A stretch of DNA of 64,000 bases from Phycisphaeraceae bacterium (GTDB lineage: Bacteria > Planctomycetota > Phycisphaerae > Phycisphaerales > Phycisphaeraceae), in the NCBI GenBank assembly GCA_963674705.1, contig OY771506.1, positions 1,536,001 through 1,600,000 of the forward strand. Direction: 5' to 3'. This document shows, piece after piece, positions 1 to 64,000 of this stretch. The notes below the pieces were generated by a model. It saw only the letters and a program-made list of their open reading frames with translations. It had not been told where the DNA came from and did not search any database. Made by a program: the position numbers and the translations under genes. Numbering within the stretch: position 1 is the stretch's first letter; the number at the start of each line of letters is the position of its first letter.

Positions 1-1842
1 CGTCACAGCCTGCATACCGCCAAAGCGCTGAAGGCGGGCACGTTCGGTCGGGGCCAGAACGTCTGCACGTTTGTCGACCAGGCGATCGCCGCCGACATGC
101 TGCACCTGCACATGCCGGCCATGGAGCATGCTCGGATCGACATCGTGTTCAGCCAGGCCGAAACATCCGCCGACGCCAAACGCCTGGTCGAAGAACCGGT
201 CGACTGCATCGAAATTGATAAGCAACTGGACAGCCTGATCGCGGACGATGAGCTTCGGCACAGCAGTCTTGAGCTGACGGTCGACAAGGCCGACACGCAG
301 GTGCTGCGCCAGCCGGTGTTCAACACGTTCCTTGAATGTCTCAAGCGGCAGGTTGAGTTCTGTGCGTTGATCAAAGGCTACATCCAGGTCACGCCTAACT
401 CGCTGATCGGCGTGCGCGATGTCAGCCAGGCGATCGAAGCGCTCGCCGTCTGGCGGCCCGACGCGGCGCGGGACAAGCTGCTGGAGATGCTCGGTTTCAC
501 CGCGCCAGACGGACGGTGCTTCCGACAATACTCCTTGCCTGCAAGCGACGGCTCGGCCGGGCAGATGGACCTGCGCCCCTTCATCGATCAAGGCTCGTGG
601 GTGATCTCCTGCCTCGTCAGCTACATCAAGTTCACCGGCGACTACAACATCCTCAACGAACAGGTCGGCTATCACGAGATCATCGACGAGCCCGCCGGCG
701 TCGTGGAAAAATCCAACAAGCAGGACAGTGTGCTCATGCACATGTTCAAGATCATGCAGTACCTGCTGGACCATCGCGACCACAGCCACACCGGCTGCGT
801 CCGTGCGCTCTACGGCGACTGGAACGACGCGATGGACGGCTTAGGCATCAGCCTCGATCCGTCGCAAAAGTTCGGCACAGGCGTCAGCGTCATGGCGACG
901 CTGCATGTCTTGCAGAATTGTACGGAGATGATCGACCTGCTTGCCGCTCTGGATGACCAGCGATACGACAAGTATGTCACGGCATACAACGATGCCTCGC
1001 AAAACCTGCGTCAAGGGCTCAATGAATACGCCGTCGAACGCAACGACAAGGGACACACACGCATCCTCCACGGCTGGGGCGATCGCCGCTCCTATCTCGT
1101 CGGCGGATTCAAAGACCCCGACGGCGTACCACGCGATGGGCTGACCTCCAACGCCTTCTGGGTGCTCTCGGGCATGCTCGAAGAAAAGTCGCCGCTACGC
1201 AGCATCATCCTCGATGCTTTCGATCGGCTGGACAGTAAATACGGTTTGAAAACCTTCGCGCCCGCTTTCCCGCCAAACACGCGCGGCGTCGGACGCATCG
1301 GCAAGCTGCCGCCCGGCACCGCCGAGAACGGCGCCTGCTACATCCACGCGACCGCATTTGCGATCATGGCCCTGTTCCAGATGGGCCAGTCCAAACGCGC
1401 GTGGGAACAGCTCTACAAGATACTGCCCTTTACCGATATCCATGAAAACCTGTCGCACTCGCCTTTCGTCATGCCCAACTCCTACGGGCACAACCCCGGC
1501 AAGTCGATCGACGGCCAGAACATGAACGACTGGCAGACCGGCAGCTCCAACGTCGTGCTCAAGACGCTCATCCGTTTCGTCTTCGGCATCGAACCCGCCT
1601 TCGACGGATTGTGGATACAACCCGCTGCCAACGCGCCGTTCGAGCACTTCCACGCAAAGGCGACCGTCCAGAAGTGTCAGATCGACCTGACCTGCAAGAC
1701 TACAATCGCACGCGGCCGAAAGTTCACCGTCAACGGCCAGGCCGTCGATGGCGTGTTCGACCCAAAGATGCAGATCGACCGCCTGTGGATCCCCTCTGAA
1801 CAACTACGCGAAAAACGCCTGGATATCAGTATCAGTGATTAA
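1..1842 (+). CDS. GH94-family glycoside phosphorylase (cellobiose/chitobiose phosphorylase-like), 5'-truncated by the window edge
   Basis: The frame is open from base 1. GH94 catalytic-domain motifs GDWND, ENGACYIHA and WQTGSS are present. Confidence 0.85.
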   Translation, partial: RHSLHTAKALKAGTFGRGQNVCTFVDQAIAADMLHLHMPAMEHARIDIVFSQAETSADAKRLVEEPVDCIEIDKQLDSLIADDELRHSSLELTVDKADTQVLRQPVFNTFLECLKRQVEFCALIKGYIQVTPNSLIGVRDVSQAIEALAVWRPDAARDKLLEMLGFTAPDGRCFRQYSLPASDGSAGQMDLRPFIDQGSWVISCLVSYIKFTGDYNILNEQVGYHEIIDEPAGVVEKSNKQDSVLMHMFKIMQYLLDHRDHSHTGCVRALYGDWNDAMDGLGISLDPSQKFGTGVSVMATLHVLQNCTEMIDLLAALDDQRYDKYVTAYNDASQNLRQGLNEYAVERNDKGHTRILHGWGDRRSYLVGGFKDPDGVPRDGLTSNAFWVLSGMLEEKSPLRSIILDAFDRLDSKYGLKTFAPAFPPNTRGVGRIGKLPPGTAENGACYIHATAFAIMALFQMGQSKRAWEQLYKILPFTDIHENLSHSPFVMPNSYGHNPGKSIDGQNMNDWQTGSSNVVLKTLIRFVFGIEPAFDGLWIQPAANAPFEHFHAKATVQKCQIDLTCKTTIARGRKFTVNGQAVDGVFDPKMQIDRLWIPSEQLREKRLDISISD

Positions 1843-1940
1843 GCGATCTTGGTAGTATGCACTGCGCTCGACGCGGGTCTGCCGACCTCGTCGATCTTAG
1901 ACATGCCAACCGCTTTCTATCAATACGTGGGATTCCAAGC

Positions 1941-2453
1941 GTGAATAAAGACATCGTCATTCGACCCGAAATCGAAGCTGATAGGGATGCAATCACGCAA
2001 GTCACCCAGGAAGCATTCCGCACACTTAAAGTCAGTAATCAAACGGAACACTTCATCATCAATGCGTTGCGTGATGCCGGCGTGCTGACGGTATCGCTGG
2101 TCGCGGAAGCGGACGGGCAAGTGGTGGGACACATTGCCTTCTCCCCGGTTGTTATGTCTGATTGTTCGCAGAACTGGTACGGACTCGGCCCGGTCTCCGT
2201 CTTGCCCGAACACCAACGCCAAGGCATCGGCAGCAGCTTGATCGAGCAAGGCCTGTCACAACTCAAAGCGCTTGGCGCCCACGGCTGCTGTGTGGTGGGT
2301 CATCCGGAGTATTACCCGCGATTCGGCTTCAAGAACACGAACAACCTCACGCTTGAAGGCGTCCCGCCGGAGGTCTTCTTCGTGCTGACGTTCGATTCAG
2401 ATGTGCCAAAAGGTACGGTCCAATTCCACCAGGCGTTTATGGCGCAGGATTAA
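1941..2453 (+). CDS. GNAT family N-acetyltransferase (YhbS-like)
   Basis: Motifs VVGHIAFSPV, LGPVSVLPEHQRQGIGSSLI and GHPEYYPRFGF. The GTG at 1941 is preferred over the ORF-track start at 1857. Confidence 0.9.
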   Translation: MNKDIVIRPEIEADRDAITQVTQEAFRTLKVSNQTEHFIINALRDAGVLTVSLVAEADGQVVGHIAFSPVVMSDCSQNWYGLGPVSVLPEHQRQGIGSSLIEQGLSQLKALGAHGCCVVGHPEYYPRFGFKNTNNLTLEGVPPEVFFVLTFDSDVPKGTVQFHQAFMAQD

Positions 2454-2471
2454 TGCGAAGATAGTACGCGC

Positions 2472-2518
2472 TCGGCGCGGGTCTCACGACCCTGCCGAAC
2501 TTGCGACCGAAGGTCTCC
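2472..2518. repeat. REP-like palindromic element
   Basis: Hairpin tcggcgcgggtc-tcac-gaccctgccga followed by gaccgaaggtctcc, between convergent genes. Confidence 0.45.
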
Positions 2519-2551
2519 TGTAGCACACTCAATACATCTGCAGCGATTGAT

Positions 2552-2634
2552 GGGTGCCACACTTTGACTCCGCAGGAGCAAAGTGTGCGAAGGACCAGCA
2601 CACCTTGTTGCTTCACAATCAAGATGTGGCACCC
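2552..2634. repeat. Nested palindromic repeat, same family as 40306-40384
   Basis: Outer inverted repeat gggtgccaca/tgtggcaccc and inner cacactttg...caaagtgtg. A second copy lies at about 40.3 kb. Confidence 0.75.
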
Positions 2635-2657
2635 GATACACAGAAAGGTAAGCTGCG

Positions 2658-5600
2658 CTACTGTTCCGTCCCCAGCGCCCGCAGGAAGCTTTCTGATGCT
2701 TCGCGCCAGTTGCCTTCGTGCTGCTGGATCAGGCCCATCAGGTGATGTGCTTCGCGCAGGTCCGGGTCGGTTGCGAGCAATTGTTCAACAATCGTCTTCG
2801 CTTCCTGCCAGCGCTGCAGCTTGATGCTGGCCCGCGCCCGCAGGATCGAGGCGGTCTGTTCATTGACGATGTCGCTTGGCACACGGTCAAGCATGTCGAT
2901 CGCTTCACCCGCTCGATCCGTAGTGATCAACAGGCCTATCAGTTCTTCATGGAACGCACTTCTTTGCGGATACAGCTCGATCGCTTCGGATAAAGCCTGC
3001 TCTGCACGTTTGGGTTTGCCTTCCTCGATTAACTGTCGCGCGACGCGCAGGTACTGATCCGAATCAATATCCGTATGCTGGCCCACGACGCCCGGCTCTA
3101 ACGGCTGAATAACCGACGCCATCGCCTCGTCCTGGTTGGCTAGATCAATGTACGCTTCCAGTTTCATCGCAAGCGACTGAGGCGCCCCGTCGATGCGCGC
3201 CATCTCCTTGCCGTCCGATTGGATGATCTGCACGATCGGCCGGGCCTTGATCTGCGATATGTTGACCATCGACTGCTCTTCTTGCACGACATGCCACGAC
3301 GGATCGCACGCCTCATGGATCGCGTCCGCACGTTCAACAGCTTTCTCACCACTGACAATCAGTACGACCTGAAGATTCTGACGTCGCGGGATCGCCTTGC
3401 GCACCGCTTCAACCGTGTCGATGTCATCGCCCGGATCCGCCCGCATGAACAATAACAGCGTCAGCCGCTCCGCGTCCGGCACCGCCACCTCATCGCCAAG
3501 CGAATCCGTTGCATGCCAACGCACCTCAAGCTTACTTGCAGCGCTAAGCCGAATCCGCCGCATCGCTTCACCCGCTTCGCGCTGCTTCACATACGCGACC
3601 GGCGAAACACGGTCGTAAGAAAACGGCAGGTGACAACCCGTCACGCACCGACCGCCCGTATCAGTCAGCGTCAGATCGAGCGGAGCCTCCCACTTCTGAT
3701 AAGGCACCGCGGTACGCACCAGCTTTTCGTTCTCGCCCGTGTGCGTTTCATGGCAGATGTTGCAACTGCGCCCCACGCCGCTGCTGACATGCAGGTAATG
3801 CAGGTTCAGTTCGCCGTTGCGGAACTGTGTCGGCGAATCTTCCCCGATGGATACATTGGCATCCGTCGCCAAGGCCTTCTCGTGACACTGGAAACACAGC
3901 TCAAACGAATCAAGATCAAAAGGCGCGTAAAGCCCGACCGGGAAGCTGCCAGTCAGCAGCAGCGGCCTCTCGCCGCCGTGCGGATTGTGGCAGCCGCTGC
4001 ATTCGCCCTCGTTGATCTGTCCGTGTTTGAATAGATCAGCGGACAATACATCGTCCATCGCGCCGATCACCCGGCCGTCCGCCGTCTCGACCGCTTCCCT
4101 ATGACATGTCACGCAGACTCTTGCAGGCAAATCACGCATCAGCGATGCCAGGTCGCCGCCGTGCGGCGTGTGGCATGTCATGCATGACGAGCCCTCGGTT
4201 GTCGGGCTGTGTGCAAATGCTTCCGAGACAAGTTGATCGTTCAATGATTCATGGCAATCGAGGCACAATGCCGGCACCGGCGCCGTTAACGACAGCGGGA
4301 ACATCGAGCCATGCGCATCGTGACAACGTATGCACCGTTCGTCCATCGCCTTGTGCACGAACTTGACCTGCCCCAACTGCTGGCCAAATTCATCGTGACA
4401 CGTGATGCAAAGATCGGGCCCGTACGCATCCAGCAGCTTCGGGTAACGCGAAGCATGAGGCGAATGGCACGACACACAATAGCCGTCATTCACCGGCGTA
4501 TGCAAAAACGCCTGCTGCATCGTCACCGATTCATGACAACGGTTGCATAGCGATTCGATTGATACATCGCGCGTGATGGATTGATCCCGCCCGCCATGCG
4601 GATTATGACAACCAAGACATTCGCCGTTGCGTGTTGGTGCATGCACGACCGGCATCGCGTCGACATCAAACTCGTGGCAATACGTGCACAGCGCCGCTCC
4701 TTCGCGCGCGACCTTGAATTGATGTTTCTCTTCGTTTGCCAGTTCATGGCAGATCCCGCACGCATCGATCGCGACCGGGCCGTGTACCACGTCGTATGAC
4801 TTGATCGCGACGTGGCATTCAGAGGTGACACAACTTTCGCTGATCGTCGTCGGACGATCGATCGTCTTCATCTTCACGCGATCCGGAGCATCAGGCATCG
4901 GCGTCGGTGCATGGATGATGCTCTGGCTGATGCCGGTTTCTTCGGCTCGCCCCACCCGGGGCGCGACACCGATCACGCTCGATAGCGTCTGCCGCCGCAC
5001 GCCGGGGAACGCCGTCGCGATCTGCTCGCCGGGCCGTTTGTCCGGATACGCCGCAACCTCAGGCGACTTATGACACGAGGCATCGCCACACGTCGGCGTC
5101 GCGGTGAACTGCACGCTGCCGTGACACTCACGGCAGAGTAGCTCGTTGTGATTTTCATCGAGCAACTGTCCGGTCATGCGGTGTTCAAACAGCGGCGGCG
5201 GGTTGTCCGCTTCCTTATGATGACAGTGGTCGCAACTCTGATGATCGTGACACGCCAGGCAAGGCTCGTGGCTCATCCGCCAGGAGTCGCTCGGTTTCAA
5301 GGGCTTATGGCTGTTGATGTCGCCGTTTTCACTATGACACGTGGCGCAACTGTCGTTGCGATGGCATTCGGCGCACTTGAAACCAAACGTCTTTACGTGT
5401 TCATCATGGCGGAACGTCACGTACTTCCCGGCGTCCGGTACGTAACGCGATTCGTAAACCACCTCTTCCGGCGTATCGGCCGGCGGGTGCATCCGACCAA
5501 GCACCTCCGCGGGCGTCGGCATCTCCGTCGCAGGCGCTTCGCCTACCGATTTGGGTTGATGGCAAACCGAACAGCTCTTTTCCCGATCCCAATCCCGGTG

Positions 5601-6017
5601 ACAATCAAGACACTGCCTGTGATACGCAGCGTTCAGCGAAGGCATTCGGATATTGCCATCTACTTCCTCAATACTGTGGCACGACTTGCACGCGGGTATC
5701 TCCGCCGCCTCGTCTTGGGTGTGCGGTTTCAATCCGCCGCTGACGATGTCGGATAAATGTGCGTTGCCGTTGGGCGTGTGATGGTGGCAGACTTCGCAGC
5801 CCTTACCCATCTCCGCCATTTCGGCGTGCATACGGTGCTCGAACGGCACGGGCGTGTACAGGTCCTCCAACTCATCAAGGATCACCACGTCGGGCACATT
5901 TTCAAGTTTGGGCGTCGATTCCTGGCCATGCACGAATGACCAGCCGCCGACCCACGCGATAACAAGCCCGGCAAACAGCCAGGCACCAAGCCTGATTCGT
6001 CCGCGATCTTTACACAT
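2658..6017 (-). CDS. Large multiheme c-type cytochrome: c3-like N-terminus, paired-CXXCH repeats, thioredoxin-like domain and TPR
   Basis: Counted by eye: 22 CxxCH, 2 CX4CH and 1 CX3CH. Sec-type signal peptide; TPR-like helical repeats at the C-terminus. The ATG at 6017 overlaps the upstream stop. Confidence 0.9.
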   Translation of the reverse strand: MCKDRGRIRLGAWLFAGLVIAWVGGWSFVHGQESTPKLENVPDVVILDELEDLYTPVPFEHRMHAEMAEMGKGCEVCHHHTPNGNAHLSDIVSGGLKPHTQDEAAEIPACKSCHSIEEVDGNIRMPSLNAAYHRQCLDCHRDWDREKSCSVCHQPKSVGEAPATEMPTPAEVLGRMHPPADTPEEVVYESRYVPDAGKYVTFRHDEHVKTFGFKCAECHRNDSCATCHSENGDINSHKPLKPSDSWRMSHEPCLACHDHQSCDHCHHKEADNPPPLFEHRMTGQLLDENHNELLCRECHGSVQFTATPTCGDASCHKSPEVAAYPDKRPGEQIATAFPGVRRQTLSSVIGVAPRVGRAEETGISQSIIHAPTPMPDAPDRVKMKTIDRPTTISESCVTSECHVAIKSYDVVHGPVAIDACGICHELANEEKHQFKVAREGAALCTYCHEFDVDAMPVVHAPTRNGECLGCHNPHGGRDQSITRDVSIESLCNRCHESVTMQQAFLHTPVNDGYCVSCHSPHASRYPKLLDAYGPDLCITCHDEFGQQLGQVKFVHKAMDERCIRCHDAHGSMFPLSLTAPVPALCLDCHESLNDQLVSEAFAHSPTTEGSSCMTCHTPHGGDLASLMRDLPARVCVTCHREAVETADGRVIGAMDDVLSADLFKHGQINEGECSGCHNPHGGERPLLLTGSFPVGLYAPFDLDSFELCFQCHEKALATDANVSIGEDSPTQFRNGELNLHYLHVSSGVGRSCNICHETHTGENEKLVRTAVPYQKWEAPLDLTLTDTGGRCVTGCHLPFSYDRVSPVAYVKQREAGEAMRRIRLSAASKLEVRWHATDSLGDEVAVPDAERLTLLLFMRADPGDDIDTVEAVRKAIPRRQNLQVVLIVSGEKAVERADAIHEACDPSWHVVQEEQSMVNISQIKARPIVQIIQSDGKEMARIDGAPQSLAMKLEAYIDLANQDEAMASVIQPLEPGVVGQHTDIDSDQYLRVARQLIEEGKPKRAEQALSEAIELYPQRSAFHEELIGLLITTDRAGEAIDMLDRVPSDIVNEQTASILRARASIKLQRWQEAKTIVEQLLATDPDLREAHHLMGLIQQHEGNWREASESFLRALGTEQ

Positions 6018-8286
6018 CTGACCTAGCCTCAATCCGCGCCGGTTGGCTGATCACCGGCAAGTAAAGCACACACGCCCGGTACACCAGCACCAGCATCGCG
6101 ATCAGGCCAACCGTCACCGCGATCTCCGTGAACGATGGCACGTACGCGCCTTGGGCGTCCGGCGGGGTGTAGCCGATCAGGAATACATTGATCCGGTTCA
6201 GCGCCACGCCCAGAACCACCAGCGCCGCCGCGATGAACAACATCATTGGCGACCGCCGCACCTTCACTGTTAACAACATCAACATTGGCAGCACCACGCC
6301 TAATCCGACTTCAACCAGCCACGCAAAGCTTTCCAAAGAGCCGTCGCCGAGATACACCCACGTGCCGCGTACGACCATGTCGCCGATCTTGAACGCTAAA
6401 TACAACCCCAGGAACGCCGGCACATACCGTGCTAACGGCTCCAGCACGTCAAGCTCAGGCTTGAATTTGAATGAACGCGACGCCAGCAGCGACTCGAAGA
6501 TGATCATCGGGAAACCCACCGCGATCGCTGACATCAGGAACAATAGCGGGGAGATCGGCGTCCACCAGAGCGGATGCAGCTTCGTCGGCGCGATCACCAT
6601 CAGGTTGCCCAGCGATGACTGGTGCAGGCATGACAACACGCAACCCGCGATGATCAAAAGGAACATCACCTTCTCAAGACGCACCCGAACCCAGCCCGCC
6701 AGCCTTGCCAGCCGTGGACGATTCTCCATCGTCTCCACGCGCTCGCACACGATCGGCGCGAACTCGAGGTACAACACGTTCAGGTAACACATCACACAGA
6801 TGCCCACCTCGAACAAGACGCTGTTGCCCTGCCACATGAACATCGGGTGCCAGACGTTGTAGTATCGGCCGAGGTCCGCCTGCAGTCCGATTACGACGAA
6901 CGTGTAGCCCAGCATTGCGGTCAGTAGCGCCGGCCGAACGATCGCGTGATAGTGTTCACGATTGAATACGTGTGCCAATGCGCCGGATGTAAAACCGCCG
7001 GCCGCAAGTGCGACGCCCGTCGCCACATCCACCGCGATCCACAAACCCCACGGGTATGAATGATCCAGGTTCGTCGCAGCCTGTAGCCCGTAGATAAACC
7101 GGTACAACATCCCTGCCGCGCCGACTAATGCAATCGCTACCAGCACCCAAACACCCGGGGTAAAAAACGGTTGTGCTACAGGCTCAGGCTTGTGATGCTC
7201 CGCGTGAGCTTCTTCGGTCGCAATCACCGGCGGTTCATCTGCTGCCGATTCGATTGCTTCGTCTTCAATCACTCGGTCGATAAGCCGCTCGCCCGTCGGC
7301 CGATCCAATACTCGATCAGCCGGCTCGTGCACTTTGGTGCGTGTTGATTCTCGCGCCATTCGACCGCGCTCTAGCGCCTCGATCTCTTCAGTAATCGCGC
7401 TGTCCGCTTTGCGACGCGTGGTAAACATCACCAGGCCGAGTAGACCGTACAACGCCAGCGGCGGCAGACCATACTTGAACACGCCGTGTTGGATGCTTTC
7501 CGTAAGCTCCGGCGGCGCTTCATTACTTAACGTCTTGAAGCCGACTTCCTCGAACGGTACGGGCGATAAGTACATCCACGATGTCCCGCCGACCTCGTGT
7601 TCGCCATAGACATGATTCACGTACTTGTCCGGATGTTTTGCGATCCGTTCGTGTGCCAGTTCAAGCAACTCGCCGCGCGTCCCGCACACCATCGCCTCGC
7701 GCGGGCATGCAGCTACACACGCGGGTGTCCCGTTGCCATCCTTATGCTGGTTGCACAACGTGCACTTACGCACCTCCGGCGTATACGCATCGTCGTAATC
7801 ATAGGATGGCACCTGGAACGGACACGCCACCATGCAATATCGACAGCCGATGCACTTCCACGCATCGTACGTCACCGCACCGTTTTCCTGTTTGGTCAAA
7901 GCGCCCACGATGCACGCCGACACGCACGCCGGATGATTGCAGTGCATGCAGTTCGACTTGGCATATACCGGTAGCGGATAATCCGCCGGTTTGTATTCGT
8001 TGATTACCGTAAAACGATCGGGCTCAAGCCCACGTTTATCTTTGAATACCGAAGTATCATCGTACGATTCCAACGGCCCGGTCTCGATGCCGTTGGATTC
8101 ACGACAAGCATACTCGCACAACCGACAACCGATGCACATGCCAAGGTCGACCAGCACTGCTTTGCTTTGCGAATAGTCTTTGTGCTCCGCGCTGCTTGCC
8201 TTGGCTGCACACGTACTGCACAACCCCGCGCCCGCCGCCGCGACACCCGTCATCTGCCGAATAAACTGCCGCCTGTCCGTACGCAT
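6010..8286 (-). CDS. Fusion of a HybA/HmcB-like 4Fe-4S protein and a HybB/HmcC-like NrfD-family membrane subunit
   Basis: Tat motif DRRQFI; four Fe-S motifs (CIGCRLCEYAC, CMHCNHPACVSAC, CIGCRYCMVACP, CTLC..PACVAACP); YGEHEVGGT; then YPWGLWIAVDVATGVALAAGGF, HQSSLG and many TM helices. Confidence 0.9.
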   Translation of the reverse strand: MRTDRRQFIRQMTGVAAAGAGLCSTCAAKASSAEHKDYSQSKAVLVDLGMCIGCRLCEYACRESNGIETGPLESYDDTSVFKDKRGLEPDRFTVINEYKPADYPLPVYAKSNCMHCNHPACVSACIVGALTKQENGAVTYDAWKCIGCRYCMVACPFQVPSYDYDDAYTPEVRKCTLCNQHKDGNGTPACVAACPREAMVCGTRGELLELAHERIAKHPDKYVNHVYGEHEVGGTSWMYLSPVPFEEVGFKTLSNEAPPELTESIQHGVFKYGLPPLALYGLLGLVMFTTRRKADSAITEEIEALERGRMARESTRTKVHEPADRVLDRPTGERLIDRVIEDEAIESAADEPPVIATEEAHAEHHKPEPVAQPFFTPGVWVLVAIALVGAAGMLYRFIYGLQAATNLDHSYPWGLWIAVDVATGVALAAGGFTSGALAHVFNREHYHAIVRPALLTAMLGYTFVVIGLQADLGRYYNVWHPMFMWQGNSVLFEVGICVMCYLNVLYLEFAPIVCERVETMENRPRLARLAGWVRVRLEKVMFLLIIAGCVLSCLHQSSLGNLMVIAPTKLHPLWWTPISPLLFLMSAIAVGFPMIIFESLLASRSFKFKPELDVLEPLARYVPAFLGLYLAFKIGDMVVRGTWVYLGDGSLESFAWLVEVGLGVVLPMLMLLTVKVRRSPMMLFIAAALVVLGVALNRINVFLIGYTPPDAQGAYVPSFTEIAVTVGLIAMLVLVYRACVLYLPVISQPARIEARSDV

Positions 8287-9102
8287 GACTCGCTAACACC
8301 TCAACAAGAAACAGAGGTTTACATGGATCCGCCACAGGTACATGATACAAGTTTATCTTTATATTGCTCGGCTTTGTAATTGACTTTGATGCAAAATGTT
8401 GAAGTGTTTTTCGATCAGCTTCTATACCGCACCAAATGATTGCGGAATACTTACGCGGTAACGCTTGGCGCTGTGTGCGTAGATATAAAAAGCAACAATA
8501 GATAACAACGCATTCTCAAATTTGAGATTTATAAAAAGTTGAACCATTGATTACTGCGCCGACCCAACATGGTGGTTGAATCGTCGCGCGTGCATGATTG
8601 ATTGAATGAGTTTTGTTTCGTCTTCGGGTTTCAAGTAACCAAGTTGAAGTGCAAGCGCGCTTCCCGGCTCTCGACTCGCGCGCGCTCATCGATCCGCAAG
8701 CGATGATGGCGCGATTTGCGAGAAGCAATAAACAATAAAAAAATAATTAAAATATTTGGGCCCCCCGGCTAGACCAGATCCCACTCACTGGCAAATCCCG
8801 ACCTTGCCGACACCCACTTATCCACCACACATGGTGCGCACGGTCCTGTCCGGATTTGTACGTGTGCGCATGAACGCGGTTTATTTGCCCCGCTCAGGCA
8901 TGCCAATGCGCACAATGCCGGTTAAATGCGAATAACGCCGAAAAGGCATCGACCGATCCTGCCAATCCGCCGATCTGTCCGTGTCGCGCCGGCTCCGCGC
9001 GGGGCATTCAATATGATGGATGATGAACTGCATGTGCGAGTCGCTTACACTGGGCCGACATATACCACGCATCCGGGTTGGCCGGAAGATAGGAGATGTT
9101 TC

Positions 9103-10200
9103 ATGTCGTTTGCCTTGCCGACGTATTGCCCGCCCGACTTCACCCAATCGCCGTTAGCCGAAGCGCCGACCGTCCGGACCGAACCTGCGCCGCATGATGG
9201 TGTTGCGCCCGACGAGTTCCACGCAACGAGCAATCACCCGGAGTACGTTCACCTTGGTGATGGTAACTGGCATCTGGTGCGCGAGAGCCGGATGGACTGC
9301 GTGATGGTGTTGCGCGATTCTGAGGTTGAAGTCGTTGAACCACGCCGATTGAAGCAAGGCGATCAGGTCGTGATCGGCCGAACCGAAAACGGCGAGGACG
9401 GCGTGTACGTTCACGTCGATGGATTCAAAGCGCCCAGCAACAAAGCAACGGATAAGTTCTCGTTCCGTACACGCGGCACGCGCGAGAGTCCGTTCTCGCG
9501 CAGTTACGACGAGCTGTACGAACTGCTGCGACATGATCGCGAGCACGGCCACATCGCCTGGGTGCTCGGGCCCGCAGTTGCGTTCGACAGGGATAGCCGG
9601 TGCGCGATGCAGGGACTGATCGAAGAGGGTTACTGCGATGCATTGCTTGCGGGCAATGCCCTGGCGACGCACGACCTTGAAGCGGCGTGCTTCGGTACCG
9701 GGCTCGGTTGCGACATCTACTGTCAACGGCCGCAGACGCTCGGACACTACAACCATCTTGATGTGCTTAACCGTGCTCGCTGCGTGAAGTCGCTTAACGA
9801 AGCGATCGATCATTTGAAGGTGACCGATGGCATCATGTGGGCGTGCCGTAAGCATGATGTGCCGGTCGTCTTGGCGGGCAGTATCCGTGACGATGGCCCT
9901 TTGCCGGAGGTGTTGCCCGATGTGTATGAAGCGCAGAACGCGATGCGCGAACACGCACGCAAAGCCACCACCGTCATCTGCATGGCCACCCAACTGCACT
10001 CGATCGCCTTCGGCAACATGACCCCCGGCTACCACGTCAACCCCGACGGCTCCGTCCGCCCCGTCTACTTCTACATCGTCGACATGACCGAGTTCAGCGC
10101 CGACAAACTAGCCAACCGAGGCTCCGCCCAAGCGACGGCCATCCTGACCAACGTTCAGGACTTTCTGGTGAATCTGTGGAACAACCTGAAACGGGAGTAG
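9103..10200 (+). CDS. TIGR00300-like protein (ArgZ/AgrE C-terminal, ornithine cyclodeaminase-like)
   Basis: Motifs DGVAPDEFHATSNHP, LLAGNALATHDLE, VLAGSIRDDGPLP and KLANRGSAQA. RBS aggag precedes the ATG at 9103. Confidence 0.8.
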   Translation: MSFALPTYCPPDFTQSPLAEAPTVRTEPAPHDGVAPDEFHATSNHPEYVHLGDGNWHLVRESRMDCVMVLRDSEVEVVEPRRLKQGDQVVIGRTENGEDGVYVHVDGFKAPSNKATDKFSFRTRGTRESPFSRSYDELYELLRHDREHGHIAWVLGPAVAFDRDSRCAMQGLIEEGYCDALLAGNALATHDLEAACFGTGLGCDIYCQRPQTLGHYNHLDVLNRARCVKSLNEAIDHLKVTDGIMWACRKHDVPVVLAGSIRDDGPLPEVLPDVYEAQNAMREHARKATTVICMATQLHSIAFGNMTPGYHVNPDGSVRPVYFYIVDMTEFSADKLANRGSAQATAILTNVQDFLVNLWNNLKRE

Positions 10201-10409
10201 ATGATTGTGCCGTGGAAGTGTTAGAAGGTGGAACAAGGATTAACGCTGATGAACACAGATAGCGCGATGTGTATTCTTTAATTACTGGTTACTGTGTTTG
10301 ACACTTCATGATCAAACTTTTATTTTTTGTGTGGTTTGCTGATTCCGAGGCCTTTACCAGCGGTGCCGCTTGGGGTACTCGGGGCAGATTTGAGAATTCG
10401 GAGGGCTGC

Positions 10410-10979
10410 ATGTCTAGGTATTTACATTTCGGTAGTACATTGTTGGTCGTCGGGTGTTTCGCCTCAATATCACAAGCATCTATTTGGGCTACTGGTGTTT
10501 ATGATTCTTATGTTCCAAGTACGATGAATACTCATCCGTTAGAGAATGCTCTGGGGCCGGCAGATTACCCGGATGGTGCGGGCTACACATTGGAGGTGCT
10601 TAACCAATATGTGGCGTCAGTGGGGCAAGATGGGTACGTTACTTACAGCTTTGATCAGGCATTTGTCGACGGGCCAGGAGATGATCTGTTTCTCTGGCAC
10701 ATCGGAGGCGGATCGCCCGAAACGGGTGAATTGCTTGTCAGCGCGGACGGCATTAACTTCACTTATGTCGGTCTGATTGATGATAGCGTTGGTGTCGGAT
10801 CTGTAGGATATGATCTTGCAGGTATCATTACCGATCCTGTCAGTTATGTTAAGATCGCTGACTTGGCAGACGACAACAACGCGGTTGATATCGATGCTAT
10901 CGAAGCCAAGTATATACCAGAACCCGCCGTGTTTAGCCTGTTATCTCTGGGTGCATTGGCTTTTATGCGTCGACACTAA
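10410..10979 (+). CDS. Small secreted PEP-CTERM protein
   Basis: Signal peptide; C-terminus IPEPAVFSLLSLGALAFMRRH; RBS ggagg before the ATG at 10410. Confidence 0.85.
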   Translation: MSRYLHFGSTLLVVGCFASISQASIWATGVYDSYVPSTMNTHPLENALGPADYPDGAGYTLEVLNQYVASVGQDGYVTYSFDQAFVDGPGDDLFLWHIGGGSPETGELLVSADGINFTYVGLIDDSVGVGSVGYDLAGIITDPVSYVKIADLADDNNAVDIDAIEAKYIPEPAVFSLLSLGALAFMRRH

Positions 10980-11010
10980 ATAGTGAGATATTGATAATCT
11001 ACATGACATC

Positions 11011-11037
11011 GGGCGGTTCAATGAACCGCCCTTTTTT
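11011..11037 (+). terminator. Rho-independent terminator
   Basis: gggcggttca-a-tgaaccgccc followed by a T-tract. Confidence 0.85.
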
Positions 11038-11288
11038 GATAAAGAATCTTTTAGGATTGATTTTGTTCCCGACGAAGTGCACGATTTTGAGTATGCCTGG
11101 CGGCAGGTAATAGGCAACAGGCGGGGGATCATTGATTTGCACATATTGACACTAATCAAGCGATGGGGATTAGTGTGGATTAGCCTTCTAAGTGGTTATG
11201 GATTTGTTGTTCTGCCGTGGTGGGTTGCGCTTCGCTTGGCCGCAGCCTGCAAATTACAAGTACGCATGCTGCTTACTGAGTACGGCGT

Positions 11289-12713
11289 TTAGTTCTCATC
11301 GGAATCCGTGTTGTAAGCAAGTGCTCGGATATGCTGGGGGGATAATTGCAGGGGATGGGTGCGTTCTACGATCAGGCCGTTTCGTATTACGAAAGCGGTG
11401 GGATAACCTGTAATACCGTACGCGACGAACATCGACTGATCTGTGTCACAACCGATCCAGGAATGTATCGGCGTCTCTTTCACAAAGCGTTCTACGACAT
11501 CGGGTTCATCGAATGTTACCGACAAGAATTCGATGCCCTCGGGGTGCAACGCTTGATAGAGATGATTCATGTGCGGGATAGACTTAACGCATCCGGTGCA
11601 CAACGTGCTCCAAAACTCAATCACGATCGTTTTGTTTTCAAGGTTATCCCAGGATAACTGCAAACCTGCCGGCGTATTCAGCATATGCTTGATGCTGATG
11701 GGTGGTGCGGGATCGCCGGGCCCCACTTGCTTTGGGGGTGCGGTGAAGTACGAGAGGGCATCCTCATCGAACATTGACTGAGGGGGGATGATGTCCTGGT
11801 CAATGAGTATTCGTTGTTGTCTGACAGACTTTACCGTTTCAAATCCGTTTGCGGAGCGCTTGGGCCGTTCGGTCTCGTACGTATTGACGAACCGGCTGGC
11901 ATACCAGGTGCCGGTGTGTGTCTGTTGAACCTCTGCCACGCATCTTTCTATGCGGAACCCGCGAGGGAATGTGCCGGTTATATCGCCTTCTCTTACATGA
12001 CGCATCAGTACGTAATTCTTGCTCTTGTCGAACCAATACGTATCACAACTTTGGGTGGGTCGGCCGACATCCTTGCGGTTGGCTGTCGTTTTAACCTTTA
12101 ATCCAATCCAGTTCGGGTCCTCATCTGAATCCGGATCCAACAGGTCCAGCTCGAAGTGACGTGTCGGCGATTGGTTTGCCAATAAATCAACGACCCGCCA
12201 CATGAGATTCTCGGGAACAGATCGCTCAGGATGCCGATCGTGAGTCGAGTGCGTCCTATCGCCGTTCTGTAGAACTTCAAATACCCGCCCATCAATACAG
12301 GCAATCTCACGATAGGTTGGAAGCTCGGATTCGTACGAGATGAATTCGGATGTTGTGAGGCTTGACCAATGCTGTTTAAGGTCGGCGGGTATACCCGGGA
12401 TGTCGGGATTGTTTCCGGCATAATACTGCTTAGATATCACCTTGTTATCCAGCCGCCGCACGAGACACACATTCATCGGCGCCCAGCTATCCCCTTCTGC
12501 CTTTGATTCAATAATCAATCCACTGTAATCGCCCAACCCCGCTTTGTACTGCCGGCCGATCTGTTCAAGCAGCTGCATTTTCATACCCCCCATTAGCGAC
12601 AGGTTTCTTCTGTAGATTATAGTGCTTGAGGGGGTAAAAGGTGATGGGCGTGGTGTTTTCCGGCTTGGGATTGTTGATAGCGTTCCGTGGCTCGTAACGG
12701 TGTTTGATCCCAT
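11289..12713 (-). CDS. Protein with a C-terminal TlpA/redoxin domain; start uncertain, possibly a 5'-truncated remnant
   Basis: C-terminal VGPGDPAP, IVIEFWSTLCTGC (CxxC) and YGITGYPTAFVI. The N-terminal region is low-complexity. Confidence 0.65.
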   Translation of the reverse strand: MGSNTVTSHGTLSTIPSRKTPRPSPFTPSSTIIYRRNLSLMGGMKMQLLEQIGRQYKAGLGDYSGLIIESKAEGDSWAPMNVCLVRRLDNKVISKQYYAGNNPDIPGIPADLKQHWSSLTTSEFISYESELPTYREIACIDGRVFEVLQNGDRTHSTHDRHPERSVPENLMWRVVDLLANQSPTRHFELDLLDPDSDEDPNWIGLKVKTTANRKDVGRPTQSCDTYWFDKSKNYVLMRHVREGDITGTFPRGFRIERCVAEVQQTHTGTWYASRFVNTYETERPKRSANGFETVKSVRQQRILIDQDIIPPQSMFDEDALSYFTAPPKQVGPGDPAPPISIKHMLNTPAGLQLSWDNLENKTIVIEFWSTLCTGCVKSIPHMNHLYQALHPEGIEFLSVTFDEPDVVERFVKETPIHSWIGCDTDQSMFVAYGITGYPTAFVIRNGLIVERTHPLQLSPQHIRALAYNTDSDEN

Positions 12714-12754
12714 TTCCCTTTTTCAAGTGGTTTGTGGGTGTGTTGTTGTGCTGT

Positions 12755-12785
12755 GGTGGGTAGTGCTTTGCTCCACCCACCCTAC
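12755..12785 (-). repeat. GTAG-type REP element
   Basis: The minus strand reads GTAG-GGTGGGT-ggagcaaagcact-ACCCACC: a GTAG tag plus hairpin. Confidence 0.55.
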
Positions 12786-12863
12786 AAAGTGCAAGTACCC
12801 ATGCTGCTTGCTGGAGGAGGATGAGTAAGCGATGCGCCTCTTTGCGCCATACTACCGTCAAGG

Positions 12864-13085
12864 CTACTCAGTACTCGTGTCCTCGCTGAAAGTGAACACG
12901 TCTTCGACTCGACAGTTGAAACTGCGAGCAATGCGGAATGCCAAGGCAAGCGATGGTGTGTACTTGCCAGCCTCAAGCGCAATGATGGTCTGCCGGGTAC
13001 AGCCTGCTTGCTGTGCAAGTTCTTCTTGCGTCATCTCATTATGGTCGAAGCGAAGACGCCGAATGTTGTTTGTGATCTCAGGCAT
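12864..13085 (-). CDS. XRE-family helix-turn-helix transcriptional regulator
   Basis: [43 protein letters not shown]. The ATG at 13085 overlaps the upstream stop. Confidence 0.9.
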
Positions 13086-13488
13086 CGGAAGCCTCCACGT
13101 GACGGCCATAGAGAACCAGGATCGCAACACTCCGAGTGAAGAAGAAGACGATGGCACCGAGCATTGTGATTGTCCCGAGCACATGCACCCATACCTGCTC
13201 CTGACGTTGAAAAGCAAAAACGACGAACCATGTGCCCATACACCCAATGACGAACGCCATGTAGGAGGCCATAGCACCTGCCAGAGTAGCCCTTCGCGCA
13301 ATGTGCGTGTCGCGTTCGTCGACTGCTTCATGGCGACCGATCAGGCCAGCGAATCCATTGATGCCGTAGAAGGCAAAGGCCGCAGTCGCGACAACTGGCC
13401 CGAAGAGTGGAAGCAGCACAAAGTACCCCAGTACACAAGCACTCATCGTTACTACGCCAAGCCAAGCTCGTTTCTGTTCTGCGTTCAT
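13078..13488 (-). CDS. Small membrane protein (DUF2178-like), co-transcribed with the XRE regulator
   Basis: Four hydrophobic segments; DERDTHI motif; RBS aggag. Confidence 0.75.
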
Positions 13489-13520
13489 TTTGGGTCTCCT
13501 GTGTATGCTGTGACAAACAT

Positions 13521-13561
13521 AATGTACGCTATATAATACTTAATGTCAAATCTATTTTACA
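13521..13561 (-). promoter_or_regulatory. Sigma70-like promoter with an overlapping palindromic operator
   Basis: Minus strand TTGACA-N17-TACATT. The imperfect palindrome TGTAAAA-taga-TTTGACA covers the -35. Confidence 0.6.
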
Positions 13562-13589
13562 TCATTTCTGCAAAAAAGAAACGTAAACT

Positions 13590-13785
13590 ATGCCCTCGGC
13601 CCGTGGCATCCGAGCAGGATGCGCTTTCGTCGAGCTTTTCGCCGACGACACCAAGCTCGTGCGCGGGTTGCGCCGGGCGGAGAAGCGACTCAAGGCCTTC
13701 GGCGACCGCATCCGCAACTTCGGGTTGAAGATTGCGGATCTCGGTACGGCCATGCTCACGCCGATGCTCGGCGCGGCCACCGACT
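13590..13785 (+). pseudogene. N-terminal fragment of a phage tail tape-measure-like protein
   Basis: MPSARGIRAGCAFVELFADDTKLVRGLRRAEKRLKAFG resembles tape-measure N-termini as I recall them. After about 65 codons the sequence becomes unrelated. Confidence 0.6.
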
Positions 13786-13954
13786 GCGAGGTATTCATGC
13801 TGAAAGAACTCCACGATCAGGGCCTCATGACCCACATGCCGTTCCTCACGCCCGGCGAGGATGGACATTGCGGGCTCCTTGCGGAAGCGCCCACAACGGC
13901 CTTCGCTTGGCGACCGGCTCGCTGTCTGGCTAGGTCAAGATGGTGGGGTAGTAA

Positions 13955-14797
13955 TCAATTACCCGGCGCGAGTTCGAAATGGCGGTAGGTTCCGAAAGCA
14001 ACCCGGCTGTTAATCAGGCTCGATCTGTTGACGTGTCTCATATCGGGGCCAGGCGCCGTTTTCCCCAAGTAATATAAGATTGCTTCTAATGCTCGACGCA
14101 TGTCCGTGATGAAGTCGGTTGGAGGATTATCCATCAATTCGAAACCAGGGAAAGCACCCCATTCGAAGGCATGACGAATATAAGCGATAAAACCAAAACC
14201 ATGTCTCTCATTCAAGATGAGTGAATCGGCCGCAGGGAGCATCGTGCCTATCGAATAGGGTACTCCCCCACTGATATTTGCCTTGTGGATATTATCAGGG
14301 GCGAAGGCGAGTTGGAATGGGCCATCTTTGTCTGCGCCGCTCTCAACGCGATCATATTCCCAAGCCTCAAACTCCGACTCGATATACTCACGGCTGAGAT
14401 CGACAACGAGGGGATCGGTATAGAGTGTTTCGCCTTCTGCAAGGCCGTGGTATCCCACAAAGTCCCATTCCGGCGCGGTTCCTCTAAGATCGACAGTGCC
14501 CACCTCGTAAAGCCATGCGATCAATGCTACAGGTATGTTGATCCCCTTTTCTGTGAAGTACGCCGGCCAATCTGCAATATCTGGGGGCGGGGGTAAGTGA
14601 ATCCGTTGGGGGTCGGCGAATACATAGCCACGTGCATGAAGGCGCTGCACGATCATTTCCACGTTCGTTCTTGCCTGGCGCATTATTGAGCGAGCCACCT
14701 CGAGGGCTTCGTAGTAAAACTCGATATTCTCAAGCCTGTGTTGCTCGGATACGATGTACGCCCAGTGCATCTGTTTATGCCATAGATCCTGACTCAT
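13955..14797 (-). CDS. Conserved-looking hypothetical protein (possibly SMI1/KNR4-like immunity fold)
   Basis: Motifs IPVALIAWLYEVG, DPLVV, APDNIHKANISGGVPY and FIAYIRHAFEWGAFPGF. Start uncertain. Confidence 0.55.
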   Translation of the reverse strand: MSQDLWHKQMHWAYIVSEQHRLENIEFYYEALEVARSIMRQARTNVEMIVQRLHARGYVFADPQRIHLPPPPDIADWPAYFTEKGINIPVALIAWLYEVGTVDLRGTAPEWDFVGYHGLAEGETLYTDPLVVDLSREYIESEFEAWEYDRVESGADKDGPFQLAFAPDNIHKANISGGVPYSIGTMLPAADSLILNERHGFGFIAYIRHAFEWGAFPGFELMDNPPTDFITDMRRALEAILYYLGKTAPGPDMRHVNRSSLINSRVAFGTYRHFELAPGN

Positions 14798-14867
14798 GTG
14801 ATTTACCATACGCAGTTCTACTGGACATGTCAGCCCGGTGTTGGATTGTGTAAAAACACTCAACCAG

Positions 14868-15194
14868 TCACAGCCGTTTAAGCAGATCAAAGTCGCCTGC
14901 GGCGAGGGCGCGTTTTTTGGCTCGGGTCCAGCGTTTGAGTTGGCGTTCGCGTTGTTCGGCTTGGCTGCGGCTGGTGAAAGGTTCGACGTGGATGACGCGC
15001 TTGGGTGGGTGGGTTTTGGTGAAGCGGGAGCCGCCTTGCTTGTGTTCGGCCCAGCGGCGCAGCAGGTGGTTGGTGCAGCCGACTTAGAGCCAGTTATCTT
15101 GGCATTCGAGGATGTAGACGTAGGCGACGATCTTTTCGCCTTTCTTCTTTCCCTTCGACTCGCTTTGCTTGCTCAGGATTGGTTGGCTGGACAT
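14868..15194 (-). pseudogene. GIY-YIG nuclease (YhbQ/UPF0213-like) with an in-frame stop
   Basis: Manual translation: AYVYILECQDNWL*VGCTNHLLRRWAEHKQGGSRFTK...EPFTSRSQAEQRERQLKRWTRAKKRAL. The TAA at 15084-15086 replaces the Tyr of the YIG/YVG motif. Confidence 0.85.
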
Positions 15195-15340
15195 GGCAGG
15201 CTCCCGGTACCCGATTGACCCGTTCGACTCGCTGCGCTCGCTCAGGGTTCTTCGACTTGGGCCCGGAATGGACGCTGTAAACGACAACTCGCTACGGTCA
15301 CTCAGTTTAGAATTCTGAGCGAGCGTAGCGAGTCGAAGAA

Positions 15341-15412
15341 CTCCCCGGGCTGGATTCGAACCAGCAACCAAGTGATTAACAGTCACCTACTCTACCGTTG
15401 AGCTACCGGGGA
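15341..15412 (-). tRNA. tRNA-Asn(GTT)
   Basis: TCCCCGGTAGCTCAACGGTAGAGTAGGTGACTGTTAATCACTTGGTTGCTGGTTCGAATCCAGCCCGGGGAG folds as a cloverleaf with anticodon GTT. No CCA is encoded. Confidence 0.97.
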
Positions 15413-15593
15413 TTCTGGATGTCGGGCCGTAAAGGGTAGCATTTGTATCGGGGTTTTCAAGTGGGGACTTCGGCTCGCTTTGCTCGCTCAGTGTTGGGTT
15501 TGGGGGTTGGGGACTGGGGGTTGGGGCGAGGAAGGGTTATCGGACTAGGCTGGGTTGGAGGGGGGATGACGTCGGGCCTTGGGATGGCTGGGG

Positions 15594-15616
15594 GCCCACA
15601 GACGGCGTCTGTGGGC
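15594..15616. repeat. Perfect 10-bp hairpin, REP-like
   Basis: gcccacagac-ggc-gtctgtgggc. Confidence 0.5.
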
Positions 15617-15870
15617 TTCGGGGGGGGAGACGGGGGTTTGGTTGTGATTGTGTGGGGGGGCTTCGACTTGCTGGGCTCGCTCAGTATGGGACTTTTTGAT
15701 TGGGCGGGGGCTAAGCTTTGTGGGTGTCGTGGGTTGTGGATTTTTAGGGGGGAATCCTGGGCGAGCGCGGTGGGTGTGGCGAGTCGAGGGGGTCGATGAG
15801 GGCGGTTTGCGGTGGTATACTTGAGGGTTTATAGCGCGGCGAAGACCGCCCGGCGGCGAGGATATTTGCA

Positions 15871-16632
15871 ATGGCGACCAGCTTTGGTGCCCTGTGCACC
15901 GACTTCTATATCAATCAGAAACTCTCGCTGAAGATGGACTTACCGTCTGAGCGGGACACGCTGTTGCACTTCTTCGACCAGGTCCGCAAGACCCAGCCGG
16001 GGATGACGCGGTTCAGGCGGTACGAGGGGGAGCTGAGCCTGGAATCGAGCAGGCGTGAGGCGGAGTACACCTGGCTGAGCCTGCAGCAGAACAGCATCCG
16101 CACGGGGCATGTGAACCCGGACGCGATGGAAGATGCGTATGCGTATCACCAGCGGATGCTGGAGATTGCGCCGTTCTACCTGACGCTGAGCCCGCTGGAT
16201 GTGGATTATGTGGAGCTGATGTTCGGGTTCGATATCGAGTGCAAGGAGGACCACGACGAGGTGGTGTACCGGGCTCTGTATGAAGATACGAAGGTTGGCG
16301 GGTTGCTCCAGCCGGCGGGTCTGTCGAAGGACGCGAGCGTGCTGGATGTGCAGCCTGTGTTCGGGCTGAACCTGGCGGAAGACGGGCAGTTGCAGGCGTA
16401 CTTCGAGGTGAAGACGCGCAGGCGTTCACGACGCGGATCGGGCAGGCGGTACTCGCAGGAGCCGATCAGCCTGTTCGTGACGATCCGCAACTACGGCCCG
16501 ATCGACAAGCTCGACGACCTCAAACAAATCACAACCGAACTGGGCAAGTACTGCGAGGCGCTGGCAACAGAGCGGCTGATCCCGAACCTGTTGAACCCGA
16601 TCGTACAGCACATTTCGCCGAGCAGTCGTTGA
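15871..16632 (+). CDS. Hypothetical protein
   Basis: 253-aa ORF with strong GC3 codon bias and RBS gagga. No motif recognised. Confidence 0.8.
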   Translation: MATSFGALCTDFYINQKLSLKMDLPSERDTLLHFFDQVRKTQPGMTRFRRYEGELSLESSRREAEYTWLSLQQNSIRTGHVNPDAMEDAYAYHQRMLEIAPFYLTLSPLDVDYVELMFGFDIECKEDHDEVVYRALYEDTKVGGLLQPAGLSKDASVLDVQPVFGLNLAEDGQLQAYFEVKTRRRSRRGSGRRYSQEPISLFVTIRNYGPIDKLDDLKQITTELGKYCEALATERLIPNLLNPIVQHISPSSR

Positions 16633-16677
16633 GGATGGGGTGTGGGGGTTGGGGTAAGGCATATCACCGGGACGTTA

Positions 16678-18402
16678 CTACTTCACCTTTTCCAGCGGGA
16701 TGAAGCGTTGGGGGATGAGTTCGTCTTCGAACGCATCGAGGGGGACGGCGATCATGGTGTCGCCCTTGAGGTGGTCCTTGCGGACGTTGATCGGGCGTTT
16801 GACGGCGAGTTTGTCGTCGTGTTTGACGATGAGCTGGACCTGGAGGGTGGATTTATCGACTTTGTAGAAGCTGCCGTTGAACCATTCCCATCGGGTTTCG
16901 CGGCTCCATGCCTGGCTGGGGATGCGTGACATGAGGACTTCGGCATCGGGTTGCTGATGGTTCCAGCCGTCGATGGCGATGGCGACGACGTCGTCGCGGT
17001 CGGCGCCGGTGTAGGCGTCGGAAGGCAACTGATTGTTTGCGATGATCTGCGCTTCGAGGGCTTTAGCGCGTTGTTTGATTTGCTGGCGGACTTCTTCAAG
17101 GCGGTCGACGTAGGGTTTGGCTTCCTCTTCGCCGAAGGCGCGGATGACGATGAGTTTTTGTTCAGCCCAGCCGAAGCGTTGCTCGATGCCGCTGTTAGTC
17201 CCGAAGTACATGGCGTTCTGCTTGGCGACGCCTTCGTCGGCGAGTTTGACGGCTTCTTGTAAGTCGGCTTCGAAGAGTTCGGGTAGTTGCTGTTTGTATG
17301 CGATCAGCGACTGGGCGAACTGGTTGCGTTTGGTCTGGAAGTGGTTGAAGAGTTTTTCGAGTTTGTCGCCTTCCTGGGTGCGCTGTTCGACGAGGGGGAG
17401 GTAGGTCTTGGCGATGCGCTGTATTTCGGACATGACCTGGCTGTCCTCTGCGATGACCTTGGCGAGCTGTTCGGGCTGCTGGACGGACATGTTGAAGTCG
17501 TAGTATCGACGGGCGAAGTCGCCGAGCAGTTCGTAGTCTTTGTCGTAGTTGGGGTAGTGCTCCATGCCGGTGAGTTTGGCGAGTTCTGTGTTGATGGCTG
17601 TGAGACGCGAGTCGAGTGCGCCGATGCGGTCGCCGGCCTGTTTGACGGCGTCGGCGACGGGCTTGACCTGTGGATGATCGGCGGGGAGTTGCTCGATGTA
17701 GCCGACGGCGAGCTTGTGTTTTTCCTTGCCGGTGGCGACGTTCTGCAAGGCATCGCGGACTTCACGGTGTACGGGCTTGGGCTCATCGCCTTCGGCATCA
17801 AACCTGGCGAGGACGGCGGCGGCTTTGTCGGCGTAGCTGTTGGTTTCGCGGACGTACCAGTTGGCATCCTTGACGAGTTTTTCCTGTGTGTAGTGGAGCT
17901 TGGGCGCTTGTTCGGGTTGCGCGGCGGGGGCTGGGTCGGCAGAGGAATCACTGCTTGAATCATCAACGGACTCGCTATCCGCGGGTGCTTGTTCTTTGTT
18001 GTCGGCCGGGGGATGGATGATGGCGTTGACTTCTTTGATGCCGGCAGCGACGGCGTTGTACGATTCGAGCACCGGGGTAACGGCATCATCATCTGCGGGA
18101 AGTTGATCGAGCGATTCCTTAGCCTGGCCGAGGCGCTGCTGCGCGGACTGTAAGCGCATCTCGGTGAGTCGGACGCGACTGCCTTTGGCGGGGTTGGATG
18201 GGGTGCCGGCCGAGCTGCGCGCGGCTTCGAGGTCGGCGTTGGCGTTCTTGATGTAGTTCTGCGCCTGGGCGAGTACCGCTTGTTGTTGATCGTCTAGCGC
18301 GAGGCAGGCGGATGAACTGAATAGTGTTGCGGTGATACAAACAACAGCCAGTACCAGGTTGGTCAATGTCTGCTGCGAACGCTTGGTTGGATATGCCCAC
18401 AT
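16678..18402 (-). CDS. Secreted alpha-helical hypothetical protein
   Basis: Signal peptide, Ala/Gln/Lys-rich helical body with a Pro/Ser linker, and RBS aggag. Confidence 0.8.
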   Translation of the reverse strand: MWAYPTKRSQQTLTNLVLAVVCITATLFSSSACLALDDQQQAVLAQAQNYIKNANADLEAARSSAGTPSNPAKGSRVRLTEMRLQSAQQRLGQAKESLDQLPADDDAVTPVLESYNAVAAGIKEVNAIIHPPADNKEQAPADSESVDDSSSDSSADPAPAAQPEQAPKLHYTQEKLVKDANWYVRETNSYADKAAAVLARFDAEGDEPKPVHREVRDALQNVATGKEKHKLAVGYIEQLPADHPQVKPVADAVKQAGDRIGALDSRLTAINTELAKLTGMEHYPNYDKDYELLGDFARRYYDFNMSVQQPEQLAKVIAEDSQVMSEIQRIAKTYLPLVEQRTQEGDKLEKLFNHFQTKRNQFAQSLIAYKQQLPELFEADLQEAVKLADEGVAKQNAMYFGTNSGIEQRFGWAEQKLIVIRAFGEEEAKPYVDRLEEVRQQIKQRAKALEAQIIANNQLPSDAYTGADRDDVVAIAIDGWNHQQPDAEVLMSRIPSQAWSRETRWEWFNGSFYKVDKSTLQVQLIVKHDDKLAVKRPINVRKDHLKGDTMIAVPLDAFEDELIPQRFIPLEKVK

Positions 18403-18812
18403 GGGATAGCTCCTGATTACCAGGCCATGCGGTTTGCCCGCACGGTTATGAATACACTTTTGAATACCACGCCCCGAGTCGCAGGTGACTCGAATGAATC
18501 ATCTTAGCATAAACCCGGATATGCGCTATGTCTTTTGCAGGAAAGATATGTTTATTCGCTGAGAGATTAGCAGACTTTTCAGTGTTGTTTGTGTGGCGAG
18601 TTCCGGTCAAGCCGTGGCGGGAAGTAGGGCAAATACTCATAACGGCTCAAACAATCAGGCCGGTTTTAACGGTTGCGATGATTGATGTGCTGACTGGTTA
18701 ACGTGTGCGGTCGCATTAAGCTTTTACCTGACTGCAAGCGTCTAACGTCCGATTTGAGATGGACCGATCTTGTGACAATACAGTGCGGACGGTTTTTTGG
18801 GAGACACCGTCG

Positions 18813-20075
18813 GTGATCCTATGTGCGATTGAAGATATCAGTGAAGGGATGCGGACGGCGGCGGCGGTATTCCACCCGCGCCGGCCGGACATGGAGCTGT
18901 TGGCGGCCGATGTCCCGCTCGATCGCAAGCTGCTGTACAAGCTGCCCAAGCTGGGTATCAAGCGCGTGTGGGTATCCGACGAAGCCACGGACGATCTGAA
19001 CGATCTGATCCTTGCCAAACCCAGTGAAGCTTTAAACAAAGCGTTCAGCACGCTCAAGGAAGACTTCGCCGCGATGTCCATGCAGACCGTCTCGGCGGGC
19101 AGCCTGCGGACGTATCGCCAGATCATCATGGACCTGATGTGCGAGTTGATCGCCAACCGGGATGTGGCTTGCGTGACCGAGCAACTGATCGGCGGGCCCG
19201 GCAGATTGTTCACGCACTCGGCGAACGTGGCGTACCTGTCCGTCCTGATCGGGATCGATCTGGAAACCTACATCGTGCAACAGCGCAGCCGACTGGACCA
19301 GCACCACGCGCGCGACATCACCGCGCTGGGCATGGGCGCGATGATGCACGACATCGGCAAGTCCATCCTGGAAGAACGGGCGGACACCGAAGTCCACGAG
19401 ATCGACATGGATGGCGATGAACTCACCGACGAGCAGCGCGATGACTACAAGGATCATGTGCTCAACGGGTACCGGATGTTGCAGGGGACGCGTGCACCGG
19501 CGTCTGCAATGCAGATCGTGCTGACGCATCATCAGCGCTGGGACGGCGAGGGGTTCCCGGATATGTCCGGCCCGACACGCAACCGTATCCGGGGCATGCA
19601 GCGCGGGGTTGATATCCATATCTTCAGCCGGATCGTCGCGGCGGCGAACCTGCTGGAAAACCTGATGACGCGCCTGGGCAATAAACGTCCCGCCATCTTC
19701 GCGCTGCATGAATTAAAAGACAAGCGATACGACGGCTGGATCGATCCGATCGTCCGCGACTCGGTGTTGCGGAGGATCCCTCCCTTCCCGGTCGGCGGGA
19801 TGATTACACTCAGCGACGGCAGGCCCGCGGTGGTCATCACGCCTAACCTGGTCCAGCCATGTCGGCCGATCGTGCGTCTGCTGGCGGAGGCCGATCGGTT
19901 GCCCGACGGTAAGCGTCCTCACCTGGACCTTGCGGAGCATCACGAACTGCATGTCAGCAACTTTGCCGGGGAGGATGTTGAGAAGCACCTGTTTTCGCTG
20001 GTTGAGGATCAGCCACTATCGACGAAGATCGTGCTTGAGTCGGATAACGCCCAGAAAAGACGCGAATCCGCCTGA
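18813..20075 (+). CDS. HD-GYP domain protein (possibly degenerate)
   Basis: Motifs HSANVA, MHDIGK, HHQRWDGEGFP and FPVGGMITLSDG. The GTG at 18813 follows ggaga; the ORF track starts at 18759. Confidence 0.85.
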   Translation: MILCAIEDISEGMRTAAAVFHPRRPDMELLAADVPLDRKLLYKLPKLGIKRVWVSDEATDDLNDLILAKPSEALNKAFSTLKEDFAAMSMQTVSAGSLRTYRQIIMDLMCELIANRDVACVTEQLIGGPGRLFTHSANVAYLSVLIGIDLETYIVQQRSRLDQHHARDITALGMGAMMHDIGKSILEERADTEVHEIDMDGDELTDEQRDDYKDHVLNGYRMLQGTRAPASAMQIVLTHHQRWDGEGFPDMSGPTRNRIRGMQRGVDIHIFSRIVAAANLLENLMTRLGNKRPAIFALHELKDKRYDGWIDPIVRDSVLRRIPPFPVGGMITLSDGRPAVVITPNLVQPCRPIVRLLAEADRLPDGKRPHLDLAEHHELHVSNFAGEDVEKHLFSLVEDQPLSTKIVLESDNAQKRRESA

Positions 20076-20193
20076 GCCAAGGCCTGTTGCGGCTTAGCGA
20101 CCCCACTGGTTATCAATTCCGATACGATGTCGATGTGCATCACACGCTGATTGTGTATGTGCCTGCCGACCATACGAATCGAAGGAACCAGCT

Positions 20194-21105
20194 TTGAACC
20201 TCTCAGACATCCAGATCCGCGATCCTTATATCCTTCCGGTTGATTCCACGGGCATGTATTACCTCTACGGCACGACGGATAAGGAGCCTTGGGGGCAGCG
20301 CGGCGTCGGTTTTGATTGCTACCGCAGCAAGGACCTTCGAAACTGGGAAGGGCCGATCGAAGCGTTCAGGCCTTGGCAGGGATTCTGGGCGACGCGGCAC
20401 TACTGGGCGCCGGAGGTGCATGCGTACAAGAGCCGATACTTCATGTTCGCATCGTTTGTGTCGAATGAACGATTGCGTGGGACACAGATCCTTGTTGCGG
20501 ATAAACCGGAGGGGCCGTTCGAGCTTTGGAGTGATGGGCCGGTGACGCCGGAGGATATGCAGGCGCTTGATGGGACGTTGCATATTGATGATGAGGGTAA
20601 GCCGTGGATGGTGTTCTGCCACGAGTGGGTACAGGTGCTGGACGGTGCGATGGTCGCGATGCGCTTGAGTGATGATCTTAAGCAAGCGGAGGGCGAGCCG
20701 GTGACGCTGTTTCACGCCTCGGCGGCGCCGTGGGTGAAATCGTTCCGCGTGGATGATCCGAAGCGGTTAGTCAATCCCGATCCGAAAAGCATCGAAAAAG
20801 ACTTAACGGTGACGGATGGGCCGTTTTTATATCGCACAAAAAGCGGCACTTTGCTGATGCTCTGGTCGAGTTTCGGCAATAAGGGTTACGCGATGGGATT
20901 GGCGCGATCCGAATCGGGCAACATTCTTGGGCCATGGGTGCAGGATGCAGAGCCGTTGTGGGCCGAAGACGGCGGACACGGCATGTTCTTCCGCACGTTT
21001 GAAGGCGATCTCTACGTTACGCTGCATCAACCAAACAACACGCCGAACGAACGCGCGGCGTTTTATCGGTTGGTGGAGATGGGCGATGTTTTACGCTTGG
21101 CGTGA
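20194..21105 (+). CDS. GH43 glycoside hydrolase
   Basis: Motifs IRDPYI, WAPEV, LDGTL, HEW, TDGPF and GGHG. TTG start after aagga. Confidence 0.9.
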   Translation: MNLSDIQIRDPYILPVDSTGMYYLYGTTDKEPWGQRGVGFDCYRSKDLRNWEGPIEAFRPWQGFWATRHYWAPEVHAYKSRYFMFASFVSNERLRGTQILVADKPEGPFELWSDGPVTPEDMQALDGTLHIDDEGKPWMVFCHEWVQVLDGAMVAMRLSDDLKQAEGEPVTLFHASAAPWVKSFRVDDPKRLVNPDPKSIEKDLTVTDGPFLYRTKSGTLLMLWSSFGNKGYAMGLARSESGNILGPWVQDAEPLWAEDGGHGMFFRTFEGDLYVTLHQPNNTPNERAAFYRLVEMGDVLRLA

Positions 21106-21116
21106 ATCCTATGGCC

Positions 21117-21647
21117 CTAGCGCAGTGTATTCATGTCGCGCACGCGTCTTTCATGATTCACTTGCGAAAGCGCGGCCGGTTCTTTTTGCAATAGTTTGAC
21201 CAACTGTGATGAACTGACGCCCAGTACTGCGGCGGCTTTGCTGTGGTCGTAGCCCATGGCGGCGAGCAGGTCCATGGCTTCGGCGAGCAGTGTCGGGAAG
21301 TCGGTGTGGTCGGCGCTGAGGATTATTTTTTTGTCCTTGATGCGTGATTGCCACAGCGCGCTGGGCGGATCGGTCGGGTCTGGTAACTGCTCGCAGCGGT
21401 ACTCGATCGCGAGCTTGAGTCGCAGGCGTTTTAAGGCGATACGTTGATTATCCTGCTGGCTTCGGCGCTCGGTGGCGTTGGCGATCAGGCCCGTCGGCGT
21501 GTGCGAGAGTTCGATAGCGGTCTCGACCTTGTTGCGGTGCTGGCCGCCCGGGCCGGAGGCTTTGAATCGGCGGACTTTGCACTGCTTGAGCAGGTCGTCG
21601 GGGTCGAGGGCTGCGGGGTGGCGGCGGGATGGCTTTTGCTCGGACAT
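21117..21647 (-). CDS. Peptide chain release factor-like (GGQ) protein
   Basis: FKASGPGGQHRNKVETAIELSHTPTG..ERRSQ, followed by a C-terminal HTH-like segment. Confidence 0.85.
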   Translation of the reverse strand: MSEQKPSRRHPAALDPDDLLKQCKVRRFKASGPGGQHRNKVETAIELSHTPTGLIANATERRSQQDNQRIALKRLRLKLAIEYRCEQLPDPTDPPSALWQSRIKDKKIILSADHTDFPTLLAEAMDLLAAMGYDHSKAAAVLGVSSSQLVKLLQKEPAALSQVNHERRVRDMNTLR

Positions 21648-21732
21648 GCGTCTATGGTATCGCGGTTGGACGTGATGCTTACACGCGGATCTGCGATCCG
21701 CCGCTAAACGTGGTTGGATGGAAAGGTAAGTA

Positions 21733-22659
21733 GTGCCGGACGCTGAACAAACCAAGGTAGATGGTAACCAGGCGGGGCTGCTTGCGGGGCTCGACAGGAC
21801 GATGAGCCATGGGCCGGGGATGGTCCGGATCGGGCCGTTGCTGTTGTGGGTGGCTTGCATGTTTGTGGTTGGGCTGGCACGCGATTGGGACTCGCGGACG
21901 CTTCCCTTTCTATATGGTTTGCAGTGTGTGCTTACGACCGCGATGCTTTGGCGGTACCGCAAGCATTTGCCGGAGATGACGCTGTGGTTCCACTGGACGG
22001 TGATTCCCTCGGCGGTGTTCCTGGTGGTGGGTTGGATCTTCCTGGGCTGGCTGATGGGCGGGCAACTGTCCGAGCGCATCGTCTGGCTCAAGGACGGCAT
22101 GCCGATCGATCATGCGCTGAACAGCAAGGGCGAGCCGCACTACTTCCAGACGATGAGTGGTGAGTACCCGGTGACGTACCAGGTGTCGATTTTCTTGCGC
22201 TTGCTGGGGATGTCGCTGATCGTGCCGTTTGTGGAAGAGATTTTTAATCGCAGCTTGTGTTTGCGTGCGATGCACTCTGCGAAGAAGACGAAGATCGCGT
22301 TTCTGCAGGTGTTGCACGACATGCCGGGGCTTGGCGACGTGTTGATGCACAAGCCGGCGGTGCGAGCGGCGGCGCAGCAGGAGCCGATGTTTACCAAGCA
22401 GTTTTACGAAACGCCGCTGGGGAAGGTGAGTGTGTTTGGAATAGCTGCCAGCACATTGATATTCATGCTCAACCACGTGCCACGCGATTACGTCGGCTGC
22501 ATCATGTGCGGCGTATTGTGGTGTTTGATGGTGAAGTGGACGAATGGCGAATCTCGCAAACGCAAACTCGGATTGGGCCCGGTGATCTGGTCGCACGGAT
22601 TAACCAACGCGCTGTTGTGGTGGTACACGATCGCTAGCGGGGATTGGCAGTTTCTTTAA
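21733..22659 (+). CDS. CPBP/CAAX prenyl protease-related intramembrane protease (type associated with PEP-CTERM systems)
   Basis: VPFVEEIFNR (EExxxR), FMLNH, SHGLTNALL and multiple TM helices. Confidence 0.8.
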   Translation: MPDAEQTKVDGNQAGLLAGLDRTMSHGPGMVRIGPLLLWVACMFVVGLARDWDSRTLPFLYGLQCVLTTAMLWRYRKHLPEMTLWFHWTVIPSAVFLVVGWIFLGWLMGGQLSERIVWLKDGMPIDHALNSKGEPHYFQTMSGEYPVTYQVSIFLRLLGMSLIVPFVEEIFNRSLCLRAMHSAKKTKIAFLQVLHDMPGLGDVLMHKPAVRAAAQQEPMFTKQFYETPLGKVSVFGIAASTLIFMLNHVPRDYVGCIMCGVLWCLMVKWTNGESRKRKLGLGPVIWSHGLTNALLWWYTIASGDWQFL

Positions 22660-22808
22660 ATCTCGGTGCAAGAATATGGCACCCCGGGGTAGCCCACACT
22701 TTATTTGTGCACAATTTGTTCACAACAAGTTGCGTTATTGGCTGATTATTTCGCGGCAGATCGTGCTTTTTGTGTTGACTTTATTTCCTGTAGTGGTAGA
22801 TTTGAATT

Positions 22809-22948
22809 GCACCAGGGACCGGAGGCCGGACAGACTTCCGGCAACCGGGGATACGCAAGAAACCGGACCCTGTCTAAGCCGACCGTATAAAGCCGAGTGG
22901 CCCAAACCAACGGACCCAACCGACTTTGTGTGGTCGGCTGTTTTTTTT
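22809..22948 (+). ncRNA. Candidate free-standing small RNA
   Basis: Promoter-like TTGACT(22775)-N16-TAGATT, a structured GGA-rich body, and a hairpin plus T8 at the end. There is no downstream + strand gene. Confidence 0.4.
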
Positions 22949-22976
22949 ATTCCGGTTTAGTCAACATGCGTATTAG

Positions 22977-23582
22977 TTAAATGCGCTTTGTGTGTCGTGT
23001 CTTGTAGTCCGGGCCTTGGGGGGTGAGGCGGGATTCGATCAGTTTGATGGTTTTGACTTTGATCGAGCCCAGACCGATATCGTGCGAATCGTTGATCATT
23101 TGTCTGATGCTTTCAATCACGCGGCGGTCGGGGCTTCGTCGGCGTTTGACACGCGCCAAGGTGATGTGCACCGCGAACGGTTTATCGCGTGTTGGGATAG
23201 GTAGCCCGAGTGAATCAATCTGTCTATCTAATCTTTGTGTGATCTTCGGCAGACATCCAAGTTCGCTCGGCGCGGCAAAGACAACGCGCGGCTGCTGATT
23301 GGTTTTGCCTGGGTGCAGCTCGGGGAAATTTCCGACGTGTGTCAGCTTCAGATCGAAAACAGAAAGCCAGCCTTCGTTGCACGCATCTTCAACGGCAGAG
23401 TCGATTGCAGCGCAAAGTTGATCAATGTTTTCGTTGTCGACTTCATCCAGAAATCGCAGCGTGATGTGCATCGCGTCGGGCCGGACCGGTCTGACACTTG
23501 GGCCCATGTGCGAGAGCTGGTCGATCCGCTTTACGAGCGGCGCAAGCAGCGGGACATCCAGGCCGATGAACAGTCTTGCCAT
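22977..23582 (-). CDS. thpR: RNA 2',3'-cyclic phosphodiesterase (2H family)
   Basis: MARLFIG start and two HxT motifs (HITLRFL, HITLAR); ESRLTPQGPDY. Confidence 0.9.
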   Translation of the reverse strand: MARLFIGLDVPLLAPLVKRIDQLSHMGPSVRPVRPDAMHITLRFLDEVDNENIDQLCAAIDSAVEDACNEGWLSVFDLKLTHVGNFPELHPGKTNQQPRVVFAAPSELGCLPKITQRLDRQIDSLGLPIPTRDKPFAVHITLARVKRRRSPDRRVIESIRQMINDSHDIGLGSIKVKTIKLIESRLTPQGPDYKTRHTKRI

Positions 23583-23636
23583 GGCGTCATGCTAACATGA
23601 CATGGCGGGTGGCTGGCACATTGTCCGGATGGGATA

Positions 23637-24785
23637 ATGGTGACCAGGATCTGTGCCGAACTATTTTGGGAAACCACCTGTATGACCACCTCCTGCAACA
23701 CACACCCGCGAACCGGACACTTTGATCGGTTGAACCAGCCTAAGACCTCGGCGGCGGCGTTGGGCTACCGGATGCCGGCCGAGTTTGAGCCTTTGGACTG
23801 CGTCTGGCTCGCGCCGCCGGATAACGAAGAAACCTGGCCCGGCTGCCTGGAGCAGGCGCAGCGGCAGTTTGCCGACTGGATGGACAAGCTGCGACAAGTG
23901 GTGACGGTGCGGACGACCCGTGAGTTGAATATCCCGGTCAATGACTCGTGGATCCGGGACTTCGGGCCGATCTTTGTGACGCGCGGCAAGTCGGCTTCTG
24001 CTTCATCGTCATCAGCGAACATTCCGGCCGGTGCGGCACTTACCGCCGGCTCCGCCCCCCCGCTTGCCTGCCATGACTTTCACTTCAATTCGTGGGGTGA
24101 GAAGTACGAGGTCCGGGACCTGGATGATGTGGTGCCGCAGCATGTCGCGAAGGTGCTGGGCCTGCCGATCTGGGTGCACGACTTTGTGCTGGAAGGCGGA
24201 TCGATCGAGGTGAACGGCCGAGGTACGGTCCTAACCAGCGAGCAATGCCTGCTGAACGCGAATCGCAATCCTGAGATGAGTCGCAAGCAGATTGTGGACA
24301 AACTGCACGAGACGCTGGGTACGCGACACGTGATCTGGCTGCCCGGGGGGATCGAGGGCGACGATACGGACGGGCATATTGATGATGTCGCTCGTTTCAT
24401 TTCGCCGGACACGGTTGCCATTATCGCCGCCGATCCGGGCCACCCGGACCATGCCATGACCCAAGCCAATATTGAGGCTTTGAGAGGTTCGACCGACCAG
24501 GACGGCAACGCGCTGAATATCGTTCAACTGCCTATGCCACAACCGGTTATGTATGAATACCCCGAGGGGAAATCACCTGTGCCGGCCAGTTATGCCAACT
24601 TCCTGATCGCGAACAAACATGTGTTTGTGCCGGTGTTCGGTCAGGTGTCCGATGAGCAGGCGCTACGGGTGCTGGATGATGTAATGAGTAGCTACAGCAT
24701 TGTCCCGATCCGGGCGGAGCACCTGGTCGTAGGGCTGGGTGCGCTGCACTGTTTAAGCCAGCAGCAGCCGGCGGTGGTTGTGTAA
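23637..24785 (+). CDS. Agmatine deiminase / peptidyl-arginine deiminase family protein
   Basis: Motifs RMPAEFEP, DSWIRDFGP, LEGGSIE, DDTDGHIDD, ASYANF and GALHCLSQQQP. The start may be the ATG at 23682. Confidence 0.92.
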   Translation: MVTRICAELFWETTCMTTSCNTHPRTGHFDRLNQPKTSAAALGYRMPAEFEPLDCVWLAPPDNEETWPGCLEQAQRQFADWMDKLRQVVTVRTTRELNIPVNDSWIRDFGPIFVTRGKSASASSSSANIPAGAALTAGSAPPLACHDFHFNSWGEKYEVRDLDDVVPQHVAKVLGLPIWVHDFVLEGGSIEVNGRGTVLTSEQCLLNANRNPEMSRKQIVDKLHETLGTRHVIWLPGGIEGDDTDGHIDDVARFISPDTVAIIAADPGHPDHAMTQANIEALRGSTDQDGNALNIVQLPMPQPVMYEYPEGKSPVPASYANFLIANKHVFVPVFGQVSDEQALRVLDDVMSSYSIVPIRAEHLVVGLGALHCLSQQQPAVVV

Positions 24786-24928
24786 ATCTTGATTCGCCAG
24801 ACGTTTTCAGTAACATGAGATGTCCCGATTAGCTTGTGTTGGGCTAATCGGGTTATAATTGAAGCCGTCCTTACCTCGGGGTGGGGGCATCAAACCGTGG
24901 TATATGCATCAAATATGGAGACCTGAAT

Positions 24929-25180
24929 ATGTTGCGTCACACACTGATTCTGAGCTTGGGCCTGTTGGCCGCGATCACCTTGGGCTGTGAGAAGAAGAAG
25001 GAAGCCCCCGCCGCAGCGGATAAACCTGATACTGCGCAGATTGAGAAGGATGCGGACAAGGCTATGGATGAAGCCAAGGACACGATGGAAGAAGCCAAGG
25101 ACAAGGCTGGAGAAGTTGCTGAAGAAGCCAAGGACAAGGCCGATGATGCTGTGGATGCCATGAAGAAGGCGACCGAATAA
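24929..25180 (+). CDS. Small lipoprotein with 11-mer amphipathic (LEA/YtxH-like) repeats
   Basis: Lipobox TLGC, repeated EEAKD, and RBS ggag. Confidence 0.75.
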   Translation: MLRHTLILSLGLLAAITLGCEKKKEAPAAADKPDTAQIEKDADKAMDEAKDTMEEAKDKAGEVAEEAKDKADDAVDAMKKATE

Positions 25181-25205
25181 GCAGCAGTTGAACACGATTC
25201 AAAAT

Positions 25206-25237
25206 GAAAAACCCACGGTTTTGGCCGTGGGTTTTTC
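25206..25237. terminator. Bidirectional Rho-independent terminator
   Basis: gaaaaacccacgg-ttttgg-ccgtgggtttttc between convergent genes. Confidence 0.9.
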
Positions 25238-25261
25238 TATTTTAACAATTAACCTTGCGGT

Positions 25262-26041
25262 TCAATGCAGCGACTGATCGACTTCGTGCTCGGCCGCGAT
25301 CGGGCTCAGGGGTTTGTCGATGCAGGGAGCGTCCAGACGGACCGGGGCGCTGGAGCGTGACGGGGCGACATGCAACACCGCGTTGGCGAGGACCCGGCGG
25401 ACATCCTTGTGGTAGTAGATCGGGAAGGTCTCGTGGCCCGGGCGGAAGTAGAAGACCTTGCCTTTGCCGCGGTTCCAGGTGCAGCCGGAGCGGAAGACTT
25501 CGCCGCCCTCGAACCAACTGACGAAGATCAGCTCATCGGGGGTGGGGATGTCGAACAACTCGCCGTACATCTCGGTATGTTCGATCTCGAAGTACTCATC
25601 TTCCAGGCCGTCGGCGATGGGGTGGCCGGGCATCAGGCACCATAGCCGTTCCTTCTCGGCTGCCTCGCGCCAGCGCAGGGAGCAGGTCGTTCCCATGAGT
25701 TTCTTGAAGATCTTCGAGTAGTGGCCGGAGTGCAGGACGATCAGGCCCATGCCTTCCAGGACGCGCCGGTGGACCTTCTCGACGATCTTGTCGTCAACCT
25801 GGTCGTGGGCACAGTGGCCCCACCAGGTCATGACGTCGGTCTCGGCGAGCACCTTGTCGGTCAGGCCGTGCTCTGGTTCTTCCAGCAAGGCGGTGCGGAC
25901 CTGGACCGATTTGCCGAGATACTCTTCGATCGCGGTCTTCATCTCGGTTTGCATGCCTTTGGGATAAAGCTTTTTAACTGCATCGTTGGTGCGGTCGTGG
26001 ACGTGTTCGTGCCAGACTGTTACACGGATCGGGGCGGGCAT
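25262..26041 (-). CDS. thuA: Trehalose utilization protein ThuA family
   Basis: Motifs [35 protein letters not shown] and FRPGHETFP. Confidence 0.9.
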
Positions 26042-26196
26042 ATCGGGGGTCCTGTCATAAGGGGTGGTTAGTATCCAGTCGGAACATGAGGTTTTATAGC
26101 CGATCTACTCTGACCGCAAACCGCCGGGCGCAAGCCGGTTCCGGGCAGAGTCGCCCCCACGTTCCCGGGTATGCAGTGGCGTTTAGGTCTATAATC

Positions 26197-28008
26197 ATGC
26201 CCATGACCGGCCGCACCCTACGCACGCTGTTCTGGGCCCTGTTGGCGTTGCTGATCGTAGCACAATCAGGCGCTACCGAACCAGAGACCACCCCCGCCGA
26301 TCCCGCCCTGCCGACCGAGCAGGTGCAGACGACGGACGCTCTACCTTCAGAGAATCCACAGGCTGATGCGGATGCATCCGAGCAGGTCGATCTATCAACA
26401 TCGACCCCGGCCCGGATGCCCAGCTCCAACATCGTCATCCCCTCCGGTGCGGACATCGCGGTGATTCCTATCTCTGGTCTTATCTATGACTTCACGCTGG
26501 AGAGCCTGGAGCGCCGGGTCGACAAGGCGATTGATGGCGGTGCGTCGCTGATCGTCATCGAGCTGGACACGCCCGGCGGCGTGGTGACCAGCGCCTTGAA
26601 GATGAGCAAGTACATCAAGGGGCTGTCGGTTCCCACCGTTGCGTGGGTGCATAATGAAGCGTACTCCGCGGGGATCATGATTGCTGCATCGTGCGATGAG
26701 ATTGTGATGTCACCCTCCTCGGCAACTGGCGATTGTGCACCGATCGTGCCGGGGATGAATCTCGATCCGACGGAACGCGCCAAGGCGCTTTCGCCGATCC
26801 TCGAAGAGTTTCGCGATAGTGCGCAGGTGAATGGTTACGACTATGCCATGTTCCATGCGATGTGTGTGCTGGGCGTCGAACTCTACATGGTGGAGAAGAA
26901 CGACGGCTCCGGCGAGCGGATGCTCGTGAACAAGGTGGACTACGAGGTGATGGTAAATGGCGATTCCCCGCAGGATCAGCCGTCGTCGGCACCGAACCTG
27001 CCAAGCGCCAAGGGGACGTCTTTGCCGGAGGTGAAAGATGTCGGCGCGGTGACGTTGAGTGTTGCCACGAGCGCTGACCGGGGCGCCTGGCACGCGGTGG
27101 AAGAATTACCGAGCGGTGCGAAGATTCCGGACGGCCGAGTGCATGATGGCAAAACACTGCTGACATTGAACCAGACGCGAGCGCTGGATGTTGGTTTATC
27201 CAAGCAAACGGTAGCGACGGAGTCGGCAATTAAGAGCCGGTACAACGCCGCCAATATTGTCACGATCACGCCGACGTGGAGCGAAGGCGTCGCCGCGATC
27301 CTGACATCGTGGTGGATGCGCATCATCCTGATCGTTGTGTTCCTGGTTGGCGCATTTCTTGAAATGCAGGCGCCGGGGCTTAGCCTGCCGGGCGGTGTTG
27401 CGATCGTGGCGTTGGGGCTGCTGATCGGCGCGCCGTTTGTCATCGGGCTGGCGGAGGTCTGGCACATCCTCATGTTTATCATCGGTTTTGTGCTGGTGAT
27501 CATCGAGCTGGTGATGATGCCGACCTTTGGCATACTGGGCGTGGTCGGATTGATGATGATGTTTGTGGGGATCGTGCTAAGCGTCGTGCCCTCGGGGCCG
27601 GGCTGGCTGCCCCCACCGGAGATGCAGCAGGTGATGATGCACTCGATCTTCGCCACGACCGTCGGGCTGATACTCAGCGGCATCGGGTTCTACTACATCA
27701 CCAAGCACTTCGGCAGCATCCCCGGGCTGAACCGGCTGATCCTCAATCACGTTCAACCGTCTGCGGCGACCGTCGGCATGGATGCGGCGGGGAACCCGAT
27801 CAAGGTCAGCGGCGATGAAGTACTCGGCGTAGGTCTGGTCGAGGTCGGCTCTGAAGGCAAAGCACTGACCGATCTTCGCCCCACCGGTGTTGCGGACTTT
27901 GACGGCAACCAGATCGACGTCGTGACCGTCGGCTCATACATCGAACAGGGTGAACGTGTTAAAATCGTCGAACTGCAACGTTACCGTATCGTTGTCGACA
28001 AAGCCTGA
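26197..28008 (+). CDS. NfeD family protein (ClpP-like protease domain, TM region, OB domain)
   Basis: ELDTPGG and AYSAG (ClpP/crotonase-like), ELMQAPG-type TM region (FLEMQAPG), and C-terminal LTDLRPTG..IDVV. Confidence 0.88.
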   Translation: MPMTGRTLRTLFWALLALLIVAQSGATEPETTPADPALPTEQVQTTDALPSENPQADADASEQVDLSTSTPARMPSSNIVIPSGADIAVIPISGLIYDFTLESLERRVDKAIDGGASLIVIELDTPGGVVTSALKMSKYIKGLSVPTVAWVHNEAYSAGIMIAASCDEIVMSPSSATGDCAPIVPGMNLDPTERAKALSPILEEFRDSAQVNGYDYAMFHAMCVLGVELYMVEKNDGSGERMLVNKVDYEVMVNGDSPQDQPSSAPNLPSAKGTSLPEVKDVGAVTLSVATSADRGAWHAVEELPSGAKIPDGRVHDGKTLLTLNQTRALDVGLSKQTVATESAIKSRYNAANIVTITPTWSEGVAAILTSWWMRIILIVVFLVGAFLEMQAPGLSLPGGVAIVALGLLIGAPFVIGLAEVWHILMFIIGFVLVIIELVMMPTFGILGVVGLMMMFVGIVLSVVPSGPGWLPPPEMQQVMMHSIFATTVGLILSGIGFYYITKHFGSIPGLNRLILNHVQPSAATVGMDAAGNPIKVSGDEVLGVGLVEVGSEGKALTDLRPTGVADFDGNQIDVVTVGSYIEQGERVKIVELQRYRIVVDKA

Positions 28009-28081
28009 TACCCACTCACTTCAGTATCCGTGACAACGACAGGCTGGTGAATCAAAACTTCCAGCTCCCCGGAGGCACATC

Positions 28082-30370
28082 ATGATGAATCCCGCTCGAT
28101 GGCTGGCCCTGTGCGCGGTCTGCTGCTTATTGTTTGCCTGTTCAACACCAACCGATGCCCGTGAATCGCAGGACGGGCCCGGGGCAAACAGCATCCCGGT
28201 GCATCCGTTATCCGGTCATGACGTTATTCGCAGTTGGGTAGTGTTGGGTCCATTTCCCAACCCTCAACTGGATGAACCCGACAGCCAAGGCGCGATGCAC
28301 GGCGGATTCAATAAGGATTACCTTGCAGAGATCGGTGGCGAAGCGTCGGCTCAGTTGATGAGTGGTTTGCGTGTGAAGTCGAATGCATCGGCGGATGGTT
28401 CCGGGCAGGTTACTGCTCAAATCGTCAACGCCCCCGCTTCCGGGGTTGTCGATCTCGATGCGATGTTCGGCGGGCAGGATTACCTCGTTGCGTATGCGTA
28501 TACGACTGTCGATTCAGATAAGAAACAAACCGTGAACTTCTTCTTCGGCTCGGATGACGGCGCGAAGGTCTGGGTGAACGGCGAGCTGGTGCATCAGATC
28601 TACATGGGCCGGGGATTGACGATCGGGGGCGATACGTTTGAAGCGGAGTTTAAGGAAGGCGTGAACACGATACTCGTGAAGGTCGCTGAGCGTTGGGGGG
28701 CGTGGGGCTTTGCGATGAGTATCGCGGATGAGCAAGGGATGCAGGTTATCCGAGCGGAGCAGGAAGCCAGGCAGTTGCGCGATGCGTTTAAGAACGCGCG
28801 CGTTGAACCGCCCTACTCTTTCATGATGGTGCCGGGCGATTTCCCGCAGCTTTCGTGGGATCAGCCGGAGGCGGTGAAGCAGGCGGTCGGCGGTGCGCTG
28901 CTGAAGGTGCGCTGGTTCGATGCTGAGTTGAACGAGGTGACGAAAGCAAAAGCTCCGGGTCGGTATGCGTTTGTCGCAGAAGCCACCAGCGGGGACGGCC
29001 GACACATCGAACGCGCCGGGACGGTGTATTGCATCGATCCATCATGGGCGATGTGGCGTGAAAGGCCGATGGGTCGGATCTCCGGTATCGCACCGCAATC
29101 TATCGCGCCTGAAACCTGGGAGCAGAACGGCGAAGCGGTGTCTTCATACCTGGGCCGCATGTTGGGCCAGATGATCGCGATGCATGAAGACGGGGCTATC
29201 CTCTTTTCATACCTGCATGACATGGAAGCCTCCGGTAAGGAGCCGACCAAGTCGGATACACCGTTAGCGCGTGAGCAGGATTACCAGATTGCCTTGCAGC
29301 GGAAGCTGCTGGGTGTTGAAGATAAATGGCCCGCAATCGCGCCGCCGCGCAAACTTGAAAAACCTGCACGTGTATTGCGTGAAGGGACACCCGAAGAAGC
29401 CGGTATGAAGCCGGACGTTGCCGAGCAACTTCACGCGGTATGTGAAGAATGGTACGAGCAGAGCGGCGAACCTTTTATCACGCTCGTTGCGCGTCATGGT
29501 GTGATCGTCTATCACGAAGCGGTCGGCGAAGGGCCTATGGGCAAGGTGACGCTGGATACGATGATGCCGCAGGCTTCGATCACCAAGGCGATCACCGGCA
29601 TGGTCTTTGCGCAGTTTGTCGATCAGGGATTGATCGGGATCGATGACGCGGTCGCGGATTATTTGCCGGGCTTCGATGCGAGCGGTGAGAAAGCGATCAC
29701 GATTCGGCAACTCTTCACGCACACGACCGGCCTTGAAGGTCACGGCGAATGGGGCGGCATCCATAACCCGCGCCTCGAAAACGTCATCGCCAGTTGTCCG
29801 GAAGACCTCAAACCCGGCAAGGTTCATATCTATAACGGCATGGGGTACGACCTTGCCGGCAAAGTGATATCGATGGTGGCGGGTAAAGGCATCATCCGCA
29901 TCCTGCGCGAGCAGTTGTTCGATCCGATCGGCGCGAAGAACACGTTTGTTGAAGAAGACCTCGGTTACAGTTGCAACACGACCGCCTACGACCTGGCGAT
30001 GTTCGGGCAGATGATGGCCAATCATGGATCGTACGGCGACCTGCAATTCTTCTCACCGCAGACGTTCGAGAAACTGCTGCCCGTGCCGTTGAATCAGTAC
30101 TATCCGGATATCCAGGTGGAATGGGGCATCGGTTTTACATGGATGCCGCAGGTCGATCCACGTGCGGGCAAGGACGGCATCCCCAACGGCGCGACGCTCT
30201 TAAGCGATCGGGTGATCGGCCACGGCTCGGCGACGTCGTGTGTGTTGCGTATCGATCTGGATAACGACCTGGTGATCACACAGGTGCGCCGGGGCGCCGG
30301 CGAGCATTACGATAAGTATCTCGCCGAGTTGATTCTTGCGGTCGATCAGTCGTTGATAAAGGATGAGTAG
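28082..30370 (+). CDS. Lipoprotein serine hydrolase (beta-lactamase family) with an N-terminal PA14-like domain
   Basis: Lipobox LFAC; GSDDGAKVWVNG; SxxK (ASITK), LFTHTTG, YNGMGY and GHG. Confidence 0.85.
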   Translation: MMNPARWLALCAVCCLLFACSTPTDARESQDGPGANSIPVHPLSGHDVIRSWVVLGPFPNPQLDEPDSQGAMHGGFNKDYLAEIGGEASAQLMSGLRVKSNASADGSGQVTAQIVNAPASGVVDLDAMFGGQDYLVAYAYTTVDSDKKQTVNFFFGSDDGAKVWVNGELVHQIYMGRGLTIGGDTFEAEFKEGVNTILVKVAERWGAWGFAMSIADEQGMQVIRAEQEARQLRDAFKNARVEPPYSFMMVPGDFPQLSWDQPEAVKQAVGGALLKVRWFDAELNEVTKAKAPGRYAFVAEATSGDGRHIERAGTVYCIDPSWAMWRERPMGRISGIAPQSIAPETWEQNGEAVSSYLGRMLGQMIAMHEDGAILFSYLHDMEASGKEPTKSDTPLAREQDYQIALQRKLLGVEDKWPAIAPPRKLEKPARVLREGTPEEAGMKPDVAEQLHAVCEEWYEQSGEPFITLVARHGVIVYHEAVGEGPMGKVTLDTMMPQASITKAITGMVFAQFVDQGLIGIDDAVADYLPGFDASGEKAITIRQLFTHTTGLEGHGEWGGIHNPRLENVIASCPEDLKPGKVHIYNGMGYDLAGKVISMVAGKGIIRILREQLFDPIGAKNTFVEEDLGYSCNTTAYDLAMFGQMMANHGSYGDLQFFSPQTFEKLLPVPLNQYYPDIQVEWGIGFTWMPQVDPRAGKDGIPNGATLLSDRVIGHGSATSCVLRIDLDNDLVITQVRRGAGEHYDKYLAELILAVDQSLIKDE

Positions 30371-30440
30371 GTAGGTCGTACTTTATATCAGTAGCGGGCG
30401 CCGGTTTTGAACGTGCGGCTTCGTGCTATTCACACATGGT

Positions 30441-31196
30441 TTAAGCTTCAAATGAACTCAACGAGATGATCGGCCGAAGCACCCCGCACATGCCAAGCGC
30501 CGACTCATCGCCGCGCCTGCTCAGTTTAACCTCAGGCTCAACGTTCGATTGATTGGGTAAGTTTTCAATGCGCCTGTGTGTCTTACGCGCCCAGGCCATC
30601 GGCCCGAGTTCCACATTGTTAAGAAGCTCCGGTGCAATCGCCCGCATTGCCCGGCAATGACAATTAAAAAAACGCCGCAGGTCTGCGAAGTAGGCATCAC
30701 GATCGTTATGCCAGAACTTCATAAGCTGCATATAGCCCTCGACCGCTTTGTCGCGCCGTTGTAGCGCACCTTCCAGACCGAGTTGTTTCGGCAGACCGAC
30801 GTACTTCGCGAATAATTCAGGATCGTCATCCACCATTTTGCCGAAGTAGATCCGCGCTTCGCCCGCTTCTGCCAAACCCGCGTTGCCCATCATGCCGAGG
30901 ATGATCAACTCACCATCCGAAATCAGCCTATGCATCACCAATGGTGGGAAGTGTACGTACTGGCCCGGCTCAAGCGAAAGCTTGCGGTAACCATGCTCCA
31001 GATCGTGAAACTCAACAGAGCCTGTACCTTGTAATACGAAGTAACCCTCATCCGTCACGGCATGCACGTGCGGACAGCCTGAATACAGCCCGTCCGGCGC
31101 TGCGTGCTGCGCATAGACCTGTACCTCGGTCAGGCCGATCCCGCCGATCAGCCCGATCGGTTCTTCGGGGTCAACTTTTGGTTGCGCCTCACTCAT
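30441..31196 (-). CDS. Cupin domain protein
   Basis: PHVHAVTDEGYFVLQG...FPPLVMHRLI. ATGA overlap with the upstream gene. Confidence 0.85.
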   Translation of the reverse strand: MSEAQPKVDPEEPIGLIGGIGLTEVQVYAQHAAPDGLYSGCPHVHAVTDEGYFVLQGTGSVEFHDLEHGYRKLSLEPGQYVHFPPLVMHRLISDGELIILGMMGNAGLAEAGEARIYFGKMVDDDPELFAKYVGLPKQLGLEGALQRRDKAVEGYMQLMKFWHNDRDAYFADLRRFFNCHCRAMRAIAPELLNNVELGPMAWARKTHRRIENLPNQSNVEPEVKLSRRGDESALGMCGVLRPIISLSSFEA

Positions 31197-32230
31197 GCAT
31201 CCAGTTCCTCGCGCGTGCATGTTCGGCCGCTCTGGATCGATCGCACCATCATCTCGCACGCAGCCATCGTCTCCAGGTTGTTCCGGACGCTGATGCCCGG
31301 TTCGATGCCTTGCGTGATATACGCATGGAAGTCGCGCAGCATGTCGGACTCGCCATGCGCCTCAACATCGGGCACGTTCACGATCGGCCGGGTGCCGAAC
31401 TGTTCGAGCGGGCGTTCGTTAAATGTTGTGCCGGTTTCGTTGTGGATCAGCGCGCCACGTTCGCCGTGGATCTGCACTTCAAACGTCGCACGCGCGGCAT
31501 CATGAGTGTGGATGTAGTGGCAACGCGCGCCTGTATTGAATGCGATCTGTGCCGAAGTGTTGTTGTCGTACGGGTAAGCCGACCAGTTCGCCGCCCAGCC
31601 GAACGCCGCCATCTCTTTCATCGACCCTATCCAAGACATGAGGTTGTCGAAGTGATGGCAGGACATATCCCAGACCGATGCGAAAGGATACGTCAGCGTG
31701 CGCGGGTTCGGCCGAACGCGGTTCTGTGTGTACATGACCAGGTGCACCTCGCCGGGATGCGCCGGGTTGTCCGGGTCCTTGATCGCCTCTGCGAGCGTGC
31801 GCTCGATCGGGTTATACCGGTAGTTCTGCGCAACACATGCGACCGCATTGTTTTCTTTAACAGTTGCTGCAAGCTGCTGTGCGCTTTGCCAGTCGGGCGC
31901 CATCCCTTTTTCGACCAGCACGGGCAGGCCCGCTTTGATCGCTCTGGTTGCCAACTCCACATGCAGCATGGTCGGCGCACAGATAATCACGCAGTCCACT
32001 TCGGCTTCCTTGAGCGCTTTGTCGTAATCCGTTCCACAAGCCGATTCGGGCAGGTGCGTAATTTCGCGCGCTTTGGCTAGCGCCTCTTCGCTGACATCAC
32101 ATAAGTATGCAGGCGCAAAACCCGTATCCTTATTACAGTGGTCAAGCGGCCAGACGCCACGGTTCGCTACGCCCACGTGCAGCACACGCAGGATTTTCTT
32201 ATTGGTTGTTGATCCGGTCGGTGTGCTCAT
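31193..32230 (-). CDS. Gfo/Idh/MocA family oxidoreductase
   Basis: LCDV, DCVIICAPTMLH, GLPVLVEKG, QNYRY and DMSCHHFD. Confidence 0.88.
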   Translation of the reverse strand: MSTPTGSTTNKKILRVLHVGVANRGVWPLDHCNKDTGFAPAYLCDVSEEALAKAREITHLPESACGTDYDKALKEAEVDCVIICAPTMLHVELATRAIKAGLPVLVEKGMAPDWQSAQQLAATVKENNAVACVAQNYRYNPIERTLAEAIKDPDNPAHPGEVHLVMYTQNRVRPNPRTLTYPFASVWDMSCHHFDNLMSWIGSMKEMAAFGWAANWSAYPYDNNTSAQIAFNTGARCHYIHTHDAARATFEVQIHGERGALIHNETGTTFNERPLEQFGTRPIVNVPDVEAHGESDMLRDFHAYITQGIEPGISVRNNLETMAACEMMVRSIQSGRTCTREELDA

Positions 32231-32237
32231 CACGATC

Positions 32238-33116
32238 TCACTTGCTTTCACGGTAGCGGTTGGCGATGTCTGCGAATTCGTCGGCGTCCCACACGCCGTC
32301 ACGGTAACACACAAGATACTTGAATCTCAGCGTTTCGCCTTCCTCCACCGCCATCGCCTCGTGGAAAAGGAACGCGGCATTAATGTAATTCATTGCCGGG
32401 CCATGCTTGGCGTACCACGGGCTGGGGCTGCGCGGGTTATCCGGATGATCGATCATCGCGAAGCCGATCTTCTGCTCGCTCCCGCCATCCACATCACCCT
32501 GCATCAATAGCCAGTCATAGCTTTCGCCAGCCAAGCCTTCGGCCGTCCCGCCGCCGGGTAATGTGAAAGCGAGGTTGTGCATCTCGCGCGAACCCCGCAG
32601 CGACAATCCGCCGTAACCGCCCCACGTCGTGTAAGGCGTGCGGTCGAGCTTCAAATCCTGCGTGGGCGTCAGCTCTGCTTCCCATTCGATGCTGCGTGTG
32701 TTGTCATCATGAGCCCGGAAAGTCAGCACGCGCATCTCTCGGATCGCCAAACCCGTCGGCCCGGATTCCCAGCGTACGGGATGTGCGATCCGCACGGTAT
32801 TGACATCAATCACTTCACACTTTGGCTCCGCATCATTGACATGGATGCCGTAGGGCTCGTGCTCCTCCCAGAAGTTTGTTTCGTTCAGATACTTGATCGT
32901 AAACCATAATCCGCGGTGCCAGACGTGGTCGGACATTTCAAACCCGCTTAAGCAATGCCCGGCCGGCGTTGATAGCGGGTGCACGCATGCCTTGGGCAGC
33001 TCACTGTTATACCGATAGCAACTGGCGACACGATCCTTCGCGTGCAATACCTCGGCACGATCATTGAACTGCTGATAAATAGACGGGCCGGTCTGCGTGG
33101 ACTTGTTACAGAGCAT
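32238..33116 (-). CDS. 'PmoA family' (DUF6807-like) protein of sugar loci; not a methane monooxygenase
   Basis: HPLSTPAG, DHVWHRGLWF, NFW, GYGGLSLR and DHPDNPR. Confidence 0.8.
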   Translation of the reverse strand: MLCNKSTQTGPSIYQQFNDRAEVLHAKDRVASCYRYNSELPKACVHPLSTPAGHCLSGFEMSDHVWHRGLWFTIKYLNETNFWEEHEPYGIHVNDAEPKCEVIDVNTVRIAHPVRWESGPTGLAIREMRVLTFRAHDDNTRSIEWEAELTPTQDLKLDRTPYTTWGGYGGLSLRGSREMHNLAFTLPGGGTAEGLAGESYDWLLMQGDVDGGSEQKIGFAMIDHPDNPRSPSPWYAKHGPAMNYINAAFLFHEAMAVEEGETLRFKYLVCYRDGVWDADEFADIANRYRESK

Positions 33117-33294
33117 GATTAGCCTTTGGCGGGTTGGGGAATAGAGATCAGGGATTTTATTCAGGATATTGCCAACGGTTTGGAGGTTGCGCAGATACTG
33201 CCGGGCCTGGTTCTTCCTGCATCGATAGGATTATTGTCACTATTCGCGGGTAGTATCGGCTGCTTATTAAGATGTGCGATATCGGGCTGCATAC

Positions 33295-34215
33295 TTATTG
33301 CTTCACCGCTCCGCTTGTCAGGCCGCTGATAAATTCACGTTGCAGCGCAAGGAACAGAATCGCCGGCGGGATGATCGCAACCAGCGTCCCCGCCAGAAAC
33401 ACACCATACTGCTGCGCGTATTCACCGATGTATTGATTGAGCACGACCGGCAACGTCAGCTTTTCCTGGCTCTGCAAAAAGATGTTCGGCGCGAGGAACG
33501 AATTCCACTGCGCTAAAAACGTAATCAGGCAAAACGCCCCCGTCATCGGCCGAACCAACGGCATCGCAAGCTGCAGATAGATCCGAAACTCGCTGCACCC
33601 ATCGATCCGCCCGGCCTCGATCAGGTCCGCAGGCACATTCAACAGCGCCTGCCTGAACAAAAAGATCCCAAACGCCGACGCCGCCCCAGGCACGATCAAC
33701 GCCCTGTACTTATCCATCCAGCCAAGTTGATAGATAATTTCAAAGTTCGGAGCAAGCAGCACGACGCCGGGGATCGTCAGCGATGCGAGCATAAACCCGA
33801 GGATGGCGTGCCTGCCTCTAAATCGATACTTCGCCAGCGCGTAACCGCCCATCGAGCAGAACACCATCGAGATAAACGTCGTCGTGCTCGCCAGGAAAAG
33901 CGAGTTGGCGAAGTACCGCCAGAAACTCACCTTGCCCGATACCGTCTGTTTGGCGCTGAACAGTTCGATGAAGTTATCGAGGTTGACCGTTTCAGGCGAC
34001 AGCCGATCGATCGATGGTAGGAACATGTACTCATTGAGCACGGTCTTGTCTTTGAACGCAGCGCAGAAAAGCCAGACGAACGGCAATGTCATAATGATGG
34101 CCGCAAGGATCAGCCCGGCCCAGCGTGCATACGTCCAGCCCCACTTACGACGTACAAGCCACATGATGGGGAACACCGTCGCGATGATCAGCAATACGAT
34201 TTGCAGTGCGTTCAT
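33295..34215 (-). CDS. Carbohydrate ABC transporter permease (MalG-like)
   Basis: EAA loop LIEAGRIDGCSE; GYALAK; WNSFL. Confidence 0.93.
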   Translation of the reverse strand: MNALQIVLLIIATVFPIMWLVRRKWGWTYARWAGLILAAIIMTLPFVWLFCAAFKDKTVLNEYMFLPSIDRLSPETVNLDNFIELFSAKQTVSGKVSFWRYFANSLFLASTTTFISMVFCSMGGYALAKYRFRGRHAILGFMLASLTIPGVVLLAPNFEIIYQLGWMDKYRALIVPGAASAFGIFLFRQALLNVPADLIEAGRIDGCSEFRIYLQLAMPLVRPMTGAFCLITFLAQWNSFLAPNIFLQSQEKLTLPVVLNQYIGEYAQQYGVFLAGTLVAIIPPAILFLALQREFISGLTSGAVKQ

Positions 34216-35168
34216 CCATCGTTCTCCATCGTGCCCGAAAGCTTGATCTGGATCAGGCTGATCGTGAGGATGATGAGCGTAAGCAGCCAGCCTACTGCCG
34301 CGGCTGTGCCGAGGTCGCCGTTTTCAAACGCGTTTGAATAGAGGTAGCCCACGATCGTCAGCCCGCTGTTCTTCGGGCCGTAACCTTGCAGCAAAACGTA
34401 AGGCAACTCAAACAACTGGAACGAACCGATCGAGCTGACGACAACGACAAACGTCGCCACGGGCGTCACGGCCGGCCGCGTCACGTTCCAAAACACACCC
34501 CAGGGCCCGGCCCCATCGATCCACGCAGCCTCAACCAAATCACGGCTCACGTTCTGCAGCGCCGCCAGGAAGTAGATCATGTTGAACCCGACATAAAGCC
34601 AAAGCGCCGCGATGACGACAGCCGGCATCACCCAACGCGGGTCGGTCAACCAACGCTGTTCGAGCCCGAAACCCGTCAGTATATGCACAATGCGGTTGAA
34701 CAAACCGTAGCGCGGCGTAAACAGCATCGTAAAAAGGATCGCGACAAATACCTGCCCGACCAGGTTCGGCGCAAAGATCGCAAGACGGAAGAAACCCTTG
34801 AGCCTGCTCTTGCCGGAATTGAGCAGCATCGCCAGGCCGAAGCTTAGCGGCAACTGGATAAGCAGCGAACAGACCGCGAAGAAGGCGGTGTTGTACAAAG
34901 CCCGATGGAAGTCCGGATCGGCCAGAACAAACGCGAAGTTGTCCAACCCAACGAAACGCCGAACGCCCGGGCCGCTGGTCATGTGGAACGACAGGATCGT
35001 GGCATAAAGAAGCGGATACAGAAAGAACACAAAAGTCACAAGGAAGTACGGCAACAGGAAACTATAAGGCGTAATCGCCTTGCGAAACTTGTATCGCCGC
35101 GCGCCGGCCGACGGCTTCGCGGCAAGCACGCCGGAAGCGACGGCCTGAGGTGTCTGGACCTGGCTCAT
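34212..35168 (-). CDS. Carbohydrate ABC transporter permease (MalF-like)
   Basis: FVGLDNF, LAALQNV, VEAAWIDGAG and FQLFE. Confidence 0.93.
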   Translation of the reverse strand: MSQVQTPQAVASGVLAAKPSAGARRYKFRKAITPYSFLLPYFLVTFVFFLYPLLYATILSFHMTSGPGVRRFVGLDNFAFVLADPDFHRALYNTAFFAVCSLLIQLPLSFGLAMLLNSGKSRLKGFFRLAIFAPNLVGQVFVAILFTMLFTPRYGLFNRIVHILTGFGLEQRWLTDPRWVMPAVVIAALWLYVGFNMIYFLAALQNVSRDLVEAAWIDGAGPWGVFWNVTRPAVTPVATFVVVVSSIGSFQLFELPYVLLQGYGPKNSGLTIVGYLYSNAFENGDLGTAAAVGWLLTLIILTISLIQIKLSGTMENDG

Positions 35169-36562
35169 GACCCGCCCCCTTCCTGATCTGACTCACCCGT
35201 ATCCACTTGAAGAAAGATGTTCCGGGCCATGACTTCACGCGTCCGATCCGCTACCCGCTTGATTTCTTTTTCGGTGTATTCCCGCAGGCCGACTTCGCCG
35301 TGCTCCCGGTGATACAGTGATACATTGGCAAACGCCTCGGATAACCGGTTGACCGCCATCTTCATGTACGCGTTGGATTGTTCCTCGGGCACCTGCGGCG
35401 CAAGGTCGGCATACATCCGCCCGATACGCTGATCGCTGAAGTATGGATTAGGCTTATCAAACGACGGCTCGTTCCACGCACTGCGCAACGGCGAAATAAT
35501 CTGCGTCTGCTCGAAGCGTCGGCCCTGCTCTTTCCTATTAAAGTACAGATGCATCGCCAGCTCCCAAGCAAGCTCGACGTCTTTACATTGCTCGGTAATC
35601 GCTAGCCCCGTCCCGCCCCACGTGCTCGTACGTGATCCACCTTCTTCCCACGCAGGCAACGGCATCAACGCCATCTTCCCTTCAAGCTGCGGCACATCCA
35701 TCTGGAACTGCCGCGTCCGCCAGTCAGGACACATATAAAATAGACACAACCCATCCAGCATCGATCGCGCCAGGTTCTGCCCCCACCCGGCATCGAAGGC
35801 AATCCGGTCTTGTCCCTGCACCTGCTTCAGATACCAAAGGAACACCTCGACCGTGCGCTCATCATCAAATGCAATATCACCTTGCTCATCAAACAACTGT
35901 CCGCCGCGTTGTAACAGCAACAGCCGCAGCGCATCGCCGCCCTGGATCGGCAAGTTGATCATGTAGCGATCGGGCACACCGTCGCCGTTAAGATCCTTCG
36001 TCGCAACCTCCCGCCCGACACGGGCAAACTCATCCCAGGTCGTGAGCTTGTCGACATCGATGCCCAGTTCCTCGACCAGGTCTCGCCGGTACGCCAGCAT
36101 GACGGGGTGCAGGTCGTGCGGCAGGGCGAAGATGTGTCCGCGATCCGTCCACTTGCCGAACCGGCTTGTGACGACGTTATCGATCAGGCCCGTATCGTTG
36201 ACGCGCTTAGTCAGGTCGACAAAGCGAACTTCTTCGATCGGCCCCTTGGTGAAGACACCGAGTGTGTCGTACATCAACTCGACCATGTCCGGCACATCCG
36301 CACCGACCTGCAAAGCGGCCTGGAGCCGGCTCTGCAAGGCACGCTGTTCGACGACCTGGATCTGGATGCGAACATCGTGATCCTTCTCGAACTGCTCGAT
36401 GACCGGGACGTAAGCGTCGGCGTGTTCCTTAACGAACGTAGCGAAGACCAGATCGGGTTGTGGGCCGGACTGTCGGAGTAATGCATCGTAGCCCACAACC
36501 GCACCGGCAATGAGGGCGAGGATGAGGATCGCCAGGGGTGCTTGGCCGTAGGGGAAGTTCAT
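35165..36562 (-). CDS. Sugar ABC transporter solute-binding protein
   Basis: N-terminal membrane anchor, VPDMV, FALPHD, YRRDL, TWDEF and WGGTGLAI. The ATG at 36562 follows ggag. Confidence 0.88.
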   Translation of the reverse strand: MNFPYGQAPLAILILALIAGAVVGYDALLRQSGPQPDLVFATFVKEHADAYVPVIEQFEKDHDVRIQIQVVEQRALQSRLQAALQVGADVPDMVELMYDTLGVFTKGPIEEVRFVDLTKRVNDTGLIDNVVTSRFGKWTDRGHIFALPHDLHPVMLAYRRDLVEELGIDVDKLTTWDEFARVGREVATKDLNGDGVPDRYMINLPIQGGDALRLLLLQRGGQLFDEQGDIAFDDERTVEVFLWYLKQVQGQDRIAFDAGWGQNLARSMLDGLCLFYMCPDWRTRQFQMDVPQLEGKMALMPLPAWEEGGSRTSTWGGTGLAITEQCKDVELAWELAMHLYFNRKEQGRRFEQTQIISPLRSAWNEPSFDKPNPYFSDQRIGRMYADLAPQVPEEQSNAYMKMAVNRLSEAFANVSLYHREHGEVGLREYTEKEIKRVADRTREVMARNIFLQVDTGESDQEGGGS

Positions 36563-36646
36563 GAGATCGATCACTCCAAGACGATGGCCGAATGATGGTA
36601 CGGGTATTGTCATCCAATTCGGCGGCGCCAGCGCATCCTACACAAA

Positions 36647-36660
36647 GTAAAACGTTTTTT
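36647..36660. promoter_or_regulatory. LacI-type operator
   Basis: gtaaaacgtttttt upstream of the ABC operon. Confidence 0.7.
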
Positions 36661-36836
36661 AAAGGCTATTGGCCTATTATTCGGCTTTGGCAGACAATCG
36701 AATCTTGCCTGGTGAAGTAGAGAACCCGATCTGACAGGCATTCAAAAAGAATAGCACGCCCGAAAAGCGTGGAATATCCGACGAAAAAGACTGAAAGGCG
36801 TTGCGAATCTGGCGGCGATGGGCTAAACTTGCGTTG

Positions 36837-36850
36837 GTAAATCGTTTTTC
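36837..36850. promoter_or_regulatory. LacI-type operator
   Basis: gtaaatcgtttttc upstream of the GH10 gene. Confidence 0.6.
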
Positions 36851-36909
36851 ATACTGTAAATTACGCCGAGTCACAGCTTGCACGCGACCCCACTCGGCAC
36901 AGGTTGTTT

Positions 36910-38046
36910 ATGGATCAGTCACTAGAAACATCTGACGGCCCGCCCCAGGCGATCCAAACTCCCGCCAAATCCAAGCTGGGCAACCGTTTAACTAAACCGG
37001 TCGCGGTAGAGTTGCCTCTGCGTGATCCCGGCCACGGCCTGAAGGTGGGCTGCGCGATCGACAGTGTCAAGCCGGGCCAGATCAACCCAGCCGAGTTGGC
37101 GCTGCTCCGTCGGCATTTTGATGTGCTGACGCCCGAAAACAGTATGAAACCCGCCCTGATCCAGCCGGAAGAGGGACGATTCGAGTTCACCAAGGCCGAT
37201 GAGCTGCTCGACTTCGCTCAGGCCAACAACCTGGAAGTGGTAGGCCATTGCCTGGTCTGGCACCAGCAGTGCCCGCAGTGGTTCTTCCGTGATGGCGACG
37301 CCCCGGCCGGCCGCGAACTATTGCTCAAGCGGATGCGCGAACACATCAAAGCCGTCGTCAGCCGATACCGGGGCCGGGTCTTGGGATGGGACGTCGTCAA
37401 CGAAGCCATCGACGATAAGGACGGCCAATACAAGCAAACCCCCTGGATCGAACTGGCCGGCGAAGGTTTTATCGAACAGGCGTTCATCGCTGCCCATGAG
37501 GCGGACCCGTCGGCCGAACTTTATTACAACGACTACAACATCGAAAAAACCGAAAAACGCGAAAAAACCCTGCATTTATTGCGAAAACTCCAGCTGGCGA
37601 ACATCAAACTCGATGGCGTCGGCATCCAGGGCCACTGGATCCTCGACCAGGTACCTTACGACGAAATCGAAGCGGCGATCCTGGCGTACAACGGACTCGG
37701 TTTGAAAGTGATGTTCACCGAGTTGGATATTGATGTCATTGATCGGCCGGACTGCTCCGCGGATGTTTCGCTGCACGCCGAGTACACGCTCGAGCAGGAC
37801 CTCTATCGTGACGGTTGTCCGCCGGAGGTGCTCGAACGCCAGGCCGAGCAATACGCCAGGCTGTTCGAGTTGCTTCACCGCCACCGCGACAAGGTCAGCC
37901 GCGTCAGCTTCTGGGGTCTGCACGATGGGCGAAGCTGGCTTAACGAGTGGCCGGGCCAGCGAACGAACCACCCGCTTTTGTTCGACCGTGATTGCCGACC
38001 GAAACCGGCCTACCGGCGGGTCATCCAACTGCTGCGGGGCCGTTAA
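36910..38046 (+). CDS. GH10 endo-1,4-beta-xylanase without an evident signal peptide
   Basis: TPENSMK, GHCLVWH, WDVVNEA (acid/base), YYNDYN, GIQGH and FTELDI (nucleophile). Confidence 0.92.
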   Translation: MDQSLETSDGPPQAIQTPAKSKLGNRLTKPVAVELPLRDPGHGLKVGCAIDSVKPGQINPAELALLRRHFDVLTPENSMKPALIQPEEGRFEFTKADELLDFAQANNLEVVGHCLVWHQQCPQWFFRDGDAPAGRELLLKRMREHIKAVVSRYRGRVLGWDVVNEAIDDKDGQYKQTPWIELAGEGFIEQAFIAAHEADPSAELYYNDYNIEKTEKREKTLHLLRKLQLANIKLDGVGIQGHWILDQVPYDEIEAAILAYNGLGLKVMFTELDIDVIDRPDCSADVSLHAEYTLEQDLYRDGCPPEVLERQAEQYARLFELLHRHRDKVSRVSFWGLHDGRSWLNEWPGQRTNHPLLFDRDCRPKPAYRRVIQLLRGR

Positions 38047-38097
38047 TTCAGTCAAAGTCTGCGGTTAAGCTGCAGTGAAACAACATTTTTCGTCTTA

Positions 38098-38140
38098 ATA
38101 AAACGTTTTTTCTTGACACAATCATGAATCGTGATACATT
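38098..38140 (+). promoter_or_regulatory. LacI-type operator adjoining a sigma70-like promoter
   Basis: ataaaacgtttttt immediately before TTGACA(38113)-N16-TACATT. Confidence 0.7.
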
Positions 38141-38206
38141 TTATCAGGCGTCATGCCGCCATTTGGAGAAGCCGTTCCCATCAAACATGATGTGCGCTTG
38201 AAATCG

Positions 38207-38220
38207 AGTAAACGTTTTAT
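38207..38220. promoter_or_regulatory. LacI-type operator (second site)
   Basis: agtaaacgttttat. Confidence 0.6.
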
Positions 38221-38296
38221 TATTTGGTGGCGTAAACGTAAAGTAGCATCGACCTTTCGAGACATCTGTGGTCAATCACATCAGGAGGAGAGTTAA

Positions 38297-38938
38297 ATGA
38301 AACGTGGGATTCTTCTTGCAGCAAGCTTGGCGGCTGGCCTCGGTTTGGCGCAGGCCGTGCAGGCGGACGTGGTCATCGGCGACTTCGAGGGCGCCGCAGA
38401 GACCGGTTGGGGCCAATGGATCAGCAACTCCGTACAGCCGTTCGTGGACATCAGTATCAGCAACGAAGCCGCGACCTCCGGCAGCTACAGCGCCAAGGTC
38501 GACAAGGCCGGCTGGGCACAGACGCTGGCCTACAGCGCCGGCACCGCCGGGACCATCGCCGACTTCGAAGCCAATTCCGTGATCGAATTCGATCTGATCT
38601 TCGCGGAAACCACGGAAAGTGGTTGGGCGGAAATGTACGACCTTGCCCTGAACTCACAGTACGGCGGATTCACCTCGATCGCCACGAGCCCTGTTCAAGT
38701 CGGCTGGGGCGATGGCGGCGGCGGCGCCCAGACGGTCCACGTTGCACTGGACTACAGCGCTATCCGCCAGACCTGGATCGACAACGGCTCGCCGGGTTGG
38801 GTCGAATTGATCTTCGCATTCAATGATGACGGCAATCATCCCGTGAAGTACGTCGACAACGTCACGCTGACGCCTGAACCGGCCAGCCTGGCGCTGCTGG
38901 GTCTGGGCGGCCTGGCGCTGGCGTCGCGTCGCCATTAA
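38297..38938 (+). CDS. PEP-CTERM protein with a CBM-like beta-sandwich domain
   Basis: Signal peptide AVQA|D; IGDFEG...YVDNVTL, Trp-rich; tail TPEPASLALLGLGGLALASRRH. Confidence 0.88.
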   Translation: MKRGILLAASLAAGLGLAQAVQADVVIGDFEGAAETGWGQWISNSVQPFVDISISNEAATSGSYSAKVDKAGWAQTLAYSAGTAGTIADFEANSVIEFDLIFAETTESGWAEMYDLALNSQYGGFTSIATSPVQVGWGDGGGGAQTVHVALDYSAIRQTWIDNGSPGWVELIFAFNDDGNHPVKYVDNVTLTPEPASLALLGLGGLALASRRH

Positions 38939-38981
38939 CGACAGTTGCTTGTCTGCAAACACGCATTCCTCCAAGGCGGAA

Positions 38982-39042
38982 CCCCGCCCTCCAGCATCGC
39001 ATGCCATCCGTTTGGCCGATGCCGATGAGGGCGGGGCTTTCT
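38982..39042 (+). terminator. Long GC-rich hairpin after the PEP-CTERM gene
   Basis: ccccgccctc...gcatcg...cgatgc...gagggcgggg followed by ctttct. Confidence 0.5.
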
Positions 39043-39163
39043 TGTCTGCGGACCTTGCCGGATCGAAACGTTCGGATATGTCGTATCATTCATACAAGCG
39101 GCTCAGAAACATAGGATCGCACGTGCCTCCATGCTGAATTGATGTATGATTGATTGTGTTAAG

Positions 39164-39177
39164 ATAAAACGATTCCG
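39164..39177. promoter_or_regulatory. Weak LacI-type operator (autoregulation)
   Basis: ataaaacgattccg upstream of the lacI-family gene. Confidence 0.5.
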
Positions 39178-39215
39178 TTACACACTTAGCGACCGAAACA
39201 TCGAGGCATATCCCG

Positions 39216-40277
39216 ATGGCCCAAGCCGACAAACCTTCCCGCAATAAACCCGCAAGGCCCAAGCCGCCCGCCACGCGTCCGAAACTCAAAGACGTGGCCG
39301 CGGCCTGTGGCGTCTCGATCGGCACGGTCAGCCGGGTACTCAACCGCGATGAATCGTTTTCTGCTCGTGAAGAAGTGCGCCAGCGCATCCTTGATGCCGC
39401 CGACCGCCTCGGATACGCACCCGACCTCGCGGCACGCAACCTCAACCGCGGCGTCACCCAGATCATCGGCGTGTTCGGCGACCCGAACACGCACATCGGC
39501 GAAGGCATCAACGACGCTGTTTTTGAAGGCATTTCCGAAGCGGTACGCAGCCAGGAATACGATGTCTTCTTTGATGTGACTTCCAAACACCCCACCGGCC
39601 GCAAACTCCCGTTCTGGCGCTTCGACGGCGCGATCCTGATCCAGTCGCCTTTGCCGGAGGTCGTGGAAGAACTCGACCGACGGTTCGTGCCTTACGTCTC
39701 GGTCAACGAAACCGTCGGCAACCCGATCGCTTCGGTTCTTGCAGACGACGTCATGGGCACGACGCGGATCATGCAGCACTTCGCCGAGCTGGGCCATCGT
39801 CGCATCGCCTACGCCAACGCGGGCAAAGGCTACTTCGAACACTACAGCGTGCCCGACCGCCACGACACCATCCAGGCGTTCTGCAAAGAGTACAACATGA
39901 CGCTCGTGCCGGGACACGACGAAGATTTTCTCTCAGCCGACCAGTTCCTGCGCCGCGCTGTCAAAGAACACGGCGCCACTGCTGTGCTCGCCTACGACCA
40001 CCGCATCGTCGTGCGCATCCTCGGCACAGCGTACCGCCTGGGCCTGCGCGTGCCCGAGGACTTCAGCCTCGCCTGCTTTAACGACGAATTCCCCGTCGCC
40101 GAGTTGTACCCGCCATTGACCGTCGTCTCCGTTTCCGGCAAAGCAATGGGACGCACCGCCGCAGCGATCCTGCTCGACGCCATGCGCACCAGCCAACCAG
40201 AAGACAGGCCCAGCACGCTTCGGCTCGAAGAAAAAGTCGTCGTACGCGCCTCTACAGCCCCGCCTCGCATGGATTAG
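39216..40277 (+). CDS. LacI family transcriptional regulator
   Basis: KLKDVAAACGVSIGTVSRVLN, LGYAPDLAARNL, LGHRRIAY and PPLTVV. Confidence 0.95.
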   Translation: MAQADKPSRNKPARPKPPATRPKLKDVAAACGVSIGTVSRVLNRDESFSAREEVRQRILDAADRLGYAPDLAARNLNRGVTQIIGVFGDPNTHIGEGINDAVFEGISEAVRSQEYDVFFDVTSKHPTGRKLPFWRFDGAILIQSPLPEVVEELDRRFVPYVSVNETVGNPIASVLADDVMGTTRIMQHFAELGHRRIAYANAGKGYFEHYSVPDRHDTIQAFCKEYNMTLVPGHDEDFLSADQFLRRAVKEHGATAVLAYDHRIVVRILGTAYRLGLRVPEDFSLACFNDEFPVAELYPPLTVVSVSGKAMGRTAAAILLDAMRTSQPEDRPSTLRLEEKVVVRASTAPPRMD

Positions 40278-40412
40278 AGCGTTCTCAATCCAGGCGTAGC
40301 GTTTTGGGTGCCACACTTTGGCTGCGCAGCAGCAAAGTGTGCGTTGCGAGAACACACTTTGCCCTTCGGGTCAAAGTGTGGCACACGCTTCAGTTTGATT
40401 GAGAACGCTCTA
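40275..40412. mobile_element. 138-bp MITE-like palindromic element
   Basis: Perfect 16-bp terminal inverted repeats TAGAGCGTTCTCAATC/GATTGAGAACGCTCTA. Two internal cacactttg/caaagtgtg hairpins. Confidence 0.7.
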
Positions 40413-40615
40413 GAACAGACCGAATCCAATCATAGCCTATTGGGCGCACACGCAAACTCTGTAGAAGTAAAGTATGTCAAGATCGTCTACTTTGTCGCTG
40501 CGCGATCAAGTTGAGTTCCCGATACACCGCGAGTTGATCCGCATTTGTGCTATCAGCACTATTGAGGACATAAAAACCCCACGGTTAACAATGAGGTCAA
40601 TCGCTGCAGTAATCA

Positions 40616-42205
40616 TCAGTGAACGAAACGGCTACGGCGTATGAGCAGTAAGCCTGTACAACTCAGTATCGCAATGCTTGCCGGTTCGGGAATTGCAGCT
40701 ACTGGTGGCGTTCCGTTGTTCCAGTCATTCAGGATGATGTCGAGGTCGTCGAGGCCGACATAGCCGTCACCGGAGGGGTCGGCAATGCTGTCGGCGGGTG
40801 GGACGCTTTGGTTCCATCCGGCGAGGACGATATCCAGATCATCGAGGCCGACGAAGCCGTCGCCGTTCAGGTCGCCGGGCAGCGAACCGATGGGCAGCGT
40901 GATGTCGAGTGTAGCGCCTGTTGCGTCGAGTGAGACGGTTTCATAATACGTCAGTCCGTCAACGGTGACTTCGATGGTGTGTTCGCCATGGAAAGCGCGG
41001 AGTAACGCCTGGCCGATCGCATCGGTGTCGAGTGTTTCGTCCGTCATGAACTGGTCAAGCACGAGGTCTTCCCAGACCTGGACCATGGGTGTTTCGGACC
41101 AGTCGAGGTTGAACATCGCGGCGTCGGGCCGCCAATGCCTGCCTTCCCAGAAGCCCCAGAGCATGAAGCCTTCTGTACCGGGGTGAGCGAACACAGCCGT
41201 GAGGAAGTCACGCAAGTAGTTTGCTTTGAGTGCTTCCCGTTCGCTCTCGCTGGCATTGGAGTCGGGGACCAAGTCGTACTCGGTGATGGTGATGGGCACG
41301 CCGGTTGCGTAGAACTGATCGAGGATGCCCCAGACGTCTTCGATATCGGTTAATGAACCGGCGTTGAAGTGGCCCTGCATGCCGATCCCGTCGAGGTTGA
41401 CGTTGTTATTCAGCAGGTAGTTGATGGTGTTGAGGTATTGCTGGCGGGTCCACCAGTTGCCATCCTGCGTGATGATGTTGTACTCGTTGATAAAGAGTTG
41501 CGAGTTGGTGGCTGAATCTGCACGGTTGAACGCATCGACGAGGATGCTGTCGCCGAAGATACCCATCAGATCGTTGTTGGTTCGCGGCTCATTGATCACG
41601 TCCCATTCCACGACACGGTTGCCCACCGCGGCAGTCACCTCATCAATATGATCGTAGATTTCCTGGCGCAGCGCGGTGGGATTGCTTGCGTAGCTTTGCA
41701 GGTATGTAGGCAGGTTGCTCCAGCCGGGCCAGAGCAGGACGTGGCCGCGGTTGTCGATGTCGCGAGCGTTGAGGTAGTCGAGCGTCTGGATTGCGCGGTC
41801 GAGGCTGTAGCTGGGGCCCCACTCCCCTTCCAGCGGAACCCACTTCAACGAGTTTTCGATAGTGGCGGTGTTAAACAGCTCCTCAAACTTCTGGCGATAG
41901 ATCGCGTCGTCGCTGGTATAGCCGAGTATCTGATTGACCGACACAGCCGAGCCGAATTGGTAGGCCTGCTTGGTTTGCAGCACATGGACCTCGGCATCCG
42001 AGACGGGATTGCCGAATTGATCCAGGACGTTGATGGTCAGGTCGGCCTTACGGTTCTGATCGATCATGATCTCGGCTGTGGCGCGCCAGGCGGCATCCGA
42101 CTCCGCCCCGCCGTACTGCGCCAGCGCAGGAATCGCAGCCGTCATCACAGCTGTCGACAACGATAAAGCCATGACGGCGTTGAACATTGAACGGCTCATA
42201 TTCAT
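40616..42205 (-). CDS. Secreted GH10 xylanase with a dockerin-like domain and PEP-CTERM
   Basis: Signal peptide; ENSLKW, RGHVLLW, WDVINEP, GMQGH and ITEYD; GDLNGDGFVGLDDLDI repeat pair; IPEP-TM-RR tail. Confidence 0.92.
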   Translation of the reverse strand: MNMSRSMFNAVMALSLSTAVMTAAIPALAQYGGAESDAAWRATAEIMIDQNRKADLTINVLDQFGNPVSDAEVHVLQTKQAYQFGSAVSVNQILGYTSDDAIYRQKFEELFNTATIENSLKWVPLEGEWGPSYSLDRAIQTLDYLNARDIDNRGHVLLWPGWSNLPTYLQSYASNPTALRQEIYDHIDEVTAAVGNRVVEWDVINEPRTNNDLMGIFGDSILVDAFNRADSATNSQLFINEYNIITQDGNWWTRQQYLNTINYLLNNNVNLDGIGMQGHFNAGSLTDIEDVWGILDQFYATGVPITITEYDLVPDSNASESEREALKANYLRDFLTAVFAHPGTEGFMLWGFWEGRHWRPDAAMFNLDWSETPMVQVWEDLVLDQFMTDETLDTDAIGQALLRAFHGEHTIEVTVDGLTYYETVSLDATGATLDITLPIGSLPGDLNGDGFVGLDDLDIVLAGWNQSVPPADSIADPSGDGYVGLDDLDIILNDWNNGTPPVAAIPEPASIAILSCTGLLLIRRSRFVH

Positions 42206-42266
42206 ATCCCTCCAAGTCTGCTGCCGGATTTGGCGTTGTCGCCTCCGGTGTGCAGAATACAGCAGA

Positions 42267-42280
42267 GAAAAGCGTTTTAC
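42267..42280. promoter_or_regulatory. LacI-type operator
   Basis: gaaaagcgttttac upstream of the secreted GH10 gene. Confidence 0.65.
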
Positions 42281-42355
42281 TTGATCAGTCTAGCGTATCC
42301 AGAGGGCAATTGGAAGCATTTATCCGGCGGATTTCACAATGTCATTGGTAGCCGA

Positions 42356-45300
42356 TCAGGGCTCGATAAAGCGTACCGCTTCGAGCCGGAGGTTGCGGTC
42401 CTCGCCGTTGCCTGAGCCATCGTTGAAAAACCGCAGGCCGAGGGTGTGTTCACCGGCATCCAGATCCAATTCAAGTGGGCCGAAGTCGGCGGTCTGCTCG
42501 TTATTCAGTTCGAGTTCTCCCGCAGGCATTTCATCGATCAGCACGCGGAGTTTGCAGTACTCGCCTTGATAGGGTGTGGACGAGCCGCGGAGCGTCAGGC
42601 TGTACTCGGCGGATCGTTCGACCTTGAACGGCGCCTGCACCAGGCCGTTGGCGCGGATGGTCAGTGAAGATGGTTTGGCTTCGTAATACGGGCTTTCACC
42701 GATCAGTTTGAAGTGCGTCAGCGGGAGGTCGGTCGTATTGGGCCCGGCCACGGGCGGCTGAAACGATGCGCCGAGGTTTGCCAGCAGTGCGGATAGATAG
42801 CGCCTGCTCTTGGCGGCGTTCGGGCCTTCAGACTCAAGTATGGTTGAATCGATAACGATCGAATCATCCACACGCACGATGGAAGCGGGGAGCGTGAGAA
42901 CCTCAACGTTGTTGGGATAGTTCAGGCGCCGGCCGATCGTGATCTTGTCGATGAGCAGTCGGCCGAAGGGGCCTCGTGGCTGATTCCGTTCGGCGACAAG
43001 TGAGATGTGGTTAACACCTTTGTTCAATTCAAGCAGGCCTCGCTTCATCTGGGGCTGGATCATGCATGCCAGCTTGCCGTTGACATGCACTTGGATCTGT
43101 GGGGCTGCATCACCTTCATCCGGCGAACTGCCTCTAAACGTGATCGGATACATACCCGCTTCGGGCGCATCGATCTCAAATGTGGCGTAGCCGAGCGCGA
43201 TCGCGATGACGCTGTCGCGCACGACGATGAAGCCGTTATCTCGGCCGTTCCATGGGATGTCTGTGATATTGACTTCATCGCCTTCAAGTTCATCCAGAGG
43301 GGCTATGGATGGGGAATCATCCGAGGTTGGCAGAATAAGTGCCGAGGCGCTGGGCTTAAGCGCTATCGTTCGCTTCCAGCCGACGGACTCGGTGGTGTAG
43401 GTCAGGTCTTCGCGCGAGATACCTTGAAGTAAATCGTCGTTGCGAGTGCGAATGACGGATGCGTTTGCTGTTGCGTCCAGTGTCAGTGAAGTCAGGCCAA
43501 GCGACTGGTTGAGCGTTTCCCAGCCGGTGGTTTTGGGTTGATGCCAATAGATTTTGCCGCTGCGTTTGTGATATGCCGTGATGGCATCGCGTGAATCGGA
43601 CAACGCTTGGTCGTTGCCGGCGATGATCAGCAGGTCTGCGTCAGAAAGGTCTTGCTGTGAAACAGAGCGATCGAAGTGGTCAAATGCTAGTCCTACTTTA
43701 CGTAGTAGCGACAAGAGCACTTCATCGTTACCCAGCACGACGGTTTTATGCACTGTGGTTGAAGTCTTGCTCGCAGCGTAGTCGACTGCATTTTGAAGCA
43801 AGCGATCGGCGGCGGGTTCGATACTTTTCTTCTCCCCTGCCAATGCCTGCAACAGCACGACGTAGCCTTTGCCGACGGGCATCTCGGCCACGGGGCCTTG
43901 CCTTAATGAACGTTCGCCGCCGGAGACAAGCACGCCGCGCCCCCCGCCGTGGCCGGGTCGGACGATCTCGTATCGGCTGACATAATGGTCGGGGTGCCAG
44001 TGCTTGAGGCTATCGGCGTCAATGCCCTGCAGTAGCGGATGATCGGGGTCGATCGCGAAAGTCATCGTCGCGGCGTGTTCGATCAATTCAAGGCCAAGCC
44101 CGAGTGGCGCAAGCGTGGTTTGTTCCAGCACGACAACGCGGCCGCCTCGGTTGGCATAATCCAGGAAAGCGGCGGTGTTGAACTGCTTGGCGCCGATGGT
44201 CGTGATGTCGCTGGCTTGGGTACCACCCAGCGCAGTCGGTGCGATCAGCAGGATCGTTTTCTGCGGCTGTTGGATACTGGCTAATGAATTAAGCGAATCA
44301 ATCGCGTTCGGCCAAGCGCCTGAGGTATCGAATGCGATCAGCTTTACATCGTCCGGCACGACTAACTGTTGCTGCTTCCAGACTTCCAACTCGTGTTCAA
44401 CTTCATGAAAGACTTTGCCGCCGCTTTGCAGTTTCGTGGTAAAGGAAAGTGTGCCGGGAGTTGCCGGCGTTTTGATCGAGAGCGTGACGCGCTGGTACCC
44501 GCCGGGATCGAGCGAGACTTTTTGCTCGACGGGCTTCACCTTGCCTGATTGTTCGGTCATGCGAAGCGTCATATCGAGCGGTGTTGGGCCGTCGTTGAAT
44601 ACGTCGAACTTAAAGTCGAATGTCTGGCCGGGGTAGGCGCGTTTATCATGGCTGTATAGAAATACTGCGACATGTTTGTAATAGTCCTGCGGGTCCTGGA
44701 ACGATCCCCACGGGCACAGGCCCGATACGTTTGCCCGGCGGTAAGCAAGGGTCTGATCGTTTTGGGCACGGAACTTGGCTTGCATCCAGTATTCGTAGCG
44801 GTTTTGGTAGGCGTCTTCTCCGAAGTAGACGCTGCCGATGGAGTAATCTTCGAACGGTGCCCAGAGGTATTCGCCGATGTAGAGTGGTTTTTTGCGTTCC
44901 CAGAAGAAGTCGGAGCTTGCCTGGCCGAGCATGCCGCCGGCCGCTTCGGTCTGAACACGTTTGGCGAGCCAGTCGCCCGTGTTCGGGTACGCGAAGTTGG
45001 CGGGGATTTCGTGCGGATAATGCAGGCCGATCACGTCGTATGCACCGTCCGGATCGATGTCGGCTTCAAAGGTGTAAAGATGATGCGGATCGATCTGCTT
45101 GGCAAAGCGTGCCATGTCGCCGAGCTTGCGAGGCAGGTCGGTTGCGCGGTCGGCGTTACCCATAAAGAGGATTTCGTTACCCAGTGAGTACAAAACAACC
45201 GACGGCCGGTTGCGATAGGTTTTGAGCATGTTCTCGATGTGGTTGCGGTAGTTAGACCAGAAGCGGTCGTCATCGTAGCCGTACATCCCTTCGCCGTCGG

Positions 45301-46504
45301 TGTAGACCGCGGTTTCGGGGATCATCATGATGCCCAGTTCGTCGGCGATGTCGTACCAGTGGTGCTGCCAGCCCCCGAGGTGTGTGCGGAATGCGTTGAC
45401 GTTCTGGCTCTTGAAGTTTTCGAGCATCGAGCGGATTTTCTCACGCGGCTGCGGGCGCGAGGGCGGCCATTCACTATCAGCAAGCAGGTGCCGTTTCACA
45501 CCGTTCAGATAGAAGTCAGGCCCATCCGCCCAGAACTCCTTAAACCCGAAACGTTCATCTAGTTGGTCTACTAATTGGTCCGATTCATCGTGAAGCTGTA
45601 AACGCAGTGTGTAAAGGTGCGGGTCTTCCGGCGACCAGACGTGTGCATCAGCAAAAGCGGTTGATGATTTCCAGTTGCCTTGCTTATCTAGGTTGGCTTT
45701 GACTGATTCAAGCACGACGTTACCGCTATCGAGTACTTGCGCTGTGATGGTTAAACCGTTCGTGCCGCCCTTGCTGTCAACACGACCTTCAAGATTCAGT
45801 TGCATCTTGCGTGTGGATGGCGTGATGATTAATTCATCGCGCACGATGTGTGTGATCGGCGTGGCATAGAGCGAAGCGCTGTCCCAGATGCCGACGAAGT
45901 CTTTGTAGCCACCGATGGGGGCAAGCACCTTGCCGCGCCGGCTTTCGTTGCTGTAGGCATTGCCGCGCGGCATGGGTTCTGCATAGACAGCGGTCTGATC
46001 AAGCGTGAGTACCGCCAGCTCGTGAGTTGAACCCGGCGAGATAGCATCGGTGATTTCGACGACCAGGGGATGCCAGCCGTCGAGACGATCGCCTATGAGT
46101 CGGCCGTCGATATAAATGTGGGGATGATACAGCGCGCCACCGAGGTGGACGAAAACACGTTTGCCTGTCCAGTTATGAGGGATCTCGATGCTGCGTTTGA
46201 CCCAGACCTGCCGGTGTGGATGGTAGAGGGTAATGTGGTTGACGCCCGGGACGGCTTGGTCTTGCCAAGTGGTTACCTGATCGAGATCGGTTCCGTAGGG
46301 GACCATGGCTCCCTGCCAGGTGCCGTCGAGAGAGATATAAGTTCTTGGATTGGGCGTTTGTGCATACGCGGAATTCAGATGGAATGCTAACACCAGCATT
46401 AGAAGGCAGATAGCCATGATTATGACCCGGGAACGCTTAAGAGAGGACCAGGCGCAATAGGCGATGTCGAGCCGGGGCGTTGATGCCTGACGGTGGTAGG
46501 TCAT
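42356..46504 (-). CDS. Large GH2-like glycoside hydrolase with a C-terminal CBM60-like module
   Basis: SLDGTW, WSPEDPHLY, FYLNG, NRPSVVLYSLGNE and KPLYIGEY; C-terminal FFNDGSGNGEDRNL; signal-peptide-like segment. Confidence 0.85.
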   Translation of the reverse strand: MTYHRQASTPRLDIAYCAWSSLKRSRVIIMAICLLMLVLAFHLNSAYAQTPNPRTYISLDGTWQGAMVPYGTDLDQVTTWQDQAVPGVNHITLYHPHRQVWVKRSIEIPHNWTGKRVFVHLGGALYHPHIYIDGRLIGDRLDGWHPLVVEITDAISPGSTHELAVLTLDQTAVYAEPMPRGNAYSNESRRGKVLAPIGGYKDFVGIWDSASLYATPITHIVRDELIITPSTRKMQLNLEGRVDSKGGTNGLTITAQVLDSGNVVLESVKANLDKQGNWKSSTAFADAHVWSPEDPHLYTLRLQLHDESDQLVDQLDERFGFKEFWADGPDFYLNGVKRHLLADSEWPPSRPQPREKIRSMLENFKSQNVNAFRTHLGGWQHHWYDIADELGIMMIPETAVYTDGEGMYGYDDDRFWSNYRNHIENMLKTYRNRPSVVLYSLGNEILFMGNADRATDLPRKLGDMARFAKQIDPHHLYTFEADIDPDGAYDVIGLHYPHEIPANFAYPNTGDWLAKRVQTEAAGGMLGQASSDFFWERKKPLYIGEYLWAPFEDYSIGSVYFGEDAYQNRYEYWMQAKFRAQNDQTLAYRRANVSGLCPWGSFQDPQDYYKHVAVFLYSHDKRAYPGQTFDFKFDVFNDGPTPLDMTLRMTEQSGKVKPVEQKVSLDPGGYQRVTLSIKTPATPGTLSFTTKLQSGGKVFHEVEHELEVWKQQQLVVPDDVKLIAFDTSGAWPNAIDSLNSLASIQQPQKTILLIAPTALGGTQASDITTIGAKQFNTAAFLDYANRGGRVVVLEQTTLAPLGLGLELIEHAATMTFAIDPDHPLLQGIDADSLKHWHPDHYVSRYEIVRPGHGGGRGVLVSGGERSLRQGPVAEMPVGKGYVVLLQALAGEKKSIEPAADRLLQNAVDYAASKTSTTVHKTVVLGNDEVLLSLLRKVGLAFDHFDRSVSQQDLSDADLLIIAGNDQALSDSRDAITAYHKRSGKIYWHQPKTTGWETLNQSLGLTSLTLDATANASVIRTRNDDLLQGISREDLTYTTESVGWKRTIALKPSASALILPTSDDSPSIAPLDELEGDEVNITDIPWNGRDNGFIVVRDSVIAIALGYATFEIDAPEAGMYPITFRGSSPDEGDAAPQIQVHVNGKLACMIQPQMKRGLLELNKGVNHISLVAERNQPRGPFGRLLIDKITIGRRLNYPNNVEVLTLPASIVRVDDSIVIDSTILESEGPNAAKSRRYLSALLANLGASFQPPVAGPNTTDLPLTHFKLIGESPYYEAKPSSLTIRANGLVQAPFKVERSAEYSLTLRGSSTPYQGEYCKLRVLIDEMPAGELELNNEQTADFGPLELDLDAGEHTLGLRFFNDGSGNGEDRNLRLEAVRFIEP

Positions 46505-46565
46505 AGATAGGGTTCCATGCGCCGAAGGGAGTTCCGAGTGGCGGTTTGGCGCGGTTCAAAATCAA

Positions 46566-46579
46566 GACAAACGTTTTAC
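46566..46579. promoter_or_regulatory. LacI-type operator
   Basis: gacaaacgttttac upstream of the GH2 gene. Confidence 0.65.
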
Positions 46580-46795
46580 TTTCAGGTAACTTACGATCAT
46601 TGGGGTATTCCTGTCAAGCATTTTTGCCGGTTGTTCGGCACATCCACGATAAGGCAAGCGGGCCGACAGAACGTAGCTTAAGCCTCATTTGAACAAAAGA
46701 AAAGACGAAAATATGGCTTTCTGACACGATCAAGGGCGAAATAATGTGTTTGTACTTGCTTCCGGCATTATCTGATGAAAAATCAAGGTTGACCC

Positions 46796-46847
46796 TTGAC
46801 ACCTGCGGGCAAGGCTATTAACTTAATACGTAGGTAAAACGTTTTTC
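46796..46847 (+). promoter_or_regulatory. Sigma70-like promoter plus LacI-type operator of the prepilin gene
   Basis: TTGACA-N17-TAACTT followed by gtaaaacgtttttc at 46834-46847. Confidence 0.75.
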
Positions 46848-46967
46848 ATGGTTCGGTTCATCCGCCGCGGGCTACGGGGCAGTCAACTCTTGAGCCCCGA
46901 AACCAAGCGGCCGCAAGTCTAAGCGGCGTGAACTGAAGCCCGTTGGGTTGCCTTGGAGGATATCAAG

Positions 46968-47900
46968 ATGGCGCATCGCCGAGCCTTCACGCTGATTGAA
47001 TTACTGGTCGTGATCTCCATCATAGCGCTGCTGGTCGGCATCCTCCTGCCTGCACTGGGCGCTGCCCGGCGGACCGCCCGCAGCGCCATGTGTCTAAGCA
47101 ACCAGCGCCAGATCATGGTGGCCCAACACAGCTACGCCGCGGATAACAATGACGTGTTCGCGCCCGGGCAGGATTGGCAGACGATCAGCCTGGATGGTGA
47201 AAATATCACGGGGCCCTACTGGTTTGTGATCCTTACCGCCCAGAATTATGCCGGCGGCTCCCGCGGCGCGGCGGTTGGCTCCAGCGTCTACATGTGCCCG
47301 GAAGGATCGGATGAGCAGATCAATTCAAACGATCTTTTCACAGCCGCAGGCATGATGCCGAATACGAGTGGGACTGAGGACCCACGAGCGAATCCCCTTG
47401 GCTTGGCATTTCTTGCACAAGGCGACACATCAAATCCGGAAAGGCAGTTGCGCACCAACTACGCGGTCAACACGACGTCGAATGCTGACCCGCCTTACGG
47501 CGCCAAGGTGGCGATGCAATCCGCTTTCCCGATGCAATACAGCTATCCGGCTGCTCCGGATAAGGCTAAATATCTGCCCCGAACCAACCTCGATGAAATG
47601 AAGTGGCCTGAAGAAACGATCACTTTCTTTGACGGGGTCGCCGCCACGATGGTGTATGCCGGAGGCACCAATGCGTTTGGGCGGATGGTGAATCGTCACG
47701 GTGACAATATCAACTATGCTTTTGTCGGTGGTCACGCTGCAGGTGTCAGCACAGCAAGAGTCCCCGATCCAACCAGCAACATGGCAACCGCCTATTGGGC
47801 GCAGTGGAACAACCCGACGGGTGTCGGGCCGCGCATCATGATTAATGCGGAGAATGAGTACGACATCAAAGTGCTCGCGTACAACCCGTTCACGAAGTGA
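46968..47900 (+). CDS. Prepilin-type N-terminal cleavage/methylation protein (DUF1559-like)
   Basis: [42 protein letters not shown]-terminal H-X9-GG variant ([14 protein letters not shown]). Confidence 0.92.
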
Positions 47901-48018
47901 TCTTTCGGTCCGGGTTCGGTTTTACCGAATCGGGGCCCGTTTGCGATGAATATGATCTGAACGTTTACAAATTTGAGTCGCCTGATTAAAGCTCTCACAC
48001 TTCACAGGAGGATGGAAT

Positions 48019-49290
48019 ATGTTCGAGGCTCATATATGGAAAACCACGGCCGCTGCTGTTGTCGGTCTGGCTTTTGCCGCGACCGCTTCGGCGCAAAACG
48101 ACCCGCTGGCGCAGATTGACGTCGATTGGAACGGCAGCCCAACCTACACACCTGATGGCTTCACGGCCTGGGGTAGCTTTGAGCCGACGGCGCTGACCAC
48201 GGGTAATACCCATACCCAGACTTTCGGATCGATCACGTTGGCGATGACGCCGACCTATGGTCCGGACAACGGCGAGACCACCGGAGCGCTCGACGGCGAA
48301 CAGCGCTACATGGAATTCGGTGAAGGCAACGATCTTTATCGCAAGGATGTCTACGACGACTTCGTCCTCCTGCCGCGTAATACCGCCATCGGTATCGGGC
48401 AAAATTACTTTACGTATGAATTGAGCGGTCTGGCTGCGGATTCGGTCATCCGCGTTCGCATGTATAACTACGAACCCAACGCCAGCCCCGCGGACGAGAA
48501 CGCCGTCTATATGGCTTACAGCGCGGTGGACTCCGGCTTGTCATCCAGCTATCAACCTGCGGCGGACAACGCCGGTGAATATGCCAACCTCACACCCATG
48601 CTTCAGCGCAGCCGGTACACCGGGCCTTGGCCCGCCGACCCGGCGGTCGGTGATCCTTTGGGTTATGCGGTCGACTTCACCATCGCGACGGATGCGCTGG
48701 GCGAAGCCGTCTTCTATGGCTGGGCCGATCCGCTGAGCTACTCGCTTGATTCGGCGGGCCGATTCAACGGCATGGAAGTCTTTGCCCAGCAACTTGGCGA
48801 CATGAACTTCGACGATGTGGTTGACGCCAACGACGCCCCGATGTTCTACGACATCATCGCCGGCAACCTGCCGCAGGCTGTCGGTCTGGATGTCGCTGAT
48901 ATCACCAGCTTCGCGGCCGGTGTAGACCCGGGCGCACACGCTTGGGACGCCGCTGCTGATATGAACGGTGACGGCGTGCTCGACTTGGCCGACACCGCCC
49001 TGTTTGATGCCCTGATCGGGGCAAGTATCCCCGGCGATCTGAACGGCGACGGGTTTGTCGGCCTTGACGATCTGGACATCATCCTCGGCGCGTGGAACCA
49101 GAACGTACCACCTGCCGACGAGGCCGCCGACCCGTCCGGTGACGGTTTCGTGGGGCTGGACGATCTGGACATCGTGCTCAATAACTGGAATGCGGGCACA
49201 CCGCCGGCAGGATCGGTTGTTCCCGAACCCGCCAGCCTTGCCCTGCTGGGGCTGGGGATTGCTGCGATGATGCGTCGCCGCAGCTTCTGA
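48019..49290 (+). CDS. PEP-CTERM protein with an unknown N-terminal domain and two dockerin-like modules
   Basis: Signal peptide ASA|Q; GDMNFDDVVD..ADMNGDGVLD, then GDLNGDGFVGLDDLDI x2; VPEP tail. Confidence 0.9.
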   Translation: MFEAHIWKTTAAAVVGLAFAATASAQNDPLAQIDVDWNGSPTYTPDGFTAWGSFEPTALTTGNTHTQTFGSITLAMTPTYGPDNGETTGALDGEQRYMEFGEGNDLYRKDVYDDFVLLPRNTAIGIGQNYFTYELSGLAADSVIRVRMYNYEPNASPADENAVYMAYSAVDSGLSSSYQPAADNAGEYANLTPMLQRSRYTGPWPADPAVGDPLGYAVDFTIATDALGEAVFYGWADPLSYSLDSAGRFNGMEVFAQQLGDMNFDDVVDANDAPMFYDIIAGNLPQAVGLDVADITSFAAGVDPGAHAWDAAADMNGDGVLDLADTALFDALIGASIPGDLNGDGFVGLDDLDIILGAWNQNVPPADEAADPSGDGFVGLDDLDIVLNNWNAGTPPAGSVVPEPASLALLGLGIAAMMRRRSF

Positions 49291-49331
49291 TAGTAACACT
49301 TGTTTTTGATACACTTATATGATTTGGCTTC

Positions 49332-49361
49332 ACCGGTAGTCTTTCAGGGCTACCGGTTTTT
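49332..49361 (+). terminator. Rho-independent terminator
   Basis: accggtag-tctttcaggg-ctaccggt followed by a T-tract. Confidence 0.8.
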
Positions 49362-49535
49362 CGTTGTGTTTGACTTACAGTGAAAAAAGTCCGTCTAACG
49401 GGTTTAACAAGTTTGTCATTCTGATTTTGACGTTAAAATTGGTAATTTCAGTGTGAAACTGACAACGGGTCTCTATCCAGAAGTGTTTAACTTGTTTACC
49501 CTAGTGTAATCCAGTGTTGGGAGTTTCAGTTTTAA

Positions 49536-51944
49536 GTGGGAAGTAACAGCACGGCCTTCGATGACTTGAGGGGGGACGACGTTGGTACGTGTGATGATTC
49601 GGTGCTCAGTTCACTGATCCGATTTGCCCTGGATAACGCAACGATCTCGATGTTCACGGTGGATCCGGATGGCCGGTTCGTGGAAGTCAACGACACCGCC
49701 TGTCGGAATCTTGAATACACGCGCGAACAACTGCTGCGACTGTCTGTGCCGGACGTCAGCCTGTCGGTCACCCGCGAAACCTGGCCACAGCGTTGGCAGA
49801 CTATCCGCGAAGCGGGCAAAGCTGTATTCCTGCAGGAGCACAAGACCAAGAGCGGGCGGCGCTATCCGGTAGAGGTGGCGGCATCTTTTTTTGAGTATCA
49901 GGGGCGTGAATTCATCTGTGCCTGTGTCAATGACCTGACGGAGCGTATGCGTGTCGAGGAGTCTTTGTGCGCCAGCGAGCGATATAACCGGGCCCTGTTT
50001 GAGCAGAGCCCGGTAGGTCAGTCGCTGTGTCGGCTGGATGGTGTTCTGGTCGATGTCAATCAAGCGTATGCAAAAATCCTCGGTCGTTCGGCGACCCAGC
50101 TTGTCGGTCAGCCGTTTTTGCAGTTCACGCCGCAAGCGTATCACAGGCAGGGGAAAGAATCCTTGGTGTTGGCGCAGACGGAAGGTGGTTTCCCGGCCTA
50201 TGAGAAGAAGTACGTCAGGCCGGACGGAACGTGCGTATCGGTGAGGATCTCGGGCATCCTCTTGAATCGTGACGGCCAACCACTGATCTGGTGTTGTGTG
50301 CAGGACATTACCGAAGAGATACACGCACGCAACATCCAGAAGGAATCGCAGGCGTTACTCGAACGCCGGGTTGAGGAACGGACGCGTGAACTGACACGTG
50401 TGAATAAGCAACTGGCCCGTGAGGTCGCCGAGCGCCGACAGACCGAGCAGGCCCTGGCCGATGCCAAATCCAGGCTGCTGTCCGTGTTGTCGTCGAATCC
50501 TATGCTGGTCTACAGCTATCGGGTCGATACCGATCCGAAGGTGATCACGTTTGTCAGTGAGAACAGTGAGACGGAAACCGGATACCCCGCACAGAGTTTC
50601 CTGGAAGACCCGGATTTTTGGATCAATCATGTTCATCCGGATGACCGTGAGTGGGCACTGTATCAAGCGGCGGAATTAGTCGAGGCCGGCAGCGGCAGTT
50701 TCGAATACCGTTTCCTGCATGGCGACGGGACATACCGTTGGATCCGGGATACGGTGAGGGTTTCCCATAATGAAGCCGGATACCCGGCCGAACTGGTCGG
50801 TTGCTGGAATGATGTGACGCAGCAGAAGAAGGCCGAGCAGTTATTGCGTCTGGTGCAATCAGCGATGATGGCTATTTCCGAAGCCGTCATGATCACGGAT
50901 ACACGTTTTGAGGACGGTGGACCGTACATCGAATACGTAAATCCGGCGTTTGTAACGTTGACAGGGTACACCGGGGATGAGGTGGTGGGCAAGCCATCTC
51001 GCTTGATGCGGGGGTACGGTGCGGATGAGGAGGCACTGAAAAGACTGCAAAACGCGATACGTGAAGGCAAAACTTACAACGGACAGGTCGTTAACTACCA
51101 TAGGGACCGTACTGAGTATGCCGTCAAGTGGCAGGCGAGCCCGATCCGTGATGGCAACGGTGTCATTACGCATTGGCTGGTGGTGCAGGAAGATATTACA
51201 CAACAACTTCAGGACCAGGACACCCTGCGTAAGCGTGAACTGGAACTCGAACATGTTATGCGTCTGAGCACGATGGGAGAGATGGCGTCGGGCATCGCAC
51301 ACGAGTTAAATCAGCCGTTGACCGCCATCCATAACTACGCCCGCGGTGCGCTGCGTCGGATGAATCATCGAGAAGACGCGGACGACAGTCTGTTCCGGGC
51401 GATGGAGCACATCAGCGTGCAGGCCGAGCGATCCGGGCAGATTATCCGCAGGATGCGGCAGTTCGTGTCGCGGCGCGAACCCAGACGTTCGAGCATCGAA
51501 GTCCGTGAGCTGATACGGGACGTGCTGGTATTGTTTGAATCTGATCTGCGTTCACACAGCACGAGGGTCGAGCAGCATATCAGCGATGATTTGCCGATCC
51601 TTTATGCGGACCATATTCAGATCGAGCAGGTGCTTTTGAACCTGCTGCGTAATGCGACCGCGGCGATGCAGGACAACAAACCCGATGAAAAGGTAATCGA
51701 CGTCTATGTCTCGGCCGATGCCAAACGTCAGATCACGTTAAGTATCTGTGACAGGGGCTGCGGCCTGACAGACGAGCAACTGCAGCAGATATTCGATCCT
51801 TTCTTCACGACCAAGCGAGATGGGATCGGTATGGGATTAACCATCAGCCAGACGATTATTGAGATGCATGGCGGCCGCTTGATCGCTGAGCCCCGACCCG
51901 GCGGCGGCATGTGTTTCAAAATGATTCTACATGCTAAAGGGTAA
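49536..51944 (+). CDS. Soluble multi-PAS sensor histidine kinase (FixL/TtrS-like kinase core)
   Basis: Four PAS-like segments, MASGIAHELNQPL, QVLLNLLRNA, DRGCG, FFTTK and GMGL. Confidence 0.92.
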   Translation: MGSNSTAFDDLRGDDVGTCDDSVLSSLIRFALDNATISMFTVDPDGRFVEVNDTACRNLEYTREQLLRLSVPDVSLSVTRETWPQRWQTIREAGKAVFLQEHKTKSGRRYPVEVAASFFEYQGREFICACVNDLTERMRVEESLCASERYNRALFEQSPVGQSLCRLDGVLVDVNQAYAKILGRSATQLVGQPFLQFTPQAYHRQGKESLVLAQTEGGFPAYEKKYVRPDGTCVSVRISGILLNRDGQPLIWCCVQDITEEIHARNIQKESQALLERRVEERTRELTRVNKQLAREVAERRQTEQALADAKSRLLSVLSSNPMLVYSYRVDTDPKVITFVSENSETETGYPAQSFLEDPDFWINHVHPDDREWALYQAAELVEAGSGSFEYRFLHGDGTYRWIRDTVRVSHNEAGYPAELVGCWNDVTQQKKAEQLLRLVQSAMMAISEAVMITDTRFEDGGPYIEYVNPAFVTLTGYTGDEVVGKPSRLMRGYGADEEALKRLQNAIREGKTYNGQVVNYHRDRTEYAVKWQASPIRDGNGVITHWLVVQEDITQQLQDQDTLRKRELELEHVMRLSTMGEMASGIAHELNQPLTAIHNYARGALRRMNHREDADDSLFRAMEHISVQAERSGQIIRRMRQFVSRREPRRSSIEVRELIRDVLVLFESDLRSHSTRVEQHISDDLPILYADHIQIEQVLLNLLRNATAAMQDNKPDEKVIDVYVSADAKRQITLSICDRGCGLTDEQLQQIFDPFFTTKRDGIGMGLTISQTIIEMHGGRLIAEPRPGGGMCFKMILHAKG

Positions 51945-52116
51945 ACCCCTATACGCTGAAAAAACAAGAATTTAGATGTTAAACTTGACGCATATTGTCG
52001 GCGATACTTTGTATCATGTTGGCCACTTGGTGTAGCCGATGTTGAATCGGCTTGGGTAATTTTAATTGGGGGCTTGTGGTGATGAAGGGGCCGTTTGCAC
52101 TCAGGCTTACAAGCGA

Positions 52117-52761
52117 ATGGAAACACGTCCAACGATCTATCTTGTAGACGACGACCAGGCAGTGCGTGATTCGTTAAAGTGGTTGATTGAATCAGCGGGG
52201 TGGCTCGTTCAATCCTACGAATCGGCACAGCCGTTGCTCGATGAGCTCGAAGCCGCGCAGCAGTTGTTGTCTGGATGCATTATTGCTGATGTCCGCCTGC
52301 CGGGCATGAGCGGTATGGCGCTGCAACTGGAATTGGTGCGGCGGAAAATCAACCTGCCGTTCATTATCATTACCGGGCACGGTGATGTGGCGATGGCGGT
52401 GCGCGCGATCAAAGCCGGTGCGCTCGACTTTATTGAGAAGCCCTTCTCAGACAAGTTGCTGCTTGACCGCATCGAAGACGCGATGCGCATCGATGAAAGA
52501 CGCCGGATTGATGAGAAGCAGTATCAACACATCAAACAGTGCTATGAGACATTGACCGCCCGGGAGCAGCAGGTGATGGGAGAAGTCGTCAGCGGCAAGT
52601 CCAACAGGCAGATCGCCACTGATTTGAACGTCACACAGAAGACGATCGAGCAGCACCGCGCCCACGTCATGACCAAGATGAAAGCCGATAGCCTGGCCCA
52701 TCTGGTCCGCATGGCGGTGGCGATCGACGTGATCCCCGCCCCACTGCCCAATGATGTCTGA
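52117..52761 (+). CDS. FixJ-like response regulator (receiver plus LuxR HTH)
   Basis: LVDDD, ADVRLPGMSG, ITGHGDV, FIEKPF and LTAREQQV..SNRQIA. Confidence 0.93.
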   Translation: METRPTIYLVDDDQAVRDSLKWLIESAGWLVQSYESAQPLLDELEAAQQLLSGCIIADVRLPGMSGMALQLELVRRKINLPFIIITGHGDVAMAVRAIKAGALDFIEKPFSDKLLLDRIEDAMRIDERRRIDEKQYQHIKQCYETLTAREQQVMGEVVSGKSNRQIATDLNVTQKTIEQHRAHVMTKMKADSLAHLVRMAVAIDVIPAPLPNDV

Positions 52762-52777
52762 TCATTACCGCCGGGCG

Positions 52778-54163
52778 TCAGTCGCGTTTGGGAGATTCTG
52801 TCCAGACTTGGTAGGACCAAGGCTGCAATTTTAGCTTCCCATTGGTTGACTTAGGCGCGTTCTTTGTAAAGACTGGTTGCATCCCATACACCCCTGCGGG
52901 TAATGAAGCAATCTGAGGATCATTACTCAGGTTCAACACCACCACAACACGATTGCCCTTAACCATACGCTGATAGGCAAGCACGCTGTCAGTGGTGCAA
53001 TAATCGATCACTTCAAGGCGGCCGCCGCTGTTGCCGTGCCACAACGCCGGATTCTTACGTTTCAGCTCTGACAATGTCCTGTATAGTTCTGCCATCGAGT
53101 CTTCGCGCCAGTTGATCGGTTCCCGCTCGAAGAATTCAAGGCGGTTGTCCAGCCGGGCCTCCTGGCCGTTGTATATCAAAGGCATCCCCTCGATCGTGAA
53201 CGTCAATACGGTGAACGTTTCCAACCCTTCGCCCAACCGCTCCACTGCCGTACCTTCCCATGAGTTGATGTCATGGTTGGTCGTGAAGTTCAGGCGGAAC
53301 CCATTGCCTGGCACAATCCTCGCTTCGGCGTTCAGGTAGTTCACCAGGTCGGTTACCGACTTTGTGCCGGCCTTAATCTCGTTCATGTTCGGTGTCAGGC
53401 TCCATGCGTATGCGGCGTCGAACGCGTATTCAATCAATTCCGGCTTCGCACCTTCACCCAGCATGAATACAGGCTTGATCTGCCACAGCGCATCACGTGC
53501 ACCAACCCAGAAGTCCAGCGGCACCCACTCGGCTGTGTCGCAGCGGAATCCATCAATATCTACCTCTCGCACCCAGAACGCCATCGCATCGATCATCGCT
53601 TCGCGCAAACCTTGTTCATCAAAGTTCAGGTCGACCACATCCTTCCATAACTCGATCGGCGGTACGAGTCCGCCATTTTCATCGCGCGTGAACCAGTCCG
53701 GATGCTGTTTGATCCACGGATGATCGTGCGATGTATGGTTGGCGACCCAGTCGATGATGACATACATGCCCAGGTCGTGCGCTTCTTGAACAGTTTGTTT
53801 GAACTCATCAAGCGTGCCGAACTCAGGATTGAAGGCCTTGTAATCCTTCACCGCATACGGACTGCCAAGTGTGCCGGACCGGCCTTCGACGCCGATCGGG
53901 TGGATGGGCATGAACCATAGAACCCCCACGCCCAGCTCTTTGAGCCTTGGTAATTCCTTACGAAACGCATCAAGTGTCCCGGGTTGAGAAAACTGGCGTA
54001 GATTGACCTCGTATACCACCAGGTTCTCAACCCACTTCGGCGGATCGGGATAGGGGTGTTCCCGTGCAAGTGTCTGTGTCGTGCCGCAACCAACTACGCA
54101 GCACGCCAATACCCACAGGCACACAACTCGCAGCCAATCCTGGAATCGTTCAATTCTACTCAC
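52778..54163 (-). CDS. GH13 alpha-amylase family lipoprotein
   Basis: Lipobox VVGC; DWVANH, DGFRCD, MLGE and TNHD. Confidence 0.9.
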   Translation of the reverse strand: MSRIERFQDWLRVVCLWVLACCVVGCGTTQTLAREHPYPDPPKWVENLVVYEVNLRQFSQPGTLDAFRKELPRLKELGVGVLWFMPIHPIGVEGRSGTLGSPYAVKDYKAFNPEFGTLDEFKQTVQEAHDLGMYVIIDWVANHTSHDHPWIKQHPDWFTRDENGGLVPPIELWKDVVDLNFDEQGLREAMIDAMAFWVREVDIDGFRCDTAEWVPLDFWVGARDALWQIKPVFMLGEGAKPELIEYAFDAAYAWSLTPNMNEIKAGTKSVTDLVNYLNAEARIVPGNGFRLNFTTNHDINSWEGTAVERLGEGLETFTVLTFTIEGMPLIYNGQEARLDNRLEFFEREPINWREDSMAELYRTLSELKRKNPALWHGNSGGRLEVIDYCTTDSVLAYQRMVKGNRVVVVLNLSNDPQIASLPAGVYGMQPVFTKNAPKSTNGKLKLQPWSYQVWTESPKRD

Positions 54164-54237
54164 GGAAAATACCCTTGTTCTTCAGGTTTACGTTGCGATA
54201 TAGGTGAGGCGCCGGCTAAGGCTTTGCATACAACGCA

Positions 54238-55296
54238 TCAGACATCGATAAGCTCGGCCGACTCGCCGCGGAAGAAGTTGCTCCGCTTCGGTTCCAGCAG
54301 CATCGGCGCATCCCACGCCTCGTCACGCAGGAACCAACCGAAGCATTGCTCGAGGATCGAACTGACATCCGGGATATCCAGGCCCGCGATGCCCGGCGTC
54401 ATAAAGCGTGCCGGTGATTCGATATTCACCGCACAAATCGAGATATCCCGCCCGACCGCCAGACCCTCTTCCCAACAGGCCCGCATCGCGCCAAGCGCCG
54501 CGGGGAACGTCGTGCCGACCACCGCTGAGCCGCTCAGGTCCTGATCTTTAAGTTTCTCAAGCATGACCCGGTGGGCGTAAGGTGTCGGGTCCTCGAACGA
54601 GCGGGCCGGGTTTTCCCAGAGTTCGCCTTGGAGGCCTTCGCGTTTGATCCACTCCCGCCAGAGCCCGACACGTCGTTCGACTTCTGCGTTTTTCGTATGC
54701 GTCGAAATACAATGGATCTTCTTGTGCCCGTTTTTTTTCAGATGGCGGAAGACCTGGCGCACGTGTGTGTCGGGGAACAGGCGGATCGATTTGATCCCGT
54801 GCCGGCTCAGGTCGATGTCCAGCGAAACACACTTGCCATCACGCATCGCGCTGAGGACGCGCTCGGGTACATCACTTGAACTGGGGATCACGATCGCGCC
54901 ACCGCGATGACAGACCGCATCCATCACAACCGGGTCGTCCCAGTGCACATATTGCACCGGGCGCAGGTCCAGGTTGTGTTCGCGGGTGGCAACCGCCATG
55001 GTTTGGCGCAACTGTGTGAGGAAGGGCGAGGGATAGGCCGGGTAGAGCATCACGACCTGTGCGACTTGTTCTGTGGCTTGGTAATGCGGATTAACCTGTA
55101 GTGTTCCGCCCGTGCCGCGCTTCAGCACCCTTTTACCGATCAGCGCCTGCACCGCTTTGCGTGCGGTCATGTGGCTGACGCCGGTCTCCGCAGCGATCGT
55201 GCGTTCGCCGGGGAAAACCTCGAGCAGGTAATCACCCTGGCGTATCCGCCTTTCGATCACAGCCATGACCTCGGTGTATTTCGCTGAACGGGCCAC
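54238..55296 (-). CDS. Regulator with a GntR winged HTH and a LacI-type sugar-binding domain
   Basis: FPGERTIAAETGVSHMTARKAV; C-terminal GHKKI and GLAVGRDISI. Confidence 0.88.
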   Translation of the reverse strand: MARSAKYTEVMAVIERRIRQGDYLLEVFPGERTIAAETGVSHMTARKAVQALIGKRVLKRGTGGTLQVNPHYQATEQVAQVVMLYPAYPSPFLTQLRQTMAVATREHNLDLRPVQYVHWDDPVVMDAVCHRGGAIVIPSSSDVPERVLSAMRDGKCVSLDIDLSRHGIKSIRLFPDTHVRQVFRHLKKNGHKKIHCISTHTKNAEVERRVGLWREWIKREGLQGELWENPARSFEDPTPYAHRVMLEKLKDQDLSGSAVVGTTFPAALGAMRACWEEGLAVGRDISICAVNIESPARFMTPGIAGLDIPDVSSILEQCFGWFLRDEAWDAPMLLEPKRSNFFRGESAELIDV

Positions 55297-55439
55297 TATC
55301 GAACCTTCCTGTGGTTTGCATCCTTATTTATATAGAGCACGCCTCTATGACCCCATCAAAATACCAGCCGGGGCGGATGTCTGTCTGCTAGGGCGGCACT
55401 TTTTTACTGACTTCGGCCGCCAAGTGGTTAACAAAGGGG

Positions 55440-55482
55440 TTGACTTTAACCCTCACGCTGATATTATAACACTAGTGTTATA
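55440..55482 (+). promoter_or_regulatory. Promoter with an overlapping perfect 18-bp palindrome
   Basis: TTGACT-N16-TATTAT; TATAACACTAGTGTTATA at 55465-55482. Confidence 0.75.
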
Positions 55483-55549
55483 CTTTTCAAGCCCGCCGTC
55501 TTAGCAGGCACTCGGATAAATCTGATCCGTCGCACTTGGAGTCTTCGTT

Positions 55550-56491
55550 ATGACGACAACTGGCCGAAAAGCCGAACCGGGGTTCACGCTGATCGAATTG
55601 CTGGTGGTGATCTCGATAATCGCGCTTCTGGTCGGGATCCTGCTGCCTGCTTTGGGTGCGGCACGCAAGTCCGCCCAGCGGATGAAGTGCCTGGCGAACC
55701 TGAGGTCGATGGGCCAAGGCGCCCAGTCCTTCGCAACCGACCACCAGTATTACATCCCGATCAGCAGCAGCGACCTGGCGTGGGTGAATAACGGCACAGG
55801 TTTTCCTTCCGAACTGCGTGGAAAAATCGCGTCGTATAACGACCCAGCCTACCCGCGTATGAAAGACTGGGCCAGCGCGCTGGTGCCTTACCTCGGCGAC
55901 TCTTCGCAGGACGTCCCTTTCGACACCGCCGAGCCTAAAGTAGTGTCGATGTTCCGCTGCCCGAGTGATCCATATGAAGAAGGCCACGAGGTTGTCAGCA
56001 ACATCAGCGGGTCTCAACAGGGGATCCCGCTACCGATCTCGTTCAGTGTAAATGCGGATGTGACCACCTACGACGACACGCCCGGCGATGGCAGGGCTTG
56101 GTGGATGCCTAACGGCGGCGGGATGAACGTTCAGGAAATCCAGGTCTACAACGGCGATGCGTCTCCGGGGAGTCTCGACCGCATCCGGTCTATCTCAAAA
56201 ACCATGCTCTATGCCGATGGGGGCACGCGCTGCTATCCCAGCAGCTCGCCTATCCGCCGCGGCATCGTTTTGATGTACACCGCGGATAAGCGATTACCCA
56301 ATAAGGACAATCCCGGCACACTCGATGCGATCTACCAGTCCAACATCTTCCGGGAGAAGTTGCCACTGGCTGAGATCAATGCGGAGGATGACCGGCACAG
56401 TAACGCGCTGAACGTCGCGTTCGCGGACGGGCATGGTTCGTCGCATCAACCCGGAGAATTTCAGGAGGTTTATCTTTCGCCGAACAAGTAG
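55550..56491 (+). CDS. Prepilin-type N-terminal cleavage/methylation protein (DUF1559-like, H-X9-DG)
   Basis: [39 protein letters not shown] and RHSNALNVAFADGH. Confidence 0.93.
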   Translation: MTTTGRKAEPGFTLIELLVVISIIALLVGILLPALGAARKSAQRMKCLANLRSMGQGAQSFATDHQYYIPISSSDLAWVNNGTGFPSELRGKIASYNDPAYPRMKDWASALVPYLGDSSQDVPFDTAEPKVVSMFRCPSDPYEEGHEVVSNISGSQQGIPLPISFSVNADVTTYDDTPGDGRAWWMPNGGGMNVQEIQVYNGDASPGSLDRIRSISKTMLYADGGTRCYPSSSPIRRGIVLMYTADKRLPNKDNPGTLDAIYQSNIFREKLPLAEINAEDDRHSNALNVAFADGHGSSHQPGEFQEVYLSPNK

Positions 56492-56604
56492 TCGGCGTGT
56501 TATTCACAAGGCCGATCCGGCTGTGAACGATAACGGATCGGTTCGGCTGGTGCATCGCGAGCGTTGAATTCAATATTGTCTTACACACTTAGGAGGTTCT
56601 TGAT

Positions 56605-58185
56605 ATGAAGTTTTACAAAGCCGGCTTAACGGCCATCGCATTGTTGGCATTAGCAACACCGACCTACGGCACGTTCGTCATCGCGGGTGAAGTGCAGGAC
56701 GAACAAGGCGACCTCGCCGACTGGGACCCGACCGGTAGTTCGCTTCTGATGAGCGACCTGGGCGGCGGTATCTATACAATCTCGGTCCCCAACCTGCTCG
56801 ACGGCACGCGCTACGACTTCAAGGTCGTAGATGATGAAGGCACGCCCCCGGCCGTGTGGGGCGATCCGGAAATCACCCCCAACCAACTCACCCTCATCGG
56901 TGACGCGGACGGCACGGTCCAGATCACCGTGGACACCAACGTCACCAACGCCATCGGCAGCTTCGCCACGTGGATCAACTTCGACAACGCGCCGCTGCAT
57001 GTGGTCGGTGACTTCATGGATGAAGCCGGCGGCTTCGCCGACTGGGACCCGGCCGACCCGGCATTCGCCATGACCGATCAGGGCAGCGGTTACTACACGT
57101 TTGATGCTGTGATCAGCACGCCCGGTGTGTACAACTTCAAGGTTACCTTCGGCGACGGCTGGGACGATCAGATCGGTGTCGGCGGATTCAACAACAACGC
57201 CGCGACCTATCAGTTCATCACCTCGGCTGTCGACGAACCTGTCACGATGTTCGTCGACCTGTCGAACCGGCAAATCGGTGCGACAGCCGCGGTGTATCAG
57301 ATCGGCACACTCACGGTTGCAGGTGACTTCCAGACCGAACAGGGCGACCCCGCCGACTGGGATGTTGAGAACAGCTCTATTGTCATGAGTGAATCCGGCG
57401 GCGTGTATACCGTCACCGTCAGCAACCTCAGTGACGGTGTCGCGTATGACTTCACGATCTTCAATGACGCGGGCTCCCCGCCGGTATCTTCGAGTGATCC
57501 GAAGATCACACCCGTTGATATTACGATGTACGGCGATGCGTCCGGCGATGCCACCATCACGGTTGATACCAACGTTACGAACCTCCAGAACAACCCATCC
57601 GTGTGGGTGGACTTTGACACCGCCCCGCTGCAGGTGGTTGGTGACTTCATGGATGAAGCCGGCGGTTTAGCCGACTGGGACCCGGCCGACCCGGCCTTCG
57701 CCATGACCGCTGAAGGTGATGGCTACTACACCTTCGATGCCGTTATCAGTACACCCGGCACCTACGTGTTCAAGACCAGCTTCGGCGCGGGTTGGTCCGA
57801 CCAGGTCGGCACCGACGGCTTCAGCGATAACGCTCAAGTATTCGTCTTCGAAACGACCATAGCCGACGAAGCGATCACCATGTTCGTCGACTTGGCGAAC
57901 CGTCAACTTGGTCTCGTTTCCGCGAGCATCCCCGGCGATCTGAACGGTGACGGCTTCGTCGGTCTGGATGACTTGGATATTATCCTCAGCGCATGGAATC
58001 AGAACGTACCCCCGGCCGACAGCGCGGCCGATCCCTCCGGTGATGGTTTTGTCGGCCTGGATGACCTGGACATCGTGCTCAATCACTGGAACGAAGGCAC
58101 GCCCCCCAGTGCAGTCGTGCCCGAGCCGGCAACCGTGGCGCTTCTGGGAATGGGTTTGTTCGCGACGATGAAGCGTCGAGGCTGA
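56605..58185 (+). CDS. Non-catalytic PEP-CTERM protein with four pullulanase-X25/starch-binding-like domains and a dockerin-like module
   Basis: A-B-A-B repeats (AGxxQxEQGDxADWD; VVGDFMDEAGGxADWDP..YYTF..PGxYxFK), dockerin-like pair and VPEP tail. Confidence 0.85.
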   Translation: MKFYKAGLTAIALLALATPTYGTFVIAGEVQDEQGDLADWDPTGSSLLMSDLGGGIYTISVPNLLDGTRYDFKVVDDEGTPPAVWGDPEITPNQLTLIGDADGTVQITVDTNVTNAIGSFATWINFDNAPLHVVGDFMDEAGGFADWDPADPAFAMTDQGSGYYTFDAVISTPGVYNFKVTFGDGWDDQIGVGGFNNNAATYQFITSAVDEPVTMFVDLSNRQIGATAAVYQIGTLTVAGDFQTEQGDPADWDVENSSIVMSESGGVYTVTVSNLSDGVAYDFTIFNDAGSPPVSSSDPKITPVDITMYGDASGDATITVDTNVTNLQNNPSVWVDFDTAPLQVVGDFMDEAGGLADWDPADPAFAMTAEGDGYYTFDAVISTPGTYVFKTSFGAGWSDQVGTDGFSDNAQVFVFETTIADEAITMFVDLANRQLGLVSASIPGDLNGDGFVGLDDLDIILSAWNQNVPPADSAADPSGDGFVGLDDLDIVLNHWNEGTPPSAVVPEPATVALLGMGLFATMKRRG

Positions 58186-58323
58186 AAAAAACATGGCCGA
58201 TTTGGCTGTGTAAGTTGTAAAATACACCGAGCAGGAGAAACCCTTTACCGTAGATGCGTGTGCGGCTTTCGGTTTCCTCCTACTCGGTCGTTTCGTAATG
58301 TTTAAAAAGAAGTTGAGTAGTAC

Positions 58324-60636
58324 ATGACCGCGTTCAGCACCCTCATCAATGTTTTTGTACATAAACGGTTCTCACGCCGTGAGGGATACCTCCGGACCCT
58401 CATGGCGGCGGGGAGCCAACGTTTGGGTTCAACACTAGGCGCATTGTTGGTGTGTGCGCTGAGTTTGGTATGTGCAAATCCGGCGCCGGCTGTTCCCGCG
58501 GTCGAAGACATCGTGATGTACGAGGTCAACCTTCGTGCTTTCAGTGATGCGGGTAATCTGGCGGGTGTCACCGCACGACTCGACGATATCCAATCGCTCG
58601 GTGCCAATGTCATCTGGCTAATGCCCATCCATCCGATCGGACAGATCAACAGTGCCGGCGGATTGGGTTCCCCTTACTCTGTAGCAAACTACACGCAGGT
58701 CAGTAGCGAGTACGGCACGCTTTCCGACCTGACCACACTCGTCGACCAGGCCCATCAGCGCGGCATGTATGTTGTCATGGATTGGGTCGCCAACCACACC
58801 GCGTGGGACAATCCCTGGATCGCCAACACCGATTGGTACACACAAAACGCGCAGGGTGAAATCATTTCTCCTGCGGGCACGGGCTGGAATGATGTAGCAG
58901 ATCTGAACTACGACAATACCGACATGCGCGCCGCGATGGTCAGCGCGATGCAGTACTGGGTTACCGAGGTCGGTATCGATGGCTACCGCGCCGATGCGGC
59001 CGACTTCGTGCCCTACGACTTCTGGCAGGACGCGATCGCTTCCGTGCGTGTCAGCACGACGCGCGACCTGCTCATGCTTGCTGAAGGTGCACGAAGTGAC
59101 CACTACGCTGCGGGTTTCGACATGACCTACGGCTGGGACTTCTACGGCACGGTACAGAACGTGTTCAATTCGTCTGCATCAGCAACGGCGCTCTATCAAA
59201 GGTACGTCAATGAGTTTTCATCCGTACCGACGGGCTCGGGTATCCTGCAATTTACCACCAATCATGATGAGAGCGCGTGGGACGCAACACCCGTCGAACT
59301 GTTCGGCAGTCTCGAAGCCTCGCTCGCCGCGTACGCTGTCACCGTTGCTTACGGCGGCACACCGCTTGTCTATAACGGCCAGGAAATCGGCTGGGAAGAT
59401 AACATCCCCTTCTTCACCAAGGCTCCGCTCGACTGGGACACCGGCCAGACAACCGAGCAGTGGTACACGCAATTACTGAACGCCCGCGCCGATCATGCCG
59501 CACTTCGGCAAGGAGACATCAGCGATCAGAGCACCAGCAATGTCGCATTTCTTGTGCGCGAATATGAGGGCGACCAGGTGCTTGTCATGGTTAATACTCG
59601 TAATTCATCGCAACAGGTGCAGGTCCCCGTTTCGCTTCAAGGCAGTTGGAGCGATCTACTTGCCAATCAGGCGGCGACGTTAAGCGCTACACGCACACTC
59701 GCACCATATGAAGTGGTTATCCTCGGCAAGACCGTCGTGCCCGCGTTTGTTGTTGCGGGTGAATTACAGACAGAGCAAGGCGATCCTGCCGACTGGGACC
59801 CGGTTAATAGCTCGCTGATCATGGTCGAAGCCGGCGGTATTCACAGCGTTACGGTGAACAACCTTGTCAATGGCGTCGCCTACGACTTCAAGGTAGTCAA
59901 CGATCAAGGCTCGCCCCCCGCCGAGTGGGGTGACCCGGAGATTACGCCGAACCAACTCACCGTCATAGGAGATGCCGACGGCTCAATTACGATCACCGTC
60001 GACACGAATAGCATCAACAACATTGGTGAGTATGCAACGTGGATCAACTTTGATAACGCCCCCTTGCAAGTTGTCGGCGACTTCATGATAGAAGCCGGCG
60101 GCGCAGCCGATTGGGACCCTTACGATGATGCTTTCAACATGACCGATCAGGGCGATGGTTACTACACTTTCGACGCTGTCATCAGCACGCCCGGCATCTA
60201 TCAGTTCAAAGCCACTTTCGGCAACGGCTGGGACGACCAGGTTGGTATCGATGGCTTCAACAATGACGCGATCACCAAAGGCTTCGAGATCACCGAGGCG
60301 GATCAAAGCATCACGCTTTATGTTGATCTTGCCAGCCGTGAACTTGGTGTGTTGTTTGTCACTCTCGAAGGCGACCTCAACGGCGACGGCTTTGTTGGGC
60401 TCGACGATTTGGATATCGTCCTCGCCGCATGGAATCAGAGTGTTCCTCCTGCTAACAGTGCGGCCGATCCTTCAGGCGACGGCTTCGTAGGATTGGATGA
60501 TCTGGATATCGTGCTCAACCACTGGAACGAAGGCACACCGCCAACAAGTAATGTCAATATCCCCGAACCCGCTTCATTGATCTGTTTAACGACCTTGTCG
60601 GCGGTATTGTTACGACATACCAGGCAATCCGCTTAA
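58324..60636 (+). CDS. Secreted GH13 alpha-amylase with two X25-like domains, a dockerin-like module and PEP-CTERM
   Basis: DWVANH, DGYRAD, MLAE and TNHD; the same A-B domains as the upstream gene; IPEP tail. The start may be the ATG at 58402. Confidence 0.9.
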   Translation: MTAFSTLINVFVHKRFSRREGYLRTLMAAGSQRLGSTLGALLVCALSLVCANPAPAVPAVEDIVMYEVNLRAFSDAGNLAGVTARLDDIQSLGANVIWLMPIHPIGQINSAGGLGSPYSVANYTQVSSEYGTLSDLTTLVDQAHQRGMYVVMDWVANHTAWDNPWIANTDWYTQNAQGEIISPAGTGWNDVADLNYDNTDMRAAMVSAMQYWVTEVGIDGYRADAADFVPYDFWQDAIASVRVSTTRDLLMLAEGARSDHYAAGFDMTYGWDFYGTVQNVFNSSASATALYQRYVNEFSSVPTGSGILQFTTNHDESAWDATPVELFGSLEASLAAYAVTVAYGGTPLVYNGQEIGWEDNIPFFTKAPLDWDTGQTTEQWYTQLLNARADHAALRQGDISDQSTSNVAFLVREYEGDQVLVMVNTRNSSQQVQVPVSLQGSWSDLLANQAATLSATRTLAPYEVVILGKTVVPAFVVAGELQTEQGDPADWDPVNSSLIMVEAGGIHSVTVNNLVNGVAYDFKVVNDQGSPPAEWGDPEITPNQLTVIGDADGSITITVDTNSINNIGEYATWINFDNAPLQVVGDFMIEAGGAADWDPYDDAFNMTDQGDGYYTFDAVISTPGIYQFKATFGNGWDDQVGIDGFNNDAITKGFEITEADQSITLYVDLASRELGVLFVTLEGDLNGDGFVGLDDLDIVLAAWNQSVPPANSAADPSGDGFVGLDDLDIVLNHWNEGTPPTSNVNIPEPASLICLTTLSAVLLRHTRQSA

Positions 60637-60771
60637 ATATCACTTCTATTTAGTTCTTGCGAAAAACATCTGCGTAACAGACAATCTGTTGCGTTGCATA
60701 TATCGACCGCTTGCAGGGCAGGGAGCGGCGCACATCTATCATTCACTTGGTGGCTATTGGGAAGCGTCGGC

Positions 60772-62517
60772 ATGTCAGAACCGTTGGATGAGAAAACCTT
60801 ACTTGAACAAACCGAGGCGAAGCCTTTCATGGCGCGCATCCCGGTTTATCTGCGCTTGTCCGGGCCGGGCTTTCTTCAATCGGCGTGCACGATAGGTGGA
60901 GCGACGCTCGGCGCATCATTATTCCTTGGCGTGATGGTTGGCTATCAGGGTTTGTGGATACAACCCGTCGCAATGCTGCTCGGGTTGACGATGTTGACTG
61001 TGATTGTTTACATCACGCTGTCGACAGGTGAAAGGCCCTTCCGCGCGATCAATCGCCACATCAATCCGGTGCTTGGTTGGGGCTGGCTGATCGCGACGAT
61101 CGCCGCCAACATGATCTGGGGCTTACCGCAATATAACCTGGCCGCTGGGGCGCTGACACAAAACGTTTTGCCCGAACTGCTCGGGCCCGGCAAACCATTG
61201 GGCGGCGAAAGCGGTACACTCGGTATGGGTATCGCCTCGGGCCTTATGGCGGCGATGGCGGTGGCCGTCATTTGGTTCTACAAGGGACGAAGCGCCGGCG
61301 TTAAATTGTTTGAAGGTCTGATTAAACTCATCGTTGCGATGATCGTTCTGTGTTTTGTCATCATGGTCATCAAACTCGTGACAACCGGCGGTCTGCCCGT
61401 TGGCGAAGCCCTGGCGGGTTTCGTGCCTGATCCCAAACTTCTTTTCCAGCCTGCCGATGTTTACATGCCCGTGCTCGAACGTTGCGGTGAATCCGCCGGC
61501 TTCTGGCAGCATCGAATCGTTAACACCCAACGCGACATCATCTACGCATCCATCGCCTCGGCTGTCGGTGTGAACATGACGTTCCTGCTGCCCTACTCGA
61601 TCCTCGCACGCGGATGGGGAAAGGCCCACCGTACACTTGCCGGCTTCGACCTTTTTATGGGTTTGCTCCTGCCCTTCGCGTTCGTTACGTCCTGCCTGGT
61701 CATCGTCTCCGGCGCAGTTTTTCACGGCCATTACGACGAGCAGCACATCAATTACAGCTTTGTTCAACAAGGTATGGATGCAGCCAATCCGCAGTACCGC
61801 GCCAACCTGATCGCTGTGACTGAATCAACCATGGGCCGAGATGGATGGGCACAACTCGATGCGAACGGCAAAGCCGAATCGCTTGATGCAACACCACGTG
61901 CCGATCGCGAGATGGCGTCCATGCTGATCCGCCGGAGTGACAAAGACCTTTCAGCAACCCTCACCCAACTCTTCGGCACATCCATCGGGCGCATCATCTT
62001 TGGTATCGGCGTCTTCTTCGTCGCCCTTTCCACCGCAACTGTCTTGATGCTTATTAACGGATATGCGGTATGCGAGGCCCTCAACCGCGAACACACGGGC
62101 CTTACATGGCGCATCGGCTCGTTGCTACCGGTGGTTAGCGTGATCGGCCCATTCTTCTGGGGGCATATGGCGGCGTACCTTGTCGTACCAACGAGCATCA
62201 TCGGCCTGATGATGTTGCCCGTCGCGTTCTGGTCGTTCTTCCTGATGCTCAACAGCCGGTCGGTGTTGCGCGACGCCTGTCCGCGTGGGATCAAGGGGCT
62301 GTTGATCAACATTATCGTCGGCGCGATCACCATGCTGTTTACGGTCCTCAGCGTCTGGGCGATGTGGGGCAAAGCTGAGACTAAAGGCACCCCCGGGCGT
62401 GTCGGTTTAATACTAACACTATGTCTTTTACTAATTGCGGTGCTCGTTACGCATATCACCACTCACGCCCGGAGAAGCGGCGCAGACCGTGATCGCACAG
62501 CGGATACCGGCAGTTGA
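60772..62517 (+). CDS. Nramp/MntH-related (APC superfamily) transporter, substrate uncertain
   Basis: LSGPGFLQSACTIGGA, AVGVNMTFLLPY and about 11-12 TM helices. No DPGN motif. Confidence 0.75.
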   Translation: MSEPLDEKTLLEQTEAKPFMARIPVYLRLSGPGFLQSACTIGGATLGASLFLGVMVGYQGLWIQPVAMLLGLTMLTVIVYITLSTGERPFRAINRHINPVLGWGWLIATIAANMIWGLPQYNLAAGALTQNVLPELLGPGKPLGGESGTLGMGIASGLMAAMAVAVIWFYKGRSAGVKLFEGLIKLIVAMIVLCFVIMVIKLVTTGGLPVGEALAGFVPDPKLLFQPADVYMPVLERCGESAGFWQHRIVNTQRDIIYASIASAVGVNMTFLLPYSILARGWGKAHRTLAGFDLFMGLLLPFAFVTSCLVIVSGAVFHGHYDEQHINYSFVQQGMDAANPQYRANLIAVTESTMGRDGWAQLDANGKAESLDATPRADREMASMLIRRSDKDLSATLTQLFGTSIGRIIFGIGVFFVALSTATVLMLINGYAVCEALNREHTGLTWRIGSLLPVVSVIGPFFWGHMAAYLVVPTSIIGLMMLPVAFWSFFLMLNSRSVLRDACPRGIKGLLINIIVGAITMLFTVLSVWAMWGKAETKGTPGRVGLILTLCLLLIAVLVTHITTHARRSGADRDRTADTGS

Positions 62518-62543
62518 CTATCCGCCGATCGTGGTACTATCAC

Positions 62544-63224
62544 TTACTGGTTTTCTTCCGTGGGAGCCGGTGGATTTGCTGCAGCCATGTCTTTGGTCAA
62601 GACGTCGATCTCATCCAGGATGGCGGTGATCTTCTCTTTGAGCTTGCTGCCTGATTCGTTGATCTGCTTGATAGTCGGGGCCGATGCCTTGACGCCGGAG
62701 GCGGACAGGTCATGTAGCAGATAGGCTTCAAGGTCATCGAGGTCTGCGACAAACGGCTGATAAGCCTCTTTTGCATCCGCAGCCGCTTCGTAGATTTTGT
62801 CAAAGTGGTCTTTCACGATTTCGGATTGCTGAGACGCAGCCTTGCGCAGCTGGGCGTTCTGCAGGGTTGCCAATTCCCTCTCCCAATTCTGGATGTGGAT
62901 GGCAGCATTGGTCCGCAGGTCTGCTATCCGTTTCGATGCTTCAATCGAACCCTCATGTGTCTGCCGTACTTCCTTCTGATAGGTCTTTAATGCCTTGTTC
63001 AGATCGGCTTCCGGCGCCTGCAGACCGTTGGCGGCCGCGATGGTTTGATCGACTTGCAGGTTGGCGGATTCCAGGTTGGACTTGAGATGCGAGATCGATT
63101 TAACCGCGCCGGATCGCTGCTCTGTTGATGTGATTGAACTGCAGGCCGTCAATCCTAACAGCATACACAGCAGCAATCCTGAAACATGCTCAAACCGATG
63201 GCGCAAAGACGATGCATATGACAT
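62544..63224 (-). CDS. Coiled-coil lipoprotein (DUF2959-like)
   Basis: Lipobox LTAC; helical body; YLLHDLSASGV. Confidence 0.7.
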   Translation of the reverse strand: MSYASSLRHRFEHVSGLLLCMLLGLTACSSITSTEQRSGAVKSISHLKSNLESANLQVDQTIAAANGLQAPEADLNKALKTYQKEVRQTHEGSIEASKRIADLRTNAAIHIQNWERELATLQNAQLRKAASQQSEIVKDHFDKIYEAAADAKEAYQPFVADLDDLEAYLLHDLSASGVKASAPTIKQINESGSKLKEKITAILDEIDVLTKDMAAANPPAPTEENQ

Positions 63225-63311
63225 ACTACATCCTTTCAAAATGATGTTGAATATCTGGTAGTTTGTAACTGATAGCCAACAGCCTACATGTATTGGCACA
63301 ACCGGAACCGG

Positions 63312-63560
63312 CTACATGCCTGATTTACGGGCCGTATCAAATTCTTTCTTTTTGATCTTGCTGACTTCCGAGTTCTGGATGGTGACTTTATTACCCGTTA
63401 CAGCATCCTTGAATTCTATCGATCCGCTGCGCTTTTTGATGTCCTTGGTGTAATACACTTTTCCCGTGCCCGGGTCTGAGACTTTGTAGTAGCTGGAGCA
63501 ACCGAGGGTCATCGTCGCGCAGACGGCTAACGTGGCTAGTAGTGTGATTCTGTGTTTCAT
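63312..63560 (-). CDS. Small lipoprotein
   Basis: Lipobox TLGC; YYKVSDPGTGKVYYT; RBS aagga. Confidence 0.8.
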   Translation of the reverse strand: MKHRITLLATLAVCATMTLGCSSYYKVSDPGTGKVYYTKDIKKRSGSIEFKDAVTGNKVTIQNSEVSKIKKKEFDTARKSGM

Positions 63561-63592
63561 GTGTATTTATCCTTTGACCTGACGATCGTGTT

Positions 63593-64000
63593 TCATTCCG
63601 GGAATATCTTCGACCAGTCTTTTGCCATGCTGATGATGATCCAGCCGCGTGCGTCGGCTTCATCCAGGCCGCGATCCAGCTTGCCTATGTGCGAATCGCG
63701 GTCGTAGGCGAATTCCCGATCAGCATCATCGTGGTGGACGAGAATGCCAAGGCGGGGTCCATCACCCGTGGTGGTGTATTCAAGCATCTGGAAGTCGCCA
63801 TCGGAGTTGCCCACCGCGATGATCGGGCGTCTGCCGATGTGTTGGTAGATCCCGACGGGTTTGCCTTCCTTGTCATCGACGAACAAACCCTTGGGTTGCT
63901 TGACGATCACCGGCACGCCGTTGCGGACTTCATAGATCGCTTCGATACTGCTGCCGACGACATGCTCGGGAGGTATGCCGTAGGCCTGCTCCGCGAATAC
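63593..64000 (-). CDS. HAD-superfamily hydrolase, 5'-truncated by the window edge
   Basis: The frame is open to the window end. YGIPPEHVVGS, RRPIIAVGNSDGDFQML and HHDDADREFAYD. Confidence 0.88.
   Translation of the reverse strand, partial: VFAEQAYGIPPEHVVGSSIEAIYEVRNGVPVIVKQPKGLFVDDKEGKPVGIYQHIGRRPIIAVGNSDGDFQMLEYTTTGDGPRLGILVHHDDADREFAYDRDSHIGKLDRGLDEADARGWIIISMAKDWSKIFPE

What the first reader, a model, noticed from the sequence alone, without database searches (positions are those of the whole stretch)
30441..62517. Pilin + PEP-CTERM polysaccharide utilisation loci: a planctomycete analogue of SusC/D PULs, present twice
Seen: two adjacent loci share one design. Each has a sugar-sensing regulator, an operator-controlled prepilin-like (DUF1559-type) gene followed directly by a non-catalytic dockerin-like/PEP-CTERM gene, a dockerin/PEP-CTERM-tailed endo-hydrolase, a second hydrolase of the same family without the tail, and an inner-membrane transporter. 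Locus 1 is xylan-type (GH10 x2, GH2-CBM60-like, ABC). Locus 2 is starch-type (GH13 x2, X25-like binder, APC transporter). No TonB-dependent receptor is present in the window. The two pilins share the N-terminal helix but have divergent central domains. Known: DUF1559 proteins are highly expanded and functionally unassigned in Planctomycetota. Inference: each pilin is a substrate-specific (pseudo)pilus subunit working with surface-anchored binders and enzymes to capture or import glycans.
Basis: partly seen in the sequence, partly recalled or inferred. Interest (0 to 1): 0.85.

Follow-up and report, generated by a model that had tools for sequence, protein, structure and literature searches.

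The report
One pilin per sugar-polymer locus
A planctomycete with no sugar-importing outer-membrane receptors places a separate pilus-subunit gene inside many of its sugar-degrading gene clusters, including the xylan and starch clusters here, and each subunit is likely a sugar-specific capture part of a shared pilus, which gives named genes for testing how these bacteria take up polysaccharides.

Summary
The observation mostly holds. Window 30441-49290 is a xylan regulon and 52778-60636 a starch locus. Each carries a prepilin-type gene followed by a non-catalytic PEP-CTERM gene.

Genome-wide, 42 of 67 such pilins adjoin a PEP-CTERM/dockerin gene (chance about 11). 25 of 43 LacI-type regulators have a pilin within 3 genes (background 9%). 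The genome's one TonB receptor is in a signalling cassette.

Pilin 1 shares a predicted operator with the xylanases and the distant xylose genes. Pilin 2 belongs to a clade found beside GH13 genes in 18 of 20 fetched loci, mostly a differently built starch locus with unrelated binders, regulator and transporter. That favours substrate over partner specificity, but rests on one locus switch, and tracking failed for two other clades.

The pilin-2 model has a long pilin helix and a weakly pilin-like core. Glycan binding, filament assembly and import are untested. About a third of pilin clusters lack sugar genes, and the Nramp-like transporter is probably not part of locus 2.

The scan found this design before in at least eight other windows. 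My searches found no paper describing it as a system; one proteome shows an alginate-induced pilin.

The parts
30441..33116 (-). cupin, Gfo/Idh/MocA oxidoreductase and DUF6807 operon, downstream of the ABC genes
   Evidence: Pfam; conserved in xylan locus L255 at 56-69%
33295..36613 (-). sugar ABC transporter: two permeases and a solute-binding protein (no ATPase in the locus)
   Evidence: PF00528 x2, PF01547; orthologues 56-68% in xylan locus L235
36647..36848 (.). two predicted LacI operator sites between the ABC operon and GH10
36910..38046 (+). GH10 xylanase without tail or evident signal peptide
   Evidence: PF00331 E 7.8e-97; PDB xylanases incl. intracellular ones; catalytic motifs present
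38098..38218 (.). two predicted LacI operator sites
38297..38938 (+). small non-catalytic PEP-CTERM protein, CBM-like lead only
   Evidence: PF07589; atlas look-alikes 0.91-0.92 include CBM27 and SGBP-B clusters
39216..40277 (+). LacI-family regulator of locus 1
   Evidence: PF00356 + PF13377; orthologues 49-60% in xylan loci L228, L235, L255
40616..42205 (-). GH10 with dockerin-like pair and PEP-CTERM tail
42269..42280 (.). predicted LacI operator upstream of the tailed GH10
42356..46504 (-). large secreted GH2 with C-terminal CBM60-like module (below cut-off); no PEP-CTERM
46566..46846 (.). two predicted LacI operator sites in the divergent GH2/pilin-1 gap
46968..47900 (+). pilin 1: class III signal (A|FTLIE), H-X9-GG, no PF07596 match
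   Evidence: 45% homologue in xylan locus L255
48019..49290 (+). non-catalytic dockerin/PEP-CTERM partner of pilin 1, N-domain of no Pfam family
   Evidence: 33% homologue directly after the pilin in L255; atlas lead galactose-binding-like 0.85
49536..52761 (+). FixL/FixJ-like PAS kinase and response regulator lying between the loci; not considered part of either
52778..54163 (-). GH13 without tail, lipobox-like signal
   Evidence: 56% in L117
54238..55296 (-). GntR-HTH / LacI-type sugar-binding regulator of locus 2
   Evidence: 67% in L117
55465..55482 (.). perfect 18-bp palindrome over the -10 boxes of the divergent pilin-2 and regulator promoters; predicted operator
   Evidence: conserved with 2 mismatches in L117
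55550..56491 (+). pilin 2: G|FTLIE, PF07596, H-X9-DG; starch-locus clade
56605..58185 (+). four X25 modules + dockerin + PEP-CTERM; predicted starch binder
   Evidence: PF22058 E 5.7e-37, 4 stretches
58324..60636 (+). GH13 alpha-amylase + two X25 + dockerin + PEP-CTERM-like tail
60772..62517 (+). Nramp-like (PF01566) membrane transporter; membership in locus 2 doubtful
   Evidence: absent from L117 and G144; homologues not in starch loci

Best explanation
Each of these two glycan loci encodes its own type IV pilin-like protein under a predicted sugar operator, and that protein likely serves as a substrate-specific minor or tip subunit of a shared pilus or pseudopilus that would bind the polymer and hold or draw it to the cell, where the PEP-CTERM binders and endo-enzymes are predicted to cut it before inner-membrane uptake. 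Shown: gene content, enrichment over controls, operator-like sequences, conservation, the starch association of the pilin-2 clade, one TonB receptor, five secretins. Predicted: pilin-2 fold (constant helix and sheet core with about 190 extra residues, mostly loops). Inferred: induction, prepilin cleavage, filament assembly, glycan recognition by the variable loops, surface location of the PEP-CTERM proteins. Most speculative: retraction-driven passage of long glycan through a secretin.
For: (1) 42 of 67 pilins adjoin a PEP-CTERM/dockerin gene vs mean 10.8, max 22 in 2000 random draws and mean 13.7, max 23 in local shifts.
(2) Within 3 genes, 61 pilin clusters vs 40 random anchors: GH/PL/CE 27 vs 6 (p 0.002), sugar regulator 27 vs 1, sugar transporter 13 vs 2 (hand labels).
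(3) 25 of 43 PF13377 regulators have a pilin within 3 genes vs 8.8% background.
(4) The locus-1 operator motif also lies before the distant xylB-xylA-like genes.
(5) The locus-2 palindrome is conserved in L117; a related one precedes another pilin beside a 43% paralogous regulator in a GH99/71/65 locus.
(6) The pilin-2 head matches 30 of 200 other class genomes. 18 of 20 fetched loci hold a GH13 and one more an X25 PEP-CTERM gene. 17 of the 18 are a different starch locus (other amylase, LacI, pullulanase, ABC), and their small PEP-CTERM neighbours fall into several families without BLAST links, so the pilin clade stays while its partners change.
(7) The closest homologues of the GH10, GH53 and sialidase-type pilins sit in loci of the same kind.
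(8) One TonB receptor in the genome, in a YfiR/CHASE8 kinase cassette; 5 secretins, 18 PF00437 ATPases, 2 prepilin peptidase and 3 exosortase matches.
(9) 22 of 27 structural matches of the pilin-2 model are type IV pilins.
(10) Papers: an alginate-operon pilin of 251 aa detected in one of three growth conditions only (PMC13274419); dextran binds pili-like fibres and reaches the periplasm in two planctomycetes (PMC5394234).
Against: No binding, assembly or expression data exist for these genes. The structural match is weak (best Z 4.5; Foldseek nothing at E<=0.001). The starch tracking is largely one inherited locus plus a single switch, and the paralogue at C1:3281332 has no GH13 within 3 genes, while the second starch locus of this genome has no pilin. 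Tracking failed for the GH16-locus pilin (0 of 9 loci with GH16) and GH66-locus pilin (0 of 2); only 2 of 12 homologue loci of the GH10-locus pilin are xylan loci (Pfam on 76 of 336 ORFs, BLAST against this genome on all). Orthologous xylan loci use two different pilin clades (L235 vs L255), so substrate does not fix the clade. 20 of 61 clusters have no sugar signature and some sit by metal-uptake or phosphoesterase genes. The link to PEP-CTERM genes (51 of 61) is stronger than to CAZymes (27 of 61). The locus-1 operator was not found in L228, L235 or L255. In Tuwongella the N_methyl+SBP_bac_10 proteins fractionate differently from plain pilins (PMC8567305).
Confidence: 0.5

Rival explanations
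1. Secretion adaptor: each pilin is a cargo-specific pseudopilin that lets a shared type II secretion system export or display the co-encoded PEP-CTERM proteins; it recognises protein, not sugar.
For: The strongest neighbour signal is PEP-CTERM/dockerin (51 of 61 clusters vs 14 of 40) and it includes non-sugar loci. GspD-type secretins with GspG/K/F genes are present. Pilin 1 and its partner are adjacent also in L255. The paralogue of pilin 2 sits with a PEP-CTERM pair away from the amylases.
Against: The pilin-2 clade is kept beside unrelated small partners. 219 of 397 PEP-CTERM/dockerin genes lie more than 8 genes from any pilin, so most cargo has no private pilin. Both amylase types share the GH13 fold, so this counter-argument is not complete.
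Confidence: 0.22
2. Membrane-anchored binder or sensor: the pilin helix is only an inner-membrane anchor and the head binds oligosaccharide in the periplasm, handing it to transporters or signalling; no filament is built.
For: No assembly genes in either locus. FecR-domain proteins lie next to such pilins in 5 of 27 fetched loci. Detergent/SDS fractionation of the family in Tuwongella.
Against: Glu5 and the A/G|F cleavage motif are kept in 68 of 71 genes. The model is pilin-like to the C-terminal strands. Locus 1 already has its own solute-binding protein. No FecR match in this genome.
Confidence: 0.15
3. Generic adhesion: pilins are switched on with nutrient loci to attach cells to particles, but the heads have no substrate specificity; clade tracking reflects operon inheritance.
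For: Tracking fails at <=39% identity for several clades; two pilin clades occupy orthologous xylan loci.
Against: A newly built starch locus holds the starch clade rather than any of about 70 other pilins. Heads are under purifying selection (dN/dS 0.04 and 0.10). Paralogue pairs share locus type within the genome, e.g. the ROK/GH20 and LamG/sialic loci.
Confidence: 0.1
4. No functional link: pilin genes are numerous and fall into glycan-rich regions by chance.
For: About 70 pilins and 397 PEP-CTERM/dockerin genes; several pilins sit among housekeeping genes.
Against: Enrichment exceeds every random, circular-shift and local-shift control; operators and cross-genus conservation.
Confidence: 0.03

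Closest known systems
Bacteroidota polysaccharide utilisation loci (SusC/SusD; recalled, not read here)
   Same: Clustered sugar regulator, endo-enzyme, non-catalytic binder and inner-membrane transporter; one private 'specificity' gene per substrate.
   Different: No SusC/SusD or any channel in the locus; one TonB receptor in the genome, in a signalling cassette; binders and enzymes carry PEP-CTERM tails instead of lipoprotein anchors; the private gene is a prepilin.
Verruconatronum alginivorum alginate operon with PulG-like pseudopilin pgaptmp_000050 (PMC13274419; section 17 part 1, passages, supplement rows read)
   Same: PVC bacterium; a 251-aa pilin with 67 homologues lies in a substrate-induced degradation operon.
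   Different: The authors read it as a type II secretion part and describe no system; no PEP-CTERM pairing or clade tracking was seen in what I read; homology to the window pilins was not tested.
DUF1559 / SBP_bac_10 (PF07596) N_methyl proteins of Planctomycetales (PMC8567305; passages read)
   Same: Expanded prepilin-type family spread around the genome, often flanked by secreted-protein genes.
   Different: No function or glycan link given in those passages; only 17 matches to PF07596 in this genome and pilin 1 is not one.
Sulfolobus bindosome (PMC3047682; abstract read)
   Same: Sugar-specific proteins with class III signal peptides assembled by a type IV pilus-like system for sugar uptake.
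   Different: Archaeal, no outer membrane; heads are ABC solute-binding proteins, whereas the pilin-2 model matched pilins.
Akkermansia MUL2 type IV-like pilus locus (PMC13174399; first part of text read)
   Same: PVC pilus proposed for attachment to glycans and uptake.
   Different: One conserved locus with its own PilM, not dozens of substrate-locus pilins.
Dextran-binding fibres and periplasmic uptake in Planctopirus and Gemmata (PMC5394234, passages; PMC12673574, one passage)
   Same: The phenomenon these genes could underlie.
   Different: No genes identified; the review says the players are unknown; other class of planctomycetes.

Membership tests
Type IV pilin/pseudopilin superfamily | class III signal peptide with Glu5 | tested here: met
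   PF07963 and TIGR02532 over cut-off for both
Type IV pilin/pseudopilin superfamily | long N-terminal alpha-1 helix | tested here: met
   helix 14-64 in the pilin-2 model, pLDDT 93; PDB pilin hits to the profile
Type IV pilin/pseudopilin superfamily | globular head with pilin beta-sheet | tested here: inconclusive
   22 of 27 matches are pilins aligned over residues 12-308, but best Z 4.5, rmsd 3.8, 121 aligned; pilin-1 model unusable
Type IV pilin/pseudopilin superfamily | assembly machinery and prepilin peptidase in the genome | tested here: met
Type IV pilin/pseudopilin superfamily | processing and incorporation into a filament | not testable with these tools
   needs experiment
DUF1559 (PF07596) | profile match over cut-off, pilin 2 | tested here: met
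   28 bits vs 23.3
DUF1559 (PF07596) | profile match over cut-off, pilin 1 | tested here: not met
   no match at E<=0.01; not among 17 genome matches
H-X9-DG prepilin-type proteins | C-terminal H-X9-DG motif | tested here: inconclusive
   exact in pilin 2, H-X9-GG in pilin 1; exact in 20 of 71 genome pilins; several homologues carry the name
Bacteroidota PUL | SusC/SusD pair in the locus | tested here: not met
   no TonB receptor in window; one in genome, elsewhere
Bacteroidota PUL | clustered CAZymes, regulator and transporter for one glycan | tested here: met
   transporter of locus 2 doubtful
Bacteroidota PUL | co-induction by the glycan | not testable with these tools
   only predicted operators
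PEP-CTERM/exosortase system | PEP-TM-basic C-terminus and exosortase in genome | tested here: met
   PF07589 for 3 window proteins, motif by eye in both tailed enzymes; 3 PF09721 matches
PEP-CTERM/exosortase system | cell-surface location of the processed protein | not testable with these tools
   proposed, not shown, in PMC1569441 (passages)
Sulfolobus-type bindosome | ABC solute-binding-protein head behind the class III signal | tested here: inconclusive
   no such fold listed, which does not exclude it
Akkermansia MUL2 locus | pilin encoded with PilM-type assembly genes in one locus | tested here: not met
   no assembly gene in either locus

The most novel reading that the evidence does not exclude
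PVC bacteria run a TonB-independent uptake system in which dozens of interchangeable, substrate-specific pilins, each switched on by its own nutrient locus, load onto a shared retractile filament and pull polymers (and other nutrients) through secretins into the periplasm: a pilin-coded counterpart of the SusC/D repertoire and the missing machinery for planctomycete macromolecule uptake.
Probability: 0.25. Interest if true: 0.93.

Novelty: new variant of a known kind. Interest (0 to 1): 0.72.

Why it matters
How planctomycetes bring large polysaccharides into the periplasm is stated as unknown in a 2025 review (PMC12673574), and the expanded prepilin family has no assigned function in the passages read (PMC8567305). 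This window supplies two pilins with a predicted inducer, operator and substrate each. The starch clade occurs in 30 of 200 sampled class genomes, so the question becomes a knock-out, swap and binding experiment on named genes. If the heads are specific, pilin clades could also be used to read substrate preference from PVC genomes, as SusC/D clades are used in Bacteroidota.

Tried and rejected
- Complex prediction of the pilin-2 head with the four X25 modules: no verdict (score 0.00); not evidence either way.
- AlphaFold model of pilin 1 from 9 sequences: pLDDT 33, not used.
- Foldseek on the pilin-2 model: nothing at E<=0.001; no solute-binding or CBM fold listed.
- Sequencing-run search: no RNA holder listed.
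- Locus scans with the pilin-1 alignment picked N-terminal patterns and returned mostly unrelated pilins; only L137 was used.
- Pilin-1 head: 0 of 200 class genomes, 1 of 60 family genomes. GH20/ROK-locus pilin: 0 of 200.
- Idea that FecR-sigma cassettes pair with pilins in this genome: no FecR match.
- Regulator count dropped, because its seeds came from pilin neighbourhoods; replaced.
- The control of PEP-CTERM genes far from pilins (9 of 219 near a regulator) is biased low; over all such genes it is 66 of 397 against 24 of 71 for pilins.
- Antigenic-variation reading rejected at this scale: dN/dS 0.04 and 0.10 against L137.
- Nramp-like gene as starch transporter: not supported.
- Term searches in 10.64898/2026.10.06.756941, PMC13526803 and PMC11685898 found no pilin or pili mention.
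Full report
Source and anatomy. The window is G000:C1:1536001-1600000 of a 5.54 Mb single-contig genome. A near-identical locus lies in a record titled Phycisphaeraceae bacterium (L137). Locus 1 (30441-49290) is xylan-type. Locus 2 (52778-60636) is starch-type. A FixL/FixJ-like pair lies between them. Catalytic motifs are present in both GH10 and both GH13 proteins (motif roles recalled). The two pilins share the N-terminal 55 residues and a few later motifs only. Pilin 2 passes PF07596; pilin 1 does not.

Regulation. A LacI-type site occurs at 7 intergenic places in locus 1, two of them in the gap before pilin 1. With one mismatch the 12-base form has 21 matches in the genome: 7 in locus 1, 3 at a xylulokinase/xylose-isomerase-like pair 3.9 Mb away, and the rest elsewhere (the xylA/xylB names are recalled from the sequences, with a xylose-isomerase-like Pfam hit for a 75% homologue). 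The motif was not found in three orthologous xylan loci. In locus 2 a perfect palindrome covers the -10 boxes of the divergent pilin and regulator promoters, and is conserved in L117. No expression data were found.

Genome-wide test. My own gene calls gave 4146 genes, with 67 pilins of this type by pattern and 397 PEP-CTERM or dockerin genes. 42 of 67 pilins adjoin such a gene and 22 of 67 have it directly downstream, against means of 10.8 and 4.8 in 2000 random draws. Four further pilins with miscalled starts or a degenerate motif were added, giving 71 genes in 61 clusters. Pfam on their 336 neighbours outside the window and on 240 neighbours of 40 random anchors (E<=1e-8; labels by hand) gave GH/PL/CE 27 of 61 vs 6 of 40, sugar regulator 27 vs 1, transporter 13 vs 2, PEP-CTERM/dockerin 51 vs 14. 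20 of 61 clusters have no sugar signature. Independently, 25 of 43 PF13377 regulators have a pilin within 3 genes against 8.8% of all genes (two hits fell outside called genes and were assigned to the preceding gene). The genome has one TonB receptor, next to YfiR and a CHASE8 kinase, 5 secretins, 18 PF00437 ATPases over cut-off, 2 prepilin peptidase and 3 exosortase matches.

Does the pilin follow the substrate? The pilin-2 head matches 30 of 200 other class genomes at 33 places. I fetched 20 of them. 18 hold a GH13, one holds an X25 PEP-CTERM gene and the starch-locus LacI, and one ends at a contig edge. Only L117 has the window's layout. The other 17 have a different starch locus: a large GH13 (usually PEP-CTERM-tailed), and where the fetched stretch reaches them LacI, a second GH13, pullulanase and ABC genes. 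The small PEP-CTERM neighbours fall into several families without BLAST links. In a tree of 33 pilins (302 columns; L132 left out as truncated), the window pilin and L117 group with this genome's paralogue (bootstrap 94) among pilins of the other locus type; the base of the clade is unresolved. So one clade serves two starch loci built from different parts. This is one switch, and kin are not independent. The paralogue itself has no GH13 near it, and this genome's copy of the other starch locus lacks a pilin.

Other clades give a mixed result. GH53-locus pilin: 1 of 1 beside GH53. Sialidase-type: 2 of 3 beside BNR proteins. GH10-locus pilin at C1:4838172: 2 of 12 in xylan loci, including the closest (46%); 2 GH144, 1 GH9, 1 GH81, 2 GH2-like, 4 without a recognised CAZyme. 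GH16-locus pilin: 0 of 9. GH66-locus pilin: 0 of 2. Pfam was run on 76 of 336 ORFs there. Pilin 1 has one genome homologue (L255, 45%), directly followed by a homologue of its partner (33%), in a locus with three GH10, GH52 and the orthologous LacI. L228 and L235 carry the same LacI with the other pilin clade.

Structure. The pilin-2 model (86 sequences) has pLDDT 93 and a 51-residue N-terminal helix. 22 of 27 matches are type IV pilins aligned from residue 12 to about 308, with best Z only 4.5. The reading is a pilin core with large inserted loops, and the loops are where the clades differ. That they bind sugar is inference. Against L137 both pilins are under purifying selection.

Mechanism. 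The best reading is a substrate-specific subunit of a shared type IV filament that captures the polymer (0.5). Rivals are a cargo adaptor for export of PEP-CTERM proteins (0.22), an unassembled membrane-anchored binder or sensor (0.15), generic adhesion (0.10) and chance (0.03). It works like a PUL; it is not a member, because the SusC/D test fails.

Literature. Nine searches found no paper describing pilin plus PEP-CTERM glycan loci as a system; most subscription papers are outside the library. Seen:
- PMC13274419: passages, section 17 part 1, supplement rows. The alginate operon holds a 251-aa pilin, 0.513 in one condition and 0 in two; 67 homologues.
- PMC13174399: first part of the text.
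- PMC8567305, PMC5394234, PMC12673574, PMC11131199, PMC1569441: passages.
- PMC3047682: abstract.
- PMC11685898, PMC13526803, 10.64898/2026.10.06.756941: term searches only.
The scan's own notes list the same design in eight other windows; they are not counted as support.

Verdict. A real, conserved, apparently regulated design whose central step is untested. New variant of a known kind; interest 0.72.

Noticed in passing
window 43800-49500 vs L137: A 5.7 kb tract (most of GH2, promoter, pilin 1, partner) differs by about 0-6% from L137 while the downstream flank differs by about 10% and GH2 at 42900-43800 by 31-45%; looks like a recent block exchange plus a swapped GH2 module.
   Followed up: partly
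L137:11052-12323: The partner of pilin 1 carries an in-frame stop that separates its N-domain from the dockerin/PEP-CTERM tail; real or a sequencing error.
   Followed up: partly
G000:C1:1224235-1240065: Second starch locus of this genome (PEP-CTERM GH13 nearly missed by Pfam, LacI, pullulanase, second GH13, fused SBP-permease); it lacks the pilin that its orthologues carry.
   Followed up: yes
L016, L017 (G000:C1:1885000-1895000): Two pilins with PEP-CTERM genes beside NikR, ZnuA-type ABC and DUF4465: a metal-uptake version of the design.
   Followed up: no
L003, L013, L022, L029: A phosphodiesterase-TPR gene recurs within 3 genes of four pilins.
   Followed up: no
L244, L248, L250, L251, L252: FecR-domain proteins (four with LamG) lie beside pilins, a position that TonB receptors take in other phyla (recalled).
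   Followed up: partly
L093:9635-14563: The only TonB receptor is in a receptor-YfiR-CHASE8 kinase cassette.
   Followed up: yes
window 2658-8286: Multiheme cytochrome (paired CXXCH, TPR) with a 4Fe-4S/NrfD fusion upstream.
   Followed up: no
window 40308-40384: Repeated inverted motif after the LacI gene, between convergent genes; REP-like or terminator.
   Followed up: no
G000:C1:4353963-4358629 and 1486051-1488911: Tandem arrays of four and three related pilins without CAZymes nearby.
   Followed up: no
window 97-1842 and 20194-21105: GH94-like phosphorylase and a lone GH43 outside the two loci.
   Followed up: no
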